64,000 nt of DNA, taken from positions 2,777-66,776 of the forward strand of contig VGFC01000002.1 in NCBI GenBank assembly GCA_016869045.1, given 5' to 3'. This document shows, one piece after another, positions 1 through 64,000 of this stretch (positions are counted from its first letter, which is position 1; each line of letters begins with the position of its first letter). Both the position numbers and the translations under genes were made by a program. Source of the stretch: Armatimonadota bacterium (lineage in GTDB: Bacteria > Armatimonadota > Zipacnadia > Zipacnadales > VGFC01). The notes beneath the pieces were generated by a model. The model had not been told where the DNA came from, ran no database searches, and saw only the letters and a program-made list of their open reading frames with translations.

Positions 1-1450
1 CGTTGATCGCGCTGTACGCCAGCCACGCCCGATAGCCGTCCGTCAGGCGAGCGTCGGGCACGTCGATCTGCATTCCCCCGGCGTACTCGGCCTCCCAGAA
101 CCTCCGCGTTCGCAGCGTGTAGGCATCCACTTCGCAGGCACAGATGTCCTCGATCAGCGCGCCGGCTTTCAGCGGGCACGGAATGCGCAGCCCCCACAGG
201 GCCTTCTCGCCCGGAGACACCTTCAGCACCGTGCTCGTCGTCACGACCGGCAGACTCGCGGGACTCACGGCGAAGCTCACCGGCACCTCGCGGGCCTGCC
301 CGTTGGTCGTTGCCTCCAGCTTCACATACGCGAACAGGGGCGCGTCCGGGCTGAAGCCCTCCGAGTAGCCCAGCACCGTCTCCTCATACGTGACGCCCTC
401 GTGGCTCCACTCGGCCTCCACGACCGGCAGATGCCCGTCGAGCAGACGCTTCGTGGGGCGGTCGGGGCCGCTGCCGAAGGGCACCTGGTCGGCCCCGATG
501 GTCAGCACACCTGTGACCGGCATCGGTTGGCCGCCTACCACCGCCGTCCCCAACTCCAGCGCGCCCGTCTCGGTGACGCCCACCTCGTCGGGATGCCACT
601 TCACGCCGACAGCCTCGCGCATGTGCCGCATCGGCGGATAGACCGCCGCCACGCGCTCATAGGTCGGGTCGCCGGGCTCCGCCAGGATCGTCTCGCCCAT
701 CACGTCCCCCGCCGGCGCCAGCTCTGCTAGTTGCAGCTTCAGCCGATCCGGCGCCGTCGGCTCCACGTCCACTTCCTCGAACCAGGACTCGATCACCGGG
801 CCGTGGTCCGCGTAGTCGTTGTCCAGGTCGGGCTGGCCGTACTGTGGGTCCGTCGATCCGTAGCCCTTGCCGAGGATCAGCAGCGTGGGCGCCCCCTCGC
901 ATCCGAGGGGGCGGCGGACCACGCGCTGGGTCGTCCACTCCGCCTCGCTGGCCGTGCGTGTGAGGTACCGGACGCAGTCTCTGCCCAGCTCGATGCGGAG
1001 CCGATGCGGCTGTGAGCGGTCGCACTGAGCGAGGTAGGTCTCATGCGGTCTCCCGCCACCGGCCTCCACGGTGTAGTACTGGCCGCCCTGGAAGTCGATG
1101 ATCGAGAGCTGGCACCATGCGCTCGGCGCCCAGTACAGCACGACCCCACAGCTCCAGCTCACACCCGAGGGCACCGAGGGCTGCATGAGCGCCGAGACCG
1201 TGACGCAGTCCTGGTTCAGCGGGCGCTCGACGTGCGCAAAGGTGTTCATCGCCGCCCGGACGTGCAGCTTGCCCTCCCGCACCTCAACGGTGTTCCCCGG
1301 CGAGACATCCACCTGCCAGGCGCCGTCGAGCTGCGGCCCATCGAACCCATTCCGCAGCAGGACCGACGCTGGCGCAGTCGCGCACCACAGCGCAGCCACT
1401 GCCATGGCCCCCACCCGCGAACGCACGAACGAGCAGGGAAACGAGCGCAT
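1..1450 (-). CDS. Secreted protein, probable glycoside hydrolase-like (alpha/alpha-barrel type); 3' end runs off the window
   Basis: Manual translation (not in the ORF track) is open from ATG 1450 to base 2. SD GGAGGAGG upstream. N-terminus MRSFPCSFVRSRVGAMAVAALWCATAPA is signal-like. The last visible segment RFWEAEYAGGMQIDVPDARLTDGYRAWLAYSAIN resembles the segment preceding six-hairpin glycosidase domains. Confidence 0.6.
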   Translation of the reverse strand, partial: MRSFPCSFVRSRVGAMAVAALWCATAPASVLLRNGFDGPQLDGAWQVDVSPGNTVEVREGKLHVRAAMNTFAHVERPLNQDCVTVSALMQPSVPSGVSWSCGVVLYWAPSAWCQLSIIDFQGGQYYTVEAGGGRPHETYLAQCDRSQPHRLRIELGRDCVRYLTRTASEAEWTTQRVVRRPLGCEGAPTLLILGKGYGSTDPQYGQPDLDNDYADHGPVIESWFEEVDVEPTAPDRLKLQLAELAPAGDVMGETILAEPGDPTYERVAAVYPPMRHMREAVGVKWHPDEVGVTETGALELGTAVVGGQPMPVTGVLTIGADQVPFGSGPDRPTKRLLDGHLPVVEAEWSHEGVTYEETVLGYSEGFSPDAPLFAYVKLEATTNGQAREVPVSFAVSPASLPVVTTSTVLKVSPGEKALWGLRIPCPLKAGALIEDICACEVDAYTLRTRRFWEAEYAGGMQIDVPDARLTDGYRAWLAYSAIN

Positions 1451-1576
1451 CTGGCCTCGACCTCCTCCTGCAATCACGTTCCCCCAAGTCGACGCAACGT
1501 CCTCGCCCCAACGAGGTGCTGGCCGCCGCACACCGAATACGCGCCTCCGCAAGCTCACCATCGGAACAGAACCGGA

Positions 1577-2500
1577 ATGGACATCGTCGGTCTTGGCATG
1601 TCAACCCTCGACGTGCTGATCCGCCTTGGCGAGATGCCGACGTGGGAGCGTGGGGCGCGCATCGAGGGTTTCGGGCTCGATGGCGGCGGGCCGGTCGGCA
1701 CAGCATGCGTGGCCGCCGCACGGCTGGGGGCAAGCGTGGGCTTCGTGGGTGTCGCGGGGAACGATGCGGTGGCCGAGCTGAAGCTGCAATCCCTCCGCGA
1801 GGGCGGCGTGGACACCAGCCGCGTCGTGATCCGCAACCGGCCGGAGACGCAGGTGGTCGTCGTCCACGTAAACGAGGAGACGGGGGAGCGAGTCTTCTCG
1901 GGGCTCCGGGGCTTCGGCGATGATCCGCTGATCGCGGCCGAGTTGGACCGCGAGTATGTTACTTCCGCCGCGTGGCTGCACTTGGACGGCTCCCACCCCG
2001 AGACCGCGATCACCGCCGCTCAGTGGATGCACGAGGCGGGGAAGCAGGTGGCCATCGACTGTGGCAAGACGGACGCCGCTTCGGTCGCCCCTGGAATGCT
2101 CGACTTGCTGCGTCACGTAGATGTGCTGATCTGCGGTCAGGGCTTCGGGCGCGCTCTCACGGGCCACGCGGACCCCCGGTCGGCGGGCGAGGCGGCGCTC
2201 GCGTTCGGGCCGCGAATCGTGGTGCAGACGGAGGGCATGGCAGGGAGCTACACGGTGACGGCCGGGGAGCGCTTCCATACGCTGGCCTTCGAGGTTGAGG
2301 TCCTCGACACGACCGGCGCCGGCGACGTCTTTCATGGCGCCTACCTCGTGGGTCTGCTGCGGGAGTGGCCCCTGGAGACCATCGCCTGCTTCGCCTCTGC
2401 CGTCGCCGCCCTCAAGTGCACACACCTCGGCGGCCGCCGCGGCATCCCGACGTTCGAGGCAACCGCCGCCTTCCTCCGAGAACGGGGCCTCGACCTGTAG
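1577..2500 (+). CDS. PfkB/ribokinase-family carbohydrate kinase (307 aa; start corrected from ORF-track 1043)
   Basis: MDIVGLG, GGPVGTACVAAARLG, and the anion-hole motif VLDTTGAGDVFHGAY. Confidence 0.93.
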   Translation: MDIVGLGMSTLDVLIRLGEMPTWERGARIEGFGLDGGGPVGTACVAAARLGASVGFVGVAGNDAVAELKLQSLREGGVDTSRVVIRNRPETQVVVVHVNEETGERVFSGLRGFGDDPLIAAELDREYVTSAAWLHLDGSHPETAITAAQWMHEAGKQVAIDCGKTDAASVAPGMLDLLRHVDVLICGQGFGRALTGHADPRSAGEAALAFGPRIVVQTEGMAGSYTVTAGERFHTLAFEVEVLDTTGAGDVFHGAYLVGLLREWPLETIACFASAVAALKCTHLGGRRGIPTFEATAAFLRERGLDL

Positions 2501-2591
2501 CGTTGGGTGCGTTGAGAAGGTGCTTCGCGAAGGGGCCGACGGGCGTCACGTCGAAGTACGCCGAATCGTCGGGGTACGTCGGAAGACCAGC

Positions 2592-2680
2592 TGGTGCCGG
2601 AGGCCGGGGTCGAACCGGCACGGGGTGTGAGCCCCACCAGATTTTGAGTCTGGCGCGTCTGCCTATTCCGCCACTCCGGC
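2592..2680 (-). tRNA. tRNA-Leu (anticodon CAA), long variable arm, encoded CCA
   Basis: Reverse complement reads GCCGGAGTGGCGGAATAGGCAGACGCG-CCAGA CTCAAAA TCTGG-...GGTTCGACCCC-GGCCTCCGGCACCA. Confidence 0.97.
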
Positions 2681-2692
2681 GTAAGGACCCGA

Positions 2693-2721
2693 AGTATAGG
2701 GGTACACTAACAGCCTGTCAA
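2693..2721 (-). promoter_or_regulatory. sigma70-type promoter of tRNA-Leu
   Basis: On the minus strand, TTGACA (2721-2716), 17 nt, TATACT (2698-2693), ending 12 nt before the tRNA 5' end. Confidence 0.85.
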
Positions 2722-2819
2722 GCCAGCGCAAGGCTCGGCGGTATCCTGGATGCGGCTCGGAACCCTCCCCACCGTGCGGGTGCGGTCAGGCACGTCGGAG
2801 CCGGCGGCGAGCACTCCGG

Positions 2820-3335
2820 ATGAAGGCGACGATCATCACAGGCGGGCCAGGCAGCGGCAAGACGGCCGTGCTGCCTTTGCTGGCCCGCCGGCTGACCGGT
2901 CGCATCGCCCTCCTGGATGGAGACGATCTCAGTTGGGTCCGTCCTCACGAGTTGACCATCGAGTGGCTCAACTTGGTGCAGAGCAACATCGTAGCGTGCG
3001 CCGCCAACTTCCGGGACTTCGGGGTGGAGCACTTCATTGCGGCGTACGTCCTGCCAGACCGCGAGCGGCTGGGGCGCCTTGCCTGGCTCCTGAGGGCGGA
3101 GGGCTACGTCGTAGGGGCGATCGCGCTGCGAGCGAGTGAGCGCGTGGTCCTGAGGCGCCTGGCCGAGCGCGGGCACGACCCACAGAGGAACCGCGAGCTG
3201 TTCCGCGTCGCTGTAGAGTGCTGTCGCAGCATGGAGCAGCTTGAGGGCGTTCCGTACGTCGATACGGACACGCTCACCATCGAGCAGGTGGCGGACGAGC
3301 TACACCGGACGATGGAGCTTCTGCCGCGAAGCTGA
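2820..3335 (+). CDS. Small P-loop AAA/nucleoside-kinase-like protein (171 aa)
   Basis: Walker A ITGGPGSGKT, LLDGDD, and lid-like LRRLAERG. Confidence 0.75.
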   Translation: MKATIITGGPGSGKTAVLPLLARRLTGRIALLDGDDLSWVRPHELTIEWLNLVQSNIVACAANFRDFGVEHFIAAYVLPDRERLGRLAWLLRAEGYVVGAIALRASERVVLRRLAERGHDPQRNRELFRVAVECCRSMEQLEGVPYVDTDTLTIEQVADELHRTMELLPRS

Positions 3336-3430
3336 GGGCCGTTCAGCAGGGCGCTCAGCTCAGTTCACAGCCAGTTGCTGCTCAGGATCCTCACGCCGCC
3401 GGCCCATGTGGCCGGCCTTAGGAGAGAGCG

Positions 3431-4582
3431 ATGAGCACCACACCTCCGTGGGAAGGTCCACGAACAGAGTCGGATGCCGGCAGCACAGGCGCCCCGCCGT
3501 CCGCGCCTTCGGCGCCGCCGCCGGGAGGCTACCGCCCGCCGCCCGGCCCGCCGCCGGCGTACCCGGTGACGCCCAGCGTGCCGCCGGTCGGCCAGCCGCG
3601 GCGTCGCAGCAGCGGGGCGATCACGTGCCTGATCATCCTGGTCGTGCTCGCTGCGATCATGCTGGGCGGGATGGCGTTGCTAGCCACGGGCTTGCGGTCC
3701 ACCGGCGGGCCGCAGACGACCTGGGCGGGGGCCACGGGCGACACGATCGGCGTCATCAGTGTGGAGGGCATCATCACGGGCGGAGGGTCGATATCGCCTT
3801 TCTTCGGGGCGACCGCAGGCTCCGACAACATCACCGCCCTCTTCCGCGAGGCCGCCAAGGATGACGTCGTGAAGGCGATCGTACTCCGCATCGACAGCCC
3901 GGGCGGAAGCGCGGCAGCCTCCCAGGAGATCTACGAGGCCGTCGAGGACTACAGGCAAAGGACCGGGAAGCCGGTCGTCGCCTCGATGTCGGATGTGGCC
4001 GCTTCCGGGGGCTACTACGTCGCCGCGCCTTGCAGCAAGATCGTCGCGCTCCCCGCGACCCTCACCGGCTCCATCGGCGTGATCTTCGAGACCCTGGAGT
4101 ACCACGAGCTGCTGAAGAAGGTCGGCGTGAAGGGCAACACCATGACCAGCGGACCCCACAAGGACATGGGCTCGCCCTTCCGCGCGATGACCGGCGAGGA
4201 GCGGAAGCTCTTTGAGGCGATGATCGAGGACGTCTACGACCAGTTCGTCACCGCCGTCGCCGACGGCCGGAAGATGGACAAGGCCAAGGTCAAGAAGCTC
4301 GCCGACGGGCGCGTCTACACCGGCCGGCAGGCGAAGGAGATCGGCCTCGTAGACGAGCTTGGCTCCTTCCGCGGCGCGATCAAGATAGCTGCCGAGATGG
4401 CGCGCATCGAGAAGGAGCCGACCGTCAAGTTCTACGGTCGGATGACTCTTTTCGAGGCCTTGTTCGGTGAGGTCCGTTCCCAGCCGATCCGCAACTTCCC
4501 CCCGGGTCTGCTCTTTGACAGCCGGGTCTGGCCCGTGGGGCAGATGATGATGACCGAGACGGGCGCGCCCCGCCTCGAGTGA
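3431..4582 (+). CDS. sppA: Signal peptide peptidase SppA (S49, 36K type) with Pro-rich N-terminus and one TM helix
   Basis: [74 protein letters not shown]. Confidence 0.93.
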   Translation: MSTTPPWEGPRTESDAGSTGAPPSAPSAPPPGGYRPPPGPPPAYPVTPSVPPVGQPRRRSSGAITCLIILVVLAAIMLGGMALLATGLRSTGGPQTTWAGATGDTIGVISVEGIITGGGSISPFFGATAGSDNITALFREAAKDDVVKAIVLRIDSPGGSAAASQEIYEAVEDYRQRTGKPVVASMSDVAASGGYYVAAPCSKIVALPATLTGSIGVIFETLEYHELLKKVGVKGNTMTSGPHKDMGSPFRAMTGEERKLFEAMIEDVYDQFVTAVADGRKMDKAKVKKLADGRVYTGRQAKEIGLVDELGSFRGAIKIAAEMARIEKEPTVKFYGRMTLFEALFGEVRSQPIRNFPPGLLFDSRVWPVGQMMMTETGAPRLE

Positions 4583-4588
4583 AACGAC

Positions 4589-4682
4589 GGGTTCGGGGTT
4601 CGGCGTTCAGGGTTCCGGGGCCACGGCCAGCGCAGCGCCCGGACGTCCCTGACCCCGAACCCCGAACCCCGAACCCGGAACC
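4589..4682. repeat. Inverted pair of heptamer tandem tracts, (GGGTTCG)n ... (CCCGAAC)n
   Basis: Visible in the sppA-polA gap: about 4 units on the left, about 5 on the right, with a short spacer. Confidence 0.9.
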
Positions 4683-4687
4683 ATGCT

Positions 4688-7375
4688 GTGGCACAGCGCC
4701 TGGTCCTCATCGATGGCAATAGCCTGATCCACCGGGCTTACCATGCGATCCCGAACCTGACGACGTCCTCGGGGCGGCCCGTGGGGGCGGTCTACGGATT
4801 CGCGCAGACCGTGCTGAAGCTCCTGGCGGAGAACCCGCCGGACTTGGCGGCAGTCGCCTTCGACCCGCCCGGCAAGACCTTCCGCCACGCGATCTTCCCC
4901 GCGTACAAGGCGAACCGTCCCCCGACGCCTCCCGACCTCGCCGAGCAGTTCGCTCTCGCGCGACGGCTGACGGAGGTCTGCCGGCTGCGAAGCGTAGAGA
5001 CGCCGGGCTTCGAGGCGGACGACGTGATCGGCGCCCTGGCGACCCGCGCCGCCGAGGCCGGCCTCGACGTGCTGATCGTGACCATCGACCGCGACTGCCT
5101 GCAGCTCATCACCGACCGGGTGAAGGTGCTGTCACCCAGCCGCGGCCCGCTCGACGCCGTGCTGTTCGACGCAGACGAGGTGAAGCGCACGTACGGCTAC
5201 ACCCCCTCGCAGGTCACCGACGCGAAGAGCCTCATCGGCGATCCATCCGACAACATACCCGGCGTCCCGAAGGTGGGTAAGAAGACGGCGGCCACGCTGC
5301 TGGAGAAGCATGGGTCGCTCGAGGAGGTCCTCCGCCATCCCGAGGACGTCCCCAACCAGGCGGCCCGCGAGTACGTGGTGGAGCATCCTCAGGCCGTGCT
5401 CGCTGCCAAGCACCTCGCGACGATCCGCACCGATGCGCCGGTTGATGTCTCCCTGGATGAGCTGAAGTGGCCCGGCTTCGACGTCGGCGAACTGCGCGAA
5501 CTACTGACCTCTCTCGAGTTCCGCAGCCTTGTCGAGCGCCTGCCCGCACCGGAGTCCACCAAACCACCGGCCGCCTGCGTCATCCTCGAGTCGGCAACCG
5601 AGGTCGCGGCATGGTGCGATGGCCTGGGCCGCGAACGGGAGATCGGTGTCCGCACGCTCGTGGGCCGCGGCGGCCTACGGGGGCTTGCCTTATCGGCCGG
5701 CGCCGGGCGGGTCGCCTTCGTGCCCGGCGGCTTGTTCGCGCTGCCCACCACCGAAGCGCGGGGGCTCTTTGACGCTGCGGAGCCCGCGCCCGATCCGCAG
5801 GCGGTCTCGGCATGTCGCGAAGCCCTCGGTCGCGTGTTGGGCGATCCCGCGGTGACCAAGCACGGCGGCGGGCTGAAGAGCCAGGCCGCGTTGCTGCACG
5901 AGATCGGGCTGGACCTGGCGGGCTTCGGGTTCGACCCCGAGCTGGCCTCGTACGTGCTGGAGCCGCAGCGGCGCGACCACTCGATCGCGGTCACCGCTCC
6001 CGAGATGCTGGGCCGAGGCGTGCCGCCCCTTGTCCGCGACCGCGAGCCGCAGCCCGACGCCGCGTGCGCGTGGGCCTCGGCAGCGCTCGAGCTACGCACG
6101 CCAATGCGCCAGGCCCTCCGGCAGGCGGGTCTGCTGCGGCTCCTCGACGAGATCGAGACACCCCTGACTCCGATCCTCCTCACCATGGAGCGCGCCGGCG
6201 TCGCCGTGGACGCCGCCAAGCTGCGGGACCTCTCGGCGCAGATGTCCGCTCGACTGTCTGAGCTGGTGGCGGAGATCCACGAGCACGCCGGGGGCCCGTT
6301 CAACATCGATTCACCCAAGCAACTCGCCGAGGTGCTCTTCACCCGCCTTGGTCTGCCCGTGCAGAAGCGCACGAAGACCGGTCCCTCCACCGACGCCGAG
6401 GTCCTGGAGAAGCTCGAGGACAAACACCCCGTCGTCGCGCTGATCGGCGAGTACCGGCAGTTCGCCAAGCTGAAGTCCACCTACGTGGATGCGCTGGCCG
6501 AGCTCGCGCAGCGCAGCGGCGGGCGCGTGCACACGACCTTCGAGCAGACCGTCGCCGCGACCGGCCGGCTCTCCAGCCACGACCCGAACCTGCAGAACAT
6601 CCCGATTCGCACCGACTGGGGCGGCCGCATCCGGAGTTGCTTCGTCGCAGGCTCCCCGGGCCTCTGCCTGATGTCGGCCGACTACTCGCAGATCGAGCTG
6701 CGCCTGTTGGCGCACTTCTCGCTGGACCCTAACCTCCTCGAGGCCTTTCGCGCGGGCGAGGACATTCACACCCGCACTGCCTCCGAAGTCTTCGAGGTGC
6801 CGCCCGAGCAGGTCACGAGCGACATGCGGCGGCAGGCCAAGACTGTGAACTTCGCCGTGCTGTACGGCATGGGGCCCGCCTCACTGGCGCGGGAAATCGG
6901 CGTCAGCCGGGAGGAGGCGGCGCGGTTCATCGGGAACTACTTTGCGAAACTGCCCGGCGTAGAGAGGTATCTGACGCAGACTCTCGAACTGGCGCGGGCA
7001 GAGGGGTACACGACCACACTGCTGGGGCGCCGTCGAGCCTTCCCGGAGTTGCACAGCTCGTCGGCCCGCGACCGCGCCTATGCGGAGCGGGCAGCCGTCA
7101 ACTCCCCCCTTCAAGGGTCGGCCGCCGACATCGTCAAGGTGGCGATGGTTCGGCTCGACGAGCGCCTGCGGGTACAGGGCGTCCGCGCGCGGATGTTGTT
7201 ACAGGTCCATGACGAGCTTCTGCTGGAGGTGCCGCAGGAGGAGACCGAGGCAGTGTCGAGGTGGGTCAAGGAGGTGATGGAGAGCGCGTGTGAGTTGCAG
7301 GTGCCGTTGGCTGTGGACGTGTCAGTCGGGGAGAACTGGCGGGACCTGAAGCCCGTCTCCCCGGCGACCGGCTGA
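4688..7375 (+). CDS. polA: DNA polymerase I (895 aa)
   Basis: LIDGNSLIHRAYHA, GFEADDVIG, GDPSDNIPGVPKVGKKTA, ATGRLSSHDPNLQNIP, SADYSQIELRLLAH, AKTVNFAVLYG, LLQVHDELL. Confidence 0.98.
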   Translation: MAQRLVLIDGNSLIHRAYHAIPNLTTSSGRPVGAVYGFAQTVLKLLAENPPDLAAVAFDPPGKTFRHAIFPAYKANRPPTPPDLAEQFALARRLTEVCRLRSVETPGFEADDVIGALATRAAEAGLDVLIVTIDRDCLQLITDRVKVLSPSRGPLDAVLFDADEVKRTYGYTPSQVTDAKSLIGDPSDNIPGVPKVGKKTAATLLEKHGSLEEVLRHPEDVPNQAAREYVVEHPQAVLAAKHLATIRTDAPVDVSLDELKWPGFDVGELRELLTSLEFRSLVERLPAPESTKPPAACVILESATEVAAWCDGLGREREIGVRTLVGRGGLRGLALSAGAGRVAFVPGGLFALPTTEARGLFDAAEPAPDPQAVSACREALGRVLGDPAVTKHGGGLKSQAALLHEIGLDLAGFGFDPELASYVLEPQRRDHSIAVTAPEMLGRGVPPLVRDREPQPDAACAWASAALELRTPMRQALRQAGLLRLLDEIETPLTPILLTMERAGVAVDAAKLRDLSAQMSARLSELVAEIHEHAGGPFNIDSPKQLAEVLFTRLGLPVQKRTKTGPSTDAEVLEKLEDKHPVVALIGEYRQFAKLKSTYVDALAELAQRSGGRVHTTFEQTVAATGRLSSHDPNLQNIPIRTDWGGRIRSCFVAGSPGLCLMSADYSQIELRLLAHFSLDPNLLEAFRAGEDIHTRTASEVFEVPPEQVTSDMRRQAKTVNFAVLYGMGPASLAREIGVSREEAARFIGNYFAKLPGVERYLTQTLELARAEGYTTTLLGRRRAFPELHSSSARDRAYAERAAVNSPLQGSAADIVKVAMVRLDERLRVQGVRARMLLQVHDELLLEVPQEETEAVSRWVKEVMESACELQVPLAVDVSVGENWRDLKPVSPATG

Positions 7376-7482
7376 TGCGCTAGGCCCGCGAAGCGGCCGC
7401 AAGCCCGTTTCGTTGGGGCGTCGGTCGGCAGACTCAACCTCGGGGCGCTGAGGCCCCCCGACGTGAAGGGAGACTCACTGAG

Positions 7483-8892
7483 ATGATGGACCGTGGCGAA
7501 GACGTTCGAAGCCGAAGAGGCGCCGGCTCCCCCTCCCCGGGCGACGATGACGTCGTCGAACAGGTAGGAGACATGGGCGATGAGGAGCTGGATCGTCTCT
7601 CTGCGGCTGACTTCGACGAAGGCACGCTTCAGGAGTCGTTGCGCTCCATCCGCCCCGGCGAGATCGTCGAGGGCGTCGTCGTGGAGGTCCGCGACGACGA
7701 ACTCGTGGTCCACGTCGGCGGCAAGTACGAGGGCGTCATCCCCCTGATCGAGTTCCCCAGTACGGCCGAGGTGCCGAAGGAGGGGGAGCACGTCAGTGTG
7801 GCAGTCATCCGCATATCGGAAGATGAGGGCCAGGTCGTCCTCTCCAAGAAGAAGGCCGACTACGAGAAGGTCTGGACCCGGATCATGGAGTCCCTGAACA
7901 GCGGCGAGATCATCACCGCGATGGTCACGGAGCGCGTCAAGGGCGGCCTGCGGGTGGACCTGGGGGTCAGCGGCTTCGTGCCGGCCTCGCAGGTCAGCAC
8001 GCGCAACGTCCGCGACCTCGACCGGTTCGTCGGCCGCTCGCTCCGTCTGCGGGTGATCGAGGCCGACCGGAAGGACAAGAAGGTCATCCTCTCGCACCGA
8101 CAGGTCGTGGAACTCGAGCGCAAGGGCCGACGCGACGAGACGATGGCCCGCCTGCGGGAGGGCATGGTCTGCGAGGGCAAGGTACGCAACATCACCGACT
8201 ACGGGGCCTTCGTGGACTTGGGCGGCGTCGATGGGTTGCTGCACATCTCGGAGATGGGCTGGACCCGCGTCAAGCATCCCTCCGAGGTCCTGAAGGTCGG
8301 CGACACGATTCAGGTGGCAGTCATCGGGATCGACCACGCCAAGGAACGGATCAGCCTCTCCCGCCGGGAGTGCCTGCCCGATCCCTGGAATGAAGCCGGC
8401 AAGCGCCTCAACACCGGCGACGTAGTGAAAGCCCGCATCACCCGGCTCGCCAAGAACGGCGCTTTCGCGCTCATCGAGGACGCGCAGGTCGAGGGCTTCA
8501 TCCCGATCTCCGAGCTGTCCGAGCGGCGGATCGGCGACCCCAGCGAGGTCACCGCCGTCGATCAGGTCGTGGATGTGAAGATCATCAGCCTCCGACCTCA
8601 GGAGCGGCGCATGACCCTGAGCCTGGCCGAAGCGGAGCAGGAGAAAGAGCGCCGGGAGTACCGGGAGTACATGGCAGGCCAGACCCAGGCGCGCGCGACC
8701 CTCGGCGATCAGTTTGGCGAGGAGCTCGCGCGAGTGCAGACGCAGGTCGCGGCCGCTCCCGTCGGACCTTCCGAACCCGAACCGCCGACCGAACCCGAGC
8801 CCGCCGTCGCCGAAGAGCCGGCCGCGCCGGAACCCGCTGCCGAACCTGAGGCCGCGGCGCCCGCTGAGGAGCCGCCCGACGCCTCCGTGTAG
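7483..8892 (+). CDS. rpsA: 30S ribosomal protein S1 (four S1 repeats, acidic Pro/Glu/Ala tail)
   Basis: Four S1 repeats, e.g. EGKVRNITDYGAFVDLGGVDGLLHISE. SD-like AAGGGAG upstream of ATG 7483. Confidence 0.92.
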   Translation: MMDRGEDVRSRRGAGSPSPGDDDVVEQVGDMGDEELDRLSAADFDEGTLQESLRSIRPGEIVEGVVVEVRDDELVVHVGGKYEGVIPLIEFPSTAEVPKEGEHVSVAVIRISEDEGQVVLSKKKADYEKVWTRIMESLNSGEIITAMVTERVKGGLRVDLGVSGFVPASQVSTRNVRDLDRFVGRSLRLRVIEADRKDKKVILSHRQVVELERKGRRDETMARLREGMVCEGKVRNITDYGAFVDLGGVDGLLHISEMGWTRVKHPSEVLKVGDTIQVAVIGIDHAKERISLSRRECLPDPWNEAGKRLNTGDVVKARITRLAKNGAFALIEDAQVEGFIPISELSERRIGDPSEVTAVDQVVDVKIISLRPQERRMTLSLAEAEQEKERREYREYMAGQTQARATLGDQFGEELARVQTQVAAAPVGPSEPEPPTEPEPAVAEEPAAPEPAAEPEAAAPAEEPPDASV

Positions 8893-8942
8893 GGGCGCCA
8901 TTCATGGCGCCCGGTCGTGTAGGGGCGCGATTCATCGCGCCC
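8889..8942 (+). repeat. Two tandem GTAG-type REP palindromes (family A)
   Basis: GTAG-GGGCGCCA TTCA TGGCGCCC (8889-8912) and GTAG-GGGCGCGA TTCA TCGCGCCC (8919-8942). The rpsA TAG stop lies in the first GTAG. Confidence 0.85.
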
Positions 8943-8973
8943 CCCGCGTCGAGGAACCGGTTGGGGGTCACGT

Positions 8974-9585
8974 GTGATCGCGCTCGCCGTCGTCGGCCCG
9001 ATCGCGTCCGGGAAAAGCACCGTCTTGGGGTTGCTGCGGGAGCTGGGCGCCGAGACCTGTTCGGCCGATGACCTGGCACACGAGTTGACTGCGCCGGGGC
9101 AACCGGCGCTGGAAGAGATCATCGCGCAGTTCGGCGGATCGTACCGCCGGGAGGACGGGTCACTTGACCGTGCCGCACTCGCGGAGCTGATCTTCCGCTC
9201 CACCGACGCCAGGGAACGTCTGGAAGGCATCCTGCATCCCGCCATTCTCGTCCGCATCGGCGCCTGGCTCACAGCGCTCCGCGCGCGCCCCGACCCTCCG
9301 CCCGTTGCGGCCGTGGAGGTCCTGCGGCTCCCGAGACACCTCCGGGCCCGCGAGACCTTCGACGTGGTCTGGCTGTGTAACGCTCCCGAGGCACTGCGGT
9401 TGCGTCGCCTCATCGAGCGAGATGCCCTGCCGGAGGACGAAGCGCGGCGCCGGCTTGCCGTTCAGCGCGAGCAGCAGGTCGAGGACTGCGATCCCGATCT
9501 GGTGCTGGACGCCGGGGGAACACTGGAGGCTTTGGCCGCTCAGGTGCGCAACGCGTGGTCGAGATTGACCGATCGGTCGCCGTAG
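8974..9585 (+). CDS. coaE: Dephospho-CoA kinase
   Basis: AVVGPIASGKSTV, SADDLAHEL, LDRAALAELIF, LEGILHPAI. Confidence 0.92.
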   Translation: MIALAVVGPIASGKSTVLGLLRELGAETCSADDLAHELTAPGQPALEEIIAQFGGSYRREDGSLDRAALAELIFRSTDARERLEGILHPAILVRIGAWLTALRARPDPPPVAAVEVLRLPRHLRARETFDVVWLCNAPEALRLRRLIERDALPEDEARRRLAVQREQQVEDCDPDLVLDAGGTLEALAAQVRNAWSRLTDRSP

Positions 9586-9586
9586 C

Positions 9587-9629
9587 CGGACCCGTAACTC
9601 GAAACTCGAAACCCGAAACCTCGGGTCCG
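9587..9629. repeat. Heptamer tract (AAACTCG/AAACCCG) bracketed by an 8-bp inverted repeat
   Basis: CGGACCCG-taactcg aaactcg aaacccg aaacct-CGGGTCCG directly after the coaE stop. Confidence 0.75.
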
Positions 9630-9661
9630 TTGCCATGACTCTTGTCACATCCCGCTTACGC

Positions 9662-9690
9662 TTGCAATGGGGTAGGGCGTGTGCTATAAT
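9662..9690 (+). promoter_or_regulatory. sigma70-type promoter with extended -10
   Basis: TTGCAA (9662-9667), 17 nt ending TGTGC, TATAAT (9685-9690). Confidence 0.8.
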
Positions 9691-10039
9691 CGCCGATGTT
9701 CTAGGGGCCTGTTCGGAAGCTGCCGAGTCGGCCGGGGGGCACGGCCAACGTGGCGTGCTGTCTGCTGGGTGCGCGAATCCCGAATCTGCGGGAGGGGGCG
9801 GCCCTCGCCATCGTGACCATGCTCGACATGCCCGGAGACTCGCGCCGCAGCGCGACGGGTCCGTTCCTGAAGATCCCCAGGTCATGTATGCCAACGCACC
9901 AACTGGCGCGTCCTTGTCGCCGCTGGGCTGAAGGGTAGGCATGAGCCTGGGGATTCTGCGTTTCTGGTCGTCGGTGGAGTGAATGGGGTTGGACAGGGCG
10001 ACGGCGTTCGGCGTGCGTTGCTGCCTCCGCAAAGGAGTG

Positions 10040-13000
10040 ATGACCTTGCTGCATCGATCGAAGCGTGCAGCGTTGGCCGGGCTGGTGACGGTCGCCGGCC
10101 TGTTGAGTCTCTGTGCGCTGGGCCCGGCACGCACGGGCACTCCCGAGCGGCGCCCGTCGGCGGCCGGCGCCGTGGCGGCTCGCGGCCGGCATCCCATCTT
10201 GCCCAGCCGCGAGATGCCGCCGGCGCTCCGGCAGGCCTGGGAGGACCTCCCGGCCCAGGGGTCGGGACCGGACCCTGACGAGCAACTGACGCCCAACGCG
10301 ATCAGCAGCCAGGAGTTCGACGCGGCGACTCCGGGGCTGAACAAAGTCGCCCGTCTCGCCCTCGTGAGCAACGGCGTGGACGAGTGGATCAACGATGAAC
10401 AGCCCGGTCCCGGCGATCCGGCCCCTCCACCGAACGATCCCAACAACGTGCCCGATGGCCTGATCGACAAGTACGGCCTCTCGACCAACGGCTTTGGCAT
10501 CTGGCTCATGCGCCACGACGGCTCGCAGCAGTTCCCGCTTACTCCCGACATGCCCGGCGATGAGCGTGACCCCGCGTACGACCCGGGCGGCACGGTCCTC
10601 GCCTTCTGCAACAACCAGACCGGCAAGTACCAGATCTACACGGTTGACATCGTCAGTAAGACCATCCGCCAGATCACCAGCGGCACTGACAACAAGACCC
10701 ATCCCACCTGGTCCGCCGACGGCACGTACATCGCCTACGCGACCGACCTCAACGGCCCAGCCCTGCGCGACATCCACATGGTCCGGACCAGTGGAGTCGG
10801 ACTGCCCACGCCGCTGATCGCGACGCCGGCCGACGAGTACGAGCCGATGTGGTCGCCCGACGGTCAGTGGATCGTCTACACCCGCCTCGATGGGGTGGTG
10901 ACCCACATCTGGCGCGCCGATTCCCTGGGCGGCAACCAGGAACAGCTCACCAACGGCGGCGGCGATCCGGCCGTCAGTGACAAGAATCCCGCCTGGCGGC
11001 AGGACGGCCTCTCCACCCAGTTCGCCTTCGCGTCGAACCGTCTCACGGACATCACCGACACGATCCGGGAGCACAACATCTGGACGGCCGGTTCGACCGG
11101 CGAAATCGCGGGCCAGCCCGCCCGGGTGTACTCCAACACCGACGTCACCGATACGTATGATGACATCATGCCCGCGTTCTCGCCGTTGCTCACACCCGGC
11201 GCGGCGCCGATCCGCATCTTCTTCACTTCCTACCGCATGGACAAGGTCGGCCCGCCGACCGGCACGGCCGAGCCGGACATCTGGGGCCTGATCGTCAACG
11301 ACACGCGCTTCCCAATCCTCGAGGAGTTGCCCGCCGTCTCCGAGCGCAACCCCCAACCCGGCAGCGACATCGTCATCAGCGCCAAGGCGTGGGATCCCGA
11401 GACAGGGATGCGCAGTGTCTTCGCGTGGATGAAGGACCCCGACTCGGCCTATGAGGACGCTCAGGGGCGCGAGCGCAAGATCTACACCGGCGGCGCCAAC
11501 GGCATCGGCAAGAGCACGGAGGATATCCACCCTCCGGGCCCGACCTCGTGCCCGATTACCTACTATGAGGAACTGGACTGCCAGCGGGTCGGCAGTGTCG
11601 AGCTGTTCGATGATGGGGACCTCACCAACCACGGCGACGTCTACGCGAACGACGGCATCTTCAGTGGCATCTGGACCACGCCCGCCGTGCCCAGCGACTT
11701 CATCATCGACATCGAGCTGACCGACAACGCGGGCAACTTCATCAACTACGACGACATCTACGGCTTCTCCACGGTGAAGTTCGCACCCCGCACCAACGTG
11801 CTCTTCGTTAACGACTACTGCGAGGGTCAGGGCTTCCTTCGGCAGCTGGGCTTCACCGACCGCGAGTACGCCGCCTACCCCTGCGAGAGCTACTACACCC
11901 TCAACGAGAGCGGGGCCGGCGCGTGGAACAACTTCACCGATGGCTCGTATGGCGAGGACTTCGACATCTGGCGGGTGATCTGCCGCGGGGCGCCGGATCT
12001 CACCGCCTTGACCTACTACGGCCCCACCTCCGAGACTCAGCTCACGATTGACCTGAAGGGCATCCGGGAGGTGCCGGTCGCTAACCGCTGCCTCTTCTGG
12101 GCTGCTCCCCACTGCGGCAGCGGCTGGAATGCGAACGGCACGATCGTGGAGGCCGCCACTCAGGCCTTGCTCAAGAACTTCGTGGACCTCGGCGGCCGGA
12201 TCGCCGTCGCCGGAATGGACATCGCCTGGACTCTCACCATAGAGGGCGCTGTCACCAACAGCTTCCTCACCAACGTCCTCGGGGCGAACTTCGTCAGTGA
12301 CGACAACCTCGGCGGCCGCGACTTCCCGCAGACCATCGACTTCGACCTGGAAGGTGCGGGCAATGGCTTGGTTGCCGGTGAAGTCTGGACCAACGGAATG
12401 TTGCACTGGGCGCCCGACAACAACACCGGCCTGGCCAGCGGCCCGGGTACAGACGGCTCCATGCACTCGCCGTTCCCGGACGTCATTGCGGCAGCCGGCT
12501 CCGTTACGGTGCTGAACTACGTCACCCGCGGTTCGGGCGTGGCGGCCGTTCGCAAGGAGGACCCGAACACCGGGTCCCGCGTGGTGTACTTCGCGTTCCC
12601 CTACGAGGCCATCAGCAAGCGCTACACTGGCACCAACTGCGCCACACCCGACCGCCGCCACAAGCTTACCCACATGACCCTCTGCTACCTGCGCACGGGT
12701 GGCGTCCAGGGGCGCGTTCTGGCCATCGAGGGCTATCGGCCCATCACCGACCCCGAGCCCATCGTCACCGTCCACAACCCGGGCAACCCAGCCATCCTCT
12801 ACGCCCAGCGCTGCCAGAAGGACGGCACGTTCGTCATCAGCGGGATCCCGCCGAACTACTACGAATACCGCGCCACCCGCCCCGGCTACAAGATCGACAA
12901 ACCCCACGACGAGGTGGTTCACGGCGGCCTCCCTTACCCCACGCAGAACTTCGTGCTCACCGTGGACCAGCCGGGCGCCATCGAGGGCACCGTCACCTCC

Positions 13001-15100
13001 CTTGCCACGGGCGACCCCATCGGCGGCGTAACGGTCACCGCGGTGGATGCGGGCGATCCGCTAGCGGCGCCGATCCCGCCCGTCGTCACGGGCGCCGACG
13101 GCAAGTACGTGATCAGTGGGGTGCCAACAAACACCGCCGGCTATGACGTGACCGCCGACGGGAGCACAGCCACGCCTCCGTACGGCAGCGATACGAAGAC
13201 GGTCACGGCGGTCCCGGGCGGTACGGTGACGCAGGACTTCCAACTGCCCGCGGCCGACGGCACCCTTGCGGTCACGGTCAAGGACAGTGCCACGAAGGCC
13301 TTGCTCAAGGATGTGACGGTCGAGGCCGTGCTCAACCGCGCCGTTGTCGGCAGCGGGACCACGGACGACCAGGGCGTGGCGACCTTCGATGTGCCACCGG
13401 GTGTCTATGAGGTCGTGGCCGACAAGCCCGGCTACCAGCAAGCCAAGGCCAACGCCACCGTCCTTAGTGCGCAGACGACCCCTCTGACGATCGAGATGAT
13501 CGCGTTGCCCGGCGGCTCCATCGCCGGTCAGGTCTACCGCGCCTCGACGCCCAACGAGGCCCTCGGCGGAGTGACGGTGCAGGTCATCGTCGGCGGGGTG
13601 ATCGCGGCTCAGACCACCACCACCAGTACGTGGACCTATCCCGGCGGCGGGAATCCGCGCTACAACTTCCTGATCGCCGACGTGCCCTCCGGCGGCCGCG
13701 TCGACGTGCGCGCCGCCAAGACGGGCCTCACGGTCTCTCCCGCCCTGCGCACCGTTACTGTGAGCCCCGGCACCACGACGTACAATGTGAACTTCACCGT
13801 CAGCGCCCTCCACACGTTCGCGGCGGGGCTCCAGTTCTTCTCCGTCCCGTTCGACTACAGCAACCAGGACCCGTTCTTCGTGCTCGGCACGCCGGCAGGC
13901 AAGCAACTCAGGATGGCGACCTGGGATGTGTCTCTCGCCCGCTACGCCGTCTACCCGCGGGCGCCCGCTGATCGCCTGCGTCTCGGTGTGGCTTACTGGA
14001 TGAACCAGGACCAGGCGCAGGACCTCACCATCGAGGGCAGCCGCGCCACGAGTCCGTACCTTATTCCTCTCGGCGTCGGCTGGAACGGGATCGGCAACCC
14101 CTTCAGCACGCCGGTGGACTTCTACGACCTGAAGGTCCGCGACTCTCTCGGTGTCGTGCGCCCGATTCAGGATGCCTTCTCCGCCGGCCAACTGGTCAAC
14201 GGCCTCTACAGCTACACTCCGGGCTGGGGCTACAAGCTGGTGACGACCCTTGTTCCGTACTCCGGTTACTGGATCAAGGCGAACCAGCCCGTCTCGCTCG
14301 TAGTGGAGGACCCCGGCGCCGGGGTTGCGGCCGCTGTTGCACATCGTGAGCGCCCGGCCCTGGCCAAGCCTCAAGATGGCTGGCTGGCACCGATCGTCGT
14401 CTTCTCGGCCGGCATGGGGGATGCGGCCACCGCCTTTGGCGTTACCAGTACGCCGGAGCTCTCGAGCGTGCCCAAGCCACCGTTGCCTGGTGACGAGGTT
14501 GCGGAGGGTGTTCCGTTCGTGTATGCGTCCTTCGCGCCGCTGAACGGCGGCGAACCGTTGGCCGTTGACGCGCGCGGCCCCGGCACACAGCAGTGGACCT
14601 TGGCCGTCCGCACCGCCGGGGTTTCCGCGCCGGTGACGGTGACCTGGCCCGACCTATCCCAGCTGCCCGCGACCGTCCGCCCGGTCCTGCGTGACCGGCT
14701 CACCGGCAGCAAGGTCTACATGCGGACACAGCGCGAGTACACCTACCGACCTCGCGCCGGAAGCGTCCGCGAGTTCGAGATCGAGGTCTCCGACGCGCCA
14801 CAAGGCCTGCTGGCTCTGACCGGGGCGACGGCCAGTTCGCAGGCCGGCGGCGTCGCGATCAGTTACACGCTCTCACGCGATGCCCAGGTGACCGCCGAAG
14901 TCCGCAACATCAGCGGCGTCGTCATCGCCCGGCCTGTTACCGCCAAGCCCGTGACCGCCGGCCGCAACACCAACCTGTGGGACGCTCGGAGCCACACCGG
15001 CGTACCCGTGCCGGTCGGCATGTACTTCGTGAAGCTCACCGCGCTGTCCGACGACGGTCAGCAGACATCGGCTCTGGCCGCCGTGAACATCCGGCGCTAG
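10040..15100 (+). CDS. Large secreted multidomain protein (about 1690 aa): TolB/PD40 beta-propeller, Ca-binding DDG motif domain, alpha/beta domain, several carboxypeptidase-regulatory-like Ig domains, shared C-terminal module with FlgD-Ig-like end
   Basis: Signal-like N-terminus. PD40 repeats (HPTWSADG, EPMWSPDG, NPAWRQDG). LFDDGDLTNHGDVYANDGIFSGIW. Repeated GxIxGxV...GVTV...GxYxI units. C-terminus VRNISGVV...LWD...G.PVPVGMYFV. SD AAGGAG at 10032; exact start (10037/10040/10046) uncertain. Confidence 0.8.
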   Translation: MTLLHRSKRAALAGLVTVAGLLSLCALGPARTGTPERRPSAAGAVAARGRHPILPSREMPPALRQAWEDLPAQGSGPDPDEQLTPNAISSQEFDAATPGLNKVARLALVSNGVDEWINDEQPGPGDPAPPPNDPNNVPDGLIDKYGLSTNGFGIWLMRHDGSQQFPLTPDMPGDERDPAYDPGGTVLAFCNNQTGKYQIYTVDIVSKTIRQITSGTDNKTHPTWSADGTYIAYATDLNGPALRDIHMVRTSGVGLPTPLIATPADEYEPMWSPDGQWIVYTRLDGVVTHIWRADSLGGNQEQLTNGGGDPAVSDKNPAWRQDGLSTQFAFASNRLTDITDTIREHNIWTAGSTGEIAGQPARVYSNTDVTDTYDDIMPAFSPLLTPGAAPIRIFFTSYRMDKVGPPTGTAEPDIWGLIVNDTRFPILEELPAVSERNPQPGSDIVISAKAWDPETGMRSVFAWMKDPDSAYEDAQGRERKIYTGGANGIGKSTEDIHPPGPTSCPITYYEELDCQRVGSVELFDDGDLTNHGDVYANDGIFSGIWTTPAVPSDFIIDIELTDNAGNFINYDDIYGFSTVKFAPRTNVLFVNDYCEGQGFLRQLGFTDREYAAYPCESYYTLNESGAGAWNNFTDGSYGEDFDIWRVICRGAPDLTALTYYGPTSETQLTIDLKGIREVPVANRCLFWAAPHCGSGWNANGTIVEAATQALLKNFVDLGGRIAVAGMDIAWTLTIEGAVTNSFLTNVLGANFVSDDNLGGRDFPQTIDFDLEGAGNGLVAGEVWTNGMLHWAPDNNTGLASGPGTDGSMHSPFPDVIAAAGSVTVLNYVTRGSGVAAVRKEDPNTGSRVVYFAFPYEAISKRYTGTNCATPDRRHKLTHMTLCYLRTGGVQGRVLAIEGYRPITDPEPIVTVHNPGNPAILYAQRCQKDGTFVISGIPPNYYEYRATRPGYKIDKPHDEVVHGGLPYPTQNFVLTVDQPGAIEGTVTSLATGDPIGGVTVTAVDAGDPLAAPIPPVVTGADGKYVISGVPTNTAGYDVTADGSTATPPYGSDTKTVTAVPGGTVTQDFQLPAADGTLAVTVKDSATKALLKDVTVEAVLNRAVVGSGTTDDQGVATFDVPPGVYEVVADKPGYQQAKANATVLSAQTTPLTIEMIALPGGSIAGQVYRASTPNEALGGVTVQVIVGGVIAAQTTTTSTWTYPGGGNPRYNFLIADVPSGGRVDVRAAKTGLTVSPALRTVTVSPGTTTYNVNFTVSALHTFAAGLQFFSVPFDYSNQDPFFVLGTPAGKQLRMATWDVSLARYAVYPRAPADRLRLGVAYWMNQDQAQDLTIEGSRATSPYLIPLGVGWNGIGNPFSTPVDFYDLKVRDSLGVVRPIQDAFSAGQLVNGLYSYTPGWGYKLVTTLVPYSGYWIKANQPVSLVVEDPGAGVAAAVAHRERPALAKPQDGWLAPIVVFSAGMGDAATAFGVTSTPELSSVPKPPLPGDEVAEGVPFVYASFAPLNGGEPLAVDARGPGTQQWTLAVRTAGVSAPVTVTWPDLSQLPATVRPVLRDRLTGSKVYMRTQREYTYRPRAGSVREFEIEVSDAPQGLLALTGATASSQAGGVAISYTLSRDAQVTAEVRNISGVVIARPVTAKPVTAGRNTNLWDARSHTGVPVPVGMYFVKLTALSDDGQQTSALAAVNIRR

Positions 15101-15113
15101 TCCCTACCCGACA

Positions 15114-15138
15114 GGAGGACAGGCATTCCTGCCTGTCC
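15114..15138 (+). repeat. GGAG-type REP palindrome (family B)
   Basis: GGA-GGACAGGCA TTCC TGCCTGTCC. Other copies at 17357-17381, 18715-18963 (split) and 56400-56424 (reverse). Confidence 0.85.
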
Positions 15139-15212
15139 AAGACTCGGTCTGTGGAACAGAAAACGCGCATTTTGCAGGACGTTTCGGGGCCGACGGCTCG
15201 TACCGCGTGAGT

Positions 15213-15241
15213 TTGCAAACGCCGGACCGTTGTGCTATACT
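15213..15241 (+). promoter_or_regulatory. sigma70-type promoter with extended -10
   Basis: TTGCAA (15213-15218), 17 nt ending TGTGC, TATACT (15236-15241). Confidence 0.8.
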
Positions 15242-15297
15242 CCACGCGTTCGCGCCGGCCGCGCCCCGGACGCACAACGTCGGAGGGAGAGGTGCAC

Positions 15298-17340
15298 ATG
15301 CGCTCATTCTCACCAAGGTCGAACGCTCGCCACGTGTCGCTCCTGGGGGCCTGCGTGCTGCTGGCCGCGACGGTGCTACCCGCCGCGCTCTGGGCACAGG
15401 GCGGCGATGTGACGACCGTCGCCGTCGTGCGGTTCACCGACATGACTGCGCGGAGGAGCTCGCTGCTGGAAGCGAAGGCGACCGATGCCGTCGCTTTGGC
15501 CCTGAGCGACTCCAAGGAGTACCTGGTCACGCCGGCGCGGGAAGTGGACCGCGAGGTGCAGGCCCTCGCGCTCAACCTCCCCCTGTCCATGACCGAGGCC
15601 GTGCGGTTGGGGAAACGCCTCGATGTGGACTGTGTTTGCCTCGGCCAGGTCCTGGTGGCAGCCGTCAACACCACCACCGGCAAGGGTGAGGTGCGCCTTC
15701 AGATCATGATGGTTGACGTGGAGGCGGCCGAGCTCCTCGACGGTTCCACGGTGACCACGCAGACGAAGCCCATCCCCGGCTGGTCGGGAACGGAAGCCGA
15801 CATCCTCAACGAGGCCCTACGTCAGAGCGCGGAAGAGGGCGTGGCCCGCATGCTCGCGACGCGCGTACGGCGAGGCTCCGTTGATGCCGTGCTCCCCACC
15901 GGAACGTGTGCGATCAACCTCGGCTCCGAGGACGGGGCAGCCTCCGGCATGAAGCTGGTTGTGATGCGCCCTGTCTACCTCAAGGAGCTAGAGACCGTTA
16001 CCCTCCGCAAGATCGGCTACCTCGAAGTCAGTCGCATGCACCCGGACATGTGCTATGCCGACCCGGTGCGGAACGTTGCGCCCCGCACCGGCGACTACGT
16101 CGTCCGCGTCTACGAGCCCCAGGCCGTGGTTATCAAGGAGGCGGCCAAGCAGGACCGTACGAAGTTCGTCTGGGGCCTCGCGTCACTGGCGCTCCTGGGC
16201 GCCCTGGCCGGGATTGCCACCGGCGGGAACGAAGGCACCAAGCCCCCGACGCCGATCTCGTACCTCTACCAGGACACTCCCGGCGTGAGGCCGACCATCC
16301 GGGTGGAGTTCCTCCACGGCCTGGACAAGGCCTTCGGGCACCTGTTGTTCCGTGGCCCGATCCGCTACTTCCCGGCCGACCCCTACTACCTGGTTGAGGT
16401 CTCCACCCGCGGCATGGGTGAGGAGAGGATCCGGGCGACGGAGGACCTCCCGGACTGGCGCGATCAGAGGGACGTCACGATCACCGTCACCTTCCGTGAT
16501 GAGAGCGGCGACTACACGACCGAGACCGTGGACATCACCTACATGCACCCACAGCTGGACCCGGGCAGCACCTACTACCACCGTATCCAGCGCGTGACCA
16601 AGCCGCAGTTCCCGCCCGGCACGAACCCGCCGATTGGTAGCACGGGCGGCACGGAGCAGGTGGCACAAGCGGCCGGCCCCGATGAGAACGTCATCGACCA
16701 GAGCGGCGACTTCCCGATGCTGAGTCAGGCCTCGGACCCGGCGGGTCCCGTCACCTACATCGAGGCACCGACACTCTCGACGACGGTGCCGCAGCCGGGG
16801 GTGCCTCAAAACACAGCGTCCATCGACTTCGAGTGGAGCACGGTGGTGGGCGCCGACGACTACATGCTCGAAGTCTACGACGCCAACGGGACTGTTCTGC
16901 TCCGACGCACGGGCATCCGGCCGACCCCGCCGACCATCCGCGAGAACTGGCGGCCCGCCGCCGGTGACCTGGCCGGGCAGAGCACGTACTACTGGCACGT
17001 CGGCGCGAGGAAGAAGACGGAGGTCGGTGCGCGTGGTCAAGGCATCCCACAGTGCGGCGCTGGATCGAACCTCCAGGTGGGCTACGTCCTCTCCTCTGAA
17101 CAGTCCTTCGTCACGGCGCCCATCCCGCCCGGACCGGTCGGCACGACGACGCCCGTGGCCGGCCCGGGCAAGATCGCGGCAAAGCCGGGCAAGCAGGCCA
17201 ACGCCACGGCCGGCGACACCAAACCCGCAAAGGGCGGCGGCAAGCCGGGCAGGACCGGGGGCAACGCACCGCCGCGGCCGGCCCGTCCGCCCAGGACGCC
17301 CGTCTGGCAGCCGGCCCCCACCGTGGGGCCCGGGCGGTGA
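15298..17340 (+). CDS. Exported protein (680 aa): CsgG/TolB-N/FlgT-like N-terminal domains, internal TM helix, Ig/FN3-like domains, Pro/Lys-rich tail
   Basis: SD GGAGGGAGAGG before ATG 15298. Signal peptide ending ALWA. TTVAVVRFTD...AVRLGKRLDVDCVCLGQV. FlgT-C-like RRGSVDAV...INLGSEDGAASGMKLVV. Hydrophobic WGLASLALLGALAGIATGG. Confidence 0.6.
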   Translation: MRSFSPRSNARHVSLLGACVLLAATVLPAALWAQGGDVTTVAVVRFTDMTARRSSLLEAKATDAVALALSDSKEYLVTPAREVDREVQALALNLPLSMTEAVRLGKRLDVDCVCLGQVLVAAVNTTTGKGEVRLQIMMVDVEAAELLDGSTVTTQTKPIPGWSGTEADILNEALRQSAEEGVARMLATRVRRGSVDAVLPTGTCAINLGSEDGAASGMKLVVMRPVYLKELETVTLRKIGYLEVSRMHPDMCYADPVRNVAPRTGDYVVRVYEPQAVVIKEAAKQDRTKFVWGLASLALLGALAGIATGGNEGTKPPTPISYLYQDTPGVRPTIRVEFLHGLDKAFGHLLFRGPIRYFPADPYYLVEVSTRGMGEERIRATEDLPDWRDQRDVTITVTFRDESGDYTTETVDITYMHPQLDPGSTYYHRIQRVTKPQFPPGTNPPIGSTGGTEQVAQAAGPDENVIDQSGDFPMLSQASDPAGPVTYIEAPTLSTTVPQPGVPQNTASIDFEWSTVVGADDYMLEVYDANGTVLLRRTGIRPTPPTIRENWRPAAGDLAGQSTYYWHVGARKKTEVGARGQGIPQCGAGSNLQVGYVLSSEQSFVTAPIPPGPVGTTTPVAGPGKIAAKPGKQANATAGDTKPAKGGGKPGRTGGNAPPRPARPPRTPVWQPAPTVGPGR

Positions 17341-17356
17341 GAGTACGTACGAACTT

Positions 17357-17381
17357 GGAGGACAGGCCTTCCTGCCTGTCC
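17357..17381 (+). repeat. Family B REP copy
   Basis: GGAGGACAGGCCTTCCTGCCTGTCC, one mismatch to the 15114 copy. Confidence 0.85.
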
Positions 17382-17414
17382 CCCCAGCCGTGGGGCGGTC
17401 GTGAGTTCGGGGCG

Positions 17415-18710
17415 GTGAGAACGAAAACACGGAGTAGATGGTGGGTCGCGTCGGCCGGGGCGCTATTGGTGACTCTCGGCCCTGCCGGGTGGAGCGCTTC
17501 GATCGCCAAGTGGACCGTCCTGGGGTACTTGAGCGGCGACGGCAGTCTCGAACCGGTTGCGCTTGAGTACCTGCAGCGACTGGCCTCAGCGCCGGGAACG
17601 GGAAGCGTGGCGATTGGGGCGCAGATCGACCGGTCGCCCGGCTTTAGCAGCGAACTGGGCGACTTCACCGACACGCGGCGGGTGGTCTTCGAGGGCAGCG
17701 ACCCTCGCACGGCCCGCAAGTGGCGGTGGAGTGACTGGCGCACCGAAGCCGACATGGGCGACCCGCAGACGCTGGCCGACTTCCTGGCCTGGGGAGCCCG
17801 GACGTTGCCGGCGGAGCACTATGCAGTGCTCCTGGTGGGCCATGGGAGTGGTGTGCGGCCTCTCCTGCGTGAGAGCGACGAGCGGGATCACGGGGTGGCC
17901 TACGACGCTACAAACAACGGTGACAGCCTGACAACCGAGGAGATCGCGACTGCCGGCCGGACCTTCACTGACCTGCTCGGCGGCCGGAAGATCGCGTTAC
18001 TCGCGGTAGATGCCTGCTTCTCGGGCTCGGCTGAGGTGGCGCACGAGGCGGCGTCTGTTGCGGAGTGCATGACCGGCAGCCCGGACCTGCTCTACGAGCC
18101 CGGGGTGCCGTGGGATCAGGTGTTGCGGAAGCTCTGCGCGTCGCCGGACATGTCCGCCGAGTCGATGGCGACGCTCGCGGTGGAGGCGGTAGAGGCGTCC
18201 CAGGAAGCATCGGGCGCCCCGCGAGGGTCGTATGCTGCGGCCCGTTTGAGCGAGACACCGAAGTTGCAGGCCGCGGTGTCGGCCCTTACTGAGACGTTGT
18301 GTCGTTCGATGCGCGATGCGGCCCCGGCCGTCACCACGGCGCGCGCCGAGGCGACCCGGGGCGGCCTGTCGGGAGAGCAAGTAGACCTGGCGACCTTCCT
18401 GGTGGCCCTGGCGGACGAGGCGCAGGCGGAGGGTCTTACGGAGACAGCAGGGGCGGCGTCGGAGGCGCGGCGGGCGCTTGACGCGGTCGCCATCGCCTCC
18501 TACAGCGGGGAACGGGACCCGCGGGGCGGGCCGGCGTGGAAGTGGTCGGCATTCTTCCCGCCCAATCTGACGGCCTTCCCGCCCGACTATCTCGGCAAGT
18601 CCGTCTTTGCGCGACAGTCGGGGTGGGGGGCCTTTCTGGAGGCGTACCTGGGGCATCTGCAAAGGCTCATGTCGCCGCTAACGACGGATGAGACCGGAAA
18701 CCGAACCTAA
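17415..18710 (+). CDS. Secreted clostripain-family (C11, clan CD) cysteine peptidase (431 aa)
   Basis: KWTVLGYLSGDGSLE, DMGDPQTLADFLAWG...PAEHYAVLLVGHGSG (catalytic His), LAVDACF (catalytic Cys). Start placed after the REP. Confidence 0.85.
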   Translation: MRTKTRSRWWVASAGALLVTLGPAGWSASIAKWTVLGYLSGDGSLEPVALEYLQRLASAPGTGSVAIGAQIDRSPGFSSELGDFTDTRRVVFEGSDPRTARKWRWSDWRTEADMGDPQTLADFLAWGARTLPAEHYAVLLVGHGSGVRPLLRESDERDHGVAYDATNNGDSLTTEEIATAGRTFTDLLGGRKIALLAVDACFSGSAEVAHEAASVAECMTGSPDLLYEPGVPWDQVLRKLCASPDMSAESMATLAVEAVEASQEASGAPRGSYAAARLSETPKLQAAVSALTETLCRSMRDAAPAVTTARAEATRGGLSGEQVDLATFLVALADEAQAEGLTETAGAASEARRALDAVAIASYSGERDPRGGPAWKWSAFFPPNLTAFPPDYLGKSVFARQSGWGAFLEAYLGHLQRLMSPLTTDETGNRT

Positions 18711-18729
18711 GCTCGGAGGACAGGCATTC

Positions 18730-18948
18730 TTGTGGTTTGCCAAACCAGCGTAACGCTTGCTCATCATTGAGGCCCGCTCCAGACGTGGAGCATCCCTAGA
18801 CGCGATGGGTGCGTGAGATGCCCGTTGACATCATCAACGGCACCAAAGGCGCTCATTTAGGATGTAGTGGGTGGTTTGGGGCAGCGGAGGCTGTTCCTCT
18901 GTCACATTCCCACCCATCGTAACGAGCGTTACGCATGCTGGCAATCAA
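18730..18948. mobile_element. 219-bp MITE-like insertion inside a family B REP, with 5-bp target duplication
   Basis: GGACAGG-CATTC (18725-29)-[TTG...CAA]-CATTC (18949-53)-CTGCCTGTCC. Imperfect terminal IRs: TTGTGGTTTGCCAAACCAGCGTAACGCT versus the reverse complement of the right end, TTGATTGCCAGCATGCGTAACGCT. Confidence 0.7.
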
Positions 18949-19038
18949 CATTCCTGCCTGTCCAAGCATGGCTCCTACAACCAATCCCTTCCCGCCCCGG
19001 CGGGACGAGATCGGCGGATACCGGGAGGAGGAACCGGC

Positions 19039-22000
19039 GTGACGCTCTTCCTGCACACCGGAGCAGTACGGACCAGAGCGAGAAGAAGCCTGTGCGCCGT
19101 CTGGGTACTGGCGGCCCTCATCTGCACCGCATGGCCGCTGTGGGCCGCCAACCTGGCTGATCTGGCGGGACCCCTGCGTCAGATCGCAGCGATGGACCGC
19201 GCCGGCGCTCTCAGCCCGTTCGACCCTCTGGCCCGCGAACTTGGGGTCAGGAATGGCCGTGTCCTGGTCGAGGTGCGTTTCACACAGCCGGCCACAGGCC
19301 AGGTCGGCGCCCTCACCCGGTTCGGCGCGCGCGTCCACCGCTCCAGTGGCAGCCGGGCCCAGGCGATCGTGCCGCTCGCCAAACTGGCCGACCTCGCCTG
19401 CCTGCCCACGGTCGCCCAGGTGAACCTCCCCGAACGCCCCGTGCCCCTGCAGATTGGCCCCACCGTCAGCGAAGGCGTCCAGCTCACCAACGCCCTTTCG
19501 CTGCAGTGGGCCGGCCTCAGAGGCATGGGGGTCTCGGTCGCCATCATCGACCAGGGCTTCGAGGGCTACGACGGTGCTGAGCTGCCTACGACCGTCGTCA
19601 CGCGCTCCTTCCGCGCCGACGGAATCATCGACGGAATCACCGAACATGGCACCGCCTGCGCCGAGGTTGCCGGCGACATGGCCCCCGACGTGGACATGTA
19701 CCTCCTGGCCGTTGACACCGACATGGACGCCGAGACCGCCCTGGAGTGGTGCGTCCAGAACGGCATCGACGTTGTTAGCATGTCCCTCGGCTGGCTGTAC
19801 GGGCCGTTCGACGGAACCCACACGTTGGACGATGCCGTAGATCGGGCCCGCCAGGCGAGCATCCTCCCCGCCATCGCCGCCGGTGACTTCGCCAAACGAC
19901 ACTGGGCCGGCGACTATGCCGATGCCAACGCCAACAGCCTCCTGGAGTTCGATACCCAGGACGAGGGCATCAGCATCGTCACCACCGCCGCCGGGGAGCC
20001 CGTGCGGGTCTACCTGAGCTGGTTTCAGACGGCCAGCTCGCTGGGCACGAAGGCCGACGTGACCGATCGGGACTACGACCTTGAGTTGGTCGATCCGACG
20101 GGCGTAACGATCGCCACCTCCGCCGTCACCCAGAACGGGAACGATCCGCCCAGTGAAGTCCTCGTCGCCTTCGCCGGCGCACCGGGCACCTACGACGTCC
20201 GCGTCCGCGCCATGAGCCCCAACATCGCCACTGGGCCCACGGACCACTTCGAGCTGTTTTGCGAGACGCACGACCTCGATCCGGTGCTTCGGACTGCCGA
20301 GGGCAGTCTCTCGATTCCGGCCGCCGCCGCAGGGGCGCTCACCATCGGCGCCACGCGCACAGTTGCCGACCTCCCCGACCCAATCGTGGACTTCCCGTTG
20401 GACACCCTGGAGGACTTCAGCTCCCAGGGCCCCACGGTGGACGGACGCCTGAAGCCGGACCTGTCCGCGCCGGATGCCGTCCAGACCTCTCTGGACACGC
20501 AATCGGGAGCCTACAACACGTACAACCCCTTCTTCGGCACTTCCGCCGCTGCCCCCCACGTGGCCGGCGGCGCGGCCCTGCTGAAATGTGAGGACCCGAC
20601 GCGGACCGCCGACGAACTGGCCGACGTCCTGGTGCGCCTGGCGACCGCCCAGAACCTCATTACTCCGATCCGGCTTACCGACTCTTCGATTGCGGCCCCT
20701 GAGCAGGCCGGAGCCGGACGTCTGACGCTGCGGTCTGGGCTGGACACCAAACCACCTACGATCTCGATCACCTTCCCGATCAACGGAACCACCATTACGA
20801 CGGCGCAGCCCACCGTCGTGGGTGTCATCACCGACACGGAGACCGGCGTCGATCAGGGCACGATCGTGCTGACCGTCGATGGCACGCCCGTCCAATGGGA
20901 CTCCTTCAACCCGGGCTCCGGCGTTGTCTCCTACATGCCCCCGGATCCTCTCAGCCGCACGGCTCACACGGTCATGCTGGAAGCCAGCGATCTGGCCGGC
21001 AACGCCGGCACGCCCGCCGTCACCAACTTCCGCGTCGGGCTGCCGACCCTGAGCGCCGGCCTGCATCTCATCTCGCTGCCCTACCGCAATCTGCGGAACC
21101 CGAACCCGGCCGCCATCTTTGGGGTCGCTCTCAACGAGCTTGGCCTTGTCCGTTGGGTCCCGACGGATCCCTACTTCAGCAAGTACCGCATCTTCCCCGA
21201 TCCGCTGGCCGGCTTCCAACCGCCCGATTGTACCGGCGCCAACCCAACCGTTGTCTCCCCGCCCGCGGGACTCGGGTACTTCGTCAGGCTGCCGCGCGAG
21301 ATCGTACTGAACGTCGCCGGCGAGACGCTCGCCGACACCACCAGCTACACCATTCGGCTGCCTCTGGGTACGGCCGAACCTACGGGCTGGCACATGATCG
21401 GCAACCCGTACCAGGACGAGGTGGACTGGTCCACCGTGCAGTTTGTGACGAACGGTGTTCGCCAGAACCTCGACGACGCCATCGCCTCCGACGTCACCGA
21501 GGGCATCCTCTTCTGGTATGACGAGACGAGGAACGGCTACGACTTCGTCGAGCCGCAGAGGGCCGTGCTGGAACCCGGGGAAGGCTACTGGCTGCACGTG
21601 CAGGTCTCTACCGCCGTCATCATCTATCCCGCCACGGTGACGGCGGGCGTCACGGCGCGACCCAAGCCCTCGGCCCCAACACCGCGCCCGACGATAGACA
21701 ACTGGAAGGCGCAGATTGTGGCCGACGTACCCGGCATGTCGGACGCCTGCAACTACCTCGGCGTAGCGCCGAACGCCTCCAGCGGCCATGACGTCGCCGC
21801 CGATGTCCCCGAGCCGCCCGCCATCGGCGACTCGTCAGTGAGCCTCTACTTCCCGCACTCTGATTGGGGTTCAGCGAGCGGGGCCTACACGCAGGACCTC
21901 CGGGCCCGTGCCGCCTCCGCCCAGGAGTGGCGCTTCGACGTCGTCGGCCCGAAGGACGGGACCCCCGTGACGTTGTCGTGGCCCTCGCTCAACGCCACCG

Positions 22001-22434
22001 TCCCGGGTGAGTTGACCCTGCGCCTCGAGGATCTGGCGACTGGGCGCTCCGTCTACATGCGGGGCGTCACCTCCTATAGCTTCAAGGCGTCGGGCATCCG
22101 GCACTTCGCGGTAACCGCTGAGCGGGCGGGAACCGGCGGGTTGCAGATCACCGCGCTCTCCGCCGCCCAGGCGCGCGACGGCAGCGTCGTCGTGACCTAC
22201 GAGCTCTCGACCCCGGCCGCCGTCTCGGCCGAGGTCCGCAACATCGCGGGTCGGGTCGTGCGCGGTCTGATCGCAGGCCGCAATGCGGCCAAGGGGCTGC
22301 AGACCCTGACCTGGGACGCCCGCAGTGACGCAGGTGTCAAAGCACCGGCCGGCGCCTACCTGCTGGTGCTGACGGCCCGGACGGCCGACGGCCAGACGGT
22401 CAGCAGGCTCTGTCCGATCAATGCTACTCGATAG
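19039..22434 (+). CDS. Secreted subtilisin-like S8 serine peptidase with Ig-like domain and shared C-terminal FlgD-Ig module (1131 aa)
   Basis: Triad motifs VAIIDQGF (D), EHGTACAEV (H), FFGTSAAAPHVAGGAALL (S). SD GGAGGAGG before GTG 19039. C-terminus VRNIAGRVV...LTWD...KAPAGAYLL. Confidence 0.9.
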   Translation: MTLFLHTGAVRTRARRSLCAVWVLAALICTAWPLWAANLADLAGPLRQIAAMDRAGALSPFDPLARELGVRNGRVLVEVRFTQPATGQVGALTRFGARVHRSSGSRAQAIVPLAKLADLACLPTVAQVNLPERPVPLQIGPTVSEGVQLTNALSLQWAGLRGMGVSVAIIDQGFEGYDGAELPTTVVTRSFRADGIIDGITEHGTACAEVAGDMAPDVDMYLLAVDTDMDAETALEWCVQNGIDVVSMSLGWLYGPFDGTHTLDDAVDRARQASILPAIAAGDFAKRHWAGDYADANANSLLEFDTQDEGISIVTTAAGEPVRVYLSWFQTASSLGTKADVTDRDYDLELVDPTGVTIATSAVTQNGNDPPSEVLVAFAGAPGTYDVRVRAMSPNIATGPTDHFELFCETHDLDPVLRTAEGSLSIPAAAAGALTIGATRTVADLPDPIVDFPLDTLEDFSSQGPTVDGRLKPDLSAPDAVQTSLDTQSGAYNTYNPFFGTSAAAPHVAGGAALLKCEDPTRTADELADVLVRLATAQNLITPIRLTDSSIAAPEQAGAGRLTLRSGLDTKPPTISITFPINGTTITTAQPTVVGVITDTETGVDQGTIVLTVDGTPVQWDSFNPGSGVVSYMPPDPLSRTAHTVMLEASDLAGNAGTPAVTNFRVGLPTLSAGLHLISLPYRNLRNPNPAAIFGVALNELGLVRWVPTDPYFSKYRIFPDPLAGFQPPDCTGANPTVVSPPAGLGYFVRLPREIVLNVAGETLADTTSYTIRLPLGTAEPTGWHMIGNPYQDEVDWSTVQFVTNGVRQNLDDAIASDVTEGILFWYDETRNGYDFVEPQRAVLEPGEGYWLHVQVSTAVIIYPATVTAGVTARPKPSAPTPRPTIDNWKAQIVADVPGMSDACNYLGVAPNASSGHDVAADVPEPPAIGDSSVSLYFPHSDWGSASGAYTQDLRARAASAQEWRFDVVGPKDGTPVTLSWPSLNATVPGELTLRLEDLATGRSVYMRGVTSYSFKASGIRHFAVTAERAGTGGLQITALSAAQARDGSVVVTYELSTPAAVSAEVRNIAGRVVRGLIAGRNAAKGLQTLTWDARSDAGVKAPAGAYLLVLTARTADGQTVSRLCPINATR

Positions 22435-22481
22435 ATCGCCGCGTGTGCTGTCGGCAGCACCTGAGAGGAGTTGAACCGCTC

Positions 22482-25232
22482 GTGCGAATGCGCTATGGCC
22501 ATCTGGTCATCGGCTTCGGTGTTGTGGTCCTGGCGAGCGCGCTGATCGCCGGGGTTGCGTGGGGGGTGGATGACCCCGCGGGCGTCATGCGTCTGTACGT
22601 TGAGGTCCCCGACTGGGTGATCGACCCTACCGACACCCAGAACGGCCCAGCCAGTCGCTTCGGGCTGCAGACGCTTACCGGCGATCCGACCACCCTGAAT
22701 GACGACAATGCGATCGTCGCCAGCGTGGTGGACCCCACGAACAACCTCAACACCTACTCCTCGATCACCACCATTTCGATCGACAACTCCGACGCCCAGG
22801 CGACCGACACCGTCATGGCTGACCTGAGCACGATCCAGGACGGCGGCGGTCGCGAATTCTGGCCTCTGCCGCCTACTGAGCGGACCCGCGACGTCGTCTA
22901 CCGCATGCTCGTCGGCATTGACGACAACGATCCCTCCCAAGCGGTGGAGGTCATTGAGGTCTACGCCCAACTAGTGCTGCTGCGCGACACGCTGAAGCTG
23001 GATTTCGTGCTCACCAACCGGGGCACACAGACCCACAGAGTCGGCCTTCGCCACTTCATCGACTGCCAGTTCGGCGGCGGTCTGCAGCAGAACGACGGCA
23101 CCTTCATCACCCTCTCCGACGGCAGGATCATCGACACTGAGACTGTCCTGGGTGTCACGGAGTCCGTCCCCGATGCCTGGGTCTCGTTCGACAGTACCAG
23201 CAACCCCGCCGTCATCTTGCGCGGCACCATCACGGGCGGCGAGGTCGACGATCCGGGGCTGGCGACCTACTCCGCAGGTGCGCCCGACCGTGTCGAATTC
23301 GGCCAGCGGATCAACATGGGCAATGACGATCAGTTCGACTTCACCCCCACTTCCACGTTCACGATCGCCGGCGAGGACTGGGGCGCCGCTACGCGCTGGG
23401 ACGAGGAAACCCTCTCTGTGGGGGCTTCGCGCCGCTATGTAACCTACTACGGGCTGGGCGGCAGCGCCTCGGACTTCACGCCGCCCTATGTCCTGGCCTC
23501 GTATGCCCCCTTCGAGTTGCAGGTCATCGAGGATGACGATCCCACCACTCCCGACGTTGAGGACGCCTACCTCGCCGATAGCTCCGGGAGTGCCATCTGG
23601 GACGTGCTCGCCTACTGCGACAACTTCGGCGCCGGCTCCATCCTCGACGCTCGCGCCACAATCAGCCTCCCCCCGGGCCTGGAGCTTGACCAGACCCAGG
23701 GCATGCAGTCCCGAACCGTACTCCTTGGCAGCATTACCCGCAATGCCCAGGCCTCCGCCGTCTGGCATGTTCGTGCAGTCCCCGGCGTCCGGCCCGGCGT
23801 GCACACGATCACGGTCAGCGGCCCGCTCGGCCGCAGCGTCACCCGGAAGATCAACATCCCCGCCCTGCCGACGCTGCCCCAGGACGGACTCGATCCCGTC
23901 CGCGGCCTTAGCATGGTGACGGTGCCCTATATCTTCCAGATGACCGACGCCGAGCATGTCTTCCAGAGCCTCGGCAGCCTCCAGGGCTCTGACGCCGCCC
24001 TGGTCCGCTGGGATCCGCGGTCCCAGATCTACCGCTTCTTCCCGGACAACTTCGTGACCAATATCGAGCCGGGCGCGGCCTACTGGCTACTCAACCGTCT
24101 CCGGTTGCCGATCACATTCCCTGACCCGCCGGATCGGCAGCCCGTGCCGACCACCGACCCGTTCGCGCTGAACCTGGACATGGGCTGGAACCAGATCGGC
24201 TGTCCGTTCACCACCACGGTGCGCTTCGATCAGGTGAAGATCGTAGGCTCGGACGGCATTGAGCGCTCCGTTCTCGATGCCGCCAGCGCTGGCCTGATCG
24301 TGCCCACACTCTTCGCCTACGATCCCGCCCAGAACGACTACACTTTCCACACCGTCCTGGGGAACATGGTGATGGAGCCCTACGTCGGCTACTGGCTGCT
24401 CGTTCTGCGGCCCATCACATTCGTCTTCCCTGCACCCACAATCATGCCGTTCAAGGCGCAGCCGACCTCACCTGCTCCTACCGCCCCGGACGGTTGGCGC
24501 GTCCCGTTGGTGGTCAAGGGCGGGGACCTGGAGCGCACGAACCGCGCCCTGGGCACGGCGGACGGGGCCGCCGACGGCCCGGACCTTGCCGATGTGATGT
24601 GTCCGCCTTCAGCCGCCGCACCAAACGGAGCGCGCCTGGACGCGTACTTCCTGTGCGACGGGTGGGGCCCGCGTTCCGGTCGCTACTACACTGACGTCCG
24701 CAGCGCCCGGCCCGGCAAGCAGAGCTGGAGTTTCGTCGTGGACACCGACATGTCCGATCAGCCGATCAGCATTTCGTGGCCGGATCTCAGTCAAATGCCC
24801 CAGAACCTGATCGCCACGCTGGAGGACCTGCAGAGCGGCCGCGTCCGATTCATGCGGACCAGCACCTCCTACACCTTCGGCTCCAGCCAGGGCGGCCCCC
24901 GCCAGTTCCGGGTCACCGTGGAGGACCGAGGCGCTGCAGCCCTGCAGATCATGGGCTTCAACTGCGCTCCGACCGCCCAGGGCGTGCAGATGAGCTACAC
25001 GCTCAGTGCCCCGGCCAGCGTGGATGTCGTGGTCCGCAACATCGCCGGCCGTGTCGTGAAGCGCGTCGTGCAGTCCCGCCAGACGCCGGCGGGCGAGGCC
25101 GTCGTCACCTGGAGCGGTCAGCAGGACAACGGCCTGCTCGCTCCCAACGGTGCATACGTGATCCAAGTCGTCGCCAGGTCGCCCGAGGGCGAACAGACAG
25201 GGCTCTTGCGCACGGTCTACTATCATCGGTGA
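22482..25232 (+). CDS. Secreted protein (about 915 aa) with uncharacterised beta-rich N-terminal region and shared C-terminal FlgD-Ig module
   Basis: Signal-like YGHLVIGFGVVVLASALIAGVAWG. C-terminal GWNQIGCPF, EPYVGYW, WPDLSQMP, VRNIAGRVV, APNGAYVI. Start at 22482 or 22488. Confidence 0.75.
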   Translation: MRMRYGHLVIGFGVVVLASALIAGVAWGVDDPAGVMRLYVEVPDWVIDPTDTQNGPASRFGLQTLTGDPTTLNDDNAIVASVVDPTNNLNTYSSITTISIDNSDAQATDTVMADLSTIQDGGGREFWPLPPTERTRDVVYRMLVGIDDNDPSQAVEVIEVYAQLVLLRDTLKLDFVLTNRGTQTHRVGLRHFIDCQFGGGLQQNDGTFITLSDGRIIDTETVLGVTESVPDAWVSFDSTSNPAVILRGTITGGEVDDPGLATYSAGAPDRVEFGQRINMGNDDQFDFTPTSTFTIAGEDWGAATRWDEETLSVGASRRYVTYYGLGGSASDFTPPYVLASYAPFELQVIEDDDPTTPDVEDAYLADSSGSAIWDVLAYCDNFGAGSILDARATISLPPGLELDQTQGMQSRTVLLGSITRNAQASAVWHVRAVPGVRPGVHTITVSGPLGRSVTRKINIPALPTLPQDGLDPVRGLSMVTVPYIFQMTDAEHVFQSLGSLQGSDAALVRWDPRSQIYRFFPDNFVTNIEPGAAYWLLNRLRLPITFPDPPDRQPVPTTDPFALNLDMGWNQIGCPFTTTVRFDQVKIVGSDGIERSVLDAASAGLIVPTLFAYDPAQNDYTFHTVLGNMVMEPYVGYWLLVLRPITFVFPAPTIMPFKAQPTSPAPTAPDGWRVPLVVKGGDLERTNRALGTADGAADGPDLADVMCPPSAAAPNGARLDAYFLCDGWGPRSGRYYTDVRSARPGKQSWSFVVDTDMSDQPISISWPDLSQMPQNLIATLEDLQSGRVRFMRTSTSYTFGSSQGGPRQFRVTVEDRGAAALQIMGFNCAPTAQGVQMSYTLSAPASVDVVVRNIAGRVVKRVVQSRQTPAGEAVVTWSGQQDNGLLAPNGAYVIQVVARSPEGEQTGLLRTVYYHR

Positions 25233-25354
25233 TCCCTCGGCTGTCGCGGCGGGCCCTTGTGTCCGCCCATGCCCGAGGAACCGTTCGTCACACGCGTCGC
25301 CACTAGTCGAAGCATGACGGGGCTGCAACGCCTCAGCCGGGAGGGAAACGGCTC

Positions 25355-26428
25355 ATGATCAGACTTCGCTGCCACAGGTTGGGCAGAGCCCTGAGCTTCA
25401 CGCTTGTCGCCGCTCTGTTGTTCGGCATCGTCGTCCCGCGTGGCCTGGTGCTCTGTCCGCGGGCCGCGGCCCAGATGGACACCAAGACCGTGCTCGCATT
25501 CCCTGCCGTTGACGAGAGTGACGAAGGCAACCTCGAGGAGGTCGCGGCGCGTGTCAGCTCGGCCTTGGCTCTCGCCGGGCAAGCCTCCAAGAGCCTTGAC
25601 CTCGAGGTGTTCTCGCCCTCCTCGCCGATGGTGCGTCGGGCCCTCGCCGACGGCAGCCTACGAACCGCCGACGTCGAGGCACCCAAAGACGCCGCCAATG
25701 CCCTGATCATCGGCCAGGCCTTCCGCGTCGATACCGTGGTCCTGCTTTCCGTGCAGAGCCTCAAGGTCGGGGGCGATCCACGGGAGGCCGAGATCGCCGT
25801 CATGGGCACCGAGTACGACGTAGCCACGAACGTAGACGCCGATACGGGCGCCATCGTGGCGGAGCCCAAGGGCAACACCTTCGGTGTGTCCGGCCAAGCC
25901 AAGGCCCGGCAGGCCAAAGCCGGCGACGACGCTGGGCTGATCCGCCTCGCCGCCAAGAACGCGGCCGACAAGATCGTTGGCGTACTCTCTGGCCAGACCG
26001 CCCAGACGTTCGAGAAGGAGGGCGTCGGCCCTCGGAAGCGCTCGAACACCTGGCGTTGGCTGGCCATTGCCATCATCGTCGGCGCCTTGGCTGCCGCGAC
26101 CATCGGCAGCGGCGGCGATGATCCCGGACCGCCGGTGGATGAGACGATCCCGACGCGCTGTTCCGCTCGGGCGACGACCGATGGCATCCGCCTCACCTGG
26201 GCACCGCCGACGACGATCGCCAAGACCATCTTCAAGTACGAGATCCAGCGTTCGGCGGATGGCGGCGTCTTCGTGCGCATCGATAACGACAAGCTTGGCC
26301 CGAGCGCCGACCGGTTCACCGACTTCAACATCGTCACGGGGACAGCCTACGTCTACCAGATCCGGGTGCTCTACACTGACGGAACGAGTTCCATCTGGGT
26401 CACGTTCAACCAGGTGGTAGCGCCCTGA
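25355..26428 (+). CDS. Exported protein (357 aa): CsgG/TolB-N-like domain, TM helix, FN3 domain; shorter paralogue-like partner of 15298..17340
   Basis: Signal ending AAA-Q. KTVLAFPAVD...IGQAFRVDTVVLLSV. TM WRWLAIAIIVGALAAATIGSGG. FN3-like IRLTWAPP...YEIQRS...FTDFNIVTGTAYVYQIRV. Confidence 0.65.
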   Translation: MIRLRCHRLGRALSFTLVAALLFGIVVPRGLVLCPRAAAQMDTKTVLAFPAVDESDEGNLEEVAARVSSALALAGQASKSLDLEVFSPSSPMVRRALADGSLRTADVEAPKDAANALIIGQAFRVDTVVLLSVQSLKVGGDPREAEIAVMGTEYDVATNVDADTGAIVAEPKGNTFGVSGQAKARQAKAGDDAGLIRLAAKNAADKIVGVLSGQTAQTFEKEGVGPRKRSNTWRWLAIAIIVGALAAATIGSGGDDPGPPVDETIPTRCSARATTDGIRLTWAPPTTIAKTIFKYEIQRSADGGVFVRIDNDKLGPSADRFTDFNIVTGTAYVYQIRVLYTDGTSSIWVTFNQVVAP

Positions 26429-26555
26429 GGGGCTGACTCACTGACGTGATCACAAACTCGCTTCACGCACGGGGACCCTGTAGCCAGGCCTCCTGAGGGA
26501 GCCTGGCTTCCGTGCTCCCCGACCCAACCCGCGTCGGCGCTCCGGAGGAATCGCC

Positions 26556-28535
26556 GTGTCGCGATCCGGCAAGTGGCGTCTATGGGCCCTCGCCGCCTCG
26601 GCCGCGGTCGCCGCTCAGGGCGGCGCCCAGACGATCCGCTTCGGTGGGAACCGCGTAGTGATCACCGCCAATCCCGCCCAGTTGCCCGCGGACGGCACCA
26701 CCGCTTCCCGCATTCGGATCGAGGTTCGAGGCCGCGATGACGCCCCCGTGCCGGATGGGACCGAGGTCATCATCGCCACGGACATCGGCGACCTCACGGC
26801 CGACCTCGGCTCCAAGCAGCGCTCGGCGGCCGTCCGCACCGAGGGCGGGTACGCCATCGTCCTCCTGACCAGTGAGGAGCCTGGTACGGCGACGATCCGC
26901 GCCACCTACCTGGACAGCCGCAACCAAGTGATGGTCGAGTTCCTGCCTCCGGGCGAGGCGGGCAAGCGAGAGTCCCGGGTCGTGCACGTGACCGGCGGAT
27001 GGGTCGGGTACTGCACCGACATGGACCTCGTCGAAGCCCGCGGCCCCGCCGAACTGCGCTACCAGGGCCTTACCATCGAGGCCGACACCCTCCAGCTGAA
27101 CCCCCGCACCCTCGTCGTGAAAGCCGACGGCGTTCGGCTCAAGCGCCGAGACCAGGAGCTGCAGTGCGAGGACACGTACCTCGAACTCAGCACCATGCGG
27201 GGCGGCTGTCGCCGCTTCGGCGACATGGGCGTTGAGGAGATCACGTACAACGCCTACACGCTGAAGCCGACGGAAGCTGAGCAGCAGATTCCCCAAGACG
27301 CCTATCGCTTTGATGACCGCGAGGGCCGCGTCTGGACGGTCGCTCGCTCGCTGTCCCTGTTCCCGGGCGAGAAGATCGTGCTGCGCAATGCCAGCCTGCA
27401 CGTCGATCAGCACCGGGTCATGCGCTACCCGCCCTACTGGGTGATCGCCTTCGAGGGCTACCGAGGCTCGAGCAACACGCAGTTCCTGCAGTTCGATAGC
27501 ACCGGCGGGCTCGCCCTGGACTTCCCGCTCTTCTTCAGTGTCACGGATACGTCTACGGGTGCTCTCAAGATCCAGCGCGGGGCCTCCAACGGCAGCGTGA
27601 TGGCCCGCGAAGGCTGGTCCCTCGCTCTGGAACTCACCAACCAGAGCCTCACCCGCGAGCGCGAGACCCAACTGCTCATCGACGGGCTTCCGAAGGACCA
27701 GTGGGGTCTTCTCCTCACGGACCGACGGAAGCTCTTCGGCGGGAGCGACGCAGACTTCAGCTTCGCCTGGCCCGACCACCGCAGCATCTTCACCGACTTC
27801 AGCGTGTTCAACTACGGCTCGGCCGGCCACCTGGCCGCCCGCACCTTCGCCGACCGGACCGAGTTGGGTGAATGGTCCTACGGCTTCAACGCCGACTATC
27901 TCAGCAACTCGATCCCCGTGGGGCCTGCCGCTCGCCTCCGCTGGGGCACCGGCCTGCAGGCGGGCCGGAACCCCTGGGACACGAACGGCTTCGTGGTCGG
28001 GCACCGCGCGTCCACCTACTTCGACTTCACCGGCTGGCAGCCGAGCAGCTCAACCTCCCTCGTGCCCGGAATCAGTGACACCTTCTCGTGGGACACCGCC
28101 AACCGTCGGCAGAACGTGGCGCGGCTCCAGCTGTCCCTCAACCACCGACTCGCGAAGGGCATCAACGCGAACGTGCGCTACAGCTTCGAGCACCGCACGG
28201 GCGGCGGGACGTACGATCCGCTCGACACCCGCAATGGGATCAACCAGCAGCTCAACCTGAACGTCAACGCCTATGCCTCCAAGCGGTGGGACGCGTATCT
28301 CAACGGCAGCTACGGCCTCACGGACGAGACGGTCTACGGCTTCGGCGCGCTGAACTACCACCCGCTGCCGAAGTACCGCATCGGGCTCATCGGCACGTAC
28401 TACAAGTTCACCGACCAGTCGTTCAGCGATCTTGAGGTCAGCCTCAACCGCGCCCTCGGCAACCGCGAGATCGGGGTCCGTTACTCCACCACCGATGACC
28501 GCGTCTCCCTGCAGTTCGGCGCCATGCAGTTCTGA
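26556..28535 (+). CDS. Outer-membrane beta-barrel protein, LptD-like, with N-terminal invasin/Big_1 Ig domain (659 aa)
   Basis: Signal peptide. LPADGTTASRIRIEV...PVPDGTEV...GTATIRA (Big_1-like). ELRYQGLTIEADTLQL (OstA jellyroll-like). Alternating aromatic beta-strands and a C-terminal Phe (AMQF). Confidence 0.65.
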   Translation: MSRSGKWRLWALAASAAVAAQGGAQTIRFGGNRVVITANPAQLPADGTTASRIRIEVRGRDDAPVPDGTEVIIATDIGDLTADLGSKQRSAAVRTEGGYAIVLLTSEEPGTATIRATYLDSRNQVMVEFLPPGEAGKRESRVVHVTGGWVGYCTDMDLVEARGPAELRYQGLTIEADTLQLNPRTLVVKADGVRLKRRDQELQCEDTYLELSTMRGGCRRFGDMGVEEITYNAYTLKPTEAEQQIPQDAYRFDDREGRVWTVARSLSLFPGEKIVLRNASLHVDQHRVMRYPPYWVIAFEGYRGSSNTQFLQFDSTGGLALDFPLFFSVTDTSTGALKIQRGASNGSVMAREGWSLALELTNQSLTRERETQLLIDGLPKDQWGLLLTDRRKLFGGSDADFSFAWPDHRSIFTDFSVFNYGSAGHLAARTFADRTELGEWSYGFNADYLSNSIPVGPAARLRWGTGLQAGRNPWDTNGFVVGHRASTYFDFTGWQPSSSTSLVPGISDTFSWDTANRRQNVARLQLSLNHRLAKGINANVRYSFEHRTGGGTYDPLDTRNGINQQLNLNVNAYASKRWDAYLNGSYGLTDETVYGFGALNYHPLPKYRIGLIGTYYKFTDQSFSDLEVSLNRALGNREIGVRYSTTDDRVSLQFGAMQF

Positions 28536-28545
28536 TGCTCTGCCG

Positions 28546-28673
28546 TTGCCGTCCACCTGGGAGCGCGGGCTTCCAGCCGGCATGCCGTGCCTTTGACGTC
28601 TGCTGGGAGGGCCGGCGTCTCGCCGGCGTGCCGTCGCCGTCAGCTCCGAACTCTGGACTCTGGACTCCGGACT
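28546..28673 (+). repeat. Composite repeat: two family C REP-like units plus heptamer tract (CTGGACT)x4
   Basis: TGGGAGCGCGGGCTTCCAGCCGGCATGCC and TGGGAGGGCCGGCGTCTCGCCGGCGTGCC, then heptamers at 28646-28673 just before the uvrB ATG. Confidence 0.8.
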
Positions 28674-28679
28674 GCCTTC

Positions 28680-30659
28680 ATGCACCGCTTCGAGGTCATC
28701 TCCGACTACACGCCAAAGGGCGATCAGCCCCAGGCAATACAGGCCCTGGCCGACGGCGTGTTGGCCGGGATGAAGCACCAGACGCTCCTGGGGGCGACCG
28801 GCACGGGCAAGACCTTCACGATCGCGCACGTGGTAGAGCGCGCTCAGCGGCCCACTCTGGTGATCGCCCACAACAAGACCCTGGCCGCTCAGCTCTGCGC
28901 CGAGTTCCGCGAGTTCCTGCCCAGCAGCCGCGTCGAGTATTTCGTCAGCTTCTACGACTACTACCAGCCCGAGGCCTACCTTCCCGAGACCGACACCTAC
29001 ATCGAGAAGGACGCGCAGATCAACGACGAGATCGACCGCCTCCGCCATTCGGCCACCCAGGCTCTGATGGAGCGGCGCGACACGATCGTCGTGGCCTCCG
29101 TGTCGTGCATCTACGGCCTCGGCGCGCCGGACCAGTATGAGGAGATCACTCTTCAGGCCAAGGTGGGGGAGAGCGCCGACCGCGACGAGCTTCTGCGTCA
29201 ACTGGTCCGCATGCAGTTCACGCGCAATGACTACGCGCTGGACCGCGGCCAGTTCCGCGTGCGCGGCGACGTCATCGAGATTCATCCGGTCGATGAGGAC
29301 CTCATCACCCGCATCGAGATGTTCGGCGACGAGGTCGAGCGGATCACGGTCGTGGATCAACTGACCGGCGAAATCCTGGAGGAGAAACAGACCACGGTCG
29401 TCTTTGCGGCGAGCCACTACGTCGCCTCCCACGAGCGCCAGCAGGCCGCCCTGAAGTCCATCGAGGCCGAGCTGGAGGAGCGCCTCGCGCACCTGTACGG
29501 GGAGAACAAGCTGCTGGAGGCCCAGCGCCTGGAGCAGCGCACGAAGTACGACCTGGAGATGATCCGCGAGGTCGGCTACTGCCAGGGAATCGAGAACTAC
29601 TCGCGCCATTTCGACGGCCGCCGCGCCGGCGAGCCGCCGTACACGCTGATCGACTACTTCCCCGCCGACTTCCTGATGGTCATCGACGAGTCGCACCAGA
29701 CGATCCCGCAGCTGCGCGCCATGCTCGAAGGGGACCGCTCGCGCAAGCACAACCTCGTCGAGCACGGCTTCCGTCTACCCTCGGCGTATGACAACCGCCC
29801 GCTGTCGTTCACCGAGTGGGAGCAGCGAATCAACCAGGTCATCTACGTCTCGGCGACTCCCGGCGCCTACGAACTCGCGCACAGCGCGCAGGTCGCCGAG
29901 CAGATCATCCGCCCGACCGGGCTGGTGGACCCCGAGATCGAGGTCCGCCCCACCGAGAACCAGATCGACGATCTCATCGCCGAGATCAAGGAGCGCACCG
30001 CCAGGCACGAGCGAGTCCTCGTCACCACCCTCACCAAGCGCATGGCCGAGGACCTCGCCGAGTACCTCGCCGAGATGGGCATCCGCGTGCACTACCTCCA
30101 CTCCGAGGTCCAGACCTTCGACCGCACCGAGCTGCTGCGTGACCTGCGCCTCGGCGCGTACGATGTGCTCGTCGGCATCAACCTCCTGCGCGAGGGCCTC
30201 GACCTGCCGGAAGTCTCGCTGGTCGCGATCCTCGATGCCGACCGCGAGGGCTTCCTGCGCTCGACGACCTCGCTGATTCAGACCACCGGCCGCGCCGCCC
30301 GCAATGTGAACGGCCGTGTGCTCATGTACGCGGACGAGGTCACGCAGGCGATGCAGGAGACGATGGACGAGACGAACCGCCGCCGCGCGATTCAGGCGGC
30401 GTACAACGAGGAGCACGGCATCGAGCCCGCGACCATCGAGAAGGCGGTTCGCGACACGATCCGTTCCCGGGAGGACACCCAGCGCCGCGCCCGCGCGACC
30501 GTCGAGCTCGCCGCGGTCGAGGACCTCGAGGAACAGGACCTGGAGGCGGTCATCACTTCCCTCGAGACCGAGATGCGCGAGGCCGCCGCGACCCTCGACT
30601 TCGAGCGCGCCGCCGCCCTCCGCGACGAGATCGCCGAACTCAACCGCCTGCGGCGGTAA
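28680..30659 (+). CDS. uvrB: Excinuclease ABC subunit B (659 aa)
   Basis: [65 protein letters not shown]-terminal UVR coil [11 protein letters not shown]. Confidence 0.99.
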
Positions 30660-30795
30660 GGTCTCAGGTCCCAAGTCTCATGTCTCAGGTTCACAGCGCC
30701 CGCACAGGCTTCCGTCCCACGGTTGCCGCCAACCCGAGACCCGAGACCTGAGCCCCGAGACCTGAGACCCGAGACCTGAGACCCGAGACCTGAGA
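30660..30795. repeat. Inverted heptamer tracts, (GGTCTCA)x~5 ... (CCYGAGA)x9
   Basis: Left tract 30660-30694 and right tract 30733-30795 fill most of the uvrB-uvrC gap. Confidence 0.92.
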
Positions 30796-30800
30796 CGCGC

Positions 30801-32726
30801 ATGACGTTACGCGAGAAGATCAACGCCGCCCCCGACCGACCGGGCAGCTACATGTTCCGCGATGCCGACGGCGCCGTCTTGTACGTGGGCAAGACGATCT
30901 CGCTGCGCAAGCGCCTGCACGACTGGTTTGCGCCGAGCAACCGGTCGCGCTCGGCGTGGGGCGACATCATGATTGACCGCGTCGCCGACCTGGAGTACAC
31001 CGTCGTGGACTCCGAGGTCGAGGCGCTGGTGCTTGAGTGGAACCTGATCCGCGAGCACGAGCCGCAGTTCAACGTGCGCCTGGCGGATGACAAGAGCTAC
31101 CCCTACCTGAAGCTGACGACTGAAGAGCCTTATCCCCGCCTCGTCCTGCTGCGCGAGCTGCCGAAGTCGGCCCGGCCCATCGTCGGCGCGGTCCGCGGCC
31201 CGCGCAGCTTCCAGGACCCGAAGAAGCGCGAGCTGCACCGCGTCAGCTCCGGGCGCTACTTCGGCCCCTATACGTCCACGAAGGCCATGCGCCGCATGAT
31301 GCGCATGGCGAGCGAGCTGTTCGGGCTGCGGCCCTGCAAGCATCGCATCGACCCGACCCGGCCGCCGCCGCCGTGCCTCGATCGGCACATCAACCGCTGC
31401 GCGGGCCCGTGCGCCGGCAAGGTAACGCCGGAGGAGTACGGGGAGGTCGTCCGTCAGGTCGAGTTGTTCCTCGAAGGCAAGACCGACGAGATTCGCGCGC
31501 GCCTGGAACGCGAGATGCACGCCGCCTCCGAGGCGCTGAACTTCGAGCGTGCGGCGCGCTTCCGCGACAAGCTCATCGCGCTCGACAGCGCGACGGAGAC
31601 CCAGAAGGCCATCGCCGATGATGCCGCTCGTGACGAGGACGTCATCGCGACCCACGTCGCCGGCGACCGCGCGATTGTGCAGCGCCTGTGCATCCGTCGC
31701 GGCAAGCTCATCGACCAGGAGCAGCACGTGCTGACCCACGCGATGGACCGGCCGCCCGAGGAGGTCCTGGCCGCGTTCCTCTCCCAGTACTACGCGAGCG
31801 CGACGTATGTCCCCCGCGACGTGCTCCTGAGCCACGAGGTGCCCGAGATGCCTGCGCTCGCGGCGGCGCTCTCGGAGCTGCGCGGCAGCAAGGTCTCCGT
31901 GCTCGTGCCTCAGCGCGGCGAGAGGCGCCAGCTCGTTGACCTGGCCCAGCGCAACGCGCAGAGCTGCCTGGAATCGCTCCTGAGCACCGAGGCCGAGCAG
32001 GCCCGCATCGCGAGCGAGACCCTCCGCGACCTCGCCGAGGCCCTGGGTCTCGACCGCCTGCCGGCGCGCATCGAGTGCTTCGACATCTCGAACCTCCAGG
32101 GCCACATGGCGACAGGCTCGATGGTCGTCATGCAGGACACCGAGCCCGCGAAGAGCGCGTACCGCCGGTTTCGCGTCCGCTGCAGCGAGGGCGAGCCGAA
32201 CGATTACGCGATGATGCGCGAGGTCCTCTTGCGCCGCCTCACGGCCGCCGCGGAGGGCAAGCCGAAGTTCCTCCCGCTCCCCGACCTGATCGTCGTCGAT
32301 GGCGGGAAGGGCCAACTCAACGTGGCCCTTCAGGTCCTCGCCGAAACCGGCCACGAGAGCATCCCGGCCATCGGTCTGGCCAAGGAGCAGGAGGACGTCT
32401 ACGCGCCCGGCCGTTCGGAACCTCTGCCGATGGACACGCACCTGCGGGCGCGCTATCTGCTGCAGCGCCTCCGTGACGAGGCGCACCGGTTCGCGATCGG
32501 CCACCATCGGGACCTGCGCAGCAAACAGGCCAGGCGGTCGATCCTCGATGAGGCGCCGGGCATCGGTCCGACGCGTAAGCGCGAGCTGCTCCGTGCGTTC
32601 CGTTCCGTGCGGGCAATCCGCGAGGCTCCGGTGGAGGCCATCGCCGCCATCCGGGGCATGAGTCGCCCCTCGGCCGAGGCGCTCAAGGAGTATCTTGAGG
32701 ACGCAGCGAATGAGCGCGGTCTGTGA
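30801..32726 (+). CDS. uvrC: Excinuclease ABC subunit C
   Basis: GIY-YIG PGSYMF...LYVGK, DDKSYPYL, FGPY, IECFDISN, DLIVVDGGKGQL, LQRLRDEAHRFAI, C-terminal HhH GIGPTRKR. Confidence 0.98.
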   Translation: MTLREKINAAPDRPGSYMFRDADGAVLYVGKTISLRKRLHDWFAPSNRSRSAWGDIMIDRVADLEYTVVDSEVEALVLEWNLIREHEPQFNVRLADDKSYPYLKLTTEEPYPRLVLLRELPKSARPIVGAVRGPRSFQDPKKRELHRVSSGRYFGPYTSTKAMRRMMRMASELFGLRPCKHRIDPTRPPPPCLDRHINRCAGPCAGKVTPEEYGEVVRQVELFLEGKTDEIRARLEREMHAASEALNFERAARFRDKLIALDSATETQKAIADDAARDEDVIATHVAGDRAIVQRLCIRRGKLIDQEQHVLTHAMDRPPEEVLAAFLSQYYASATYVPRDVLLSHEVPEMPALAAALSELRGSKVSVLVPQRGERRQLVDLAQRNAQSCLESLLSTEAEQARIASETLRDLAEALGLDRLPARIECFDISNLQGHMATGSMVVMQDTEPAKSAYRRFRVRCSEGEPNDYAMMREVLLRRLTAAAEGKPKFLPLPDLIVVDGGKGQLNVALQVLAETGHESIPAIGLAKEQEDVYAPGRSEPLPMDTHLRARYLLQRLRDEAHRFAIGHHRDLRSKQARRSILDEAPGIGPTRKRELLRAFRSVRAIREAPVEAIAAIRGMSRPSAEALKEYLEDAANERGL

Positions 32727-32758
32727 CCGCGCACCACACAGGAGTTGGAGGCTGCACC

Positions 32759-33712
32759 GTGTTTCGACCCGAGATCAAAGTCCTGGATGCGACAATCCGC
32801 GACGGCGGCTTGATGAATGACTGGTGGTTCGACGACGACACCGTCCGCGACGTCTGGGAGGCGGGCTGTCAGGCCGGACTGGACTACGTCGAGCTGGGCT
32901 ACCGCGCCTCGAAGAAGCTCTTCTCACCCAAGGACTTCGGCCCCTGGCGCTTCTGCGCCGAGGCGGACCTGCGCCGCATCGTCGGTGACGGGCACCCCGC
33001 GACCAAGGTCTCGATCATGTGCGATGTGGGCCGCGTCGAGGACGAGGACTTCCTCCCGGCCGCCGAGAGCGTCGTCGCCATGGTTCGCGTCGCCACGTAC
33101 GTGAAGGAGATCGACAAGGCCATCGCGCTGACGAACCTCTGTCACGACCTGGGTTACGAGACCACCATCAACATCATGGCCATCTCAAACGCGCTGGAGT
33201 GGGACATCGACGAGGCGGTGAAGCAGGTCGAGGCGGAGACGAAGGTCAAGGCCCTCTACGTGGTGGACAGCTTCGGCGCGCTCTACTCCGAACAGATTCA
33301 CCACCTGGTGGACAAGTACCGGGGGATGCTCGGGCCTGACAAGGAGGTCGGCATCCACTGCCACAACAACCAGCAGCTCGGCTTCGCGAACACGATCGAG
33401 GCGATCATCCACAACGCGAACTTCCTGGATGCCACGGTCTTCGGCATCGGCCGTGGCGCCGGCAACTGCCCGCTGGAGCTGCTGCTCTCCTTCCTGAAGA
33501 ACCCGAAGTTCGACGTGCGCCCCATCCTGGATGTCTGCGCGCGTCGCATCATCCCGATGATGGACACGCTCAAGTGGGGCTATCACCTCCCCTACATGAT
33601 CACCGGCGTCCACAACCAGCACCCCCGCGCCGGCATGGCGATGGTGTCGCGCGAATCCACGGACTACCGCGCCTTCTGGGATGAGATCACCGCCGAGGAA
33701 CCCGTCGCGTGA
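32759..33712 (+). CDS. HMGL-like (DRE-TIM) aldolase, 4-hydroxy-2-oxovalerate aldolase-related (317 aa)
   Basis: VLDATIRDGG, YVVDSFG, GIHCHNNQQLGFANT, GIGRGAGNCPLE. Confidence 0.85.
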   Translation: MFRPEIKVLDATIRDGGLMNDWWFDDDTVRDVWEAGCQAGLDYVELGYRASKKLFSPKDFGPWRFCAEADLRRIVGDGHPATKVSIMCDVGRVEDEDFLPAAESVVAMVRVATYVKEIDKAIALTNLCHDLGYETTINIMAISNALEWDIDEAVKQVEAETKVKALYVVDSFGALYSEQIHHLVDKYRGMLGPDKEVGIHCHNNQQLGFANTIEAIIHNANFLDATVFGIGRGAGNCPLELLLSFLKNPKFDVRPILDVCARRIIPMMDTLKWGYHLPYMITGVHNQHPRAGMAMVSRESTDYRAFWDEITAEEPVA

Positions 33713-33717
33713 CGGCA

Positions 33718-33853
33718 GGTGATGGGTGCTGGGTGATAGGTGATGGGGACGTCGGCAGAGGCGCGGCTGGCGGTGGTCGTGGCGCAGGCTTCCAGCCTGC
33801 GTCCGTCGCCGTCCACTTCCCACTTCCCACTTCTCACTTCGCGCTCATCACTT
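33718..33853. repeat. Inverted heptamer tracts around a GTGG-type REP between convergent genes
   Basis: (GGTGATG/GGTGCTG)n, then GTGGCGCAGGCTTCCAGCCTGCGT, then (CCACTTC)n. Confidence 0.75.
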
Positions 33854-36800
33854 GCCTTCCCACGCAGCCAACCTCCTTCGGCCCTAACTCCACCTCGATC
33901 ACGGCCTCACCTCGCTCCACCTTCGGCTTCAGCTCCTTCCCGTTCCACAGGTCGAGGTAGCGCGCGCCCTTTTCGTGCTTCACCCGGAGCACCGGCCCGC
34001 GGTACGTGCTGAACCCCACGTTGAGCAACGTCCACACGGTCTCGTCCTTCGCGGAGAACCGGTTCGCGCAGATGAGCGGACTCTCGGTCGGGACGAGCGC
34101 CTCCACATCGTCGGACGTGAATGCGGCGCGATGCTCGTGCAGCAGCGCGAAGGACTTGCGCAAGAACGCCTGCGCGTCCGCGTCGAACCCACTTGGGATG
34201 TCGTTCCCGAGCCACGTGCCCTCGCCGTTGAAGAACGGGTACTTCAGCAGCTCCCAGCCCCCATCGACGAACGGGTTGTAGGAGACGAGCTGGAAGACCT
34301 TGAAGTCCGGGAAGCAGAAGCGGAAGAGCTGGATGCGGTGCGGGGCGAGCGTCGCATCGCCCTGCCACACGGAGTAGCCGAGCGCTCCGTCCTGGTACTG
34401 GCTGTTGACATCGACCGGCACTTCCTCCGTCAGCGTCGCGATGTCGGGCGGCACGGCGGCCCTGATCTTGCGGCCCATCTCCCGCTCGCCCCGTAGCGGT
34501 GGCTGCGGAACGGGGTGCCCGTGGTCCGGGCTGTAGCAGATCTTCCACGCATCGGCGAAGCCGTGCTGGTCGATGTACATCCCATTCGGCTGCAGCTCGC
34601 CCGTCACGCGCTTGTACGTGCCCGCCAGGTAGTCCTGCCAGCCCTCGCAGGCGGGGCACATCATGTGCTCGGTCGGCGCGCCCTCCCACAGCAGCGGCTG
34701 TCCGTCCGGCCGGATGATGTGCCACTGGCCCACATGCTCCCGCCCAAACTCCCCGCGCTCATCCACGAGGTACCCCTCGATGTAGAGCCCCACCCGTGCG
34801 CCGGTCTGCTCGATGCCACGAATGGCTTCCGCGAGCTTCTCCCTCCCGCCGATCTCGTCGTAGTGGCTGTAGTCGCCCACGCGACCGTATGCATCGGATT
34901 GCCCGAAATCGAAGATGTGGAAGTAGTCCACTCGGCCGAAGAACTCGATGTCCTTCTCCAGCACCTCGTTCATGTGGTAGGTCTGCGTCGTAGGGTCGTA
35001 GAGCTGCCCGCGCACGAAGTGCTGGCGGTAGTTGAAGCACTCCTTGAACCACTGCTTCCTCGGGACCGCGGGCTTGTACCAGGTGTGCGCCCACTGCCGG
35101 TAGCGGTTCAGCGCGACCCGCCAGTCGCCGGTGTGTACGCCGATGGCGGTCGGCGCGATCTCGATGGTCTCCCCGGGCCGGTAGTCGCGCGCGAAGTAGT
35201 CGGCGCGGAACATCACGCCGTTCTCGTCCTTCTTCAGCGCGTGGTACTTGGTGATGTCGTTCAGGTCGTGCACCATCAAGTACAGCCCGCCGCCCAGCCG
35301 CGGGCTGAACACGTCGGTGATCTGCAGCGGGTGCCGGCCGCTGTAGGCGTCGGCCATCCAGATTGGCCGGTTGTTGATGATCCCGCCGCGACCGCAGTAC
35401 AGGTACCACGCGTCCTCCGGCTCGCCGAACGCGATGCCGCCCACTTGCGGGAAGACAACGCCCGGCCGGATGACCTCCTGCCCAACGTGCTTGAGATTCA
35501 GCCCCATCTCCAGCTCCGGCCCCGCGCCCAGCCGCATCGTCACTTCGCCCGCCAGCGGCACGCCCTGCTCCGTCGCATCGACGGGGATCGTGACCGCCAC
35601 CGTGCCCTTCCCTCGCTCCTCCTTCACCTCACCCACCTTCACCTGCGTCGAATCCACTTGCTTGTCCCCGATCACCAGCACGAAGATCGGCCCCGCCGCT
35701 ACCGTCATCCTACCTCCACTCAAGCACCGGTTCTCGATCGCCTCCAGCCTCAACCCTTTGCCCACACTGAACTCCGCCCTCAGATACGCATTGCTGAGAA
35801 CCAGCCCCTTGCCGTCCACCTGGGAGCGCGGGCTTCCAGCCGGCATGCCGTCGCCGTTGACTTCGAGCCTCGCCTCCGTCTCCCGGATCTCTCTCTCCTT
35901 CGCCTCCTCCGGCAACACGCTCACCGCCTTCGTCCGTACCAAGGCCTCCCCCTGATACGCCGTCGCCGCCACGAGCGCAATCGTCGCATCCCTCATCGCC
36001 GACCGCAGCCGTATCCGCCGGACCGCCTGCTCCCTCAACCCGCTCAGCACGTAGGCATCGATCCCTGCCGAGACCTCGTACACGCCATCGCTCGCCCGCG
36101 CGGGGAAGTGCCAGTCCGTCACTCCGTCCTCGTAGTCCACTGCGACGCGGAACCGCTCCGGCTGGCGGAAGCTGCCCAGGGGTCGGGCGCCCAGCCCCCC
36201 CGACCAGTCCTCCGACGGCAGTCGCGCTGCGATCAGGAGGTACAGCTCGTCCGCGCTCCTCCCGATCGGCACCCCGTATGGCTCAAGGGAGTTACGCGGA
36301 ACCGCCGCGACGTTCGGCTGCTCTTCGCGCAGCTCGAATGGGATGCCCTCGACGGTGATTCGCGTCTCCCCGAACCAGTCCGTTGCGCCCAGCCTTCGGG
36401 CGAGGTCCTTCCCGTTCGCATTGCACGCCGGCCGCAGGTTGACCGGCGCAAAGCGCGCCTCCGGCGCCCGCAGCCCCTCCCAACCCTTGCCGAAGGCGAT
36501 CATCTCCCCGACGGGCAGACGCGGCCGTCGCGTCGATAGCTCGATGTAGTCGATCTCCGCCCACGCCCCCTGTCTCTCATCTGCCGTCAACGCCGAACCC
36601 CGAACCCCAAACCCCGAACCCGCCTGCAACTGCACCGCGATCTCCTTCACAGGGAACAGCGGCTTCTCGACCGCGACCGTCTCGGTGTGCCAGCGCCCGT
36701 CGGAGCGGACCTGCGTCCCGGGGAAGAGGGTGGCGGACTGCTGAGGCTGCCCTCCGGTCTCGCTGCCGACCCACACGAAGTAGTCGCCCCACTGGGTCGC

Positions 36801-37556
36801 CCGCTCGGCCCGGTAGCGGATGGTGAGGTAGGCCGCGCCGCTGAGGTCCACCGGCTCGTCGAACTGCGCCGACCACTTCATCCCCGCATTCGGTTGCCGG
36901 ACACTCATGACGAGCCGCCCGTCCGCCTGCTCGATGGCGTGGGTGCCGTCCGGCGCCGGGTTGGCCAGCCACGTTGGGTGGGCCTCGAACTTCAGACCAC
37001 CGTCGAACTCCTCCCGCCATGCGAAGGGCTTCGGCGCGTCCTTTGGCAAGCGGATCGCCCCCTCCGGCGCGTCATCCACGACGCGCAGGTAGTCGAACGA
37101 GAGTCTCGCGGGCGCTTGCTCTCCCGCCTGCACCTCCACCGCGAGCGTCTGCAGGCGCCCGCGTCGCCCCTGCGCGAACAGGTCCACGGCCACCTCATGC
37201 CACTGCCCGTCCAGCGGGAAGTCCCCGGCGGCAACGATGGTCCCGTCGTTCTGCCCCGAGATGCCCCACAGCACGTACGGCCCGCCGGTCCGAATGCCCT
37301 CAGCGCGACAACGAACCAGCAGGTAGCCCTCAACCTCCGCGCTCAGGCTCTCCACCGGGCAGGTCCACTTCATCCCTCGCCCGGGCTCCGCTACGCTGAA
37401 CGTGAGCACACTCCCCTCCGCCTCAACCTTGGCCTCCGCCGTGGGGTTGCTGACCCACGCCGGCTGCGCGGTCCAGCCCGCCGCCTCTTCGCACTCGATC
37501 GGCCACGGCGCCTGCGCGAATGTCCTTCCCATCAGACACAGCAGCAGTAGGCCCAT
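33834..37556 (-). CDS. Large secreted putative glycoside hydrolase (1240 aa): two N-terminal CBM-like beta-sandwiches and a C-terminal TIM-barrel-like catalytic region
   Basis: Signal MGLLLLCLMGRTFA. Modules with DGQWHEV and DGRWHTE. Catalytic-like motifs DYFHIFDFG, GLYIEGYL, HMMC, NGMYIDQHG, LTEE. Confidence 0.6.
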   Translation of the reverse strand: MGLLLLCLMGRTFAQAPWPIECEEAAGWTAQPAWVSNPTAEAKVEAEGSVLTFSVAEPGRGMKWTCPVESLSAEVEGYLLVRCRAEGIRTGGPYVLWGISGQNDGTIVAAGDFPLDGQWHEVAVDLFAQGRRGRLQTLAVEVQAGEQAPARLSFDYLRVVDDAPEGAIRLPKDAPKPFAWREEFDGGLKFEAHPTWLANPAPDGTHAIEQADGRLVMSVRQPNAGMKWSAQFDEPVDLSGAAYLTIRYRAERATQWGDYFVWVGSETGGQPQQSATLFPGTQVRSDGRWHTETVAVEKPLFPVKEIAVQLQAGSGFGVRGSALTADERQGAWAEIDYIELSTRRPRLPVGEMIAFGKGWEGLRAPEARFAPVNLRPACNANGKDLARRLGATDWFGETRITVEGIPFELREEQPNVAAVPRNSLEPYGVPIGRSADELYLLIAARLPSEDWSGGLGARPLGSFRQPERFRVAVDYEDGVTDWHFPARASDGVYEVSAGIDAYVLSGLREQAVRRIRLRSAMRDATIALVAATAYQGEALVRTKAVSVLPEEAKEREIRETEARLEVNGDGMPAGSPRSQVDGKGLVLSNAYLRAEFSVGKGLRLEAIENRCLSGGRMTVAAGPIFVLVIGDKQVDSTQVKVGEVKEERGKGTVAVTIPVDATEQGVPLAGEVTMRLGAGPELEMGLNLKHVGQEVIRPGVVFPQVGGIAFGEPEDAWYLYCGRGGIINNRPIWMADAYSGRHPLQITDVFSPRLGGGLYLMVHDLNDITKYHALKKDENGVMFRADYFARDYRPGETIEIAPTAIGVHTGDWRVALNRYRQWAHTWYKPAVPRKQWFKECFNYRQHFVRGQLYDPTTQTYHMNEVLEKDIEFFGRVDYFHIFDFGQSDAYGRVGDYSHYDEIGGREKLAEAIRGIEQTGARVGLYIEGYLVDERGEFGREHVGQWHIIRPDGQPLLWEGAPTEHMMCPACEGWQDYLAGTYKRVTGELQPNGMYIDQHGFADAWKICYSPDHGHPVPQPPLRGEREMGRKIRAAVPPDIATLTEEVPVDVNSQYQDGALGYSVWQGDATLAPHRIQLFRFCFPDFKVFQLVSYNPFVDGGWELLKYPFFNGEGTWLGNDIPSGFDADAQAFLRKSFALLHEHRAAFTSDDVEALVPTESPLICANRFSAKDETVWTLLNVGFSTYRGPVLRVKHEKGARYLDLWNGKELKPKVERGEAVIEVELGPKEVGCVGRQVMSAK
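35809..35851 (+). repeat. Family C repeat inside a CDS
   Basis: 43 bp identical to intergenic 28546-28588. Confidence 0.9.
36589..36621 (+). repeat. Heptamer tract (CCCGAAC-type) inside a CDS
   Basis: Same unit as 4652-4680; reads GSGFGVRGSA in the 1240-aa protein. Confidence 0.85.
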
Positions 37557-37679
37557 GTTACACTCCTCAGGGATCTACTCCCTCGCGGTTGCTCGGAAGC
37601 GGAGGTCACTGCCGAAGACCAGTACGGCCGGGCCGCCTCTCGGCAACCCGGCCGTGGATCGACTGCGGAGCAGCGGCGT

Positions 37680-39053
37680 CTACTCCATCACGGGGTTCTC
37701 GAAGGGCGGCAAGGCCTGCAGGGCCTCCTCGATCTTCTCCTGCGGATACTCATAGTCCTCAAGGTCACCCGCGAAGTAGCTGTCGTAGGCGCCGAGGTCG
37801 AAGAAGCCGTGCCCGCTGAAGGCGATCATGATGCACTTCTCCTCGCCGGTCTCCTTACACTTGAGCGCCTCGTCGATGCCGCAGCGGATGGCGTGCGAGG
37901 TCTCGGGAGCGGGGAGGAAGCCCTCGGTGCGGGCGAACTGCACGGCGGCGTCGAAGCACGGAATCTGGTGGTACGCGCGGGCCGCGATCACGCCCTCCTT
38001 CACGAGCAGGCAGAGCTGCGGGGCATCACCGTGGTAGCGCAAGCCGCCGGCGTGGATCGGCGCCGGCACGAACCCGTGCCCCAGCGTGTACATCTTCACC
38101 AGCGGCGTCAGCATCGCCGTGTCGCCGAAGTCGTAGTGGTAGAGGCCGCGGGTGAGCGTGGGGCAGGCTTCGGGCTCGCAGGCGATGATGTCGATGTCGG
38201 CGCCGTTGAGCTTGTCCTTCACGAAGGGGAAGGCGGCGCCGGCGAAGTTCGAGCCGCCTCCGACGCAGCCGCAGATCACATCGGGCAGGCCCTCGCCCGC
38301 GATCTCAAGCTGCTTCTTGGCCTCCAGGCCGACGACCGTCTGGTGCAGGAGGACGTGGTTGAGCACGCTCCCGAGGGAGTAGTGGCAGTCGTCATGGGTG
38401 GCCGCGTCCTCGACGGCCTCGGAGATGGCGATGCCGAGGCTGCCCGGGCTGTCAGGGTCCTTCTCGAGCACCCCGCGGCCCGCGTTCGTGAGGTTGGTCG
38501 GCGAGGCGTAGACGGTCGCGCCCCAGGTCTCCATGAGGCTGCGGCGATAGGGCTTCTGGTGGTAGCTCACCTTCACCATGTAGACCGTGCACTCGAGCCC
38601 GAAGAACTGGCAGGCGAACGACAGCGCGCTCCCCCACTGGCCGGCCCCGGTCTCGGTGGCGATGCGCTTGAGGCCTTCCTGCTTGTTGTAGTACGCCTGC
38701 GCAACCGCCGTGTTCGGCTTGTGACTGCCGGGCGGGCTGAATGACTCGTTCTTGTAATAGACCCGGGCGGGGGTGCCGAGGGCCTTCTCCAGCCGGTGGG
38801 CGCGGTACAGCGGGGAGGGCCGCCAGAGGCGCAGCACGTCGCGGACCTCGTTGGGGATCTCGATCCACGGGTCCATGCTCATCTCTTGCTTGATGAGCTC
38901 CATGGGGAACAGCGGAGCGAGGTCCGCCGGGCCGAGCGGCTTGCCCGTCCCCGGGTGGATCGGCGGCGGCAGCGGCGCCGGCAGGTCGGGATTGATGTTG
39001 TACCAACACTGCGGCAGTTCGCTCTCGCTCAGAACGATCTTGGTGTCCTCCAT
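37680..39053 (-). CDS. trpB2: Stand-alone tryptophan synthase beta-type protein TrpB2 (457 aa)
   Basis: [18 protein letters not shown] (PLP Lys), [41 protein letters not shown] before MEDTKIVL. Confidence 0.92.
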
Positions 39054-39093
39054 TGCACAGGTCCTCCTCGAAGGCAGGCTTGGTGTGGGGCGA

Positions 39094-39137
39094 GCAACGG
39101 CTGCCACCCCTGCCGGCAAGGGTGCCGGCGCTCCCAG
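39094..39137 (-). repeat. Family C REP-like copy
   Basis: Reverse complement TGGGAGCGCCGGCACCCTTGCCGGCA..GGTGGCAGCCGTTGC, related to 44722-44765. Confidence 0.75.
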
Positions 39138-39155
39138 CAACAGCACGGAAATGCG

Positions 39156-39701
39156 CTATTCGGCGGTCGGCTTGCGCGCACCTCCAGGGCGGCGACGTTT
39201 TCTCTGCAGATTGGGATGGGCCTTCATCCCCTCGAGTACGTTGAACACGACCGGGCAGTAGGGCACCTGCTGCAGCGTGCCCGCGATGTCATCGAGCATG
39301 TGGCAGTGGAGATAGGGGAAGCCGCAACAGCGGCTGGGGCGATCAGCGTAGATGGTGCAGTGGTTCTCCCGGAGGAACAGGCACGGCTGGCGCTTCAGGT
39401 ACCACAGGCCGTCGCCCTGCCGCTCGGAGTGCTCCCTGCGGAACTCGGCGAGGGTCATGCCCGCGGCCGTGGCCATCTGAGCGCAGTCCGCAGCGGTGAG
39501 CTGAAGCTGCATCGCCGCGCAGCAGTTCGCGCACTCCCGGCAGTCGATCCGCTCCCACGCGCGGTTCGCCAGTTCCACTTGCAGCTCCATCACCTGCCGC
39601 CGCGACCACGGGTGCCGGTACTTCAACCAGCGCAGGAAGTTGCGGTTGTCCTTCTCCCGGCGGATCGCCAGGCGGTGAATGCGTTTGGGGTCGGTCTCCA
39701 T
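39156..39701 (-). CDS. YkgJ-family (CxxCxxCC) cysteine-cluster protein
   Basis: DCRECANCC, PCLFL...CTIYADRPSRCCGFPY. Confidence 0.85.
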   Translation of the reverse strand: METDPKRIHRLAIRREKDNRNFLRWLKYRHPWSRRQVMELQVELANRAWERIDCRECANCCAAMQLQLTAADCAQMATAAGMTLAEFRREHSERQGDGLWYLKRQPCLFLRENHCTIYADRPSRCCGFPYLHCHMLDDIAGTLQQVPYCPVVFNVLEGMKAHPNLQRKRRRPGGARKPTAE

Positions 39702-39728
39702 AAGTGGGGAAGGGCTCCGAGGGGCGGG

Positions 39729-40424
39729 TCAGTACCTCTCCATCGCGGTGCACCAGTAGACGCGCTTGGACCAGCCGCGCGCCTTGCTGTGGATGAGGCT
39801 GCGCACTTCCTCGCCGTCGTAGTGGATGGGGCGGCCGGCGACGCCGAGTTCGCGGGCGAAACCCTTGGCACGGATGACGCCGCGGCCGTGGAAGTGGATG
39901 GTCACCTGCTTCTGCTGGCTACGGCGGCGCGGGTCGAGCACCGTGAGGACCACCGTTGCATGCGAGGGCCGGGCACGATCGGACGACTCACTCGCGATCA
40001 CGAGCGGGCGACCGCCCTCCGGGAGGTCGGCAGCACCCCCGCCACCGAGTTCCACATGGGGGTAAGTGCCCGGCTTGGCGAAGATGGGAACGGCGCTCTG
40101 GTCGGAGACGCGAATGCCGAACTTGCGGAACATGGCAAGGGCCGGTTGGTCGCGACCGCCTCGCACCGGCAGCGGGGGCCCGTCGCCGGCCTCACCGGTC
40201 ATCGGGACGTTCGTGAGGCCCTGGCGCAGCATGACCTCCTTCAGCGATCCTCCACACAGGTCGTGGAAGAAGGCCGTCGCCTCGTTGTTGCCGATGACGG
40301 TCTCGGCCGCATCGATCAAGATCTCCTGGCCGTCGTCGGTATGTGTGCGGTACCTGGGGCGCTTGCCCCCGCCGCCACTACCGAGGTTGTTCAGCCAGTC
40401 GCGGGCACGTTGGAACCAACCCAC
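39729..40424 (-). CDS. Hypothetical protein (about 231 aa)
   Basis: Open frame with GGAGG upstream of GTG 40424; the ORF-track extension to 40541 only translates a heptamer tract. No family recognised. Confidence 0.55.
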   Translation of the reverse strand: MGWFQRARDWLNNLGSGGGGKRPRYRTHTDDGQEILIDAAETVIGNNEATAFFHDLCGGSLKEVMLRQGLTNVPMTGEAGDGPPLPVRGGRDQPALAMFRKFGIRVSDQSAVPIFAKPGTYPHVELGGGGAADLPEGGRPLVIASESSDRARPSHATVVLTVLDPRRRSQQKQVTIHFHGRGVIRAKGFARELGVAGRPIHYDGEEVRSLIHSKARGWSKRVYWCTAMERY

Positions 40425-40447
40425 TGTACGCCAGGCCTCCGGAAGGC

Positions 40448-40503
40448 GGTTTCGAGTTTCGGGTTTCGAGTTCCGGGTCTCACGTCTCGGGTCTCGCGTC
40501 TCG
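40448..40503. repeat. Heptamer tract, 8 units of (G/A/C)GT(T/C)TCG
   Basis: ggtttcg agtttcg ggtttcg agttccg ggtctca cgtctcg ggtctcg cgtctcg. Confidence 0.9.
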
Positions 40504-40540
40504 GCAGTTTGCAGGAAAGACACAGGTAGCCTGACCGGCA

Positions 40541-43474
40541 TCAGTCGCGGGCGAGATGCCGGACCAAGACCATCTCATTGACGATTGCACGGTAGACCTC
40601 CTCCAGGTCCCTCCGCCTCACGCGAACACCCAGTGCTTCGCACACCGCTAGATCGAAGGCCACCCGGCTCCCGTCTGGCTGAATGGGCTTTGGCCCAACG
40701 GCCACGCCCTGCAACGGCAGCCGTCGTGCCCCAGTTCGATCGAGCTTCGGTTCCTCCCAGAACTCCCGGTATCGGGCCTCGAAGTTCTGGTCAAGCTGGT
40801 CCCTCAGGGCCGGGAACTCCGACCGAGCGAACTGATTGAAGACATCGCATAGGGCCGGAACGTCCCTGTCTGTCGGGCACAGCGGCATGGCCTCCAGGTC
40901 GTAGAAGCGGATGTTGACATAGCGCCCTCCGCTCTCCTCCTTGAGGAGGAAGAAGTGCGAAAGGAACAGCGCGGAGTTCATCAGAACGCACACCGCCCGG
41001 GCTCGGTCGGGGTCCGGTTCGACCACAACGTTCAGCACGTTAGAGGGGCATATCTGCGTCTCGCTGTAGAAGGCGAAAAGCATCGTCTGCGGGGAGAAGG
41101 GGTTGATCCGGTGGGTGCACACAAGCTGCGTCCCTATGCGCCCAAGACTCGCCTCAACGTCTCGCCAGAAGCGCCTCCAGTTGAAGCCCTCCCCCTCCTG
41201 GAACCCGCTCGCGCGGATCACCTTCCCCAGATTTGGGTAAGGCGCGCACGCTACGTAGTCGTGTGCCCCAGTAATGTCGAAGCTCGACAGCCCGATGCCC
41301 GTCCTAAGAGATGGCACGAAGGCATCGGCCTCAAGTGCGTAATGCGTCGCTCGTCCCCCTCGTGCCCGGCGCTCATGCAGCATCCTGGACGCTGCTTTTA
41401 TGACACCTGGCTCCTCTCCAATCAGGCGCAGGAATGCCTCCTCAACGCGCGCTGGATTTGTGCCTCTGGTCACGAACATGAACTGCGACACACCTCGCGG
41501 CACCGGGCGATAGCCCTCCCGGAAGTACCTTGCGGGGAACTTCCCTAGCCTGCCCGCGAAGCGGTCGGCGAACCCCATGAGCGAGCGCCGTGCGCTGAGG
41601 CTAGTGCCACTACAGAACCACATTAGGTTGTCCATTCGCTCGTGAATGTCAGCCAGCGGCACTGCCCAAGTGTCGGCCAGTTCGCTTTCGGAGTCGCGCA
41701 CCTCTGACCTTACGGCCTCGCCGACCACTCGCACGTCCTCCTCATCGAGGTCTTTTAGGTCCTTCTTGACCAAGCAGAATTTAACTTGGTGGTCGGCCTC
41801 TGGCGCCCGCCTCTCCGCAACAAGCAGAACATCGCGGTACTCGGCCCATTCGGAGAACCCATAGTTGGCCGTTGCCTTCAGTACCGAGACTGGCGTCCAC
41901 TCTCTGAACAGTAGTTCGCGCACCTTCCGACTCTCCCGGCCCCGGAGGACGTTGATGGGAAGGACCGCCCCAACCCTGCCACCGTCCCGCAGCACGGTCT
42001 TGGTGAGCGCAAGGAAGTGCCCCCAGAGACCGACCTCACCTCCGCACTCTGGAGCAAACCGGCCCATATTGACGTACCGGCCAATGCCCCTTTCCACCTT
42101 CGTGAAGGGGGGGTTCATCAGTACGCGGTCAACCCATTGCAACTTGATCTCTAGGTCCTCCCCCCGACTGGTTCTCCCCCTCCGAGTGCCGCGGTAGATC
42201 GGCAGAAGCGCTACGTTCGGCCCGTCTGAATACGGCACGCCATACTCCAGATTGAGGCTATCCCCCTGGATGATCTGAGTATGCCCTATCGTTGTTCCCG
42301 GGTCCATCCCCGCGAGGTTGGCAGACGCGAGGTGTACGCTGAACGGCATGATGTCGGCCCCGAAGATCTCCCTCTCACAGAACCGTGTGTGCGGGTTCCC
42401 GGCAATCCCCTCTGCCTTGCACAACTCCAACTTGCGCCTGTAAGCTGCGACCAGAATCGTGCCAGAGCCACATGCAGGATCAAACACAGTGTCCGCGCTC
42501 GACTCGATGGAGAGGTGCGCCAGGAGTGCCGCGGCCAAGGGTCGAGTGTAGAACGCGGCCAGCATCTTCCGAATGTGGGTCGGCATCAGCTCGTGGAATA
42601 TTCGACCAGGGAGTTCGTACCGGACCTTCTCGATGCTAAGTCCCCAGATGAGGTTGAAGGTGTCGGCGACGTAGCTGTCCGGAATGCACCCCAAGACATC
42701 TACGCCGTAGATCATGCGGTAGTTCTCGTCCACGATCGCGCGGAAGGCTTGCCTGAGCAACGACGCGCTCGGCGGGCCGGTCAGGAAATCAAACATGCGC
42801 GGTCTCGCGGCCCACAGGAGGCGGAAGAACATCACTTGGCTCAGGAAAATGTACGATGCCAGGAAGCGACCGACTGCCTCGATGTTCCGCTGAGGGAGGT
42901 TGCCCAGCCCCGTCAGCAGGTCTTCGTCCGTCACGATCCGCAGCAATGTTGCCTCATCGAGAGGCAACTGCCTCATCATCTCCTCCACGTGAACTTGGAG
43001 CAAGGAGACGACCAGGTCCATCGGGTAGTGCGAGACTTGGCGTTGCTCAAGCGCGGGAATGACCTCGTCGATCAGGAAGCCGAGGACCCCCGCGAATGGC
43101 CGATCGCGCAGTTCCTCCTGCATCGGCCCAGCGTCGACCAGCACCGAAGGCTTCAGCCGATCTAGGGCCGAGACCACCATGCTCTCTTCTGGGATAGTGT
43201 TCCGGATTGCGGTTGGGAAGAGGGCTAGCATCCCGAAATCTATGCCGCTCTCCCCCTTGTGGCGGAGGTACTGCAGGAAGGCACCCTTCAGCGTCCTAGC
43301 GTCCTCCCCGATCTTGACGGAGAGGAGCCACCGATGGCCGCAGAGATCGAACACGATGTCGGGCTCCGAGTTGAAGCGAACCTCCTGCACCCCCGAACCT
43401 CCAGCCTGCCTGATCGCCTGCATCAGCGGGTCATAGAGGGTGCGCTCCGTGATGTGACCGAGAAGCGACGGCAT
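40541..43474 (-). CDS. N6-adenine DNA methyltransferase with probable N-terminal nuclease domain (type IIG-like restriction-modification, 977 aa)
   Basis: Motif I VFDPACGSGTIL, motif IV LMNPPF, FYTRPL, FGADI. N-terminal E..PD...SVK. Long C-terminal TRD-like region. Visibly lower GC than its neighbours. Confidence 0.8.
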   Translation of the reverse strand: MPSLLGHITERTLYDPLMQAIRQAGGSGVQEVRFNSEPDIVFDLCGHRWLLSVKIGEDARTLKGAFLQYLRHKGESGIDFGMLALFPTAIRNTIPEESMVVSALDRLKPSVLVDAGPMQEELRDRPFAGVLGFLIDEVIPALEQRQVSHYPMDLVVSLLQVHVEEMMRQLPLDEATLLRIVTDEDLLTGLGNLPQRNIEAVGRFLASYIFLSQVMFFRLLWAARPRMFDFLTGPPSASLLRQAFRAIVDENYRMIYGVDVLGCIPDSYVADTFNLIWGLSIEKVRYELPGRIFHELMPTHIRKMLAAFYTRPLAAALLAHLSIESSADTVFDPACGSGTILVAAYRRKLELCKAEGIAGNPHTRFCEREIFGADIMPFSVHLASANLAGMDPGTTIGHTQIIQGDSLNLEYGVPYSDGPNVALLPIYRGTRRGRTSRGEDLEIKLQWVDRVLMNPPFTKVERGIGRYVNMGRFAPECGGEVGLWGHFLALTKTVLRDGGRVGAVLPINVLRGRESRKVRELLFREWTPVSVLKATANYGFSEWAEYRDVLLVAERRAPEADHQVKFCLVKKDLKDLDEEDVRVVGEAVRSEVRDSESELADTWAVPLADIHERMDNLMWFCSGTSLSARRSLMGFADRFAGRLGKFPARYFREGYRPVPRGVSQFMFVTRGTNPARVEEAFLRLIGEEPGVIKAASRMLHERRARGGRATHYALEADAFVPSLRTGIGLSSFDITGAHDYVACAPYPNLGKVIRASGFQEGEGFNWRRFWRDVEASLGRIGTQLVCTHRINPFSPQTMLFAFYSETQICPSNVLNVVVEPDPDRARAVCVLMNSALFLSHFFLLKEESGGRYVNIRFYDLEAMPLCPTDRDVPALCDVFNQFARSEFPALRDQLDQNFEARYREFWEEPKLDRTGARRLPLQGVAVGPKPIQPDGSRVAFDLAVCEALGVRVRRRDLEEVYRAIVNEMVLVRHLARD

Positions 43475-43514
43475 CGGCGTTACTCCCTCTTCATTGGAAC
43501 TGACCTACTGGCCG

Positions 43515-43556
43515 CGTCTCAGGTCTCAGGTCTGAAGTCTGAGGTCTGGGGTCGGG
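43515..43556. repeat. Heptamer tract (GGTCTSA), 6 units, overlapping the dehydrogenase 3' end
   Basis: cgtctca ggtctca ggtctga agtctga ggtctgg ggtcggg. Confidence 0.85.
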
Positions 43557-44667
43557 AAGCCAAGATGCAATTCGCCACGGCGTCACCGACCTCCTGCGTC
43601 GTGGAGGCGCCGCCGATGTCCGGCGTCCGAACCGCACCCTCGCGCACGACATCGGCCACAGCATCGTTCAGCAGGTGGGCGGCTTGCGCCTCGCCCAGTT
43701 CATCCAACATCATCCCCGCCGTGAGTAGCGCGGCAACCGGGTTAGCAATCCCGCGCCCGGCGATGTCGGGAGCGGTGCCGTGCGGCGGCTCGAACATCCC
43801 GATGCCCCCCGGATGGATGTTGCCGCCCGCCGCCATGCCCAGGCCGCCGAGCAGCGTCGCCGAAAGGTCGGTGATCAGATCGCCGAACAGATTCGGCGCC
43901 ACCACGACGTCGAAGTGCTCGGGACTCGTCACGAAGCGCATCGCGAGCGCGTCGGCGTGCATCCATTCATGGTCGATGTCGGGGTACTCCTCGGCGACCT
44001 CCTCGAACACGTCCGACCAGAGCTTCATCCCGTAGTTGAGCGCGTTCACCTTCGTGCAGCTCGTCACGAGCCGCTTCCCGGCGCGGCGCCGCGCCAGCTC
44101 GAAGGAGTACTGCATCACGCGCCGGCAACCGTGCTCGCTGTACAGGCCGATCTGCACCGCCAGCTCGTCGGACTGCAGGAACGCGGGCCGGAGACTCGCC
44201 CATTGCTCGAAGCCGGCCTGCTGCCGCGCATACCGGCCGCCCTGGCCGACGTAGAGCCCCTCGGTTCCCTCGCGGACCACGACGAAGTCGATCTGCGACG
44301 GGTCCTTGCCGGCCAGCGGGAACGGCGCGCCCTGCAGGGGCTTGACCGGCCGCACGTTCGCGTACTGGTCGAAGCCAAAGCGGATCGCCAACACCACGCC
44401 GCGCACCGCCACCTCCTCCGGCACCTTCTCCGGCCAGCCGACGCCGCCCAGGTAGATCGAGCCGAACTGCGCGAGGATCTCGAGAGCGTCCGGCGGCATC
44501 ATCTCGCCGTGCTGCAGGTAGTACCCGCAGCCCCACGGGAAGTCGGTGAACTCGAAGGTGAGGTTCGGGGCAGTCTGCTCGAGACCGCGCAGCACCTTGA
44601 TGCCCTCCGCGATGACCTCGACGCCTATCCCGTCGCCCGGGATGACTGCAACGCGATGATGGGACAT
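43519..44667 (-). CDS. Isocitrate/isopropylmalate/tartrate dehydrogenase family beta-decarboxylating dehydrogenase (382 aa)
   Basis: AVIPGDGIGVEV, FDQYANVRP, VVREGTEGLY, FDVVVAPNLFGDLITD, MFEPPHGTAPDIAGRGIANP. Confidence 0.92.
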   Translation of the reverse strand: MSHHRVAVIPGDGIGVEVIAEGIKVLRGLEQTAPNLTFEFTDFPWGCGYYLQHGEMMPPDALEILAQFGSIYLGGVGWPEKVPEEVAVRGVVLAIRFGFDQYANVRPVKPLQGAPFPLAGKDPSQIDFVVVREGTEGLYVGQGGRYARQQAGFEQWASLRPAFLQSDELAVQIGLYSEHGCRRVMQYSFELARRRAGKRLVTSCTKVNALNYGMKLWSDVFEEVAEEYPDIDHEWMHADALAMRFVTSPEHFDVVVAPNLFGDLITDLSATLLGGLGMAAGGNIHPGGIGMFEPPHGTAPDIAGRGIANPVAALLTAGMMLDELGEAQAAHLLNDAVADVVREGAVRTPDIGGASTTQEVGDAVANCILASRPQTSDFRPET

Positions 44668-44680
44668 GGAGCCCTCCAAG

Positions 44681-44766
44681 GCAGGCCGGCGAGACGCCGG
44701 CGGTCCCGGCAGACGTCAAAGGCAACGGCTGCCACCGCACGCGCGCAAGGGTGCGCGCGGTCCCAG
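44681..44766 (-). repeat. Two family C REP-like units
   Basis: 44681-44729 matches 28583-28632 in reverse with few mismatches; 44737-44765 matches 58581-58609. Confidence 0.8.
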
Positions 44767-44772
44767 GAACGG

Positions 44773-46605
44773 CTAACGCTCCAGTTCCGCCCAGGCCGCC
44801 CGTGGGTACCAGCACAGGATGCCGTAGGCCTCGGTGCCGACAAGGACTCCGGCGTGGCCGAAGAAGAGCGCGGCACGCGCGGAGTAGACGGGCGGCAAGA
44901 GATGGGAGCCTTCGCCCGGCGCCAGGAACAGCGTCGGGTAGACGTTGCGCGCGAGGGGCGTTGTGAAGAGATCGACCCCCTGAGCGCCGGTGACGACGAA
45001 CTCGGGGTTGCCGCCTGGAGTCCAGTCGGTGACCGAGAGAGCATTCGGTCGCAGCAGGCTGGCCTCTTGCAGGGCGGAGTCCCCGGTCGGGCCGCTGGTG
45101 TACAGCTCGATCTGGGCGGCCTTGGTGAACACGGGCGGGCCGTCCCGCCGGCCCTGGTTCTCCAGGTAGATGATCGGCTGGGCGGGGGTGAGCGGCTCGC
45201 CCGGAATCTCTCGTGCGCCGATGAAGAAGTCGGTGTCACCGTCGAGGTCATAGTCGCAGGTTGAGACCGTGGTGAGCCCGGTCGCCGCCAGCGGTCGCCC
45301 GCCAGCGGTGAGGCGCTGAGCGCCGAGGAGACCGGCCCGCGTGCGCGGGGCCAGGACGACCTCGCCGCTGCCGCCCCCAATTGCCAGCATGTCCACGGCA
45401 CTGTCGGTGTGAAGGGCGAGGGCCGGCTGGGCGTAGCCGCCGGGACACCGGTAGAGGCCCTCCGGGGATCGCACGAGCATCTCGGCTCCGAAGACCCCCT
45501 GCTTGGCGCGACCCTCGCCCAGATAGACTCTGAGCAGACCGTCCTCGCCCCCGACGAGAAGGTCCTCGCGCCCGTCGCCGTCCCAATCACCCAGGTCCGC
45601 CGCCGCGCAGCGACCGGCGTCGATGGGCGCGTCGGCCTGCTGCAGGTAAGGTCGCACGGCGAGCTGCGCCGCGTCCGTGCGCTCCAGCAAGACCACGCGG
45701 CCCGACCGCGTACCCAGCAGCAAGTCGGCGTCGCCGTCGCGGTCCCAGTCAACGCATCTGGGTGCCAGGTCCTGCAAGGGCGCGCCATCCGGACCGATGA
45801 TCCGCCCGTCTTCGCCGGACAGAGGCGCCGGAGCTTCGAAGGTTGGCGGGTCCGCACCGGCCTTCCCGAGCCGCGCAACGGCCCGGCCATCACCCGTGCC
45901 GACCACCAGATCGAGCACTCCGTCGCCATCGAGGTCGGCGATGTCTGCGCGCGGATGAGGCAGATCGCCGGCGGGCACGATCTCCTGGGGCGGGGCGAGG
46001 AGGGCGTCGCCCTTCCGCCGCGAGAGCAGCACGCGGCCGTCGGGGCACGAGATGTAGAGGTCGGGTCGGTCGCCCGGGCGAGGGCTGACGGCGGAGATGC
46101 CACAGTCCTCGGTGGGGAGCAGGGGCTGGGCTCCCTCGGCCAGCAACTCGACCCCGGGCGCGAAGCTCGCGTGGCCGTCGATCGTGCGGGTCTCGTAGAG
46201 GTAGACCTTCGTGCCGGCGGCGAGTAGCAGGTCCAGGTCGCCGTCGGCGTCCCAATCGCACGCGGCGGGACATGCCGGCGCGCGAACGGGGCTGAAGGCG
46301 AAGGGCTGTGTCTCCGCGCTGCCGAGGCCGGAGGGCTCCTCGAAGATGCCGTCGGGACGCTGGCGAAAGAAGAGCAGGTCCCCGTAACCCGAGCCGACCA
46401 TCAGGTCCATGCGGCCGTCGCCGTCCCAATCAACCGGCGAGAGCTGGACCCAGTCGCCGCCAGTCAGCGGCCCGACGGCCTGCCGGAAGACGATTCCCCG
46501 CAGCCACGCGAAGGGGCCCGTCTTCGTGATCTCAGTGAAGCGCTGAGCGTGGGACGGCTGAGCGAGGAGGACGACAAGCGCAAGGAGATTAGGGACAGGC
46601 CCCAA
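44773..46605 (-). CDS. Secreted FG-GAP/VCBS-repeat beta-propeller protein (about 610 aa)
   Basis: At least six D(W/L/Y)DxDGxxDL-type repeats. Signal-like LLALVVLLAQPSHA. Only nearby in-frame start is TTG 46605, inside a palindrome. Confidence 0.8.
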   Translation of the reverse strand: MGPVPNLLALVVLLAQPSHAQRFTEITKTGPFAWLRGIVFRQAVGPLTGGDWVQLSPVDWDGDGRMDLMVGSGYGDLLFFRQRPDGIFEEPSGLGSAETQPFAFSPVRAPACPAACDWDADGDLDLLLAAGTKVYLYETRTIDGHASFAPGVELLAEGAQPLLPTEDCGISAVSPRPGDRPDLYISCPDGRVLLSRRKGDALLAPPQEIVPAGDLPHPRADIADLDGDGVLDLVVGTGDGRAVARLGKAGADPPTFEAPAPLSGEDGRIIGPDGAPLQDLAPRCVDWDRDGDADLLLGTRSGRVVLLERTDAAQLAVRPYLQQADAPIDAGRCAAADLGDWDGDGREDLLVGGEDGLLRVYLGEGRAKQGVFGAEMLVRSPEGLYRCPGGYAQPALALHTDSAVDMLAIGGGSGEVVLAPRTRAGLLGAQRLTAGGRPLAATGLTTVSTCDYDLDGDTDFFIGAREIPGEPLTPAQPIIYLENQGRRDGPPVFTKAAQIELYTSGPTGDSALQEASLLRPNALSVTDWTPGGNPEFVVTGAQGVDLFTTPLARNVYPTLFLAPGEGSHLLPPVYSARAALFFGHAGVLVGTEAYGILCWYPRAAWAELER

Positions 46606-46645
46606 TTTCCGACATGACGTCCGTCGGAAATTGGGGCCTGTCCCT
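46591..46645. repeat. Perfect 23-bp inverted repeat (family D)
   Basis: AGGGACAGGCCCCAATTTCCGAC, 9 nt, GTCGGAAATTGGGGCCTGTCCCT. Confidence 0.92.
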
Positions 46646-46666
46646 GATTTCGCCCTTGACCTACGT

Positions 46667-47896
46667 CTACAGCTCATTGAGGTTGTCGCGGACCTTGGCG
46701 ATGGCGGCGGCGATGTCGTCCATGTCCGCCTTCTCACCCAGCAACATGCTCTGGAACAGCCACCAGCCCTCGGAGGCGCAGACGCGCTCGGTGACGGGGC
46801 AGTGGACCTGCGTGTAGTCAACGGAGCCGGTGTAGAGCTTGCAGGCCAGCGGGCACTCGTCGGCCCGGATGCCATTGCGGAAGAGCTGCTCCTGGTAGAG
46901 GGGGTTGTACCCGCGGCTGATCGGGATGCCCTCGGCGTTCATGGCGGCGAGGAACTGCTCGCGAGAGAGCCCGCCGAACGCCTCCGCATCGTACTTGCCG
47001 ATGAACAGGTGCCACGCGTTGCGGGTCGCGCCATTGTGCATCTTCGCGTAGTCCACGCCCGGGATGTCCTTCAGGAGCGACTGCAGGTAGAAGCCACACT
47101 CGTCGCGGCGGTCCATCAGCTCGGGCAGGCGCTTGAGCCCGCAGCGGATGAGCGCGGCCTGGAATTGCGTCAGGCGGAGGTTGGCGCCGAGGATGCGATG
47201 GTCGTACCAGCCGCCGTCGGGCGCACGGCCGACGTTGTGGATCGACCAGGCGCGCGAGTAGAGGTCACCGTCGTTGGTCAGGATGATCCCGCCCTCGCCG
47301 GCGGTCACGTTCTTGCTGGACTGGAAGCTGAAGGCCCCGAGGTGCCCGATCGCGCCGACCTTCGTGCCGCGCCACTCCGCGCCGTGGGCCTGCGCGCAGT
47401 CCTCGATGAGGATGAGGTCGTGCTTCTCGGCGAGGGCCAGGAAGGCGTCCATGTTGCAGGGCGAGCCGCCGATGTGCACCGCGATGATCGCCTTCGTGCG
47501 CTCCGTGACGGCGGCCTCGGCCGCGGCGGGATCGAGATTGTACGTGTCCGGGTCGATGTCCGCGAAGATCGGCACCGCGCCGACCATGAGCGCCGAGTTG
47601 GCGGTCGCGATGAACGTGTACGGCGGAACGATCACCTCGTGACCCGGCCCCACGCCGGCGGCGCGCAGCGAGGTCTCCAGCGCGGTGGTTCCACTCGTCA
47701 CGGCGACCGCGTGCTTCGCGTCGTGGAACTCCGCGAACTCCTGCAGCATCATCTCGCCGGTCTTGCCGCCGATGCCCCAGACGTCGCTCTCCAACACCTC
47801 CAGCAGCGCGGCGCGGTCGTTGTCATCGTAGATCGGCCACTTGGGCCAGGGCTTCGTGCGGGTCTTCTCCCCGCCGTTGATTGCGAGGTTGGGCAT
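46667..47896 (-). CDS. DegT/DnrJ/EryC1/StrS PLP-dependent aminotransferase (AHBA-synthase-like subtype, 409 aa)
   Basis: AVTSGTTALE, LIEDCAQAHG, FSFQSSKNVTAGEGG. Confidence 0.93.
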   Translation of the reverse strand: MPNLAINGGEKTRTKPWPKWPIYDDNDRAALLEVLESDVWGIGGKTGEMMLQEFAEFHDAKHAVAVTSGTTALETSLRAAGVGPGHEVIVPPYTFIATANSALMVGAVPIFADIDPDTYNLDPAAAEAAVTERTKAIIAVHIGGSPCNMDAFLALAEKHDLILIEDCAQAHGAEWRGTKVGAIGHLGAFSFQSSKNVTAGEGGIILTNDGDLYSRAWSIHNVGRAPDGGWYDHRILGANLRLTQFQAALIRCGLKRLPELMDRRDECGFYLQSLLKDIPGVDYAKMHNGATRNAWHLFIGKYDAEAFGGLSREQFLAAMNAEGIPISRGYNPLYQEQLFRNGIRADECPLACKLYTGSVDYTQVHCPVTERVCASEGWWLFQSMLLGEKADMDDIAAAIAKVRDNLNEL

Positions 47897-47918
47897 CGTG
47901 CTCCCCCGGAGTCGCATT

Positions 47919-47973
47919 GTAGGGGCAGCTCGTGAGCTGCCCACGCCTTGGGCAGAGCACGCTCTGCCCCTAC
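47919..47973. repeat. Inverted doublet of GTAG REPs (family A)
   Basis: GTAG-GGGCAGCTC GT GAGCTGCCC (47919-42) and GGGCAGAGC AC GCTCTGCCC-CTAC (47950-73). Confidence 0.85.
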
Positions 47974-47977
47974 ATGG

Positions 47978-49609
47978 CTATCGCGCGTGGTTCGTTGGCA
48001 TCCGGGACGTATCCTCCGAGGACTCCAGATGCCAGACGCGGATGGTGGTGAAGGGGTAGCTGAAGTCGTGAGGCAGGGGTCCGTAGGGGTCAAAGATGAC
48101 CCAGCCCAACCGTCGCCGACATACGGCTTCGAGACTGTAGTCGTCCTCGAGGACGCTATGGAAGGCGCTCGCCGTAGGGTTCCCCGCTCGCAGCCACTCA
48201 GCCGTCTGGAAGTCGGTCTCCACGACCCACTCTGGGCTCTTCGCGCGGAGTGTCTCTGTGTCGAAGTTGGGGATGGCCACCAACGGACGTACGGGCCGAC
48301 GAAACGACGCGTACCCGTTGCCGAGCGCATCGCCCCCGTTGTTGAAGTCCAGCGGCGGCATGTCGAACCAGACCGTGCGGAGCACGCCGACCGGGGTATC
48401 CGCCGGTACTCGGGCCTGCAGGAGCGCCAAGGCTTGATCCCTCGGCTCCGTCTGGAAGGCCATCGAGCCGGACAGCGTGAACGACGAAACTGCCACGCAA
48501 GCTCCAGCCACGGTGTACAGGACCAACCCGAGTCGCGTCCATGTTGAGGTTGCCCCTCGGGCCGCAACGGCGGCCGGAACCGCCAACAGGGGCACGAGCG
48601 GCAGTCCGTAACGCGCGTAACGCACACCGGTCGAGCCGACTATCGCGAACCACAGCAGGGCGAGCAGCACCACCGGCAGCGATTGGGGCCATGTGCGACG
48701 AACGCCGACGGCGCATAGCGCGACCAGTGCGACCAGCGGGACCCGCCCGCCGAGACTGCAGTCAAGCGCGCGGAGATGGAACCACCAGCCGCACGGATCG
48801 GCGGCCTTGGCGGGATACTCGCCCTCGCGCATGTGGCGCATCTCGAAGGCGATGTCGTGGCTCGCCTTCGGCCAGTCGAGGAAGACGTAGGGTGAGAGAA
48901 CCGCGAAGGCGACGGCGGCGATGAGCACGATGGCCGCGCCGCGCAGCAGGGCGGCGCGCCAGGGACGGGGCTTGGGCGAGCGCCAGAGCCAGATCGCCAG
49001 CGCGATCAGTGGCGCGACGAGAACGAGGGCGCCGTTGTACTTGGTCGCGGCTGAGGCGCCGCAGGCGAGGCCGGCGAGGATGACGACCTTCCAGCGCTGG
49101 TCGTCGAGCAGGACGATTCCCGCCCAGGCCGCGAGCGTCACGAAGCAGGCGAGGGGGACATCGACGGCGGCGAAGTGGGAGTAGAGCACATGGCCCGGCG
49201 CGACGGCGACGATGGCCGCGGCCAGTAGACCAGCCCGCCTTCCACCGAGGCGCGCCGCGGCGCCATAGGCTGCGCCGACGGTCACCAGGGCGAGCAGCAC
49301 CGTCATCAGGCGCGCGTCCAGCGTGAAGGCGCGGAGGATGTCGGGAAGCTCCGGGCGGATTCCGCCGAGCCCGAAGTGGAAGAGGCAGGGCGCGGCGGCC
49401 AGGTAGAGATAGAGCGAGGGGTAGTTGAAGAAGTGCGGGTTCGGATCGCCGTTGAGGAGATTCAGTGCCGCCTGGAGCGAGAAGTACTCGTCCGGCTGGT
49501 ACGAGAAGAGGTGGGTCGGCCCGGGCAGGCCCCAGGTGATCCCCAGCAAGCGCAGGGCGGCGGCGACGCCGAGGATGATCCCCAGCGTAACCGCCGCCTT
49601 GGCCTCACC
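47978..49609 (-). CDS. GT-C fold membrane glycosyltransferase (GT39/PMT/ArnT-like); start unresolved
   Basis: ITWGLP...YQPDE, NPHFFNYPSLYLYL, HFAAVDVP, ATKYNG, RYGLPLVP, multiple TM helices. Confidence 0.85.
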   Translation of the reverse strand, partial: GEAKAAVTLGIILGVAAALRLLGITWGLPGPTHLFSYQPDEYFSLQAALNLLNGDPNPHFFNYPSLYLYLAAAPCLFHFGLGGIRPELPDILRAFTLDARLMTVLLALVTVGAAYGAAARLGGRRAGLLAAAIVAVAPGHVLYSHFAAVDVPLACFVTLAAWAGIVLLDDQRWKVVILAGLACGASAATKYNGALVLVAPLIALAIWLWRSPKPRPWRAALLRGAAIVLIAAVAFAVLSPYVFLDWPKASHDIAFEMRHMREGEYPAKAADPCGWWFHLRALDCSLGGRVPLVALVALCAVGVRRTWPQSLPVVLLALLWFAIVGSTGVRYARYGLPLVPLLAVPAAVAARGATSTWTRLGLVLYTVAGACVAVSSFTLSGSMAFQTEPRDQALALLQARVPADTPVGVLRTVWFDMPPLDFNNGGDALGNGYASFRRPVRPLVAIPNFDTETLRAKSPEWVVETDFQTAEWLRAGNPTASAFHSVLEDDYSLEAVCRRRLGWVIFDPYGPLPHDFSYPFTTIRVWHLESSEDTSRMPTNHAR

Positions 49610-49639
49610 CCCGGCCCCTCTCCGTTCCGGAGAGGGGAG
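49603..49639 (+). repeat. CCTCACCCC...CCCCTCTCC/GGAGAGGGG REP-like palindrome (family E)
   Basis: CCTCACCCCCGG-CCCCTCTCCG TTC CGGAGAGGGG-AG between two genes. Confidence 0.7.
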
Positions 49640-49643
49640 AGGC

Positions 49644-52600
49644 CTATCCGTTGGCGGGGCCGGCGAGGTGGACGATGGCGTAGTGGGCGGGCGGGCCCCA
49701 GTGGCCGGCGCCGTCCTTGGCCCGGACGTGGAAGTACCACAGGCCGCCTTCGGTCCCACGGAAGGTCGTGGTTGTGCCGGGGCCTTCTCCCACCTCGTCG
49801 GGGGCCGTAGCCGCATCGCGATCCAGAGCATAGCTGTAGTCGGTGATTCCGGTGGCGTCGGCCGCCTTCCAGCGGAAGCTCGGTGAGGACTTCCCGATGC
49901 GCGCAATCATGAGGTTGTCGAACCGGGCAGTCGCGCCGACGGCGTTGTCCATGTTCCCGCGGTCTGAGAACACGACCTGCTGGACCTCCAGAGGGCCGCC
50001 GCGCTGGAGCTTTCGCAGCGAGGCGGCCAGGTCGATTGTCGCGTGGTGCCACCGGCCGTCCGCGACGGCGCCGGGCACCGTATCGAGCAACTCGCCGCCC
50101 TTATCGGTGAAACCGATGGCGTACCATTGCTCGTCGGTGAACAGCGACAGATCGAGTCTCACGCCCGGCTCGAGCCTGTAGTCGAAACTCAGCAGCGGGT
50201 AGCGATCGACGCTGTACCCCTCGCCCTCGCCCCAGGCCGTCACGGCCATGGCGCCACCGGCCTTCTCGTTGATGATCTTCAGGCACTGCCGGCCATCGGG
50301 GCCGCCGGTAGGGTCGAGGCTCAGCGTTCCACCGCCCTCCGCGGTGCGCGATTGCCAGGCGCCCAGGCCTTCCTCGAACGTGTCGCAGGTGAGCGTCAGG
50401 TGGCTGGTGGACTTCACCTGGGTGACCAGCGGAGGCTCGTCGTCCTTGCCGTAGTCCATCGTCCACGTGAAGGCCGGAGGCAGGGCCGCCTGGTTCCCGA
50501 CGAAATCGGCGGCGCCGGTTAGCTCCACGCTCACGGTCTGGCCGTCTTCGAAGGCCACAGCGCGGGTTGAGGCCGAGCCGTCCCACGTCAGCCGGCCGGC
50601 CGTGGCGTCATAGGTCAGGTAGCCGCTGGCGGTATCGTAGTCCTGACCGTCGATCTTCAGCTTGAGGCTGGAGGGATCGATGCCCGCCGGGCCCTTGTCG
50701 GCGACGTCGAACACGATCTTGGAGGCGGCCGTCCGTTCGTTGGGGGTGGGCTTCACCAGCGCCACGGTGGGCTTGTCCTTGTCGATGATGAGCCGCAGGT
50801 GGCCCGGCTCGCTCCAGTTACCGGCGCCATCGACCGACCGGACGTGGAAGTAGCACTCCCCATCGAGGTCCGGGCGCAAGGTCACCGCCGTGCTCGCGGT
50901 CATCTTCTTCGTGCCGGGGTCGGTGTTCGGAGAGCGGTCGAGGGCGTAGGAGGCGCCGGCAATGCCGCTGGCATCGGTCGTCCTCCATGAGAGTTCGAGA
51001 CCGTTGGCCGCATTGGAGACCGGGATCAGATTGAGGTTGTCAACGTGGTAGGTCCGGCCCTCCGCGTTACCCATCCAGCCCCAGTCTGCCAGGATGAGGT
51101 AGCGCACCTCGTAGCCACTCGTCTGGGGGTCGGCGGCGCGGAGCAGATCGAACAGGTTCACCTCTGCGTGGTGCCACTTGCCGTCGGTCTCTACATTGGG
51201 GATCGCCCCGATCTGGGAGCGCGTGTCGTCGGTGTCGGTGAAGCGGATCGAGCGCCAGCGGCCGTTCACGTACAGCCCAAAGTCGGCCCGCAGCCGCCCC
51301 GAGCAGTTGTAGTCGAAGGTCAGCAGTCGGTACTTGCCGGCATCGAAGGCGTCCTTACGTACATAGACGCCGAAGCGGCCGCCCTGGCGGGCGTTGTAGA
51401 GCCGCAACGAGTAGTCGCCTGCGGCGGCCGTCGAAGGGTCGCGGCAGACGAGCGCGCCGTCGGGGCCGCCAAACGTGGACCACTGCGACAAGCCGCTCTC
51501 GAAGTCATCCCGGCAGAGGTAATCGTCCGTGCTGGTAATGTAGGGAACGGTGGGCGGGGTCTTATCGCGTCCCGTGCTGTACTTCCACTGCCATTCGAGA
51601 GGCTGGCCGAGGCCGTGGCCGAGACGGTCGCTGGCCGCCGCCAGCTGCACGGTCACGGACTGGCCGTCCTTGAGGGCCGGGTCCACTTTGCCCAGGTCGA
51701 ACAGCAAGCGCTCCTGGCTGACATCGTAGCGCAGGGCCGATCCATCGCAGGCGTAGTCCTTGCCCTGCACGCGCAGCATGATGGAGGCCGGGTCGATTCC
51801 GGAACCGCCGGGATCGGTGAGACCGACGGTCAAGATCGGCGCGCCGCTCGTTTCGCCGTTGTCGGGAGAGCGTTGGGTGATCTTGGGCGGCTGGTCATCG
51901 ACCACTAGGCGCCGATGCATGGTCGCGCCCCACGAACCGTCGGCCATCTTCGGTCGGACATGCGCGTAGTACGTGCCGCTGCCGCCCAGACTGTCGGCGA
52001 TGTCCGCCCCACCAACGGTCCTGTCGCCTGCGGGCACGGAGTACGGCTGCTGGTCGATGGTGTAGGCGCAGTCCTGAACTTCGGCGTCGCCGTGCCTGCT
52101 CCACGTCAGGGAGGCCTCCTTCGGCCCGGCGCCGCCGAGGTAGAGGTTGTCGATGAGCAGCGTGGCGCCGGCGTGGTTGCCGCCGAAGCCTGCGTGCATG
52201 TACCCGTCGGTGTGGGTGTTGGCGAAGTAGACGTCCTCCAGCCAGATCGGCTCGTCGGACTTGTAGAGCCGGTCGAGAAGGCCGATGAGGTCCAGGTCTA
52301 CCGAGTGCCACTGTCCGTCCGCCTTCACGTTGGGCAGTCGGGCCAGGATCTGCGCCTGCGGGCCGATGCCCTCGGGCGCGGTGAACACGATCTCGTAGAC
52401 GCTCGAGTTCACCACGCAGTAGAGGTTCAGGCGCACGTCCGGGTCCGCCCTGTAGTCGAAGGACAGGCGCCCGTACTTCCGCGCGTCCAGGCGAGGCGTG
52501 CGCAGCCGCGCCCCGAACTGGCCGCCGGAACTCTCGTCGATCAGCGCCAACGCGTGACCCTTCCCGTCGGCGCCCGGCGACACCAGCGTCATCCGGGCCC

Positions 52601-53549
52601 CGTTGGTGCCGCCGAAGCTGCGCCACTCGCCCACGTCCGCCTCGAAGTCATCGTACACGGCGGGATGGGTCTCGGAGTTCACGTCCACCACGCGCGGTTC
52701 GAGGGACTGCTTGACCGGAGTCAGACGGAGCGAATCGGCCGGCATGGGATCGGGCGGCGTCTTCTCAGCGGCGTAGTAGATCTTGGCCCGCGAGACGACG
52801 ATTCCGTTGTGCATCGTCCAGAGGGCCACGTGACCGCCCGGCAGCGGGTCAGGGTCCTCGGCCTGCAAGATCAGCTTCTCGTCCTTGTAGAACTGCAGCC
52901 GGTTACCGCACAGCCGCGCCCGCAGCCCCCACCACTTGCGGTGGAAGTCGTTGGCGTCCTTGGGATAGGCATCTTCGAAGACCGGGAACAGCGCGCTTGC
53001 GTCCCGCGTCTCGGCGAGGACCTTGTCCCCCTTCAGGATGCGGGAGAAGCTGTTCAGCTCACCCCCCATGACGAAGCTGTAGCCCGAATCGAGGTTCGCG
53101 CCATCCCCGTGGATCGTGAGGTTCATGTCGTTGGGGTTCTTGTAGCGACCTTTGCCTCCGATGCCCATCTTCATGGCGGCGTAAAGCTCGACCGTGAGGT
53201 CGCCCAGAAACTGGCGCTTGTTCCAGGCGGCGGCCAGACCATCGGGGTCGTATCCGCCAAACCAGGACCACTGGGTCGAGCAATCCCAACGGTTGGTCTG
53301 CTTCCAGGTCCCGGCGCGGGCCACCCAGTCGGTCGGGGCGGTTGTGAAGGTGTAGTCGTAGACGTTGGAGGAGAGCACGTCCACCTGCCCGATGTCCAAC
53401 GCAAGCCCATCCACGGAGACGCCGGTCCGGCGGCCGTGTGCGGCCTTATTCGGGGCGACGCTGCTCTTCAGGTCCGCCGCCGTTCCTGTCGCGGCCAGAC
53501 CCAACAGCAAGGCCAAGGCGATCACAACCCGAGGGCTGGATCCTCGCAT
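49644..53549 (-). CDS. Large secreted protein (1301 aa): ConA/LamG-like N-domain plus three repeats of [CBM-like sandwich + Ig/FN3-like domains]
   Basis: Signal peptide. Three DDFExxxGxW...(L/S)FDY...DGxWH units, each followed by SY.LD...YFHVR-like segments. Confidence 0.7.
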   Translation of the reverse strand: MRGSSPRVVIALALLLGLAATGTAADLKSSVAPNKAAHGRRTGVSVDGLALDIGQVDVLSSNVYDYTFTTAPTDWVARAGTWKQTNRWDCSTQWSWFGGYDPDGLAAAWNKRQFLGDLTVELYAAMKMGIGGKGRYKNPNDMNLTIHGDGANLDSGYSFVMGGELNSFSRILKGDKVLAETRDASALFPVFEDAYPKDANDFHRKWWGLRARLCGNRLQFYKDEKLILQAEDPDPLPGGHVALWTMHNGIVVSRAKIYYAAEKTPPDPMPADSLRLTPVKQSLEPRVVDVNSETHPAVYDDFEADVGEWRSFGGTNGARMTLVSPGADGKGHALALIDESSGGQFGARLRTPRLDARKYGRLSFDYRADPDVRLNLYCVVNSSVYEIVFTAPEGIGPQAQILARLPNVKADGQWHSVDLDLIGLLDRLYKSDEPIWLEDVYFANTHTDGYMHAGFGGNHAGATLLIDNLYLGGAGPKEASLTWSRHGDAEVQDCAYTIDQQPYSVPAGDRTVGGADIADSLGGSGTYYAHVRPKMADGSWGATMHRRLVVDDQPPKITQRSPDNGETSGAPILTVGLTDPGGSGIDPASIMLRVQGKDYACDGSALRYDVSQERLLFDLGKVDPALKDGQSVTVQLAAASDRLGHGLGQPLEWQWKYSTGRDKTPPTVPYITSTDDYLCRDDFESGLSQWSTFGGPDGALVCRDPSTAAAGDYSLRLYNARQGGRFGVYVRKDAFDAGKYRLLTFDYNCSGRLRADFGLYVNGRWRSIRFTDTDDTRSQIGAIPNVETDGKWHHAEVNLFDLLRAADPQTSGYEVRYLILADWGWMGNAEGRTYHVDNLNLIPVSNAANGLELSWRTTDASGIAGASYALDRSPNTDPGTKKMTASTAVTLRPDLDGECYFHVRSVDGAGNWSEPGHLRLIIDKDKPTVALVKPTPNERTAASKIVFDVADKGPAGIDPSSLKLKIDGQDYDTASGYLTYDATAGRLTWDGSASTRAVAFEDGQTVSVELTGAADFVGNQAALPPAFTWTMDYGKDDEPPLVTQVKSTSHLTLTCDTFEEGLGAWQSRTAEGGGTLSLDPTGGPDGRQCLKIINEKAGGAMAVTAWGEGEGYSVDRYPLLSFDYRLEPGVRLDLSLFTDEQWYAIGFTDKGGELLDTVPGAVADGRWHHATIDLAASLRKLQRGGPLEVQQVVFSDRGNMDNAVGATARFDNLMIARIGKSSPSFRWKAADATGITDYSYALDRDAATAPDEVGEGPGTTTTFRGTEGGLWYFHVRAKDGAGHWGPPAHYAIVHLAGPANG

Positions 53550-53556
53550 GTCAATC

Positions 53557-55563
53557 CTACCCCTGCGCGCCCGTGGCGGCCGCCAACGGCTGGTCGATCA
53601 GCGGCTTGTCGTCCACGGACACCAGAATGTGCGCGCCCTGGCGCGCAAACCGCACGTTGCAGCTACTGCTCTGCAGTTCCACCTCGGCCCGTCCGAGTTC
53701 GGTCGTGCCCTGCGTCACCTGCGCTTTGAGGGTCTTGGTGCCCTTGGTCGCGGATAGCACGAGCCGGATGCCCTCTTCGGTCCGCTCGGGCTCGCCGCCC
53801 AGCGTGACCTTCACGTTGCCGTCGCGCAGGCCGACGAACCGCACCTTGAAGGCGACCGTCACGTCGCCGTAGTAGTCGCCCTTCGTCCACCAGGTGGCGC
53901 CGGGCTCCATCTTGGCGGGCTGCACCCATGGCGCGCGGCTGCTGGCCCACTCGGCCATCTCGGGGTGCTCGCTGACCTTGGTGAACTCGCGCGTGACCTG
54001 CGCCGGCCGCTTGGGCTCCAGAAACGAGACGAGCACTTGGCCGAATCGCGCGTCCTTCCCTCCGTCGGCGTACAGCCCAATCGCGCCGCCCGGGCACTCC
54101 GCGACCATCCCCTCCACCGCCGGCTCGCCATCGACGTAGGTCCTCACGAAGCCTCGCTCGACGGAGGCAGCAAGCGTGAGTGGCTTGCCGCCGCCAAGCT
54201 TCATGTCGCGCTCGGCGATGGGCGTCTCTCCGGCCGGGCCGACCATCAGGAGCTGGGCCTTCTGGCCGTCCACACGGAAGAGGGCCGCGCGGCCGTCCGC
54301 CTGGCGGGCGACCTGCAGCCCCACCTTGGCCTTGTTCGGCGTCACCCTGACCTCGGCGCGGTAGTCGGTCCAGCCCAGCCGACCGGAGGTGAGACACCCC
54401 GTACCTGCACACCTCGCCTCGCCACCGTTGGTGAGCGACCAGTCGCCTCCGGCCGCCTCCCAGCGTAGCATGTTCGCGAAGTCCTCGCGGAAGGTCTCGT
54501 AGTCCGCGATGACGACATCGTCGAAGAAGCCCTGGTCCTCGCCCTCCGCGTACAGGCCCGCGCTGCCGAAGGCCAGGCGCGTCGAGGGGGCCTGCAGCAC
54601 AGGAAGGCCGTCGATGGTGCACTCGACGCGGCCATCGCAGACTGCCGCGCCCAGCTTGTACCACTGGTCCGGCACGAAGCCGCCGGGCTTCTCGGCCAGG
54701 ACCTTGGGCTCTCCGCCGACCACTTCCAGCAGCTCCGCTCGATTGCCATGCTCGCCGGTGTCCCAGACGGAGGCCCAACGGAAGGCCAGGTAGTTCGACT
54801 CATCCCGCGCCAGCAAGACCAACCCCATGGCGCCCCTGCCCTGCGACCGCGCGGAGGCCTCGACGCGGTAGTCCGTCCACCACCAGGAGTCCTTCTCCGC
54901 GAGGGAGATGGCAGGCCCGTCCTTGGCGACAACCTGGTAGTTGAAGGCGTTGGCCGATTTGTCGGCTTCCATCGTCTCCGCCTGGTCGTCGTCGCGGAGG
55001 CTCTTGATCTGCCACGCGCCCGTGAGTTCGGTCCAGAAGTGCAGCGTGTCCTTGTCGCGCACGAAGGCGTCCGCAGAGCGGATGGGCTCCATCGCCTGCA
55101 CATAGGGCTCGGCAACCTGCCCTTCCGCTGCGACGTATCCCGCCTTGCCGTTCGCGAGCGCCCCGTCCCAGCCCCTGCAAGCAACTTGCCCGGCATAGGC
55201 GAACAAGAGGCGCGAGTTCCTCCGGAGTATCGCGAAGGGCTGCGCACCCTCCGCGCCGGCCAACGCGATCTCGCCCGGCTCGCCGATGGGCTTCGTGGTC
55301 CCGCCCAGCGTACGGTAGAAACAGGCCTGGGGGGCGGCGATGTCGAGGAGGCCGTAGTTGGACTCGTCCTGGTAGTTGACCACGAACTGGAGCTTGTCGC
55401 CCGCCTTGAGGTTGAGATCATCTCTGACGGCAACGTCACCCTCAAGGGGGGTGTCGATGAATGTGATGGGGCCGGCGAGGGAGGGCGCCGCCTGAGCGGT
55501 CACCACCGCCGCCAGACCGACGAGCGCCAAACACAGGACGGCGAATCGGGGGATCGCGTGCAT
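53557..55563 (-). CDS. Secreted multi-ConA/LamG (3-keto-disaccharide-hydrolase-like) beta-sandwich protein (668 aa)
   Basis: Signal MHAIPRFAVLCLALVGLAAVVTAQA. WTDYRVEA...QWYKL...GSAGLYAE...FDDVVI motif repeated. Confidence 0.65.
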   Translation of the reverse strand: MHAIPRFAVLCLALVGLAAVVTAQAAPSLAGPITFIDTPLEGDVAVRDDLNLKAGDKLQFVVNYQDESNYGLLDIAAPQACFYRTLGGTTKPIGEPGEIALAGAEGAQPFAILRRNSRLLFAYAGQVACRGWDGALANGKAGYVAAEGQVAEPYVQAMEPIRSADAFVRDKDTLHFWTELTGAWQIKSLRDDDQAETMEADKSANAFNYQVVAKDGPAISLAEKDSWWWTDYRVEASARSQGRGAMGLVLLARDESNYLAFRWASVWDTGEHGNRAELLEVVGGEPKVLAEKPGGFVPDQWYKLGAAVCDGRVECTIDGLPVLQAPSTRLAFGSAGLYAEGEDQGFFDDVVIADYETFREDFANMLRWEAAGGDWSLTNGGEARCAGTGCLTSGRLGWTDYRAEVRVTPNKAKVGLQVARQADGRAALFRVDGQKAQLLMVGPAGETPIAERDMKLGGGKPLTLAASVERGFVRTYVDGEPAVEGMVAECPGGAIGLYADGGKDARFGQVLVSFLEPKRPAQVTREFTKVSEHPEMAEWASSRAPWVQPAKMEPGATWWTKGDYYGDVTVAFKVRFVGLRDGNVKVTLGGEPERTEEGIRLVLSATKGTKTLKAQVTQGTTELGRAEVELQSSSCNVRFARQGAHILVSVDDKPLIDQPLAAATGAQG

Positions 55564-55686
55564 CCTCTCCACCTTGACGCAAGGAGTAACGTGCAGCACA
55601 ACAGGCCGGCGCCCGGTGCGCTGCGTCACTAGGTTAGACGCAGGAAGGCGGGGAAAGGTTACGCGGAGGCGCCGGGCACGGAGACC

Positions 55687-55779
55687 AATCGGGGACACGA
55701 TCCCAGTCGGCGCAGCGGCAAATCGGGGACACGATCCCAATTCGATACGACCGAATTGGGTCATGTCCCCGATTTGCCG
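55687..55779. repeat. Family D palindromic repeat with a duplicated left arm
   Basis: AATCGGGGACACGATCCCA twice (55687, 55721); CGGCAAATCGGGGACACGATCCCAATTCG pairs with CGAATTGGGTCATGTCCCCGATTTGCCG. Confidence 0.85.
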
Positions 55780-55785
55780 TCGGGG

Positions 55786-56361
55786 CTACTCGGTCACGCG
55801 GTAGTCGGGCGTTTCGGCCATTGCCCGCGTCGGGATGGTGCGCGTGTCGTTGGTGATGAGGAACTGGTCCGCGCGGGCGCCGTCCTCACGGTTCTGGATC
55901 TTCACGCTGTGCACGCCCGCGGTCAGCGCGTACGGCTGCGGCGCCTTGCGCCACTTCCAGGTCTTGAAGGTCCCGTCGCCCCCGACGACTTGCGCGGGCT
56001 TGTCGTCCACTACCAGGAAGAAGGAGTTGCCGCAGGCGTCGTACCACCACGTGCGGACCCAGACCGTGTAGTTGCCCTGCTCGGGGACCCTCACCTTGAA
56101 GTAGACGGACCCGCCGTCGCCCTGCACGCCGGAGTTCTCGCTCGTGGCGTGGGGGCGCTTCAGCGGGTACTCCGTGTACTTCCCATTCGAAGCAGTGGTG
56201 TCTCCGGCCTTGACGGCCGTGGACGGCTTGATCGCGTTGTAGTGCTCGGTCTCGATCACGATGTTGTAGCGCTGTGCGGCGAACACGACCGCCGCGAGGG
56301 TGCCCACCAGCGCGCAGATCAGCAGGACCGTCGCACCAATCCGTACTCGTCCGTTCGTCAT
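55786..56361 (-). CDS. Small secreted CBM6/35-like beta-sandwich protein (191 aa)
   Basis: Signal peptide. IETEHY, GNYTVWVR, NSFFLVVD, LTAGVHSVKIQNREDGARADQFLIT. Confidence 0.7.
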   Translation of the reverse strand: MTNGRVRIGATVLLICALVGTLAAVVFAAQRYNIVIETEHYNAIKPSTAVKAGDTTASNGKYTEYPLKRPHATSENSGVQGDGGSVYFKVRVPEQGNYTVWVRTWWYDACGNSFFLVVDDKPAQVVGGDGTFKTWKWRKAPQPYALTAGVHSVKIQNREDGARADQFLITNDTRTIPTRAMAETPDYRVTE

Positions 56362-56366
56362 CCCAG

Positions 56367-57809
56367 TCATCCTCCGTTCGGAGTATCAGCCCCGAACTCG
56401 GACAGGCAGGAATGCCTGTCCTCCAAGTCTCGGGGCCGGCTTGTCTCCCCGCCGCCTACCGGCGCCTTGGCGAGCTCCTCGACCACGCTCACCAGCGCCA
56501 GCAGCAAGATCAGGGTAAGGCTCAACCCTCGCACGAGAACGCTGCTGAACAGCATGGCCAGAAACACGCCCAACATGCTCCCGGCGAGGCCCGCGCTCAA
56601 GGCGCGGAGGTACTCGGTCGGTCCCTTCGTGCTCTGAACGACTGCCGTGCGGTAGCCGGCATACAGCAACGCCGCCAGCGCGATCAGCCCGCACAGCCCC
56701 ATCGAGCCGGCGATCACCAGCCACCCGCAGTTCGTGTCCGGCTCGATCTTCTCGAAGTTGGGCAGCATCCCGTAGTTCTGCCCGATGTGCAACTGGTAGC
56801 CGCCCGTTCCTACCCCAAGGACGGGGTTCGCCCGCACCATGTTCAGCGCGGGCTGCCACTCGACCCACCTCTTCTTGACCTCCGTGGTCGTCGGAAGTTC
56901 CCCGCCCCGGAAGCTCTCGTCCGTGATTGCCGTCTCATCCCGCACGCCCTCCTCGTACCAGTCCATCAACTCGACCACGTCTGCCTCATGGTTCCGAGGA
57001 AGCGCCCACGGGCCCAGGGCAGTGAAGGCGACCACCGCCGCCGCGACGATCAGCGCCGTCCGCACGCTGCGGCGCAAGCTGAGGGCGATGAGGATCGCCG
57101 CGAGCGCCCAGAAGTGCCAGCCGGAGAGCATCGTCAGCATCCCCAAGGCCACCATCGTCAGCAGAGCGGGCCTCACCCATCCCGAGCCGCGCAGTCCGAG
57201 ACTGAACAGCACCGGCAGCACGAGCAGCAAGTAGTTGCAGTAGATGCTCCGGCTGCTCTTGCCCGCGAGGTGGAGCGTGTGGCCCAGCGGAGTCTTCGAG
57301 ATCACCTCGCCAAGGCCGAACGTCGAGCTGACCCGCCGGAAGGTCTCGCCCGGGTCGGCCGGGTCGGCCCAGAGGATGTACTGAGCCAGCGCGACCAGGA
57401 CCATCAGCGCGGTGAGGACCCCCAGCAGCCCCACGACCCACTTCACCCGCGTCTCATCGGTGATCGCGTTCAGGAACAGCAGGTAGGCGCAGACGAAGTA
57501 GAGGACATACTGCGCGACATCGACGATGCCCGACTTCAGGGCCTCCGGGGAGTCGGCGCGGCCGACCGCGACGATGGCCACCGCCACGAGAACGCCTGCC
57601 GCCAGGGGCGGCCACTTCACGCGCCGCCACGCACCCGTCCCCAGCGCCCACAAGGCCCACACGCCGAATAGCAGGGCGGCAAACACGTCGGCGCCCGAGA
57701 CGAACGGACCGTCCTTCAGGTCCTTCGCCAGCGCGGCCTGGGTTTGGGCCAGCACGATGAGGAGCAACACACCCCATAGTAGCCAGCCGGGGGACTTCGG
57801 CTGAGTCAT
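56367..57809 (-). CDS. O-antigen ligase / O-oligosaccharyltransferase-like (Wzy_C) membrane protein
   Basis: Multiple TM helices; RWVEWQPALNMVRANPVLGVGTGGY periplasmic motif. Confidence 0.82.
   Translation of the reverse strand: MTQPKSPGWLLWGVLLLIVLAQTQAALAKDLKDGPFVSGADVFAALLFGVWALWALGTGAWRRVKWPPLAAGVLVAVAIVAVGRADSPEALKSGIVDVAQYVLYFVCAYLLFLNAITDETRVKWVVGLLGVLTALMVLVALAQYILWADPADPGETFRRVSSTFGLGEVISKTPLGHTLHLAGKSSRSIYCNYLLLVLPVLFSLGLRGSGWVRPALLTMVALGMLTMLSGWHFWALAAILIALSLRRSVRTALIVAAAVVAFTALGPWALPRNHEADVVELMDWYEEGVRDETAITDESFRGGELPTTTEVKKRWVEWQPALNMVRANPVLGVGTGGYQLHIGQNYGMLPNFEKIEPDTNCGWLVIAGSMGLCGLIALAALLYAGYRTAVVQSTKGPTEYLRALSAGLAGSMLGVFLAMLFSSVLVRGLSLTLILLLALVSVVEELAKAPVGGGETSRPRDLEDRHSCLSEFGADTPNGG
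56400..56424 (-). repeat. Family B REP inside the 3' end of the O-antigen-ligase-like CDS
   Basis: Reverse complement of GGAGGACAGGCATTCCTGCCTGTCC; encodes EDRHSCLS. Confidence 0.85.
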
Positions 57810-57844
57810 GGTCTCGGGTTTCGAGTCTCGGGTTTCGAGTTCCG
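57810..57844. repeat. Heptamer tract x5 filling an intergenic gap
   Basis: ggtctcg ggtttcg agtctcg ggtttcg agttccg, between ATG 57809 and the stop at 57846. Confidence 0.9.
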
Positions 57845-57845
57845 G

Positions 57846-58550
57846 CTATGTCGGAGGCGGAGCGATGAAGGTCCTGATGACGTGACCCAGGAGGCCGGCG
57901 CCGAGTAGGACCATCGGCCACGGACCGAAGCCGCGCCTGCCGCATACCGACATCGCAACCACGAGCGTCACGACGACGCCGAGCGTCTGCCAGATGAGCA
58001 GCATGTTGTCGTACATCGGGACCTCGTAACCCGCCGCCCGCAGGGCCGCTCCCACGACGAGGGTCACGGCCATGAGCACCAGGCCCGCGACGACTGCGAC
58101 GCCGCGGTACGGACGGGCATCGTCGGCCCGGCCCCCGCCCAGCCACCAGACCAGGGCCCCGAGCCCGGCGAGAAGCCAGCCGACGGTCGGCAGGCCTGGG
58201 TAAGCGTTCAGTGCCCACATCGGTAGGGCGCTGCCGATGGTCGGGATCTTCTCGAAGGTTGGATCGACGGCAATCCGCAGGCACATCCCCGCACCGAGGG
58301 CGCAAAGGAGCTTGCCGGGCGTCGAGGAGGCGAGGCGACCTCGGCTGACGAGGGCGAAGACGACCAGGATCGCACCCACGAGGGCGATGGCGTACCGCTC
58401 GTACAGCCCCAGTGCGGTCAGCGGCTGGGCGGTCCATACGGTCGAGACGGCCAGCGCGGCGAAGCCGACGTGCACCAGCGCCGCCCCCGCCCAGAGCGCG
58501 GCGGAAGTCCGTTGTGCCGGTACCGGTTCGGCGTACGTTGAGGCAACCAT
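57846..58550 (-). CDS. Hypothetical integral membrane protein (about 234 aa, about 7 TM)
   Basis: Hydrophobic helices throughout; start MVASTYAEP. Confidence 0.65.
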   Translation of the reverse strand: MVASTYAEPVPAQRTSAALWAGAALVHVGFAALAVSTVWTAQPLTALGLYERYAIALVGAILVVFALVSRGRLASSTPGKLLCALGAGMCLRIAVDPTFEKIPTIGSALPMWALNAYPGLPTVGWLLAGLGALVWWLGGGRADDARPYRGVAVVAGLVLMAVTLVVGAALRAAGYEVPMYDNMLLIWQTLGVVVTLVVAMSVCGRRGFGPWPMVLLGAGLLGHVIRTFIAPPPT

Positions 58551-58683
58551 CGGCGCGAATGTGCCCCCGGCTGGGTCAACGGCATGCGCGCAAGGGTACG
58601 CGCGGCCCAGCAACGGCAACGGCAGTCTTACGGCTGTCCGTAGTAAGAACACCAAGTGCGGCGGGAAGTTGCGACGGTCGGCG

Positions 58684-59853
58684 TCAGGGATGCGAGGGCT
58701 TGCGGGCGCTCGCGAGCAGCTCGTAGAGGGCCGCCATGTCGGACAGCCAACGGTCGCGCATGTTACGGCGCAGGACCATGTCCTTGGCTTCGGCAGCCAT
58801 CCGGCGGCTCTCCTCCGGCTGCGAGAGGGTCTGCTGGATCGCGTTCGCCAGGCTCGAGGGGTTCTTCGGTTCGGCAAGGCGGCCTGTGTGTCCCTCACGC
58901 ACCCAGTCGGTGAGACCGAGGATGCGGCTGGCGACCACTGGGGTGCCCGCGGCCATCGCCTCCAGCACGACGTATGGCCCGGCCTCCCACAGCGAGGGCA
59001 TCACGAGGCAGTCGGCGATCTTCAGCAGTTCGGGCACATCGTCCCGCGCCCCGAGCAGGCGCACGTGCTTCCCAACTCCCAGTCGGCCCACGAGTTCGAG
59101 GAGGTCGTCCTCTTCCCGACCCACCCCGGCGATCAGCACACGCACCTGCGGGCGGCTCCGGATGATCTCGGGAATCGCCTCGATGAGGTACCGATGGCCC
59201 TTCTGCGGGCGCAGCGCGCCGACGCAGAGCACGACCTCGTCCGTCATCGCCAGACCCAGTTCCGCCCGCTTCGCTTCGACATCCACCGTTACGTCGAAGG
59301 GGCGGGGGTCGATGCCGTTCTCGATCAGCACCACGCGCTTTGGGGCCACCACGTTCATCGCGCGCGCGATATCGGCCTCGGCCGGCGCCACCGCAACGAG
59401 CCGGTCCGTCGAGCGTCCCGCCAGGCGCTCCAGCCACAGGTAGAGCACGGTCGCAAAGGCACCCGTCTCCATGCAGAACGGGAAGCAATGGGGAGTGTAG
59501 ACCTTGGCGGCTGGCAGGTGTCGCGCGGCGAGGCGACCGAGCAAGCCGGCCTTGGCCGAGTGGCAGTGGATGATGTCGAATCCGCGCTCGCGGAAGAGCC
59601 TCCGGAGGAACCCATGGCCCTGCACATCCAGCACGGGGCAGAACCTGCGCAGGATGTTCCAGGGAATCGTCTCGACCGCGCCGCCGGTCGCCGCGGCGAC
59701 GGCCTCCGGAAAGCCTGGATCCCGGCGGGAGCTGTGGATGACCGTCTGCCGGAAGCGCGTGGGATCGAGCCCGGAGACCAGGTCGAGCACGTGCTTCTTG
59801 CAGCCGCCCTCCACAGCCTCGACAACTTGGGCAATCCGGATTGCGTTGGGCAT
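58684..59853 (-). CDS. GT4 family glycosyltransferase (389 aa)
   Basis: FDIIHCHSAKAG, KVYTPH, CVGALRPQKGH, PSLWEAGPYVVLEAMAAGTPVV. Confidence 0.93.
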   Translation of the reverse strand: MPNAIRIAQVVEAVEGGCKKHVLDLVSGLDPTRFRQTVIHSSRRDPGFPEAVAAATGGAVETIPWNILRRFCPVLDVQGHGFLRRLFRERGFDIIHCHSAKAGLLGRLAARHLPAAKVYTPHCFPFCMETGAFATVLYLWLERLAGRSTDRLVAVAPAEADIARAMNVVAPKRVVLIENGIDPRPFDVTVDVEAKRAELGLAMTDEVVLCVGALRPQKGHRYLIEAIPEIIRSRPQVRVLIAGVGREEDDLLELVGRLGVGKHVRLLGARDDVPELLKIADCLVMPSLWEAGPYVVLEAMAAGTPVVASRILGLTDWVREGHTGRLAEPKNPSSLANAIQQTLSQPEESRRMAAEAKDMVLRRNMRDRWLSDMAALYELLASARKPSHP

Positions 59854-59906
59854 CGTACTGCGGAGCCGGAGTGCGATGGGTCCGCACGGGGCAGGACACG
59901 CCGCGG

Positions 59907-61823
59907 CTACCGTTTCCTCCTGAGCACGCGGGTCTTCACATGGTTGATGACCGTCCAGGTCTCCTCGATCCGGAGACCCACGGAGGCCGCGAGGAAGATC
60001 GGCACCCCGATGGCCGTGACCGCGAACAGGTAGATGGCCGCCGTCTTGCGGCCCTCCAGCGCCAGATGCTTGAGGATCTCGGCCGAGCTGAAGTGCAACG
60101 CCGCCGTCAGGATGACACAGGCGACGAGCAACTTCGCGCCAAAGGCCAAAACGCTCTTCCAGTCTACCGTGCCCACGCGGCCCCGGAGAAGCGCGTAGAG
60201 GATCAGGACCTTGATGGCCTTCGACACCGTCAGGGCAGCGGCAACGCCGACGATCGTGTACGGCCCGAGGCTTAGGCTGAAGACCGCCATCACCGCCATG
60301 AGCACGTGCAGCACCGCGCACGCCGAGCCCACGTAGTTCGGCGTCCGCGTGTCGCCCATGGCGAAGTACCAGTGGTTGAGGATGCCCTCGATGCTGAAGA
60401 ACGCCATGCCCGGGGCATAGGCGATGAGCGCCAGGATGGACAGCTGCTGCTTGGCAGGCGCGAAGTCGCCATAGACGAACCACAGAACCCCCCAGCGGAG
60501 CAGCACCATCCAGATCGTCGCCGGGATGAAGATGTAGGCGATCACCCGGGTCGTCTGCACGAGCGCCTCAGCCAACCTGTCCCTCTCGCCCCGAGCGGCC
60601 CATTCGGAGAGGAACGGGTAGACAACGAAGCTGACCGCCAGCGGGAGGATCTGCGCGGCCGTGTCCGGGAGGCGGCGCGCGTAGTCCAGGCAGCTGTAGG
60701 CGCCCACCTCGATGTGGGTAGCGCAGTAGCTGTCGATGTACGTCCTCATGCTGGAGTAAATCAGGCCGACGATGACCGGCGGGATGAGGCTCCAGAAGCG
60801 GCCCATGTCGGGGTTACGGCGGGCGTCGGCGGCCTCGGAGGCTCTCAGCAGAGCGGCCCCGTAGCTCGTCTTCTCGAGGGTCTTGGAGACCACGTACAGG
60901 AGCGCCGTGGCGGCGCCGATCCCGAGGCCGTACTGCAGCCACAGCAGGACCAGCGCCCAATCGGTCTTCGCCACGCCGATGGTCAGTGCCACGCTGAGCG
61001 CCAACGCGCCGGTCCACAGGAAGGGCTTGTACGGGAAGCGGATGATCCACCACGGCAGCGCGCGGGCCTCCGCCAGCAGGCGGCCGAACAGGCCTCTGAC
61101 GGAAGGCACGCGCCAGCGTCGGCCGAAAGAGGGGAGCTGCACGAACAGCCGGGCGGCGCCGCCGACCACAACGCCCAGGCCTGCGGCCATGATCGCGTTC
61201 GGGTGTTCCGGGCGCCAGACCATGGCGACCAGGGCCACCAGGACGCCCAGCGTCAGTAACCGGAACGCGGCCTCCGCCAGGGCGGGAACCGTGAACTGCT
61301 TGTAGGAGTGGAGTGTCAGCTCCGGCATGACCGACAGGCTGAAGGCCACCAGGGCAGGAGCCATCATGCGCAGAAGCAGCACGGCGAGCCGGAAACCCTC
61401 GGCAGGCAAGGCCGGCCAGAAGGTGCGGACGATGCCCGGAGCGAGAAGCACGCCCAGCACGGCGATGGCCACCAGCGTCAGGAAGTGGATGGTCATCACG
61501 ATGCCGCCGAACTCCCACGCCGCGGCCTCGCCATCCTTGTCCTTGCGCTGTACGAAGAGGGGAAGGTAGCAGGGGCGCTCCAGCTTCTCGATCTTCGTGT
61601 AGACCAGCATCACGAAGCTGTTGTAGATGACCTTGAAGGCGTCGGTGGCAGCGAAGTTCTCGTGCCCCGGGCGGGCGAAGTACCTGACCAGCAGCATCTC
61701 CTTCAGCAGGCCCGCGAACTTCGCCAGCGTCAGGAAGACGGAGATGGTGATGGCGGCAACCGTCATGCGCCGGCCGGCGGAGGGCTCCTGCTTCTCGGCA
61801 GTCGCCACTTCTGGGTCGCTCAT
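59907..61823 (-). CDS. MurJ/MviN-family lipid-linked glycan flippase (638 aa)
   Basis: LAKFAGLLKEMLLVRYF...TDAF, YLPLF, LDYARRLPD, LAEALVQTTR, WYFAMGDTRTP. Confidence 0.85.
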   Translation of the reverse strand: MSDPEVATAEKQEPSAGRRMTVAAITISVFLTLAKFAGLLKEMLLVRYFARPGHENFAATDAFKVIYNSFVMLVYTKIEKLERPCYLPLFVQRKDKDGEAAAWEFGGIVMTIHFLTLVAIAVLGVLLAPGIVRTFWPALPAEGFRLAVLLLRMMAPALVAFSLSVMPELTLHSYKQFTVPALAEAAFRLLTLGVLVALVAMVWRPEHPNAIMAAGLGVVVGGAARLFVQLPSFGRRWRVPSVRGLFGRLLAEARALPWWIIRFPYKPFLWTGALALSVALTIGVAKTDWALVLLWLQYGLGIGAATALLYVVSKTLEKTSYGAALLRASEAADARRNPDMGRFWSLIPPVIVGLIYSSMRTYIDSYCATHIEVGAYSCLDYARRLPDTAAQILPLAVSFVVYPFLSEWAARGERDRLAEALVQTTRVIAYIFIPATIWMVLLRWGVLWFVYGDFAPAKQQLSILALIAYAPGMAFFSIEGILNHWYFAMGDTRTPNYVGSACAVLHVLMAVMAVFSLSLGPYTIVGVAAALTVSKAIKVLILYALLRGRVGTVDWKSVLAFGAKLLVACVILTAALHFSSAEILKHLALEGRKTAAIYLFAVTAIGVPIFLAASVGLRIEETWTVINHVKTRVLRRKR

Positions 61824-61833
61824 CCGGGGAAGG

Positions 61834-63162
61834 TCACCCTTGTTCGTCCGTCTTCTCGGTATGGGGATCGCCGGGGCGGCGCTCGGGACTCTCGGCTCGC
61901 CGTTCCTCCAGTCGCCGCGCAACCGTCTCTCTGAATAACGCTTCGAGGGACTCCACGTTCCGGCTGACATCATACTCGGCGACAACGCGGCGTCGCGCCG
62001 CCCGAGCCATCGACTGAGCGGCGGCGGGGTCATCCAGGATGGTCGCCAACGCATCCGCGAGGCGGCGCGGCTCCTCGGGCGGCACGAGCAGCCCCGTCTC
62101 ACGGTTTGCCACGAACTCGGGGATGCCGCAGATGTCGGAGGCCACCACCGGCGTGCCGATGGCCGCGGCCTCGAGGATCACGTTGGGGAGGCCGTCCCGG
62201 TCGCCGTCGGCCGCCACCACCGAGGGCACGGCCAGTACGCGGCTGGCGGCCAGCAGCTCCTGCACTTGCTCCGCCGGCAGCGTGCCGCAGAAGTTGACCA
62301 GCGCCGAGATGCCCAGGCTCTCCGCCAGGCTCTCCAGCTCGGAGCGCAGCGGGCCATCGCCCGCGATGGCGACCATCAGACTCCCGCGGCGGCGCCGCAG
62401 CATCTGCACCGCCCGCAGCAGTACGCGGTGGCCCTTCTTCTCGACGAGTCTTCCGACCATCGCGATGATCGGCTCAGTCGCGGGGCGGTGCTCGCGGGTG
62501 AACTCGGTGATGTCGAGCCCGTGCCGCACGAGATGCAGTCGCCCGTGAACGGTCGCCGGCTGCGTGCTCAGCAGACGGTCGCGAGCGAACTTCGTGCAGG
62601 TGGTCGCGAAGTCCGACTCGAGGAGCTTCTGCCGCAGGAGGATCGACTCGCCGGTGAAGACATCCCGCGCGTGCAGCGACAGGCTGAAGGACAGCCCGCT
62701 GATCTCGGCCATCACCAGCCCGACTGTCGCGGGCAGCGAGCCGAAGTGGGCGTGGATGTGGTGGACGCCCCGGCCGCGCAGAGACTGCGCGAAATGGCTC
62801 GCCGCCGCCAGGGCAAGGGTCATCTCCCGCGCGTAGCCCGGACGGCGGAGCGAGTGGGCCAGCGCGAGGATCGTCCCGCTGGCGCCGCCCTTCGGCCACC
62901 GCAGGCAGACCCGCAGCCAGTCGCGCAGGGGCTCCAGCGAGGTTGCTGCCGGGCGGTAGATCACGCGAGGCAAGAACCGCTCCGCGTCGGGATGCACCGG
63001 CGCGGTCGGGTCGGGCCGCGCCAAGGCGCACGGCAGAATGTGCACCCCGCGCCGGTCCAGGTGCGCCATCTCCCGCAGGATGAACGTCTCGGATGGAGAG
63101 GGGAACTGATTCAGGACATACGCGATCCGCAGCTCCCCGGTCGGCCTATCCGATGGTCTCAC
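61834..63162 (-). CDS. GT4 glycosyltransferase, WcaL/AmsK-like (about 442 aa)
   Basis: AYVLNQFPSPSETFILRE, HIHAHF, VGRLVEKKG, DGDRDGLPNVILEAAAIGTPVV. Confidence 0.92.
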   Translation of the reverse strand: MRPSDRPTGELRIAYVLNQFPSPSETFILREMAHLDRRGVHILPCALARPDPTAPVHPDAERFLPRVIYRPAATSLEPLRDWLRVCLRWPKGGASGTILALAHSLRRPGYAREMTLALAAASHFAQSLRGRGVHHIHAHFGSLPATVGLVMAEISGLSFSLSLHARDVFTGESILLRQKLLESDFATTCTKFARDRLLSTQPATVHGRLHLVRHGLDITEFTREHRPATEPIIAMVGRLVEKKGHRVLLRAVQMLRRRRGSLMVAIAGDGPLRSELESLAESLGISALVNFCGTLPAEQVQELLAASRVLAVPSVVAADGDRDGLPNVILEAAAIGTPVVASDICGIPEFVANRETGLLVPPEEPRRLADALATILDDPAAAQSMARAARRRVVAEYDVSRNVESLEALFRETVARRLEERRAESPERRPGDPHTEKTDEQG

Positions 63163-63182
63163 CTGCCTTGTCGTGGGTGGAA

Positions 63183-63251
63183 TTCGGGGACACGATCCCG
63201 ATTCGCAGACGACGCGAATCGGGTCATGTCCCCGAACTCCATGTCCCCGGA
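63183..63251. repeat. Family D palindromic repeat overlapping a GT4 stop codon
   Basis: TTCGGGGACACGATCCCGATTCGC, 7 nt, GCGAATCGGGTCATGTCCCCGAA, plus an extra CATGTCCCCGGA. Confidence 0.85.
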
Positions 63252-64000
63252 TTCCATCCTGCGTCGTCGTAGGCGCGCAGGACCGCGTCCGCGTGGCGGC
63301 GCCAAGTGAACGGAGCTGCGCGAAGCCGACCGCGTGTGGCGAGGTCGGCCCGTCGATCCGCGTCTGCTGCCAGCGCGCCGATGGCCTCCGCGAGGTCAGC
63401 GGGGTCGCCGATGGGCACGATGACCGCCGCGTCACCCACGACCTCCGGGAGCGCACCGCGGTCCGAGCAGATCACCGGCGTGCCGCAGGCCATCGCTTCC
63501 AGAGCCGGCAGCCCAAACCCTTCCACGAGCGACCAGAACAACAGCGCCTCCGCCCCGGCATACAGCGCAGGCAGCTCCTCGGGCGCCACGTAGCCGGTTC
63601 GCAGGATGACGTTCGGCCCGGCCGCCTCAATGGCCTGTTCGACACCCCGGCTGCGCCATGCCTTGCCCCCGGCCAGCACCAGCCGATGCGGCAGGTCCGC
63701 CCGGCGCTTCGCCAACCGGAAGGCCTCAATCGTCGCGGCGAGGTTCTTCTTCGGCTCGAAGTTCCCCACGCAGAGGAAGTACGGGTCGCGGAGGCCCAGC
63801 CGCTCCCTGACCTGCTCACCGGCCTCCGGCGACGTGGGGGCGAGGAACTCCTCGCCCACGCCCAGCGGCGCGACCTTCAGCTTCCCCTCCGGCACGCCGA
63901 GGGTCCTCACGATCTCCCGCTTGACCGCCTCCGAGGGCACGACGACCACGGTCGCCTGCGCAATCGTCCGTGGGAGGCACGCGCGGTAGTAGAGCGCATT
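63224..64000 (-). CDS. GT4 glycosyltransferase (mannosyltransferase-like); 5' end beyond the window
   Basis: Frame open to base 64000. YFLCVGNFEPKKN, EGFGLPALEAMACGTPVICS. Confidence 0.92.
   Translation of the reverse strand, partial: NALYYRACLPRTIAQATVVVVPSEAVKREIVRTLGVPEGKLKVAPLGVGEEFLAPTSPEAGEQVRERLGLRDPYFLCVGNFEPKKNLAATIEAFRLAKRRADLPHRLVLAGGKAWRSRGVEQAIEAAGPNVILRTGYVAPEELPALYAGAEALLFWSLVEGFGLPALEAMACGTPVICSDRGALPEVVGDAAVIVPIGDPADLAEAIGALAADADRRADLATRGRLRAAPFTWRRHADAVLRAYDDAGWNPGTWSSGT

Follow-up and report, generated by a model that had tools for sequence, protein, structure and literature searches.

A seven-gene cluster of Armatimonadota that looks like a candidate for an undescribed apparatus that positions proteases at the outer membrane

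Closest described systems

The systems closest to the locus described here are the T9SS attachment complex (PorU-PorV and PorZ-PorQ) with its type-A cargo, LptD-LptE, the PelC-PelB, CsgG, and FlgT H-ring systems, and type 11 secretion (Slam). PorV has a FadL-like fold, and PorZ is built of propellers and a CTD, a likeness to tail-bearing propeller proteins. The FlgT, PelC, LpoB, and CsgG families are ring-forming or outer-membrane-associated periplasmic proteins. The barrel of E. coli LptD comprises approximately 550 aa. Type 11 secretion matches a barrel in the outer membrane to client proteins that have a conserved C-terminal beta domain in common; the clients are lipoproteins, and the barrel, Slam, has 14 strands (DUF560) and carries TPR repeats. 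T9SS has been described as confined to the FCB superphylum (PMC12398890), and PorE has been proposed as an outer membrane-peptidoglycan tether (PMC12204202). Armatimonadetes carry core LPS synthesis genes, and LptD and LptE of diderm Firmicutes are not recognizable by sequence (PMC5007114).

In this study, we analyzed a 64-kb stretch of armatimonadotal DNA (64,000 nucleotides, hereafter the window). It contains seven genes, A to G, that look like a candidate undescribed apparatus placing proteases at the outer membrane. As in T9SS, large predicted secreted proteins end in a beta-sandwich related to FlgD-Ig and the PorU CTD, and a clan-CD cysteine peptidase and a predicted outer-membrane barrel are encoded beside the tail genes. 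Unlike in T9SS, the peptidase is C11 rather than C25 and many lineages dispense with it, the barrel is LptD-like rather than FadL-like, the host phylum lies outside the FCB group, and one version of the cluster, in Abditibacteriota, has no CTD-like domain. The locus also resembles Slam in combining a barrel with common-tail clients, which is a likeness of logic with no homology seen; the barrel here exceeds that of Slam by far in size, and no lipobox is present in A, D, or E.

Gene content and conservation of the cluster

The cluster and its genes are as follows.

10040-28535, + strand: seven-gene cluster A-G, all co-oriented
9662..9690, + strand: promoter-like site 5' of A, TTGCAA-17-TATAAT, with TG before the second hexamer
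9983/10040-15100, + strand: gene A (ORF from 9983, probable start ATG 10040); signal-like N-terminus, TolB-like beta-propeller, ~650 aa without family match, three CarboxypepD_reg domains, tail
15232/15298-17340, + strand: gene B; signal peptide, FlgT-like N-domain and small beta-barrel (~15412-16107), hydrophobic helix (16165-16221), two FN3-like domains, basic Pro/Gly/Lys-rich disordered C-terminus
17337-18710, + strand: gene C (4-nt overlap with the end of B); clostripain-family C11 peptidase, clan CD, weak signal-like N-terminus; catalytic His169 at 17841-17843 and Cys227 at 18015-18017, with Asp225 also conserved
18871/19039-22434, + strand: gene D (probable start GTG 19039); signal peptide, S8 subtilase, Ig-like domain, tail
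22443/22488-25232, + strand: gene E (probable start ATG 22488); signal peptide, ~430-aa N-terminal region without known family, tail
25355-26428, + strand: gene F; signal peptide, B-paralogous N-domain (~25478-25993), hydrophobic helix (26060-26116), one fn3 domain (26150-26389)
26556-28535, + strand: gene G; weak signal peptide, Big_1/invasin-type Ig domain (26652-26945), 12-strand jellyroll-like sheet (26982-27449), beta-barrel of ~20-24 strands with a C-terminal Phe (~27483-28532)

The initial annotation had described seven co-oriented genes with signal-like N-termini throughout, and the reading frames agree. An N-terminal hydrophobic segment with a Kyte-Doolittle mean of at least 1.6 across 19 residues was found in A, B, D, E, and F; those of C and G are shorter and weaker. 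Third-position GC of the seven ORFs is 0.80-0.88. In a consensus scan, the promoter-like site fits 10 of 12 consensus positions, as a pattern match only that does not imply function.

Gene A matches PD40 (3e-18), CarboxypepD_reg (1.1e-22), and TolB in PDB (6e-17), and its orthologs also match Tricorn_N and Tricorn_2nd. Gene D encodes a predicted S8 subtilase (PF00082, 94.6 bits) with intact catalytic residues, Asp227, His259, and Ser558 in ORF numbering (motifs IIDQG, HGT, and GTSAAAP). The expected propeller protein and S8 protease were thus both found among the three cargo-like proteins. PF13860 is the sole family match of gene E, and the N-terminal region of this protein has no sequence match in PDB. 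Gene C matches Peptidase_C11 (PF03415, 88.7 bits) and, aligned with clostripain (9cip), retains the GHG and DAC motifs and the His/Cys dyad, in line with the earlier assignment as a C11 cysteine peptidase, here shown to be intact.

The arrangement polA-rpsA-coaE-[A-B-(C)-D-E-(F)-G]-uvrB-uvrC is found repeatedly in Armatimonadota. Approximately 25 loci have the genes in the order A-B-(C)-D-E-(F)-G; they come from Zipacnadia-like, Armatimonadia, Chthonomonadaceae, 'WS1', and groundwater and fen Armatimonadota MAGs, and in these loci homolog identity falls as low as 38% for G and 35% for B. Intergenic gaps within the cluster are tiny or overlapping, and every divergent cluster examined encodes an S8 subtilase as its second tail-bearing protein. 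Abditibacteriota have a reduced form, rpsA...B-S8-E'-G-uvrB; here, the S8 and E-like proteins carry tail domain 1 only, the CTD-like Ig domain is missing, and B and G are kept. The downstream context differs in L001/L002, and G still adjoins tail-bearing genes there. Among the loci examined, G was seen only inside the cluster. The cluster is vertically inherited in Armatimonadota and reduced in Abditibacteriota.

The core of the cluster consists of B, the S8 protein, E, and G. Gene F is absent in L016, L018, and L040 and is accessory or dispensable, and the C11 gene is also accessory: seven distinct cluster versions leave it no space between B and D (L001/L002, L011, L013, L016, L018, L021, and L040), and L022/L023 have no C11 match. 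The notion that C11 belongs to the core machinery was therefore abandoned, and the many versions with a C11 gap make a PorU-like essential role unlikely. The expected co-occurrence of the gene types held for B, S8-tail, E-tail, and G, which are syntenic into Abditibacteriota, but not for C11 and F. The seven genes could be functionally unlinked, and neighbors by chance or through shared regulation only, as the coming and going of C11 and F among lineages would suggest; nevertheless, we regard this explanation as highly improbable, because the order B, S8-tail, E-tail, G is held in two phyla at 35-38% identity with tiny gaps or overlaps.

The client set is constant. The same three proteins occur wherever all three were seen, and Abditibacteriota have the S8 and E-like proteins only. 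An unchanging set fits subunits of one assembly better than varied cargo.

The shared tail and its relation to T9SS

A, D, and E have in common a C-terminal module of ~455 aa with three separable domains, located as follows.

13733..15097, + strand: tail of A (BLAST/alignment with D and E; HMM E 1e-225)
~14840-15052, + strand: FlgD_ig part of the A tail (PF13860, 24.7 bits, sub-cut-off)
21028-22431, + strand: tail of D, with FlgD_ig at ~22180-22386
23787-25229, + strand: tail of E
23892..24431, + strand: tail domain 1 in E; motifs GLxMxSxPY, GYW, GWNxIGxPF, and PWxGYW
24480..24932, + strand: tail domain 2 in E; motifs DGW, WPxLS, TGxRxYMRT, and RRFR
24942..25229, + strand: tail domain 3 in E; FlgD-Ig/T9SS-CTD-like beta-sandwich ending in a conserved Arg

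The sharing of a C-terminal module had been noticed in the initial annotation and is far beyond chance by BLASTP (A/E 4.7e-54, D/E 1.3e-52, A/D 8e-43; ~31% identity over 475-484 aligned columns). An HMM search found only these three copies within the window. With PF13860, the tails of D (38.0 bits) and E (41.7 bits) lie above the cut-off of 27 bits and that of A falls under it. The proposed FlgD-Ig-like character applies to the last ~85 aa but not to the other two domains. In PDB profile searches, domain 3 matches FlgD (4e-11) and, more weakly, the PorU CTD (6za2, E 0.0018). The C-terminal residue is Arg in 117 of 143 tails.

Tail domain 1 is the sole tail domain retained in all cluster versions and is always present alongside B and G. 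Its own HMM matched it alone in Abditibacteriota, Capsulimonas, Thermodesulfobacteriota, and Desulfatibacillum MAGs. The HMM of domain 2 independently matches FCB-group proteins. No Pfam or NCBIfam family covers domain 1, and domain 2 likewise has no covering family. Abditibacteriota keep B and G with no CTD-like domain; hence, that domain is not the link to B and G.

Among 1.84 billion representative proteins searched, 1742 matched the tail at E<=1e-30. Nearly all of the best 150 span the whole module, and a gene-E-like N-terminus was the best match in 35 of these 150. The organism-named tail proteins among those checked numbered three, all from Armatimonadota. Tail-bearing proteins also occur outside the cluster in the same MAGs (L015 and L024). 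The three domains match in the same order in proteins of Bacteroidota, Calditrichia, Marinimicrobia, Ignavibacteriae, and Eisenbacteria. The FCB-group tail sits on varied proteins, and its last domain passes T9SS type-A thresholds in four of the six proteins scanned. In FCB genomes with the tail, none of B, F, and G lies within 10 kb of it, which indicates that the tail does not depend on this machinery.

A, D, and E could be ordinary cargo of a canonical or divergent T9SS encoded elsewhere, with B, F, and G unrelated or accessory. The FCB domain order and type-A scores speak for this, as do weak matches to the PorU and PorZ CTDs and the conserved C-terminal basic residue, which parallels CTD motif E (PMC11969387). 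We nonetheless hold it to be doubtful. T9SS is described as FCB-specific (PMC12398890); the ORFs scanned in the window gave no PorK/L/M/N, SprA, PorV, PorQ, or PorU match, in keeping with the earlier remark on PorK/L/M/N and SprA; the tails here remain under the TIGR04183 cut-off (E ~0.01-0.02); the Abditibacteriota version misses the CTD-like domain altogether; and this reading offers no reason why synteny with B and G is strict. T9SS components gave no match to B, F, or G. Of the T9SS-analogous pathway once suggested, the homology of the tails to T9SS-type tails stands, but no homology of machinery was found. Similarly, the suggested sorting or anchoring signal is related to T9SS sorting domains, but its CTD-like part does not tie it to B and G. 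A general secretion system accords less well with fixed clients, vertical inheritance, and the CTD-less variant than a dedicated envelope assembly does.

The barrel, its FlgT/CsgG-like neighbors, and a proposed assembly

The Ig domain of G matches Invasin_D3 and Big_1 under cut-off, and invasin and intimin Ig domains in PDB at 1e-07. In a Foldseek search of PDB with the AF2 model of G (pLDDT 68, pTM 0.49), the best 15 matches were all LptD (E 1.5e-12 to 2.3e-09), with TM of only 0.26-0.35, followed by FimD/PapC ushers. An aromatic C-terminal residue, as in G, is common in outer-membrane barrel proteins. On the basis of the model, G is a predicted outer-membrane protein with an LptD-shaped barrel, and its reading as an Ig domain plus LptD-like barrel was upheld, though at low TM and modest pLDDT.

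G might simply be the LptD of this lineage. It would then be a divergent LptD inserting LPS, with B and F as LptE- or PelC-like partners, and A, D, and E would be merely co-transcribed envelope proteases or scaffolds, e.g., for outer-membrane quality control, and not substrates of G. The predicted fold of G comprises an N-terminal beta-sheet domain and a very large barrel, its best matches are full-length LptD structures, and G is encoded beside small alpha/beta periplasmic-domain proteins, B and F. The housekeeping neighborhood conserved across the phylum would be expected of an essential envelope gene, G was confined to the cluster in the loci examined, and the sequence-unrecognizable LptD of diderm Firmicutes makes divergent LptDs in other diderm lineages plausible. 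However, G has no LptD/OstA match in Pfam, NCBIfam, or PDB profile searches, nor with E. coli LptD by HHalign; it has an additional N-terminal Ig domain; and its barrel, at ~350 aa, is shorter than the E. coli LptD barrel. Neither B nor F is a lipoprotein, both carry a hydrophobic helix and FN3 domains, the neighbors are proteases and not Lpt genes (lptA, lptB, lptC, lptF, and lptG were not found nearby), and G stays with tail-bearing genes even where the downstream context changes (L001/L002). We therefore judge this explanation to be rather unlikely.

Gene B has no sequence match in Pfam, NCBIfam, or PDB. Its AF2 model (pLDDT 75) matches FlgT best in PDB by Foldseek (3w1e, E 1e-11, ~270 aligned columns), then PelC, LpoB, CsgG, and GNA1162 (TM ~0.65, normalized to target length), which agrees with the CsgG/FlgT-type fold first assigned. 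The pairing of B with a co-encoded outer-membrane barrel recalls PelC and PelB. Unlike these proteins, B falls outside their sequence families, lacks a lipobox, and adds a hydrophobic helix, FN3-like domains, and a basic tail; flagellar, curli, and Pel genes are absent nearby. The fn3 match of gene F (6.7e-05) is under cut-off. BLAST finds no similarity between B and F, but their N-domains are homologous by HHalign (probability 98.4%, E 4.8e-15, in an alignment that starts in the signal peptides, which may raise the score). Their suggested paralogy thus holds for the N-domains. By Kyte-Doolittle, a second hydrophobic segment lies at residues 312-330 of B and 236-254 of F.

The FlgT, LpoB, and PelC folds are periplasmic, and A combines a TolB-like propeller with CarboxypepD_reg, as PorE does. 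These features, the fixed client set, and vertical inheritance would also suit a periplasmic scaffold or outer membrane-peptidoglycan tether akin to Tol-Pal or PorE, with proteases attached; tails would then join A, D, and E, and nothing would be exported across the outer membrane. In contrast, none of the seven proteins has the peptidoglycan-binding domains OmpA_C, SLH, or LysM in Pfam/NCBIfam, the FCB tail proteins end in a T9SS CTD and are presumably secreted, and a large Ig-bearing barrel would have no obvious role. A scaffold of this kind seems improbable to us.

We tentatively favor, as a possible reading, a vertically inherited envelope operon that builds an outer-membrane-associated protease assembly. 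A, D (a predicted active S8 subtilase), and E would be Sec-exported, and the LptD-fold barrel G with its N-terminal Ig domain would be their docking site or conduit in the outer membrane. B, and F where present, would form a periplasmic ring or adaptor under the barrel, comparable to PelC under PelB and to FlgT around the flagellar LP ring. The common three-domain tail may be a docking or retention element, like the retained CTDs that hold PorU and PorZ on the PorV and PorQ barrels, and the C11 peptidase would be an accessory maturation enzyme, probably Arg-specific. A, D, and E, with their tails processed or not, might lie on the surface or in the periplasm.

Several lines of evidence point to the protease assembly: synteny at low identity in a conserved polA-rpsA-coaE/uvrB-uvrC location; the fold of B, which resembles ring-forming or outer-membrane-associated proteins, and the homologous N-domain of F; the LptD fold matches and aromatic C-terminus of G; signal-like N-termini on all seven proteins and intact S8 and C11 catalytic residues; and the FlgD-Ig/PorU-CTD relation of tail domain 3, the tail proteins outside the cluster, and the wide spread of the full module. 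Other observations count against it. The G model is mediocre, and the operon has no ATPase or motor and hence no visible energy source for transport. If the helix of B and F spans the inner membrane, the FN3 domains would be in the cytoplasm, which is odd and unexplained. The TolB-like and CarboxypepD_reg parts of A resemble periplasmic TolB and PorE, so that the periplasm fits equally well, and the fixed housekeeping location and clients are as compatible with a structural envelope complex as with an export system. Searches gave 24 homolog clusters for B and 23 for G.

Gene content and the shared C-terminal tail

Seven ORFs (A to G) were located on the + strand between positions 9983 and 28535 of the window, in agreement with the seven co-oriented genes of the initial annotation. 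Their third-position GC was 0.80-0.88 in sequence of 67% GC; hence, they were taken as real genes. The cluster is flanked by housekeeping genes, with polA, rpsA, and coaE upstream and uvrB and uvrC downstream. Rfam and tRNA scans returned nothing inside it.

Genes of the cluster (window coordinates)
A: ORF from 9983, probable start 10040, to 15100, + strand; signal-like N-terminus, TolB-like propeller, about 650 aa without a match, three CarboxypepD_reg domains
B: probable start 15298, to 17340, + strand; no family match
C: 17337-18710, + strand; Peptidase_C11, 88.7 bits
D: 18871-22434, + strand; Peptidase_S8, 94.6 bits
E: 22443-25232, + strand; C-terminal FlgD_ig as sole match
F: 25355-26428, + strand; weak fn3 as sole match
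G: 26556-28535, + strand; weak Big_1/Invasin_D3 matches at the N-terminus

A Kyte-Doolittle scan revealed one N-terminal hydrophobic segment each in A, B, D, E, and F, and shorter h-regions in C and G. A, D, and E lack a lipobox and were rejected as lipoproteins. The propeller of A matched PD40 (3e-18) and TolB in the PDB (6e-17). The N-terminal part of E had no match in PDB sequence and profile searches.

C scored 88.7 bits against PF03415 (cut-off, 25.8). Its alignment with clostripain (9cip, 3e-14) placed His169 on the GHG motif and Cys227 on the DAC motif, and Asp225, two residues before Cys227, is kept. In clostripain, this Asp is thought to set Arg specificity. By its family HMM and His/Cys dyad, C is a C11 peptidase (clostripain family, clan CD). 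D matched PF00082 (94.6 bits) and carries the triad motifs IIDQG (D227), HGT (H259), and GTSAAAP (S558); the HMM and the Asp/His/Ser motifs mark it as an S8 peptidase.

The last ~455 residues are common to A, D, and E (BLASTP E 8e-43 to 4.7e-54, ~31% identity), which bears out the C-terminal module noticed in the initial annotation. A profile of the three tails found no further copy in the window. The Prevotella 'long CTDs' were rejected as an explanation of the tail length because they are only 69-82 aa. The three domains of the tail were modelled separately. Domain 1 (~180 aa) carries the motifs GLxMxSxPY, GWNxIGxPF, and PWxGYW, and domain 2 (~150 aa) carries WPxLS, TGxRxYMRT, and RRFR. Domain 3 (~95 aa) is the only one covered by any library; D and E pass PF13860 (FlgD_ig), and A does not. 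[quoted passage not shown] The tails of the window stayed below the TIGR04183 cut-off (14.8-15.8 bits vs 23; E about 0.01) and had no match to PF18962, but homologous tails from FCB-group phyla pass one or other of these models. A 20-sequence tail profile searched against the PDB returned FlgD Ig domains (4e-11), the PorU CTD (0.0018), and the PorZ CTD (0.57).

A, D, and E each end in Arg, as do 117 of 143 related tails; this is reminiscent of the basic residue conserved in CTD motif E (PMC11969387). Terminal Arg residues and a C11 peptidase keeping the clostripain-type Asp both occur in the cluster.

Terminal Arg codons (window coordinates)
15095-15097: last Arg of A
22429-22431: last Arg of D
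25227-25229: last Arg of E

The FlgT-like proteins B and F and the predicted barrel protein G

B had no match in Pfam, NCBIfam, or PDB sequence and profile searches. An AF2 model of B was built from 20 homologues (pLDDT 75 overall, ~85-92 over the FlgT-like part). From the N-terminus, it has an alpha/beta domain at residues 40-188 and a small beta-barrel at 194-271, then a long helix with the hydrophobic segment (276-308), two beta-sandwiches, and a disordered basic tail. In Foldseek against the PDB, FlgT ranked first (3w1e, E 1.0e-11), with the 'LPHT ring' 8z5n at 1.2e-11. PelC, CT253, GNA1162, LpoB, and CsgG followed for the first domain, and FN3 arrays were matched by the C-terminal part. 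The target-normalised TM was 0.45-0.68 for PelC, LpoB, GNA1162, and CsgG. By its model, B has the alpha/beta periplasmic-domain fold of the FlgT/PelC/CsgG/LpoB group; it falls in none of these sequence families (Pfam, NCBIfam, PDB sequence). BLAST showed nothing between B and F; only profile-profile comparison showed that their N-domains are homologous (HHalign 98.4%, E 4.8e-15). The earlier description of B and F as CsgG/FlgT-like and paralogue-like is therefore correct at the fold level.

PelC, CsgG, and LpoB carry an N-terminal lipobox, whereas the signal peptides of B (...ALWA/QG) and F (...AAA/QM) have no Cys at the cleavage site. A second hydrophobic segment lies at residues 312-330 of B (16165-16221) and 236-254 of F (26060-26116). 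This helix is Gly/Ala-rich with positive charges on its N-terminal side and is followed by a Pro-rich linker and FN3 domains. A cleaved signal peptide together with an inner-membrane stop-transfer helix would place the FN3 domains in the cytoplasm, yet their folds and the Pro-rich linkers have an extracytoplasmic look. No standard topology puts both the FlgT-like and the FN3 domains outside the cytoplasm. B (17137-17337) and its homologues end in a disordered tail of 60-70 aa, strongly basic and rich in Pro/Gly/Lys/Arg, with a conserved short end motif, VWQPAPTVGPGR or GYATPFPTK.

In the AF2 model of G, from 21 homologues (pLDDT 68, pTM 0.49), an Ig domain (33-130) precedes twelve strands (143-298), after which ~20-24 more run to the C-terminal Phe. 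Its best 15 PDB matches in Foldseek were all LptD (E 1.5e-12 to 2.3e-09), at a TM of 0.26-0.35 with a model of pLDDT 68; FimD/PapC ushers ranked next. The LptD fold comprises an N-terminal beta-jellyroll and a 26-strand barrel, compared with ~12 strands before and ~20-24 within the barrel of G. An inverse autotransporter (intimin/invasin) has a 12-strand N-terminal barrel followed by Big_1 passengers; G was rejected as such because its single Big_1-like Ig domain lies N-terminal to a far larger barrel that matches LptD and ushers. G was also rejected as a chaperone-usher usher, in spite of the second-rank FimD/PapC matches. Usher barrels work with a PapD-like chaperone and pilin subunits, and neither family was matched in the cluster (Pfam, NCBIfam).

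G could simply be a divergent LptD. Armatimonadetes have core LPS synthesis genes, and LptD and LptE are not recognisable by sequence in diderm Firmicutes (PMC5007114); a local LptD is thus a live rival. Against this, no sequence method links G to LptD. G had no Pfam or NCBIfam match to the LptD/OstA families at E<=0.1, its PDB profile search returned only Ig domains, and HHalign of the G family with E. coli LptD gave nothing. No LptE family was matched among the seven cluster proteins (Pfam, NCBIfam). We regard a divergent LptD as unlikely. A purely periplasmic scaffold, with which the predicted fold of B is consistent, is improbable beside the barrel modelled for G.

Distribution of the cluster and of the tail

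Word-indexed searches grouped the homologues of G into 23 clusters and those of B into 24; in both sets, one cluster carries the name Candidatus Zipacnadales, which is an Armatimonadota order (PMC10290634). The named homologues come from Armatimonadota, Ca. Zipacnadales, and Abditibacteriota. Contig look-ups and a species-representative genome scan provided 66 related loci (handles of the form L001), which were mapped with custom HMMs. The recurrent order was polA-rpsA-coaE-A-B-(C11)-S8tail-Etail-(F)-G-uvrB-uvrC, and it was seen in Zipacnadia-like, Armatimonadia, Chthonomonadaceae, 'WS1', fen, groundwater, and other Armatimonadota MAGs. That the genes have no functional link at all is hardly credible beside this recurrent order. 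The second tail protein was an S8 protease in every divergent cluster checked; a single-sequence S8 HMM overlooked divergent S8 genes, which Pfam identified.

The remaining genes vary. C11 is present in at least 10 cluster versions, including a divergent one in L019 that escaped a two-sequence HMM and was recognised by reading the ORF. L001/L002, L011, L013, L016, L018, L021, and L040 have no space for C11 between B and D, and no C11 match was seen in L022/L023. F is missing, with G directly after E, in L016, L018, and L040. In L022/L023 (two Armatimonadota MAGs), A is absent before B, and a 2984-aa protein ending in domain 1 follows E (11324-20275); in L023, an F-like gene comes next. Hence, B, S8-tail, E-tail, and G make up the core, to which A usually belongs. 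The grouping proposed in the initial annotation stood for these genes and failed for C11, which is missing from at least seven versions. The most cautious reading is that of a core envelope gene cluster, inherited vertically in Armatimonadota and Abditibacteriota. In the Abditibacteriota MAG contig JAGDDM010000280.1 (L040, 2977-11576), the order is rpsA...B-S8-E'-G-uvrB, and neither the S8 nor the E-like protein extends beyond tail domain 1, both lacking domains 2 and 3. L035 and L039 are grouped with this observation, and further proteins with domain 1 only come from a Capsulimonas MAG and one more Armatimonadota MAG.

The tail is widespread. An exhaustive search of 1.84 billion representative proteins with a 464-position tail profile gave 20762 matches at E<=1e-3 and 1742 representatives at E<=1e-30; a word-indexed search with the three-tail alignment gave only 4 proteins and badly underestimated the family. 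Almost all of the best 150 matches spanned the whole profile. By N-terminal region, 49 of these 150 were A-like, 22 D-like, 35 E-like, and 44 none of the three, the last including fragments and some later recognised as divergent S8. Other N-terminal parts were FG-GAP/ASPIC, a protein named LGFP repeats, and a protein named DUF3466. All three organism-named tail proteins checked were from Armatimonadota. Tail proteins outside the cluster were seen in L015, as two S8 proteins in tandem, and in L024, as a single protein; these loci belong to the MAGs of L012 and L013, respectively.

In other phyla, large and varied proteins carry domains 1, 2, and 3 at their C-terminus, each with its own match and in the same order, behind N-terminal parts such as BNR/sortilin-like glycoside hydrolase, FN3 arrays, FG-GAP, laminin-G, and beta-helix. 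The sources were Bacteroidota, Calditrichia, Ignavibacteriae, Marinimicrobia, Eisenbacteria, Desantisbacteria, and some MAGs labelled Bacillota. None of the tail genes of these phyla has B, F, or G within 10 kb. In four of six such proteins scanned, the last domain exceeded T9SS type-A thresholds (L045, 45.1 bits; L060, 25.4; L052, 24.4; L036, 33.7 on PF18962). Domain 1 alone terminates giant proteins in Desulfatibacillum and Thermodesulfobacteriota MAGs. Hence, the tail is a recurrent combination of mobile domains and is homologous to T9SS cargo tails. Domain 1 or the whole tail ends giant proteins in lineages that are not known for T9SS, namely L059 (Desulfatibacillum MAG, 2-10687), L055 (Thermodesulfobacteriota MAG), and L028, L033, and L038 (MAGs labelled Bacillota), and it also occurs on L048 (a contig binned as Thermoplasmata, archaeal). 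Either true dissemination of the domains or misbinning could explain these six cases.

Comparison with type IX secretion and proposed model

T9SS has been described as confined to the FCB group (PMC12398890), whereas the named cluster homologues come from Armatimonadota, Ca. Zipacnadales, and Abditibacteriota. None of the core components (SprA/Sov, PorV, PorK/L/M/N, PorU) was found among the ORFs scanned in the 64-kb window, where the initial annotation had also seen no PorK/L/M/N or SprA-like gene, and none was recognised beside the cluster in related loci. In T9SS, the C25-type sortase PorU removes the CTD; the only clan-CD enzyme of the cluster is C11, which is dispensable. Of the T9SS analogy drawn earlier, the tail stands as a real, if distant, homology. 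For the machinery, the analogy lacks support, as no homology is seen and C11 is not core. In addition, one lineage dispenses with the CTD-like domain, and the set of clients is fixed. A, D, and E might instead be cargo of a T9SS encoded elsewhere. The homology of their tails to T9SS cargo tails is compatible with this, the sub-threshold TIGR04183 scores are less so, and we consider it quite unlikely.

The model that we favour, tentatively, assigns the proteins as follows. G would serve at the outer membrane as a conduit or docking site. B, joined by F in the versions that have it, would form a ring or adaptor in the periplasm, on the analogy of PelC-PelB and FlgT. A, D, and E may be held or passed at G via their common tail, like the retained CTDs of PorU/PorZ on PorV/PorQ, and C11 would be an optional maturation enzyme. 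More broadly, we put forward as a doubtful possibility an unrecognised outer-membrane export or anchoring system ancestral to Armatimonadota and Abditibacteriota, with an LptD-derived barrel, FlgT/PelC-fold rings, no recognised T9SS core, and clients with T9SS-cargo-homologous tails.

If this were true, the CTD-type signal would predate, or be independent of, the T9SS machine, which bears on the origin of the T9SS sorting signal. Protein display would have taken over an LPS-translocon fold, perhaps with clients coupled to LPS where it is inserted. A little-studied diderm phylum outside the FCB group would then have an outer-membrane protein display apparatus with a parts list unlike any numbered secretion system, joining T9SS-type CTDs, the LptD fold, and FlgT/PelC-type rings, so far treated separately. 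It would also bear on LPS and surface-protein insertion in diderms without sequence-recognised LptD/LptE, such as diderm Firmicutes (PMC5007114). On a conservative reading, the results provide a phylum-wide core gene cluster usable as an Armatimonadota marker, two widespread domains (tail domains 1 and 2) without a Pfam or NCBIfam model, and a new architecture for FlgT-fold proteins.

Literature on T9SS, FlgD-Ig tails, or LptD in Armatimonadota yielded no description of the cluster or of T9SS-like tails. Its parts list matches no known system, its function being read from genomics alone. It is well-defined, conserved, and testable, and combines three known structural themes in a new way. Its presence in Chthonomonadaceae and Abditibacteriota MAGs means that cultured relatives may make it testable.

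Other features of the window
2592-2680, - strand: tRNA-Leu(CAA), ordinary neighbour
3422-4579: S49 (SppA-type) signal-peptide peptidase, ordinary neighbour
33837-37574, - strand: 1246-aa DUF6259 protein, ordinary neighbour
40541-43474, - strand: 977-aa ORF with the methyltransferase-like motifs FDPACGSGT and NPPF
44773-64000, - strand: surface-glycan or glycosylation cluster

The region of the 977-aa ORF is the only lower-GC stretch of the window (0.62-0.63 vs ~0.68) and had no Rfam match; the ORF resembles a fused restriction-modification enzyme, sited on what seems to be a small acquired island. The glycan cluster encodes an FG-GAP protein, a DegT/EryC1 aminotransferase, a PMT-like glycosyltransferase, a 1317-aa protein with a weak CBM_4_9 match, a weak Wzy/O-antigen-ligase-like protein, a MurJ-like flippase, and two GT4 glycosyltransferases. 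A surface polymer might be made by these genes.

Follow-up and report, generated by a model that had tools for sequence, protein, structure and literature searches.

A 220-bp non-coding insert lies in the 4-nt loop of a REP palindrome, between the C11 and S8 protease genes of the window, the 64,000-nucleotide stretch of Armatimonadota DNA analyzed here. We read this insert as a REP-loop MITE, non-autonomous and moved in trans by a DDE transposase, most likely the one encoded by an insertion sequence (IS) on contig C13 of the same genome, and put the probability of this reading at roughly 0.85. The first-pass annotation of the window had already proposed a non-autonomous, REP-targeting element, and this proposal is now borne out by further copies, by empty sites and by an IS in the same genome that resembles the element in its ends and shares its target and duplication. 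The element displays each feature of a MITE that could be tested, namely a length below 500 bp (220 bp), terminal inverted repeats (TIRs), a 4-bp target site duplication (TSD), dispersed copies, IS-related ends, and both empty and occupied alleles.

The window is part of the source assembly (G000; 7.87 Mb in 723 contigs, 95% complete, 68.0% G+C), the contigs of which carry C numbers in what follows. L numbers denote metagenome contigs; those carrying the MITE were gathered by a pattern scan for both MITE ends.

The window copy and the boundaries of the element

At the window locus, the order of parts is GGA-GGACAGGCA-TTCT, the insert TGTGGTTTGCCA...TGGCAATCAACA (18731-18950), and TTCC-TGCCTGTCC-AAG. 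The features of the locus and its surroundings are as follows.

15117..15138, + strand: intact REP of the same class with loop TTCC, the empty-site reference
17337..18710, + strand: clostripain-like C11 peptidase gene, upstream of the insert (PF03415, E = 7e-25)
17360..17381, + strand: intact REP variant GGACAGGCC-TTCC-TGCCTGTCC, between a 702-aa ORF and the C11 peptidase gene
18715..18726, + strand: left arm of the REP, GGA head plus 9-nt stem GGACAGGCA, assigned from the sequence; the head is conserved in other REPs
18727..18730, + strand: left TSD copy TTCT, equal to the REP loop; these tetranucleotides track the loop in other copies
18731..18950, + strand: non-coding MITE of 220 bp that begins with TGT and ends with ACA, with 55.7% G+C and strong self-folding
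18731..18757, + strand: left TIR TGTGGTTTGCCAAACCAGCGTAACGCT, 27 nt, matching the right TIR at 21/27 positions with one gap
18925..18950, - strand: right TIR, TGTTGATTGCCAGCATGCGTAACGCT in the minus-strand reading
18951..18954, + strand: right TSD copy TTCC; an independent Logan contig has the same right junction
18955..18963, + strand: right arm of the REP, TGCCTGTCC
19039..22434, + strand: S8 subtilase gene with FlgD_ig tail, downstream of the insert, start codon GTG at 19039
56400..56421, + strand: intact REP of the same class with the opposite loop orientation (GGAA)

Removal of the insert together with one loop copy leaves GGAGGACAGGCATTCCTGCCTGTCCAAG, which is identical to the intact REP at 15114-15141 (28/28 positions), as had been noted before. 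The regenerated REP also matches the one at 56400, over a 25-nt core and in the opposite orientation. The first-pass annotation had placed the ends of the insert differently, describing 219 bp with TTG/CAA ends and a CATTC duplication. Comparison of all copies corrects this to 220 bp with TGT...ACA ends and to a duplication of the 4-nt REP loop. The base formerly read as the first of the element varies with the loop (C, A or T) and therefore belongs to the target. At the site GGACAGGCG-ACCT/element/ACCT-CGCCTGTC (L044, corresponding to C576+C604), the left stem ends in G, and the terminal CA must therefore be part of the element. The same site rules out both the 5-bp CATTC duplication and a 6-bp duplication of CA plus loop.

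All junctions in REPs have the form stem-N4/TGT...ACA/N4-stem within the GGACAGGCA-N4-TGCCTGTCC palindrome, with the loop in either orientation. The TSD was 4 bp long at 17/17 two-sided resolved sites and perfect at 14 of these 17, and the perfect TSDs (TTCC, GGAA, TTCT, ACCT and AGAC) track the loop. The two TSD copies differ at one base in the window (TTCT/TTCC) and at C108:14255-14474, which is also represented by L017 (TTCC/TTCT). Those of the C13 IS are likewise unequal (GGAT/GGAA). The third mismatch of a MITE copy (L013, AGAA/GGAA) is unreliable, with a right flank of only 16 nt.

The TSD differences are confined to the outer loop positions, which is where REP loops vary. A simple staggered-cut model does not predict such one-base differences, and random mutation explains them poorly, as 4,400 bp of element sequence in total are without a substitution. 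Candidate explanations are gene conversion between copies, carry-over of the donor loop via a circle junction, and hypermutable loop positions. More speculatively, the unequal TSDs could be footprints of the loop that flanked the donor, which would travel in the junction of a copy-out circle, anneal to the 4-nt gap at the new REP and be ligated there. Inversion by homologous recombination between reciprocal hybrids (the window and C108 copies) is unlikely for the window copy, the flanking gene order of which is ancestral.

Several properties of the insert that had been described from the letters of the window were reproduced. The imperfect TIRs are real, the three internal palindromes are present (18776-18791, 18822-18840 and 18918-18933), and the insert is AT-rich (55.7% G+C versus 68.0% for the genome). 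It likewise has no ORF of its own longer than 37 aa, and no protein-coding similarity was found for it. No credible Rfam match was obtained in 18500-19200, and no similarity to the interior of the MITE was detected elsewhere in the genome, in the C13 IS or in seven related IS loci. The predicted minimum free energy of the insert is -98.2 kcal/mol (z = -5.4 versus shuffled controls), an excess of folding that is expected for a palindrome-rich sequence with terminal repeats.

The C11 stop codon ends 16 nt ahead of the REP stem, and the GTG start of S8 lies 84 nt past the right TSD copy. The recorded 1131-aa S8 product has exactly this start, which is conserved together with its ribosome-binding site in a same-genus relative. 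As the REP at 17360 falls inside the longest C11 ORF, the true C11 start is probably downstream of that REP, at 17415 or later. REPs of one class, at 15117, 17360 and 18718, occupy three successive spacers of the string formed by the 702-aa ORF, C11 and S8.

Copies, empty sites and the REP target

A search for further copies, which the first-pass annotation had suggested, showed that the element is multicopy, with about 20 copies in the assembly and, for the population as a whole, about 27 sites. In the assembly, blastn found 7 complete copies, along with 13 fragments with a left end and 13 with a right end that stop at contig edges. These correspond to approximately 20 copies (20 left ends and 20 right ends), all of them 100% identical with 0 mismatches. 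The metagenome contig scan recovered the same element at 100% identity on 33 contigs from four related samples, through which both sides of additional sites could be read, and the assembly and the related metagenome contigs together represent approximately 27 sites. Short-read assembly of this organism is interrupted by the 220-bp repeat, to which 26 contig ends can be attributed.

Contig C113 carries an intact REP, GGACAGGCA-GGAA-TGCCTGTCC, the 120-nt left flank of which is 100% identical to the flank at the left end of the MITE in C512 and L033. Its right 120-nt flank is 100% identical to the flank at the right end of the MITE in L015. The empty and occupied forms of this locus differ by exactly 220+4 bp. 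Comparison of junction flanks with all contigs revealed further empty/occupied pairs (C287 with L025, C124 with L024, and C654 with L022). As loci of one population exist in both the empty and the occupied form, the element has moved recently, and these sequences indicate that it is currently, or was very recently, active in the natural population. Such allele pairs provide direct evidence of current or very recent activity in an uncultured bacterium.

The empty-site check suggested in the first-pass annotation was thus positive for several copies, and for the window locus itself no empty allele was found, including by exact-sequence look-up of the C11 protein. An independent Logan contig begins with the right end of the element joined to the same S8 flank. 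Furthermore, the C11-S8 gene order is conserved in same-genus and same-family relatives, with spacers of 100 to 145 nt that contain neither REP nor element. An assembly chimera at the window junction is ruled out by this conserved synteny and the independent Logan contig. As the spacers of the relatives have neither of the two, the REP and the element arrived at the window locus after the split from both relatives.

Two other arrangements were observed among the copies. L037 contains the sole element junction outside a REP, ...CTGGCGCAGA/TGTGG, and an uninterrupted CTGGCGCAGACGCGTGAGCGC at approximately 922-946 of C105 in G000 is the empty form of this site. The L037 junction reflects rare insertion off target or, alternatively, a chimera at the end of the contig. 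At C224:1-2550, two copies of the element lie approximately 2.3 kb apart, with identical right flanks bordered by the inverted repeat CGCGTAAGTTGG...CCAACTTACGCG, which points to a local duplication or to some REPs being embedded in a larger composite repeat.

The targeted REP is a short, abundant, mostly extragenic imperfect palindrome. G000 has 70 to 100 intact copies of it and G001, a genome of the same genus, has 46; its occurrence in the order is patchy. It has an asymmetric head, G(G/T)A, which is conserved in 89 to 95% of 63 intact REPs. The element occurs in both orientations relative to this head. G000 is unusually REP-rich. A count of perfect palindromes with stems of 8 bp and loops of 4 nt gave more than 1,300 in the genome, which fall into at least 8 stem classes. 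The classes include GGGCGCGA (284 copies), GGCGGGCA (264), GGGCGCCA (205), GGGCGTGA (154) and GTCGGGAT (87). The GACAGGCA class comprises 72 perfect copies, or approximately 5% of the more than 1,300 hairpins.

It is this class that holds 26 of the approximately 27 element sites and both copies of the IS, while the larger classes GGGCGCGA, GGCGGGCA and GGGCGCCA are without insertions. The loops of occupied sites vary (TTCC, GGAA, TTCT, AGAA, ACCT, AGAC and CTCC). As the target class makes up approximately 5% of hairpins yet takes nearly all sites, while loops vary, targeting is sequence specific, with the stem being read and not the loop or the shape of the hairpin alone. The element offers a clear case of choice by sequence over shape, as one hairpin class is used among many of equal geometry in the same genome.

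In this fragmented assembly, a search for a cognate RAYT found this REP within 2.5 kb of 0/11 PF01797 (Y1_Tnp) homologues. The window also contains, at 46586-46651, a member of another and longer family of palindromic repeats, GAGATTAGGGACAGGCCCCAATTTCCGAC...GTCGGAAATTGGGGCCTGTCCCTGATTTC, with approximately 22 copies of that form. This family also has shorter variants with a TTTTGGACGTCGAAAA centre, and its core GGGACAGGC is common to the targeted REP. In G001 (contigs C26, C142, C160, C312, C371 and C465), copies of the targeted REP are paired in inverted orientation at a spacing of exactly 46 bp, with a TTCC loop followed by a GGAA loop, which is a BIME- or REPIN-like arrangement.

Candidate mobilizer and proposed mode of insertion

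The first-pass annotation had also suggested looking for a transposase-bearing parent. Seeking MITE-like ends directly after REP half-sites in the genome revealed an IS the ends of which are related to those of the MITE and which has the same target and TSD. This IS of 1,436 bp, with the ends TGTTGTTTGTCAAAGGCGCGTATCGG and TGTTGCTTGCCGCAGGCGCGTAACGG, lies at C13:6433-7868, in the loop of the same REP and with a 4-bp duplication, and a second copy is found at the edge of C319. The IS encodes a single intact ORF of 428 aa with HTH_28 and rve/rve_3 domains. The best NCBIfam match of this transposase is IS481 (E = 1.5e-37), with a score of 129.6 bits that lies below the curated cut-off of NF033577 (224). 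It scores 61.6 bits with the IS3 model NF033516, below the cut-off of 160. By these profile scores, the C13 transposase is distantly IS481-like and not a filed member of IS481.

D152, D219 and E263 are invariant among 28 homologues, which corresponds to an intact DDE triad, and 6/28 homologues match Mu-transpos_C models. Among annotated relatives on plasmids, the nearest (25 to 30% identity) are transposases of the IS481 family and proteins that carry a Mu-transposase C-terminal domain. A profile search of solved structures matched retroviral integrase cores to the C13 transposase.

The ends of the MITE and the IS share TGTnGnTTGyC and GCGTAACG, which are exactly the blocks conserved throughout the IS family. 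Their terminal repeats match at 17 to 19 of 26 positions (19/26 for the left ends), leaving 7 to 9 that differ. The site TTGCCA-N-CGTAACG is present once per MITE end and twice per IS end. As the interiors are unrelated, the MITE is not a simple deletion derivative of the C13 IS. Both the IS and the MITE are present in G000, and both are absent from 40 relatives. On this evidence from shared ends, target and genome, the C13 transposase is the likely mover of the MITE.

In the mechanism that we propose, a DDE (rve-type) transposase acting in trans would bind the TGT...GCGTAACG terminal repeats of the MITE and recognize the stem duplex of the REP, GGACAGGCA-N4-TGCCTGTCC. Its cuts would fall at the two boundaries between stem and loop, with a stagger of 4 bp, and the 3' ends of the element would be joined to phosphates 4 bp apart. 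Gap repair would then duplicate the loop, leaving the element inside it with one loop copy on each side. Copy-out-paste-in transposition, as in the IS3 and IS481 families, is the probable pathway.

Relatives of the IS provide further context for its choice of target. Homologues of the IS with 54 to 85% identity are frequent in metagenomes, where most lie on contigs as long as the IS itself. The 4-bp duplication pairs on the short metagenome IS contigs L053, L054, L055, L056, L069 and L074 were excluded, as their flanks are mirrored or chimeric. Where flanks are readable, the relatives lie in the loops of short GC-rich palindromes, with the targets CGCAGGCA-N4-TGCCTGCG (L052) and GACAGGCA-N4-TGCCTGTC (L053, L055 and L057). 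A 67%-identical relative is inserted in GGGCGCCA-TTCA-TGGCGCCC, with the TSD TTCA/TTCA (L067, L073 and L081), and a 60%-identical relative in two other palindromes, with CCCG/CCCG and TAGG/TAGG (L077 and L078). Loop insertion with a 4-bp duplication thus appears to be a family trait, with the stem class differing between members.

These relatives could form an undescribed IS481-like clade, all members of which integrate at both stem-loop boundaries of palindromes with 4-nt loops, each reading a different REP stem. We offer this generalization tentatively and consider it possible, on balance doubtful. If it is true, the clade would constitute a natural series of sequence-specific DDE integrases with a mappable target code.

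Neither the genome nor the metagenome contig scan yielded an IS with ends identical to those of the MITE, and the true mobilizer could therefore be unseen. A different transposase would then move, or have moved, the MITE, with a closer parent IS carrying identical ends being missing or lost and the C13 IS being a cousin that shares its target. We consider this explanation unlikely, albeit one with a real chance of being correct. The unrelated interior of the C13 IS and the limited match between the terminal repeats agree with it, as does the state of the assembly (723 contigs, 95% complete), given that the binning of genomes often loses IS contigs of approximately 1.5 kb. However, the metagenome scan for both MITE ends returned only source-sample MITE copies, and seven pattern matches from unrelated samples have no adjacent transposase and look like chance. 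In addition, the only copies of the family transposase that tblastn detected in the genome are those on C13 and at the end of C319, and the positions common to MITE and IS ends are those conserved family-wide.

The window copy would be neutral selfish DNA, and we infer little or no effect on the neighbouring genes; the altered S8 expression that the first-pass annotation had considered possible is not supported. The only promoter-like match is weak (9/12), is located on the strand opposite S8 and points away from that gene, and no terminator-like match was found. A domesticated role of the window copy with respect to S8, for example as structured leader, sRNA or promoter donor, might be suspected from its position within an apparent operon, 84 nt upstream of the S8 start codon, and from the very stable fold that an RNA of the element would adopt. 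This is very improbable, however, as identical copies are scattered over unrelated contexts in both orientations, Rfam gave no match, the only promoter-like match faces away from S8 and no terminator-like site was found, and relatives have the same gene pair with a spacer of 100 to 145 nt and no element.

The 11 Y1_Tnp homologues of the genome and the asymmetric G(G/T)A head, which resembles that of RAYT-type REPs, would fit a composite REP/BIME or REPIN-like unit of 220 bp plus REP arms spread by a RAYT, but this is scarcely credible and largely refuted by empty alleles that are intact REPs differing by exactly 220+4 bp, by stems (GGACGGGCA, CGACAGGCA, GGACAGGCG...CGCCTGTC) and loops (TTCC, TTCT, ACCT, AGAC) that vary between copies around an invariant 220 bp, by the TG..CA terminal repeats with a loop-tracking duplication, and by the absence of this REP within 2.5 kb of any of the 11 Y1 genes.

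Relation to known REP-targeting elements

REP-targeting IS were already known in the 1990s, and pairs of a MITE with an IS are common. Bachellier in 1997 and Wilde in 2003 reportedly described insertion of IS1397 and ISKpn1 into REP loops, with the specificity residing in the transposase. The element studied here is a further example of this known behavior of REP-targeting IS and MITEs, and the general picture is unchanged by it. What it adds is a REP-loop-specific element from an IS481-like lineage (HTH, rve and a Mu-C-like tail), outside the five families in which REP targeting is listed. These are IS3, IS110, IS4, IS256 and IS5; IS481 is not among them (PMC1525189).

The first-pass annotation had drawn a comparison with IS1397 and ISKpn1, which holds for REP-loop targeting and fails for the partner, a single-ORF IS481-like element and not a two-ORF member of the IS3 family. 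IS1397 of Escherichia coli and ISKpn1 of Klebsiella pneumoniae, both of the IS3 family, are the closest functional analogues of the REP-loop insertion described here. They share with it the DDE (rve) domain, TG..CA ends, insertion into the loop of one REP class and a duplication of 3 to 4 bp (PMC1525189). Target specificity of IS1397 and ISKpn1 resides in the transposase (PMC1525189). However, both have two ORFs with a programmed -1 frameshift and match the IS3 model, whereas the C13 IS has its single 428-aa ORF and fails that model. Furthermore, IS1397 and ISKpn1 are themselves IS, while the window element is a non-autonomous MITE.

Members of the IS481 family (IS481 and ISEc19/yagA) have in common with the C13 IS a single ORF with HTH and rve DDE domains, a length of approximately 1 to 1.5 kb and terminal repeats that begin with TGT. 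The C13 transposase differs from them in its low identity to annotated members (25 to 30%), in an extra C-terminal region of approximately 110 aa and in its score below the cut-off (129.6 versus 224).

The REP-targeting members of the IS110 family (IS621, ISPpu9, ISPpu10 and ISPa11) likewise insert strictly into REPs (PMC1525189, PMC12288879). They use a DEDD recombinase and are without TIRs or a loop-tracking duplication, in contrast to the 27-nt TIRs, the variable 4-bp TSD and the DDE partner found here. A mechanism of the IS110/bridge-RNA type is ruled out by these TIRs, the loop-tracking duplication and the DDE partner.

Among MITE-IS pairs, MITEAba12 and the ISM-type MITEs are likewise small, non-coding and multicopy, with TIRs, a TSD and ends related to those of a co-resident IS (PMC10969869). 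Unlike them, the window MITE is near-absolutely specific for the loop of one REP class.

Follow-up and report, generated by a model that had tools for sequence, protein, structure and literature searches.

The glycosidase gene in this 64-kb window (the window being the whole stretch of DNA that was analysed) raises the question of how sequences that otherwise lie between genes came to sit inside a reading frame that remains intact. We consider it highly probable that two modules of an intergenic mosaic were copied into the coding sequence of this DUF6259/GH36-like glycosidase. The DNA comes from an uncultured bacterium of lake water; among named organisms, Armatimonadetes MAGs came closest in the homologue search. 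The gene, its two inserts and the intergenic repeats are listed in Table 1.

Table 1. Host gene, inserts and intergenic repeat modules, in order along the window.
Feature	Position	Strand	Description
Inverted heptamer-array pair (GGGTTCG)n + (ACCCCGA)n	4589..4682	+	Unit type as in insert 2; long intergenic hairpin
Copy A, hairpin module	28543..28588	+	Identical short variant; directly past the stop of an Invasin_D3/Big_1-like gene, upstream of uvrB
Copy B, hairpin module of another subfamily	28589..28640	+	CTGGGAGGGCCGGCGTCTCGCCGGC, perfect 7-bp stem; direct tandem with copy A; ends in GCCGTCGCCGTC
Heptamer array, ACTCTGG-type	28644..28676	+	Immediately after modules A and B
Mosaic directly downstream of host gene	33713..33845	+	(GGTGATG)n array, hairpin, GCCGTCGCCGTC, (CCACTTC)n array
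Host glycosidase gene	33834..37556	-	1240-aa ORF, intact frame
Insert 1	35811..35852	-	42-bp short variant of REP-like hairpin module; aa 569-582, 14 residues
Insert 2	36579..36620	-	42 bp: GGTTCGG-type heptamer array (4.7 units), then GTTGACGGCAGAT; aa 313-326
Subfamily-B module, inverted	44680..44733	-	Just upstream of isocitrate/isopropylmalate dehydrogenase gene

The host protein is probably secreted. Two CBM-like beta-sandwich modules at its N-terminus are followed by a middle domain, and towards the C-terminus comes a DUF6259 region whose fold is that of a GH36-like (beta/alpha)8 glycosidase. From this fold, alpha-galactosides and alpha-galactosaminides are candidate substrates. Pfam places the DUF6259 match at residues 803-1016 (E = 1.5e-19); an NCBIfam search with the protein gave no match. 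Because a PDB sequence search with the family profile was also without a match, a fold comparison was needed. With AF2 models (pLDDT 90.8 and 94.1), Foldseek recovered tandem CBMs in the N-terminal part and the GH36-like alpha-galactosaminidase 9awt_A (TMq 0.70). The homologue search recovered 103 proteins. Relative to the closest orthologue, P0001 (86% identical), identity at codon positions 1, 2 and 3 is 0.89, 0.93 and 0.71; the third position is at 0.62 relative to P0002 (76% identical), and positions 1 and 2 range from 0.81 to 0.93. Since third codon positions diverge more than first and second positions, these codon comparisons indicate purifying selection on the gene. Synonymous sites are near saturation between the window and P0002. 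None of the public RNA runs searched for the gene contains it.

Comparison with orthologues defines the inserts. Both are absent from 90 of the 92 full-length orthologues, and P0001 has a gap of exactly 14 codons at each site. The first-pass annotation, made from the window alone, had proposed in-frame insertion of intergenic repeats; the orthologue gaps confirm it, and the repeat-free orthologues do not contain the same residues. Its sizes need correction. It had derived a 36-bp removal unit from a GCCGTC direct repeat around a 30-bp core, and had given the second N-terminal module an insert of roughly 13 residues. The direct repeat is present (35811-35816 and 35847-35852) and so is the second-module insert, but the gaps in orthologues are 42 bp, or 14 codons. 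The 36-bp core plus one repeat was therefore rejected as the indel unit. The only other carrier among the 92 is P0002, in which both sites are occupied by other repeat variants. The genome it comes from is syntenic with the window and has the same repeat types. Its inserts are 72 and 36 bp long, compared with 42 and 42 bp in the window; one closely resembles copy B and the other is (GGTGAYG)4. Orthologues across the host family hold inserts at about 25 other positions, and other REPs lie in frame in other DUF6259 orthologues. A scan for the repeat peptides in a 5.8-billion-protein database, using a 56-aa concatenated query, gave 1078 word candidates, none with E <= 10.

Insert 1 has an intergenic twin. 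An exact 43-bp copy of intergenic 28546-28588 had been noticed inside the 1240-aa gene and is indeed there, at 35809-35851. The 46-nt alignment of the insert with its intergenic copy has a single mismatch (family D5), and the 41-mer GCCGTCCACCTGGGAGCGCGGGCTTCCAGCCGGCATGCCGT occurs exactly twice in the window, at 28548 and 35811, with 0 expected from 100 shuffles. Judged by its sequence, insert 1 belongs to a REP-like hairpin element, of which it represents a short variant, read on the strand antisense to the element's CTGGGAG strand. Such a copy, 100% identical within a constrained gene, must have been inserted recently or homogenised. Its stem is degenerate, with 5 of 7 pairs, and an enzyme that recognises hairpins may not act on this copy. 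A special RNA or DNA fold was considered and rejected: insert 1 is no more stable than shuffled sequence (z = +0.4 to +0.6), and the intergenic modules score -0.2 to -0.3. The AF2 model places insert 1 within the interdomain linker before the catalytic region, partly at low pLDDT. This linker is indel-prone, with lineage-specific indels in four other orthologues.

Insert 2 translates as GSGFGVRGSALTAD, 14 residues. The heptamer tract that the earlier reading had translated as GSGFGVRGSA is found by TRF at 36589-36621 (period 7, AACCCCG x 4.7, 88% matches). In the AF2 model, insert 2 forms a low-pLDDT loop between two beta-strands of the CBM-like beta-sandwich of the second module; mapping of the inserts to surface loops, as had been suggested, thus gives a loop for insert 2 and a linker for insert 1.

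Both inserted sequences are multi-copy. In four metagenomes from the source lake, depth over insert 1 is about 29-38x gene depth and over insert 2 10-13x. Because these ratios hold while absolute depth varies from 5x to 36x, most copies travel with the window genome. That the intergenic copy might derive from the coding one was rejected on the orthologue gaps and the copy number, and we infer that copying ran from intergenic to coding sequence. Could the inserts instead be assembly artefacts, produced by repeat-induced mis-joins? De Bruijn contigs do break within the repeat, and no single short contig spans insert 1 completely. However, in six lake-water runs, left- and right-junction contigs at gene depth combine unique gene sequence with 28-30 nt of the element, and a 3.2-kb contig passes through insert 2 without a difference. 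An empty allele, with the flanks joined without insert, was sought in the same six runs and none was seen. The reading frame is intact, and the independent P0002 assembly also has repeat inserts at both sites, leaving an artefact extremely improbable. Two co-occurring strains share insert 1 within an identical 160-nt tract, and because this tract lies between patches that are highly divergent in the two strains, the region around insert 1 recombines.

Two further explanations accept the inserts as real and account for them differently. Insert 2 is a tandem array, such arrays grow by slippage, and units are more alike within one heptamer array than between arrays, all of which would fit slipped-strand expansion of a short seed in place. 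This origin is nevertheless quite unlikely, as the seed is absent from all 90 empty orthologues and the insert includes the GTTGACGGCAGAT tail, which is non-repetitive and typical of a module junction. Over 40 nt the tract also has 80% complementarity with an array outside genes, at 4588-4627 (I7), whose GGGTTCGGCGTT end it shares, and near-identical 40-44-nt matches (1-3 mismatches) lie on other contigs of the same depth. We find it very unlikely that the inserts are useful, be it as flexible loops that alter binding, as a slippage on/off switch, or as a regulatory RNA or DNA structure. Heptamer tracts can drive phase variation in other bacteria, and a change of one 7-bp unit shifts the frame, so this tract could act as a switch. 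Occupancy of both sites in P0002, and of the first in two diverged co-occurring strains, would also fit a use. Weighing against it, 90 of 92 orthologues do without the inserts, their sequences show no conservation from the window to P0002, folding predicts no stable structure, and the array is short and imperfect (4.7 units, 88% matches). Heptamer copy-number variants were not seen in the six metagenome runs, in which contigs hide rare variants. PMC4692102 ascribes phase variation to repeat units of 1-5 nt. We assume that purifying selection most likely let the two segments through as passengers with little or no effect, and that they are not selected new functions.

The modules have a common setting. 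In this lineage a single intergenic mosaic, punctuated by GCCGTY motifs, contains hairpin units and heptamer arrays side by side, as shown in the window by the ACTCTGG-type array that adjoins modules A and B. The first-pass annotation had seen two repeat families in one gene; the two module types stand, but they belong to a single mosaic and are adjacent elsewhere. Copies A and B are 65% alike (D5), and a related contig, L122, probably holds the orthologous intergenic counterpart of copy A. The inverted subfamily-B module is 85% complementary to 28579-28632 (I1). In the mosaic downstream of the host gene, the hairpin is GTGG-tagged CGCAGGC-TTCCA-GCCTGCG (D8) with a perfect 7-bp stem, and the (GGTGATG)n array resembles the (GGTGAYG)4 insert of P0002. 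Besides the insert 2 tract, TRF finds 11 further period-7 arrays in the window, often as inverted pairs around a REP-like hairpin. The inverted pair at 4589-4682 has a predicted fold of -63.3 kcal/mol (z = -4.4), and the window's dehydrogenase gene ends within another heptamer array, which provides its final 11 codons and stop codon. Rfam at gathering thresholds returned only a tRNA for the window; the repeats match no family.

Beyond the window, the family core, CTGGGAGCGCCGGC-N5-GCCGGC, is found across many phyla. The form CGCCGGC-N5-GCCGGCG, a 6-7-bp stem with a 5-nt loop, has at least 150 copies among the matches listed, and a near-identical 25-nt core occurs in Verrucomicrobia, Acidobacteria, Planctomycetes, Proteobacteria and the window's lineage. 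Related contigs contain 33 distinct copies of the window's core variant, at most one of which has a long coding-like frame through the core, probably a spurious one. Nearly half of the copies (17 of 35) lie less than 150 nt from a stop codon, and the copy on L153 is near the 3' end of an ORF. On these contigs the copies form direct tandem clusters with GCCGTYGCCGT punctuation and heptamer arrays at the ends; L138 and L149 carry the identical short variant followed by a heptamer array, and on one contig elsewhere the hairpin core and an AACCCCG array abut. Among the matches listed, inverted doublets with a spacing of 40-60 bp appear only in other phyla, whereas units in the window and related contigs are single or in direct tandem. 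Orientation relative to the upstream gene, taken as a hint of an RNA role, was sense in 12 cases and antisense in 6, which is not significant.

Because GCCGTC hexamers flank most intergenic copies, often doubled as GCCGTYGCCGT, those flanking insert 1 are part of the element or mosaic. A target-site duplication was considered for the GCCGTC repeat and was not demonstrated, the hexamers serving as punctuation of most intergenic copies. The 42-bp unit also differs from a MITE, having no terminal inverted repeats and no duplicated target in its flanking hexamers. It resembles REPs in being a GC-rich imperfect palindrome that is multi-copy, dispersed and mostly intergenic near gene 3' ends, and the arrays, with head-to-tail 7-nt units, are heptanucleotide simple repeats. 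Literature text searches for the core motif returned nothing relevant.

How the modules were copied can be sketched conditionally. One is a REP-like hairpin unit and the other a heptamer tandem array with a GACGGC junction. In the most likely mechanism, copying would act at the GCCGTY / RACGGC motifs that bound every module, either by hairpin-directed single-strand transposition, as when a RAYT-type enzyme moves a REP or REPIN, or by gene conversion or microhomology-guided templated repair that uses another copy, the data being compatible with either route. Neither a transposase nor a RAYT gene was seen in the 64-kb window, and a Y1_Tnp domain was found in 0 of about 30 of its proteins. The modules are in direct tandem and not inverted REPIN doublets, which sits poorly with the simple form of our preferred explanation. 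Each copy spans 42 bp, which is divisible by three, has no stop in the frame used, and would have landed where extra residues are tolerated, namely a CBM-like surface loop and a variable linker before the catalytic region. Because open 42-bp copies went to such sites, the gene stayed intact and now encodes two extra 14-residue segments. Length is the main filter on in-frame insertion, since all six frames of element 1 and five of the six of element 2 are open. The earlier statement that selfish repeats make new protein sequence is borne out as regards the repeat-derived inserts; that the repeats are selfish, in the sense of actively mobile, is its inference.

The P0002 variants at the same two sites are not what random insertion followed by selection predicts. 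Their history could be either that of a hot spot or that of an ancestral insert with later turnover. Slightly less than an even chance goes to a single hit at each site before the lineages of the window, P0001 and P0002 parted. Gene conversion or re-insertion from the current repeat variants of the genome would later have overwritten the resident copies, and slippage would have homogenised the heptamers. P0001 would have lost both inserts, either through precise deletions between the flanking RACGGC repeats or through recombination that brought in an empty allele. Site-2 inserts occur only in the window and P0002 (n = 92), both of which also have site-1 inserts, and such a double coincidence is unlikely because there are about 25 other insert positions across the family. 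The site-1 inserts share their orientation and the landmarks GGCGACGGC at the 5' end and GCGCTCCCAGG...GAC at the 3' end. Over residues 567-645 the window matches P0002 (0.68-0.80) at least as well as it matches P0001 (0.63-0.73), unlike the trend over the whole gene, and the tract identical in two strains indicates that this region recombines. On the other hand, an ancestral hit needs two precise losses in P0001, which has the exact ancestral length at both sites, while the inserts of the window and P0002 differ in length and subfamily and no discordance surrounds site 2. More tentatively, and well short of an even chance, the two lineages may have been hit independently at hot spots, either because few positions are tolerant or because an RGC GGN sequence, which is RACGGC-like, attracts modules. 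Insert 1 of the window is 100% identical to its paralogous copy despite near-saturated synonymous sites relative to P0002, the inserts of the two genomes belong to different subfamilies, are unequal in length and are read partly in different frames, and the site-1 linker has unrelated inserts in P0007, P0044 and P0092. Independent hits are harder to square with site 2, which has no inserts in any other lineage, and with the empty site of P0001 (TCCGCT), which only weakly matches GCCGTY.

A possible but unlikely reading makes both kinds of module, hairpin unit and heptamer array, cassettes of a single modular system with GCCGTY/RACGGC borders, whose motif-directed movement or exchange repeatedly re-targets the same sites. 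The mechanism could then be a single-strand transposase, a recombinase or targeted gene conversion, and such a system would explain why different cassettes occupy the same two codons in two sister lineages.

Several known systems resemble the present case. Intragenic REPs (Di Nocera, De Gregorio & Rocco 2013) are GTAG/CGTC-tagged GC-rich stem-loops, mostly intergenic near gene 3' ends (PMC3733652). A minority lie fully inside ORFs of known proteins and add roughly 10-30 residues, and such copies are most numerous in Opitutus terrae (Verrucomicrobia) and Rickettsia conorii; that paper also reports an ORF with two inserts and calls direct tandem clusters rare (PMC3733652). The likeness is the in-frame intragenic core, which we find within MnmA, MetH, AlaRS, Mfd and radical-SAM genes of other phyla, Verrucomicrobia among them for the first four. 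Given this occurrence in housekeeping genes of other phyla, and the published intragenic REPs, the phenomenon is not special to the window's lineage. The differences are several. The tag beside the stem is GGAG in our element, GTGG at the 33782 copy, rather than the canonical GTAG, which is carried by other REPs at 8886 of the window and on L001; CGTC lies 10 nt upstream. GGAG is absent from the tag variants listed in PMC3733652, and a search of that paper for the typical peptides gave nothing relevant. Here there are also direct tandem clusters, GCCGTY hexamers and heptamer arrays, the latter two undescribed in that paper, and the copy in the window is truncated to 42 bp and its stem is degenerate.

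Rickettsia palindromic elements (Ogata et al. 2000, 2002) are, as PMC10969869 summarises them, in frame in unrelated functional genes with peptides predicted to be fold-compatible, about 100-150 bp long, endowed with a conserved peptide of their own and restricted to Rickettsia. Ours have no sequence relation to them, comprising a 42-bp REP-like unit and a simple heptamer array, and the comparison is an analogy only. REPIN/RAYT systems and BIMEs comprise multi-copy REP hairpins and mosaic clusters of REP subtypes, and REPINs are described as extragenic (PMC3116915, PMC2817692). Inverted doublets of our core in other phyla recall them, but the clusters here are direct and the window showed no RAYT. 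Cyanobacterial STRR are intergenic heptanucleotide direct repeats. The TAACTGA repeats of Beggiatoaceae are also intergenic heptanucleotides (PMC4679880), and G-rich heptamers occur in Xanthomonas and Nostoc (PMC4692102). Our arrays are similarly period-7, intergenic and of few units, with unit sequence varying between loci; they differ in forming inverted pairs around a REP-like hairpin and in the copying of one array in frame into a gene.

Intragenic REPs and Rickettsia palindromic elements are already published, known in Rickettsia and Verrucomicrobia, and the present case is a further example. It shows that short intergenic repeats can become protein sequence while the gene stays unbroken, with evidence from orthologues, read depth and structure. 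With this case the phenomenon now also includes an uncultured lake lineage, heptamer arrays and a putative secreted glycosidase. If the unlikely cassette system were real, the core found across phyla would be a widely shared, undescribed mobile system that regularly writes peptides into housekeeping proteins. For annotators, odd low-complexity loops in high-GC PVC-like or Armatimonadota-like genomes, GQAFQPV for example, may be repeat-derived. Different variants at the same sites in sister lineages, together with the GCCGTY punctuation, offer a handle on the movement of REPs that lack a known transposase.

Two copies of intergenic repeat sequence lie within the gene for the 1240-aa host protein. 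A 41-mer, GCCGTCCACCTGGGAGCGCGGGCTTCCAGCCGGCATGCCGT, has two exact occurrences in the window, starting at 28548 and 35811; the expectation from 100 dinucleotide-preserving shuffles is none. With its flanks the exact identity extends to 43 bp (28546-28588 = 35809-35851), and the copy reads as a 14-residue peptide in the frame of the host gene. The other is a heptamer tract at 36589-36621, found by Tandem Repeats Finder (unit AACCCCG, 4.7 copies) and translated as GSGFGVRGSA. The first-pass annotation had described both, along with GCCGTC hexamers flanking a 30-bp core, and all of its sequence statements hold.

A database search returned 103 homologues, mostly full length, and 92 full-length sequences were used for the insert comparison. 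Only two of these, the window protein and the orthologue P0002, have residues at both insert positions; orthologues without the repeats had been expected to lack them. In a codon alignment with the closest relative, P0001 (86% identity), the gap is exactly 14 codons at either site, which sets the insert bounds. The proposed insertion therefore stands, but not its sizes of 36 bp and about 13 aa. Identity between window and P0001 at codon positions 1, 2 and 3 is 0.89, 0.93 and 0.71, so the gene is under purifying selection and is not a pseudogene.

Features of the window and their positions
Feature	Position	Strand	Remark
Host ORF, 1240 aa	33834-37556	minus	ORF call
Insert 1 (hairpin module)	35811-35852, aa 569-582	minus	42 bp, 14-codon gap in P0001
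Insert 2 (heptamer module)	36579-36620, aa 313-326	minus	42 bp, 14-codon gap in P0001
Loci with the same mosaic architecture	28536-28680; 33713-33845; 4583-4690		
Inverted heptamer-array pairs round a central segment	4583-4690; 30659-30796; 33713-33845		intergenic
GTCTGAG-type heptamer array	43516-43553		overlaps 3' end of isocitrate/isopropylmalate dehydrogenase gene
Tandem TGTAGGGGCGCCATTCATGGCGCCC units	8886-8942		intergenic
GGAGGACAGGCATTCCTGCCTGTCC	15114-15141; 17353-17381; 56397-56428		intergenic
Palindromic AATCGGGGACACGATCCC / TAGGGACAGGCCCCAATTTCC pairs	46585-46651; 55686-55793; 63181-63257		intergenic
977-aa protein	40541-43474	minus	weak N6 DNA methylase domain
270-aa ORF after methylase gene	39729-40541	minus	no Pfam match
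Heptamer array	40448-40504		between methylase gene stop and probable true start of downstream gene
Long ORFs overlapping on opposite strands	1016-2500; 2-1600	plus; minus	GC3 of both coding-like
tRNA gene	2595-2680	minus	just downstream of the overlapping ORFs

An AlphaFold2 model of aa 180-700 (pLDDT 90.8) agrees with the suggestion that the inserts occupy loops. Insert 2 (model residues 134-147) forms a low-confidence loop between strands 123-133 and 152-162 in the second CBM-like beta-sandwich. Insert 1 falls in a linker of about 40 residues, partly with pLDDT <50, ahead of the next domain; unrelated lineage-specific inserts also occur there in the orthologues P0007, P0044 and P0092. In the prediction only, RSQVD of insert 1 pairs with GLVLS as a hairpin and would take the role of the native RLEVNG-type strand of orthologues. 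The N-terminal part is similar to tandem CBMs, and for the C-terminal 540 residues (model pLDDT 94.1) the structural matches are to GH36-like alpha-galactosaminidase and alpha-galactosidases (9awt_A, TMq 0.70). Pfam labels the host domain DUF6259 only; given the fold match, "enzyme gene" is a reasonable label.

A metagenome scan placed the window's core variant at 34 loci, mostly in one set of lake samples. The full hairpin unit there is GCCGTTGCCGTCCAC-CTGGGAGCGCGGGCTTCCAGCCGGC-TGGCGCGCGGTGGCGCCGTTGCCGT, of which the window has a short 42-bp variant; two related metagenome contigs (L138 and L149) also have this short form, with a heptamer array after it. Hairpin units are clustered in direct tandem, together with units of other stems and loops, the clusters often beginning a few bases past a stop codon, punctuated by GCCGTYGCCGT and with heptamer arrays at the end. 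Three window loci share this architecture, and on one metagenome contig the core is fused directly to an AACCCCG array. Thus, the two repeat families that the annotation saw in one gene are two module types of one intergenic mosaic. The GCCGTC hexamers belong to the punctuation of this mosaic and are not a demonstrated target-site duplication. For the short hairpin unit, predicted folding is no stronger than for shuffled sequence (z about 0); the inverted arrays between the S49 peptidase gene and polA (4583-4690) form a very stable hairpin of -63 kcal/mol (z = -4.4).

Heptamer units vary in sequence by locus, with a constant period of 7. The GTCTGAG-type array encodes the last 11 codons (RPQTSDFRPET) and the stop of the dehydrogenase gene, a second case of repeat-encoded protein sequence in the window. 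At least three further REP-like (repetitive extragenic palindrome) families are present, all intergenic. On related metagenome contigs, an 88-bp segment with the hairpin unit is tandemly duplicated (L153, 11391-11570), its first copy falling within the 3' end of a 589-aa ORF, and a unit of about 44 bp (CACTGGGAGCGCAGTTCACATAGGTTCCAAACCGTCAGGTCTT) has three or more copies upstream of the core (L142, about 700-860). Among other window genes, the plus-strand ORF at 1016-2500 has a PfkB domain at aa 206-470 only, so that its true start probably lies downstream of the annotated one.

In species-representative genomes, a degenerate form of the core (CTGGGAG-N-GC-N-GGC-N-TC-NN-GCCGGC) has more than 117 matching stretches, a lower bound. 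Hosts among the matches listed include Verrucomicrobia, Acidobacteria (Thermoanaerobaculia), Planctomycetes and several Proteobacteria; nearly all these matches have the canonical CGCCGGC-N5-GCCGGC hairpin, frequently as inverted doublets at a spacing of 40-60 bp. Of the 194 copies listed, 13 have the core inside a long coding-like frame, and eight of nine coding-frame copies scanned with Pfam are in real genes, with domains on both sides of or around the element. Genes with the core in frame encode MnmA (two genomes), MetH, a radical-SAM CofH/MqnC-like enzyme (two genomes), alanyl-tRNA synthetase, Mfd (two tandem units) and a TIR-AAA-TPR protein. The 25-nt core CTGGGAGCGCCGGC-N5-GCCGGC is near-identical across distant phyla (genome contigs L003-L119, for example L012, L029, L052, L059, L069, L108 and L111), conservation that is unusual for REPs.

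Other DUF6259 orthologues contain other REPs in frame. In P0059 (contig L154, 6001-9657), a GTAG-tagged GACAGGC-TTTCCA-GCCCGTC unit is followed by a second hairpin, GACGGCCC-AGGA-GGGCCGTC, together read as GQAFQPVQDGPGGPSD. Lineage-specific inserts resembling other REP families are seen in P0059, P0050, P0053 and P0052, and REP-like insert peptides in such orthologues include GQAFQPVQDG..., RVAQPPSAVL and TSPKRKRG...PSLALR.

The window stretch is present in six lake-water metagenome runs. Contigs from unique gene sequence reach 28-30 nt into insert 1 from either side at gene depth, one 3.2-kb contig passes through insert 2 with zero differences, and none of the contigs of these runs joins the flanks without the inserts. 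Runs X2-X5 contain a second, rarer strain, with roughly one quarter to one half the depth of the major strain (compared over 35675-35997). The two are identical over the 160 nt of 35755-35914, including insert 1, whose junction contigs have a depth equal to that of both strains added together. A few dozen bases away they are strongly diverged, with 8 differences in 35705-35754 and 14 in 35915-35967. This pattern is a recombination mosaic. Insert 1 is therefore not confined to one clone, and recombination takes place in this part of the gene. Summed contig depth is 29-38x gene depth over insert 1 and 10-13x over insert 2; the ratios are stable across runs with gene depth from 5x to 36x, and therefore most copies of both sequences belong to the same genome.

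P0002 (76% identity to the window protein), on a contig syntenic with the window (DUF6259, HMGL-like, UvrC, UvrB, Big_1), has repeat-derived inserts at both same sites that differ from the window's. At site 1 is a unit from a different subfamily (CGCCGGC-GTCCC-GCCGGC), full-length at 72 bp, oriented as in the window and partly in another reading frame (TPALPGDV). At site 2 are (GGTGAYG)4 and an ACGGC-rich tail, resembling the array at 33718-33747 just downstream of the window's gene. Overall identity gives the tree ((window, P0001), P0002). It is possible that the same two sites were hit independently in the window and P0002 lineages; it is also possible that an ancestral insert pair turned over by conversion and was lost in P0001. 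Over host aa 537-645 (about 35620-35950), window identity is 0.63-0.73 to P0001 and 0.68-0.80 to P0002, which reverses the gene-wide order and suggests past recombination in the linker region. That the window is as close or closer to P0002 round site 1, where the two co-occurring strains also recombine, makes shared ancestry of the insert-bearing segment plausible.

The modules are in frame, derived relative to orthologues, multi-copy and at tolerant positions. They were probably copied into the gene from intergenic copies and have probably persisted as nearly neutral, 42-bp stop-free additions in loops; frames are open in 6/6 for unit 1 and 5/6 for unit 2. GCCGTY/RACGGC delimits all the modules, and the site-1 target had AACGGC-like codons at its end beforehand; we therefore favor copying guided by this motif. 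A directed cassette system using the motif to re-target the same sites is, in our judgment, improbable. Motif-guided copying could proceed by hairpin-directed single-strand transposition of the REP/RAYT type, or by microhomology-guided templated repair or gene conversion. The 64-kb window contains no transposase gene.

In-frame palindromic repeats are classic in Rickettsia (RPEs; as summarised in PMC10969869), and intergenic heptamer repeats are described from other lineages in PMC4679880 and PMC4692102. The catalogue of Di Nocera et al. 2013 (PMC3733652) lists REPs contained wholly in ORFs of many species, with the verrucomicrobium Opitutus terrae and R. conorii having the most, and includes double insertions per ORF and cases in DNA-repair and tRNA-synthetase genes. 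Like those, the present core also lies inside repair and tRNA-synthetase genes of other phyla. The direct-tandem clusters, the GCCGTY punctuation, the association with heptamer arrays and the in-frame heptamer module of the window lineage are not described in that catalogue. Taken together, the in-frame insert observation is confirmed, and the interpretation that repeats are adding new protein sequence in this lineage is supported, with corrections, by inserts that are derived relative to orthologues and multi-copy.
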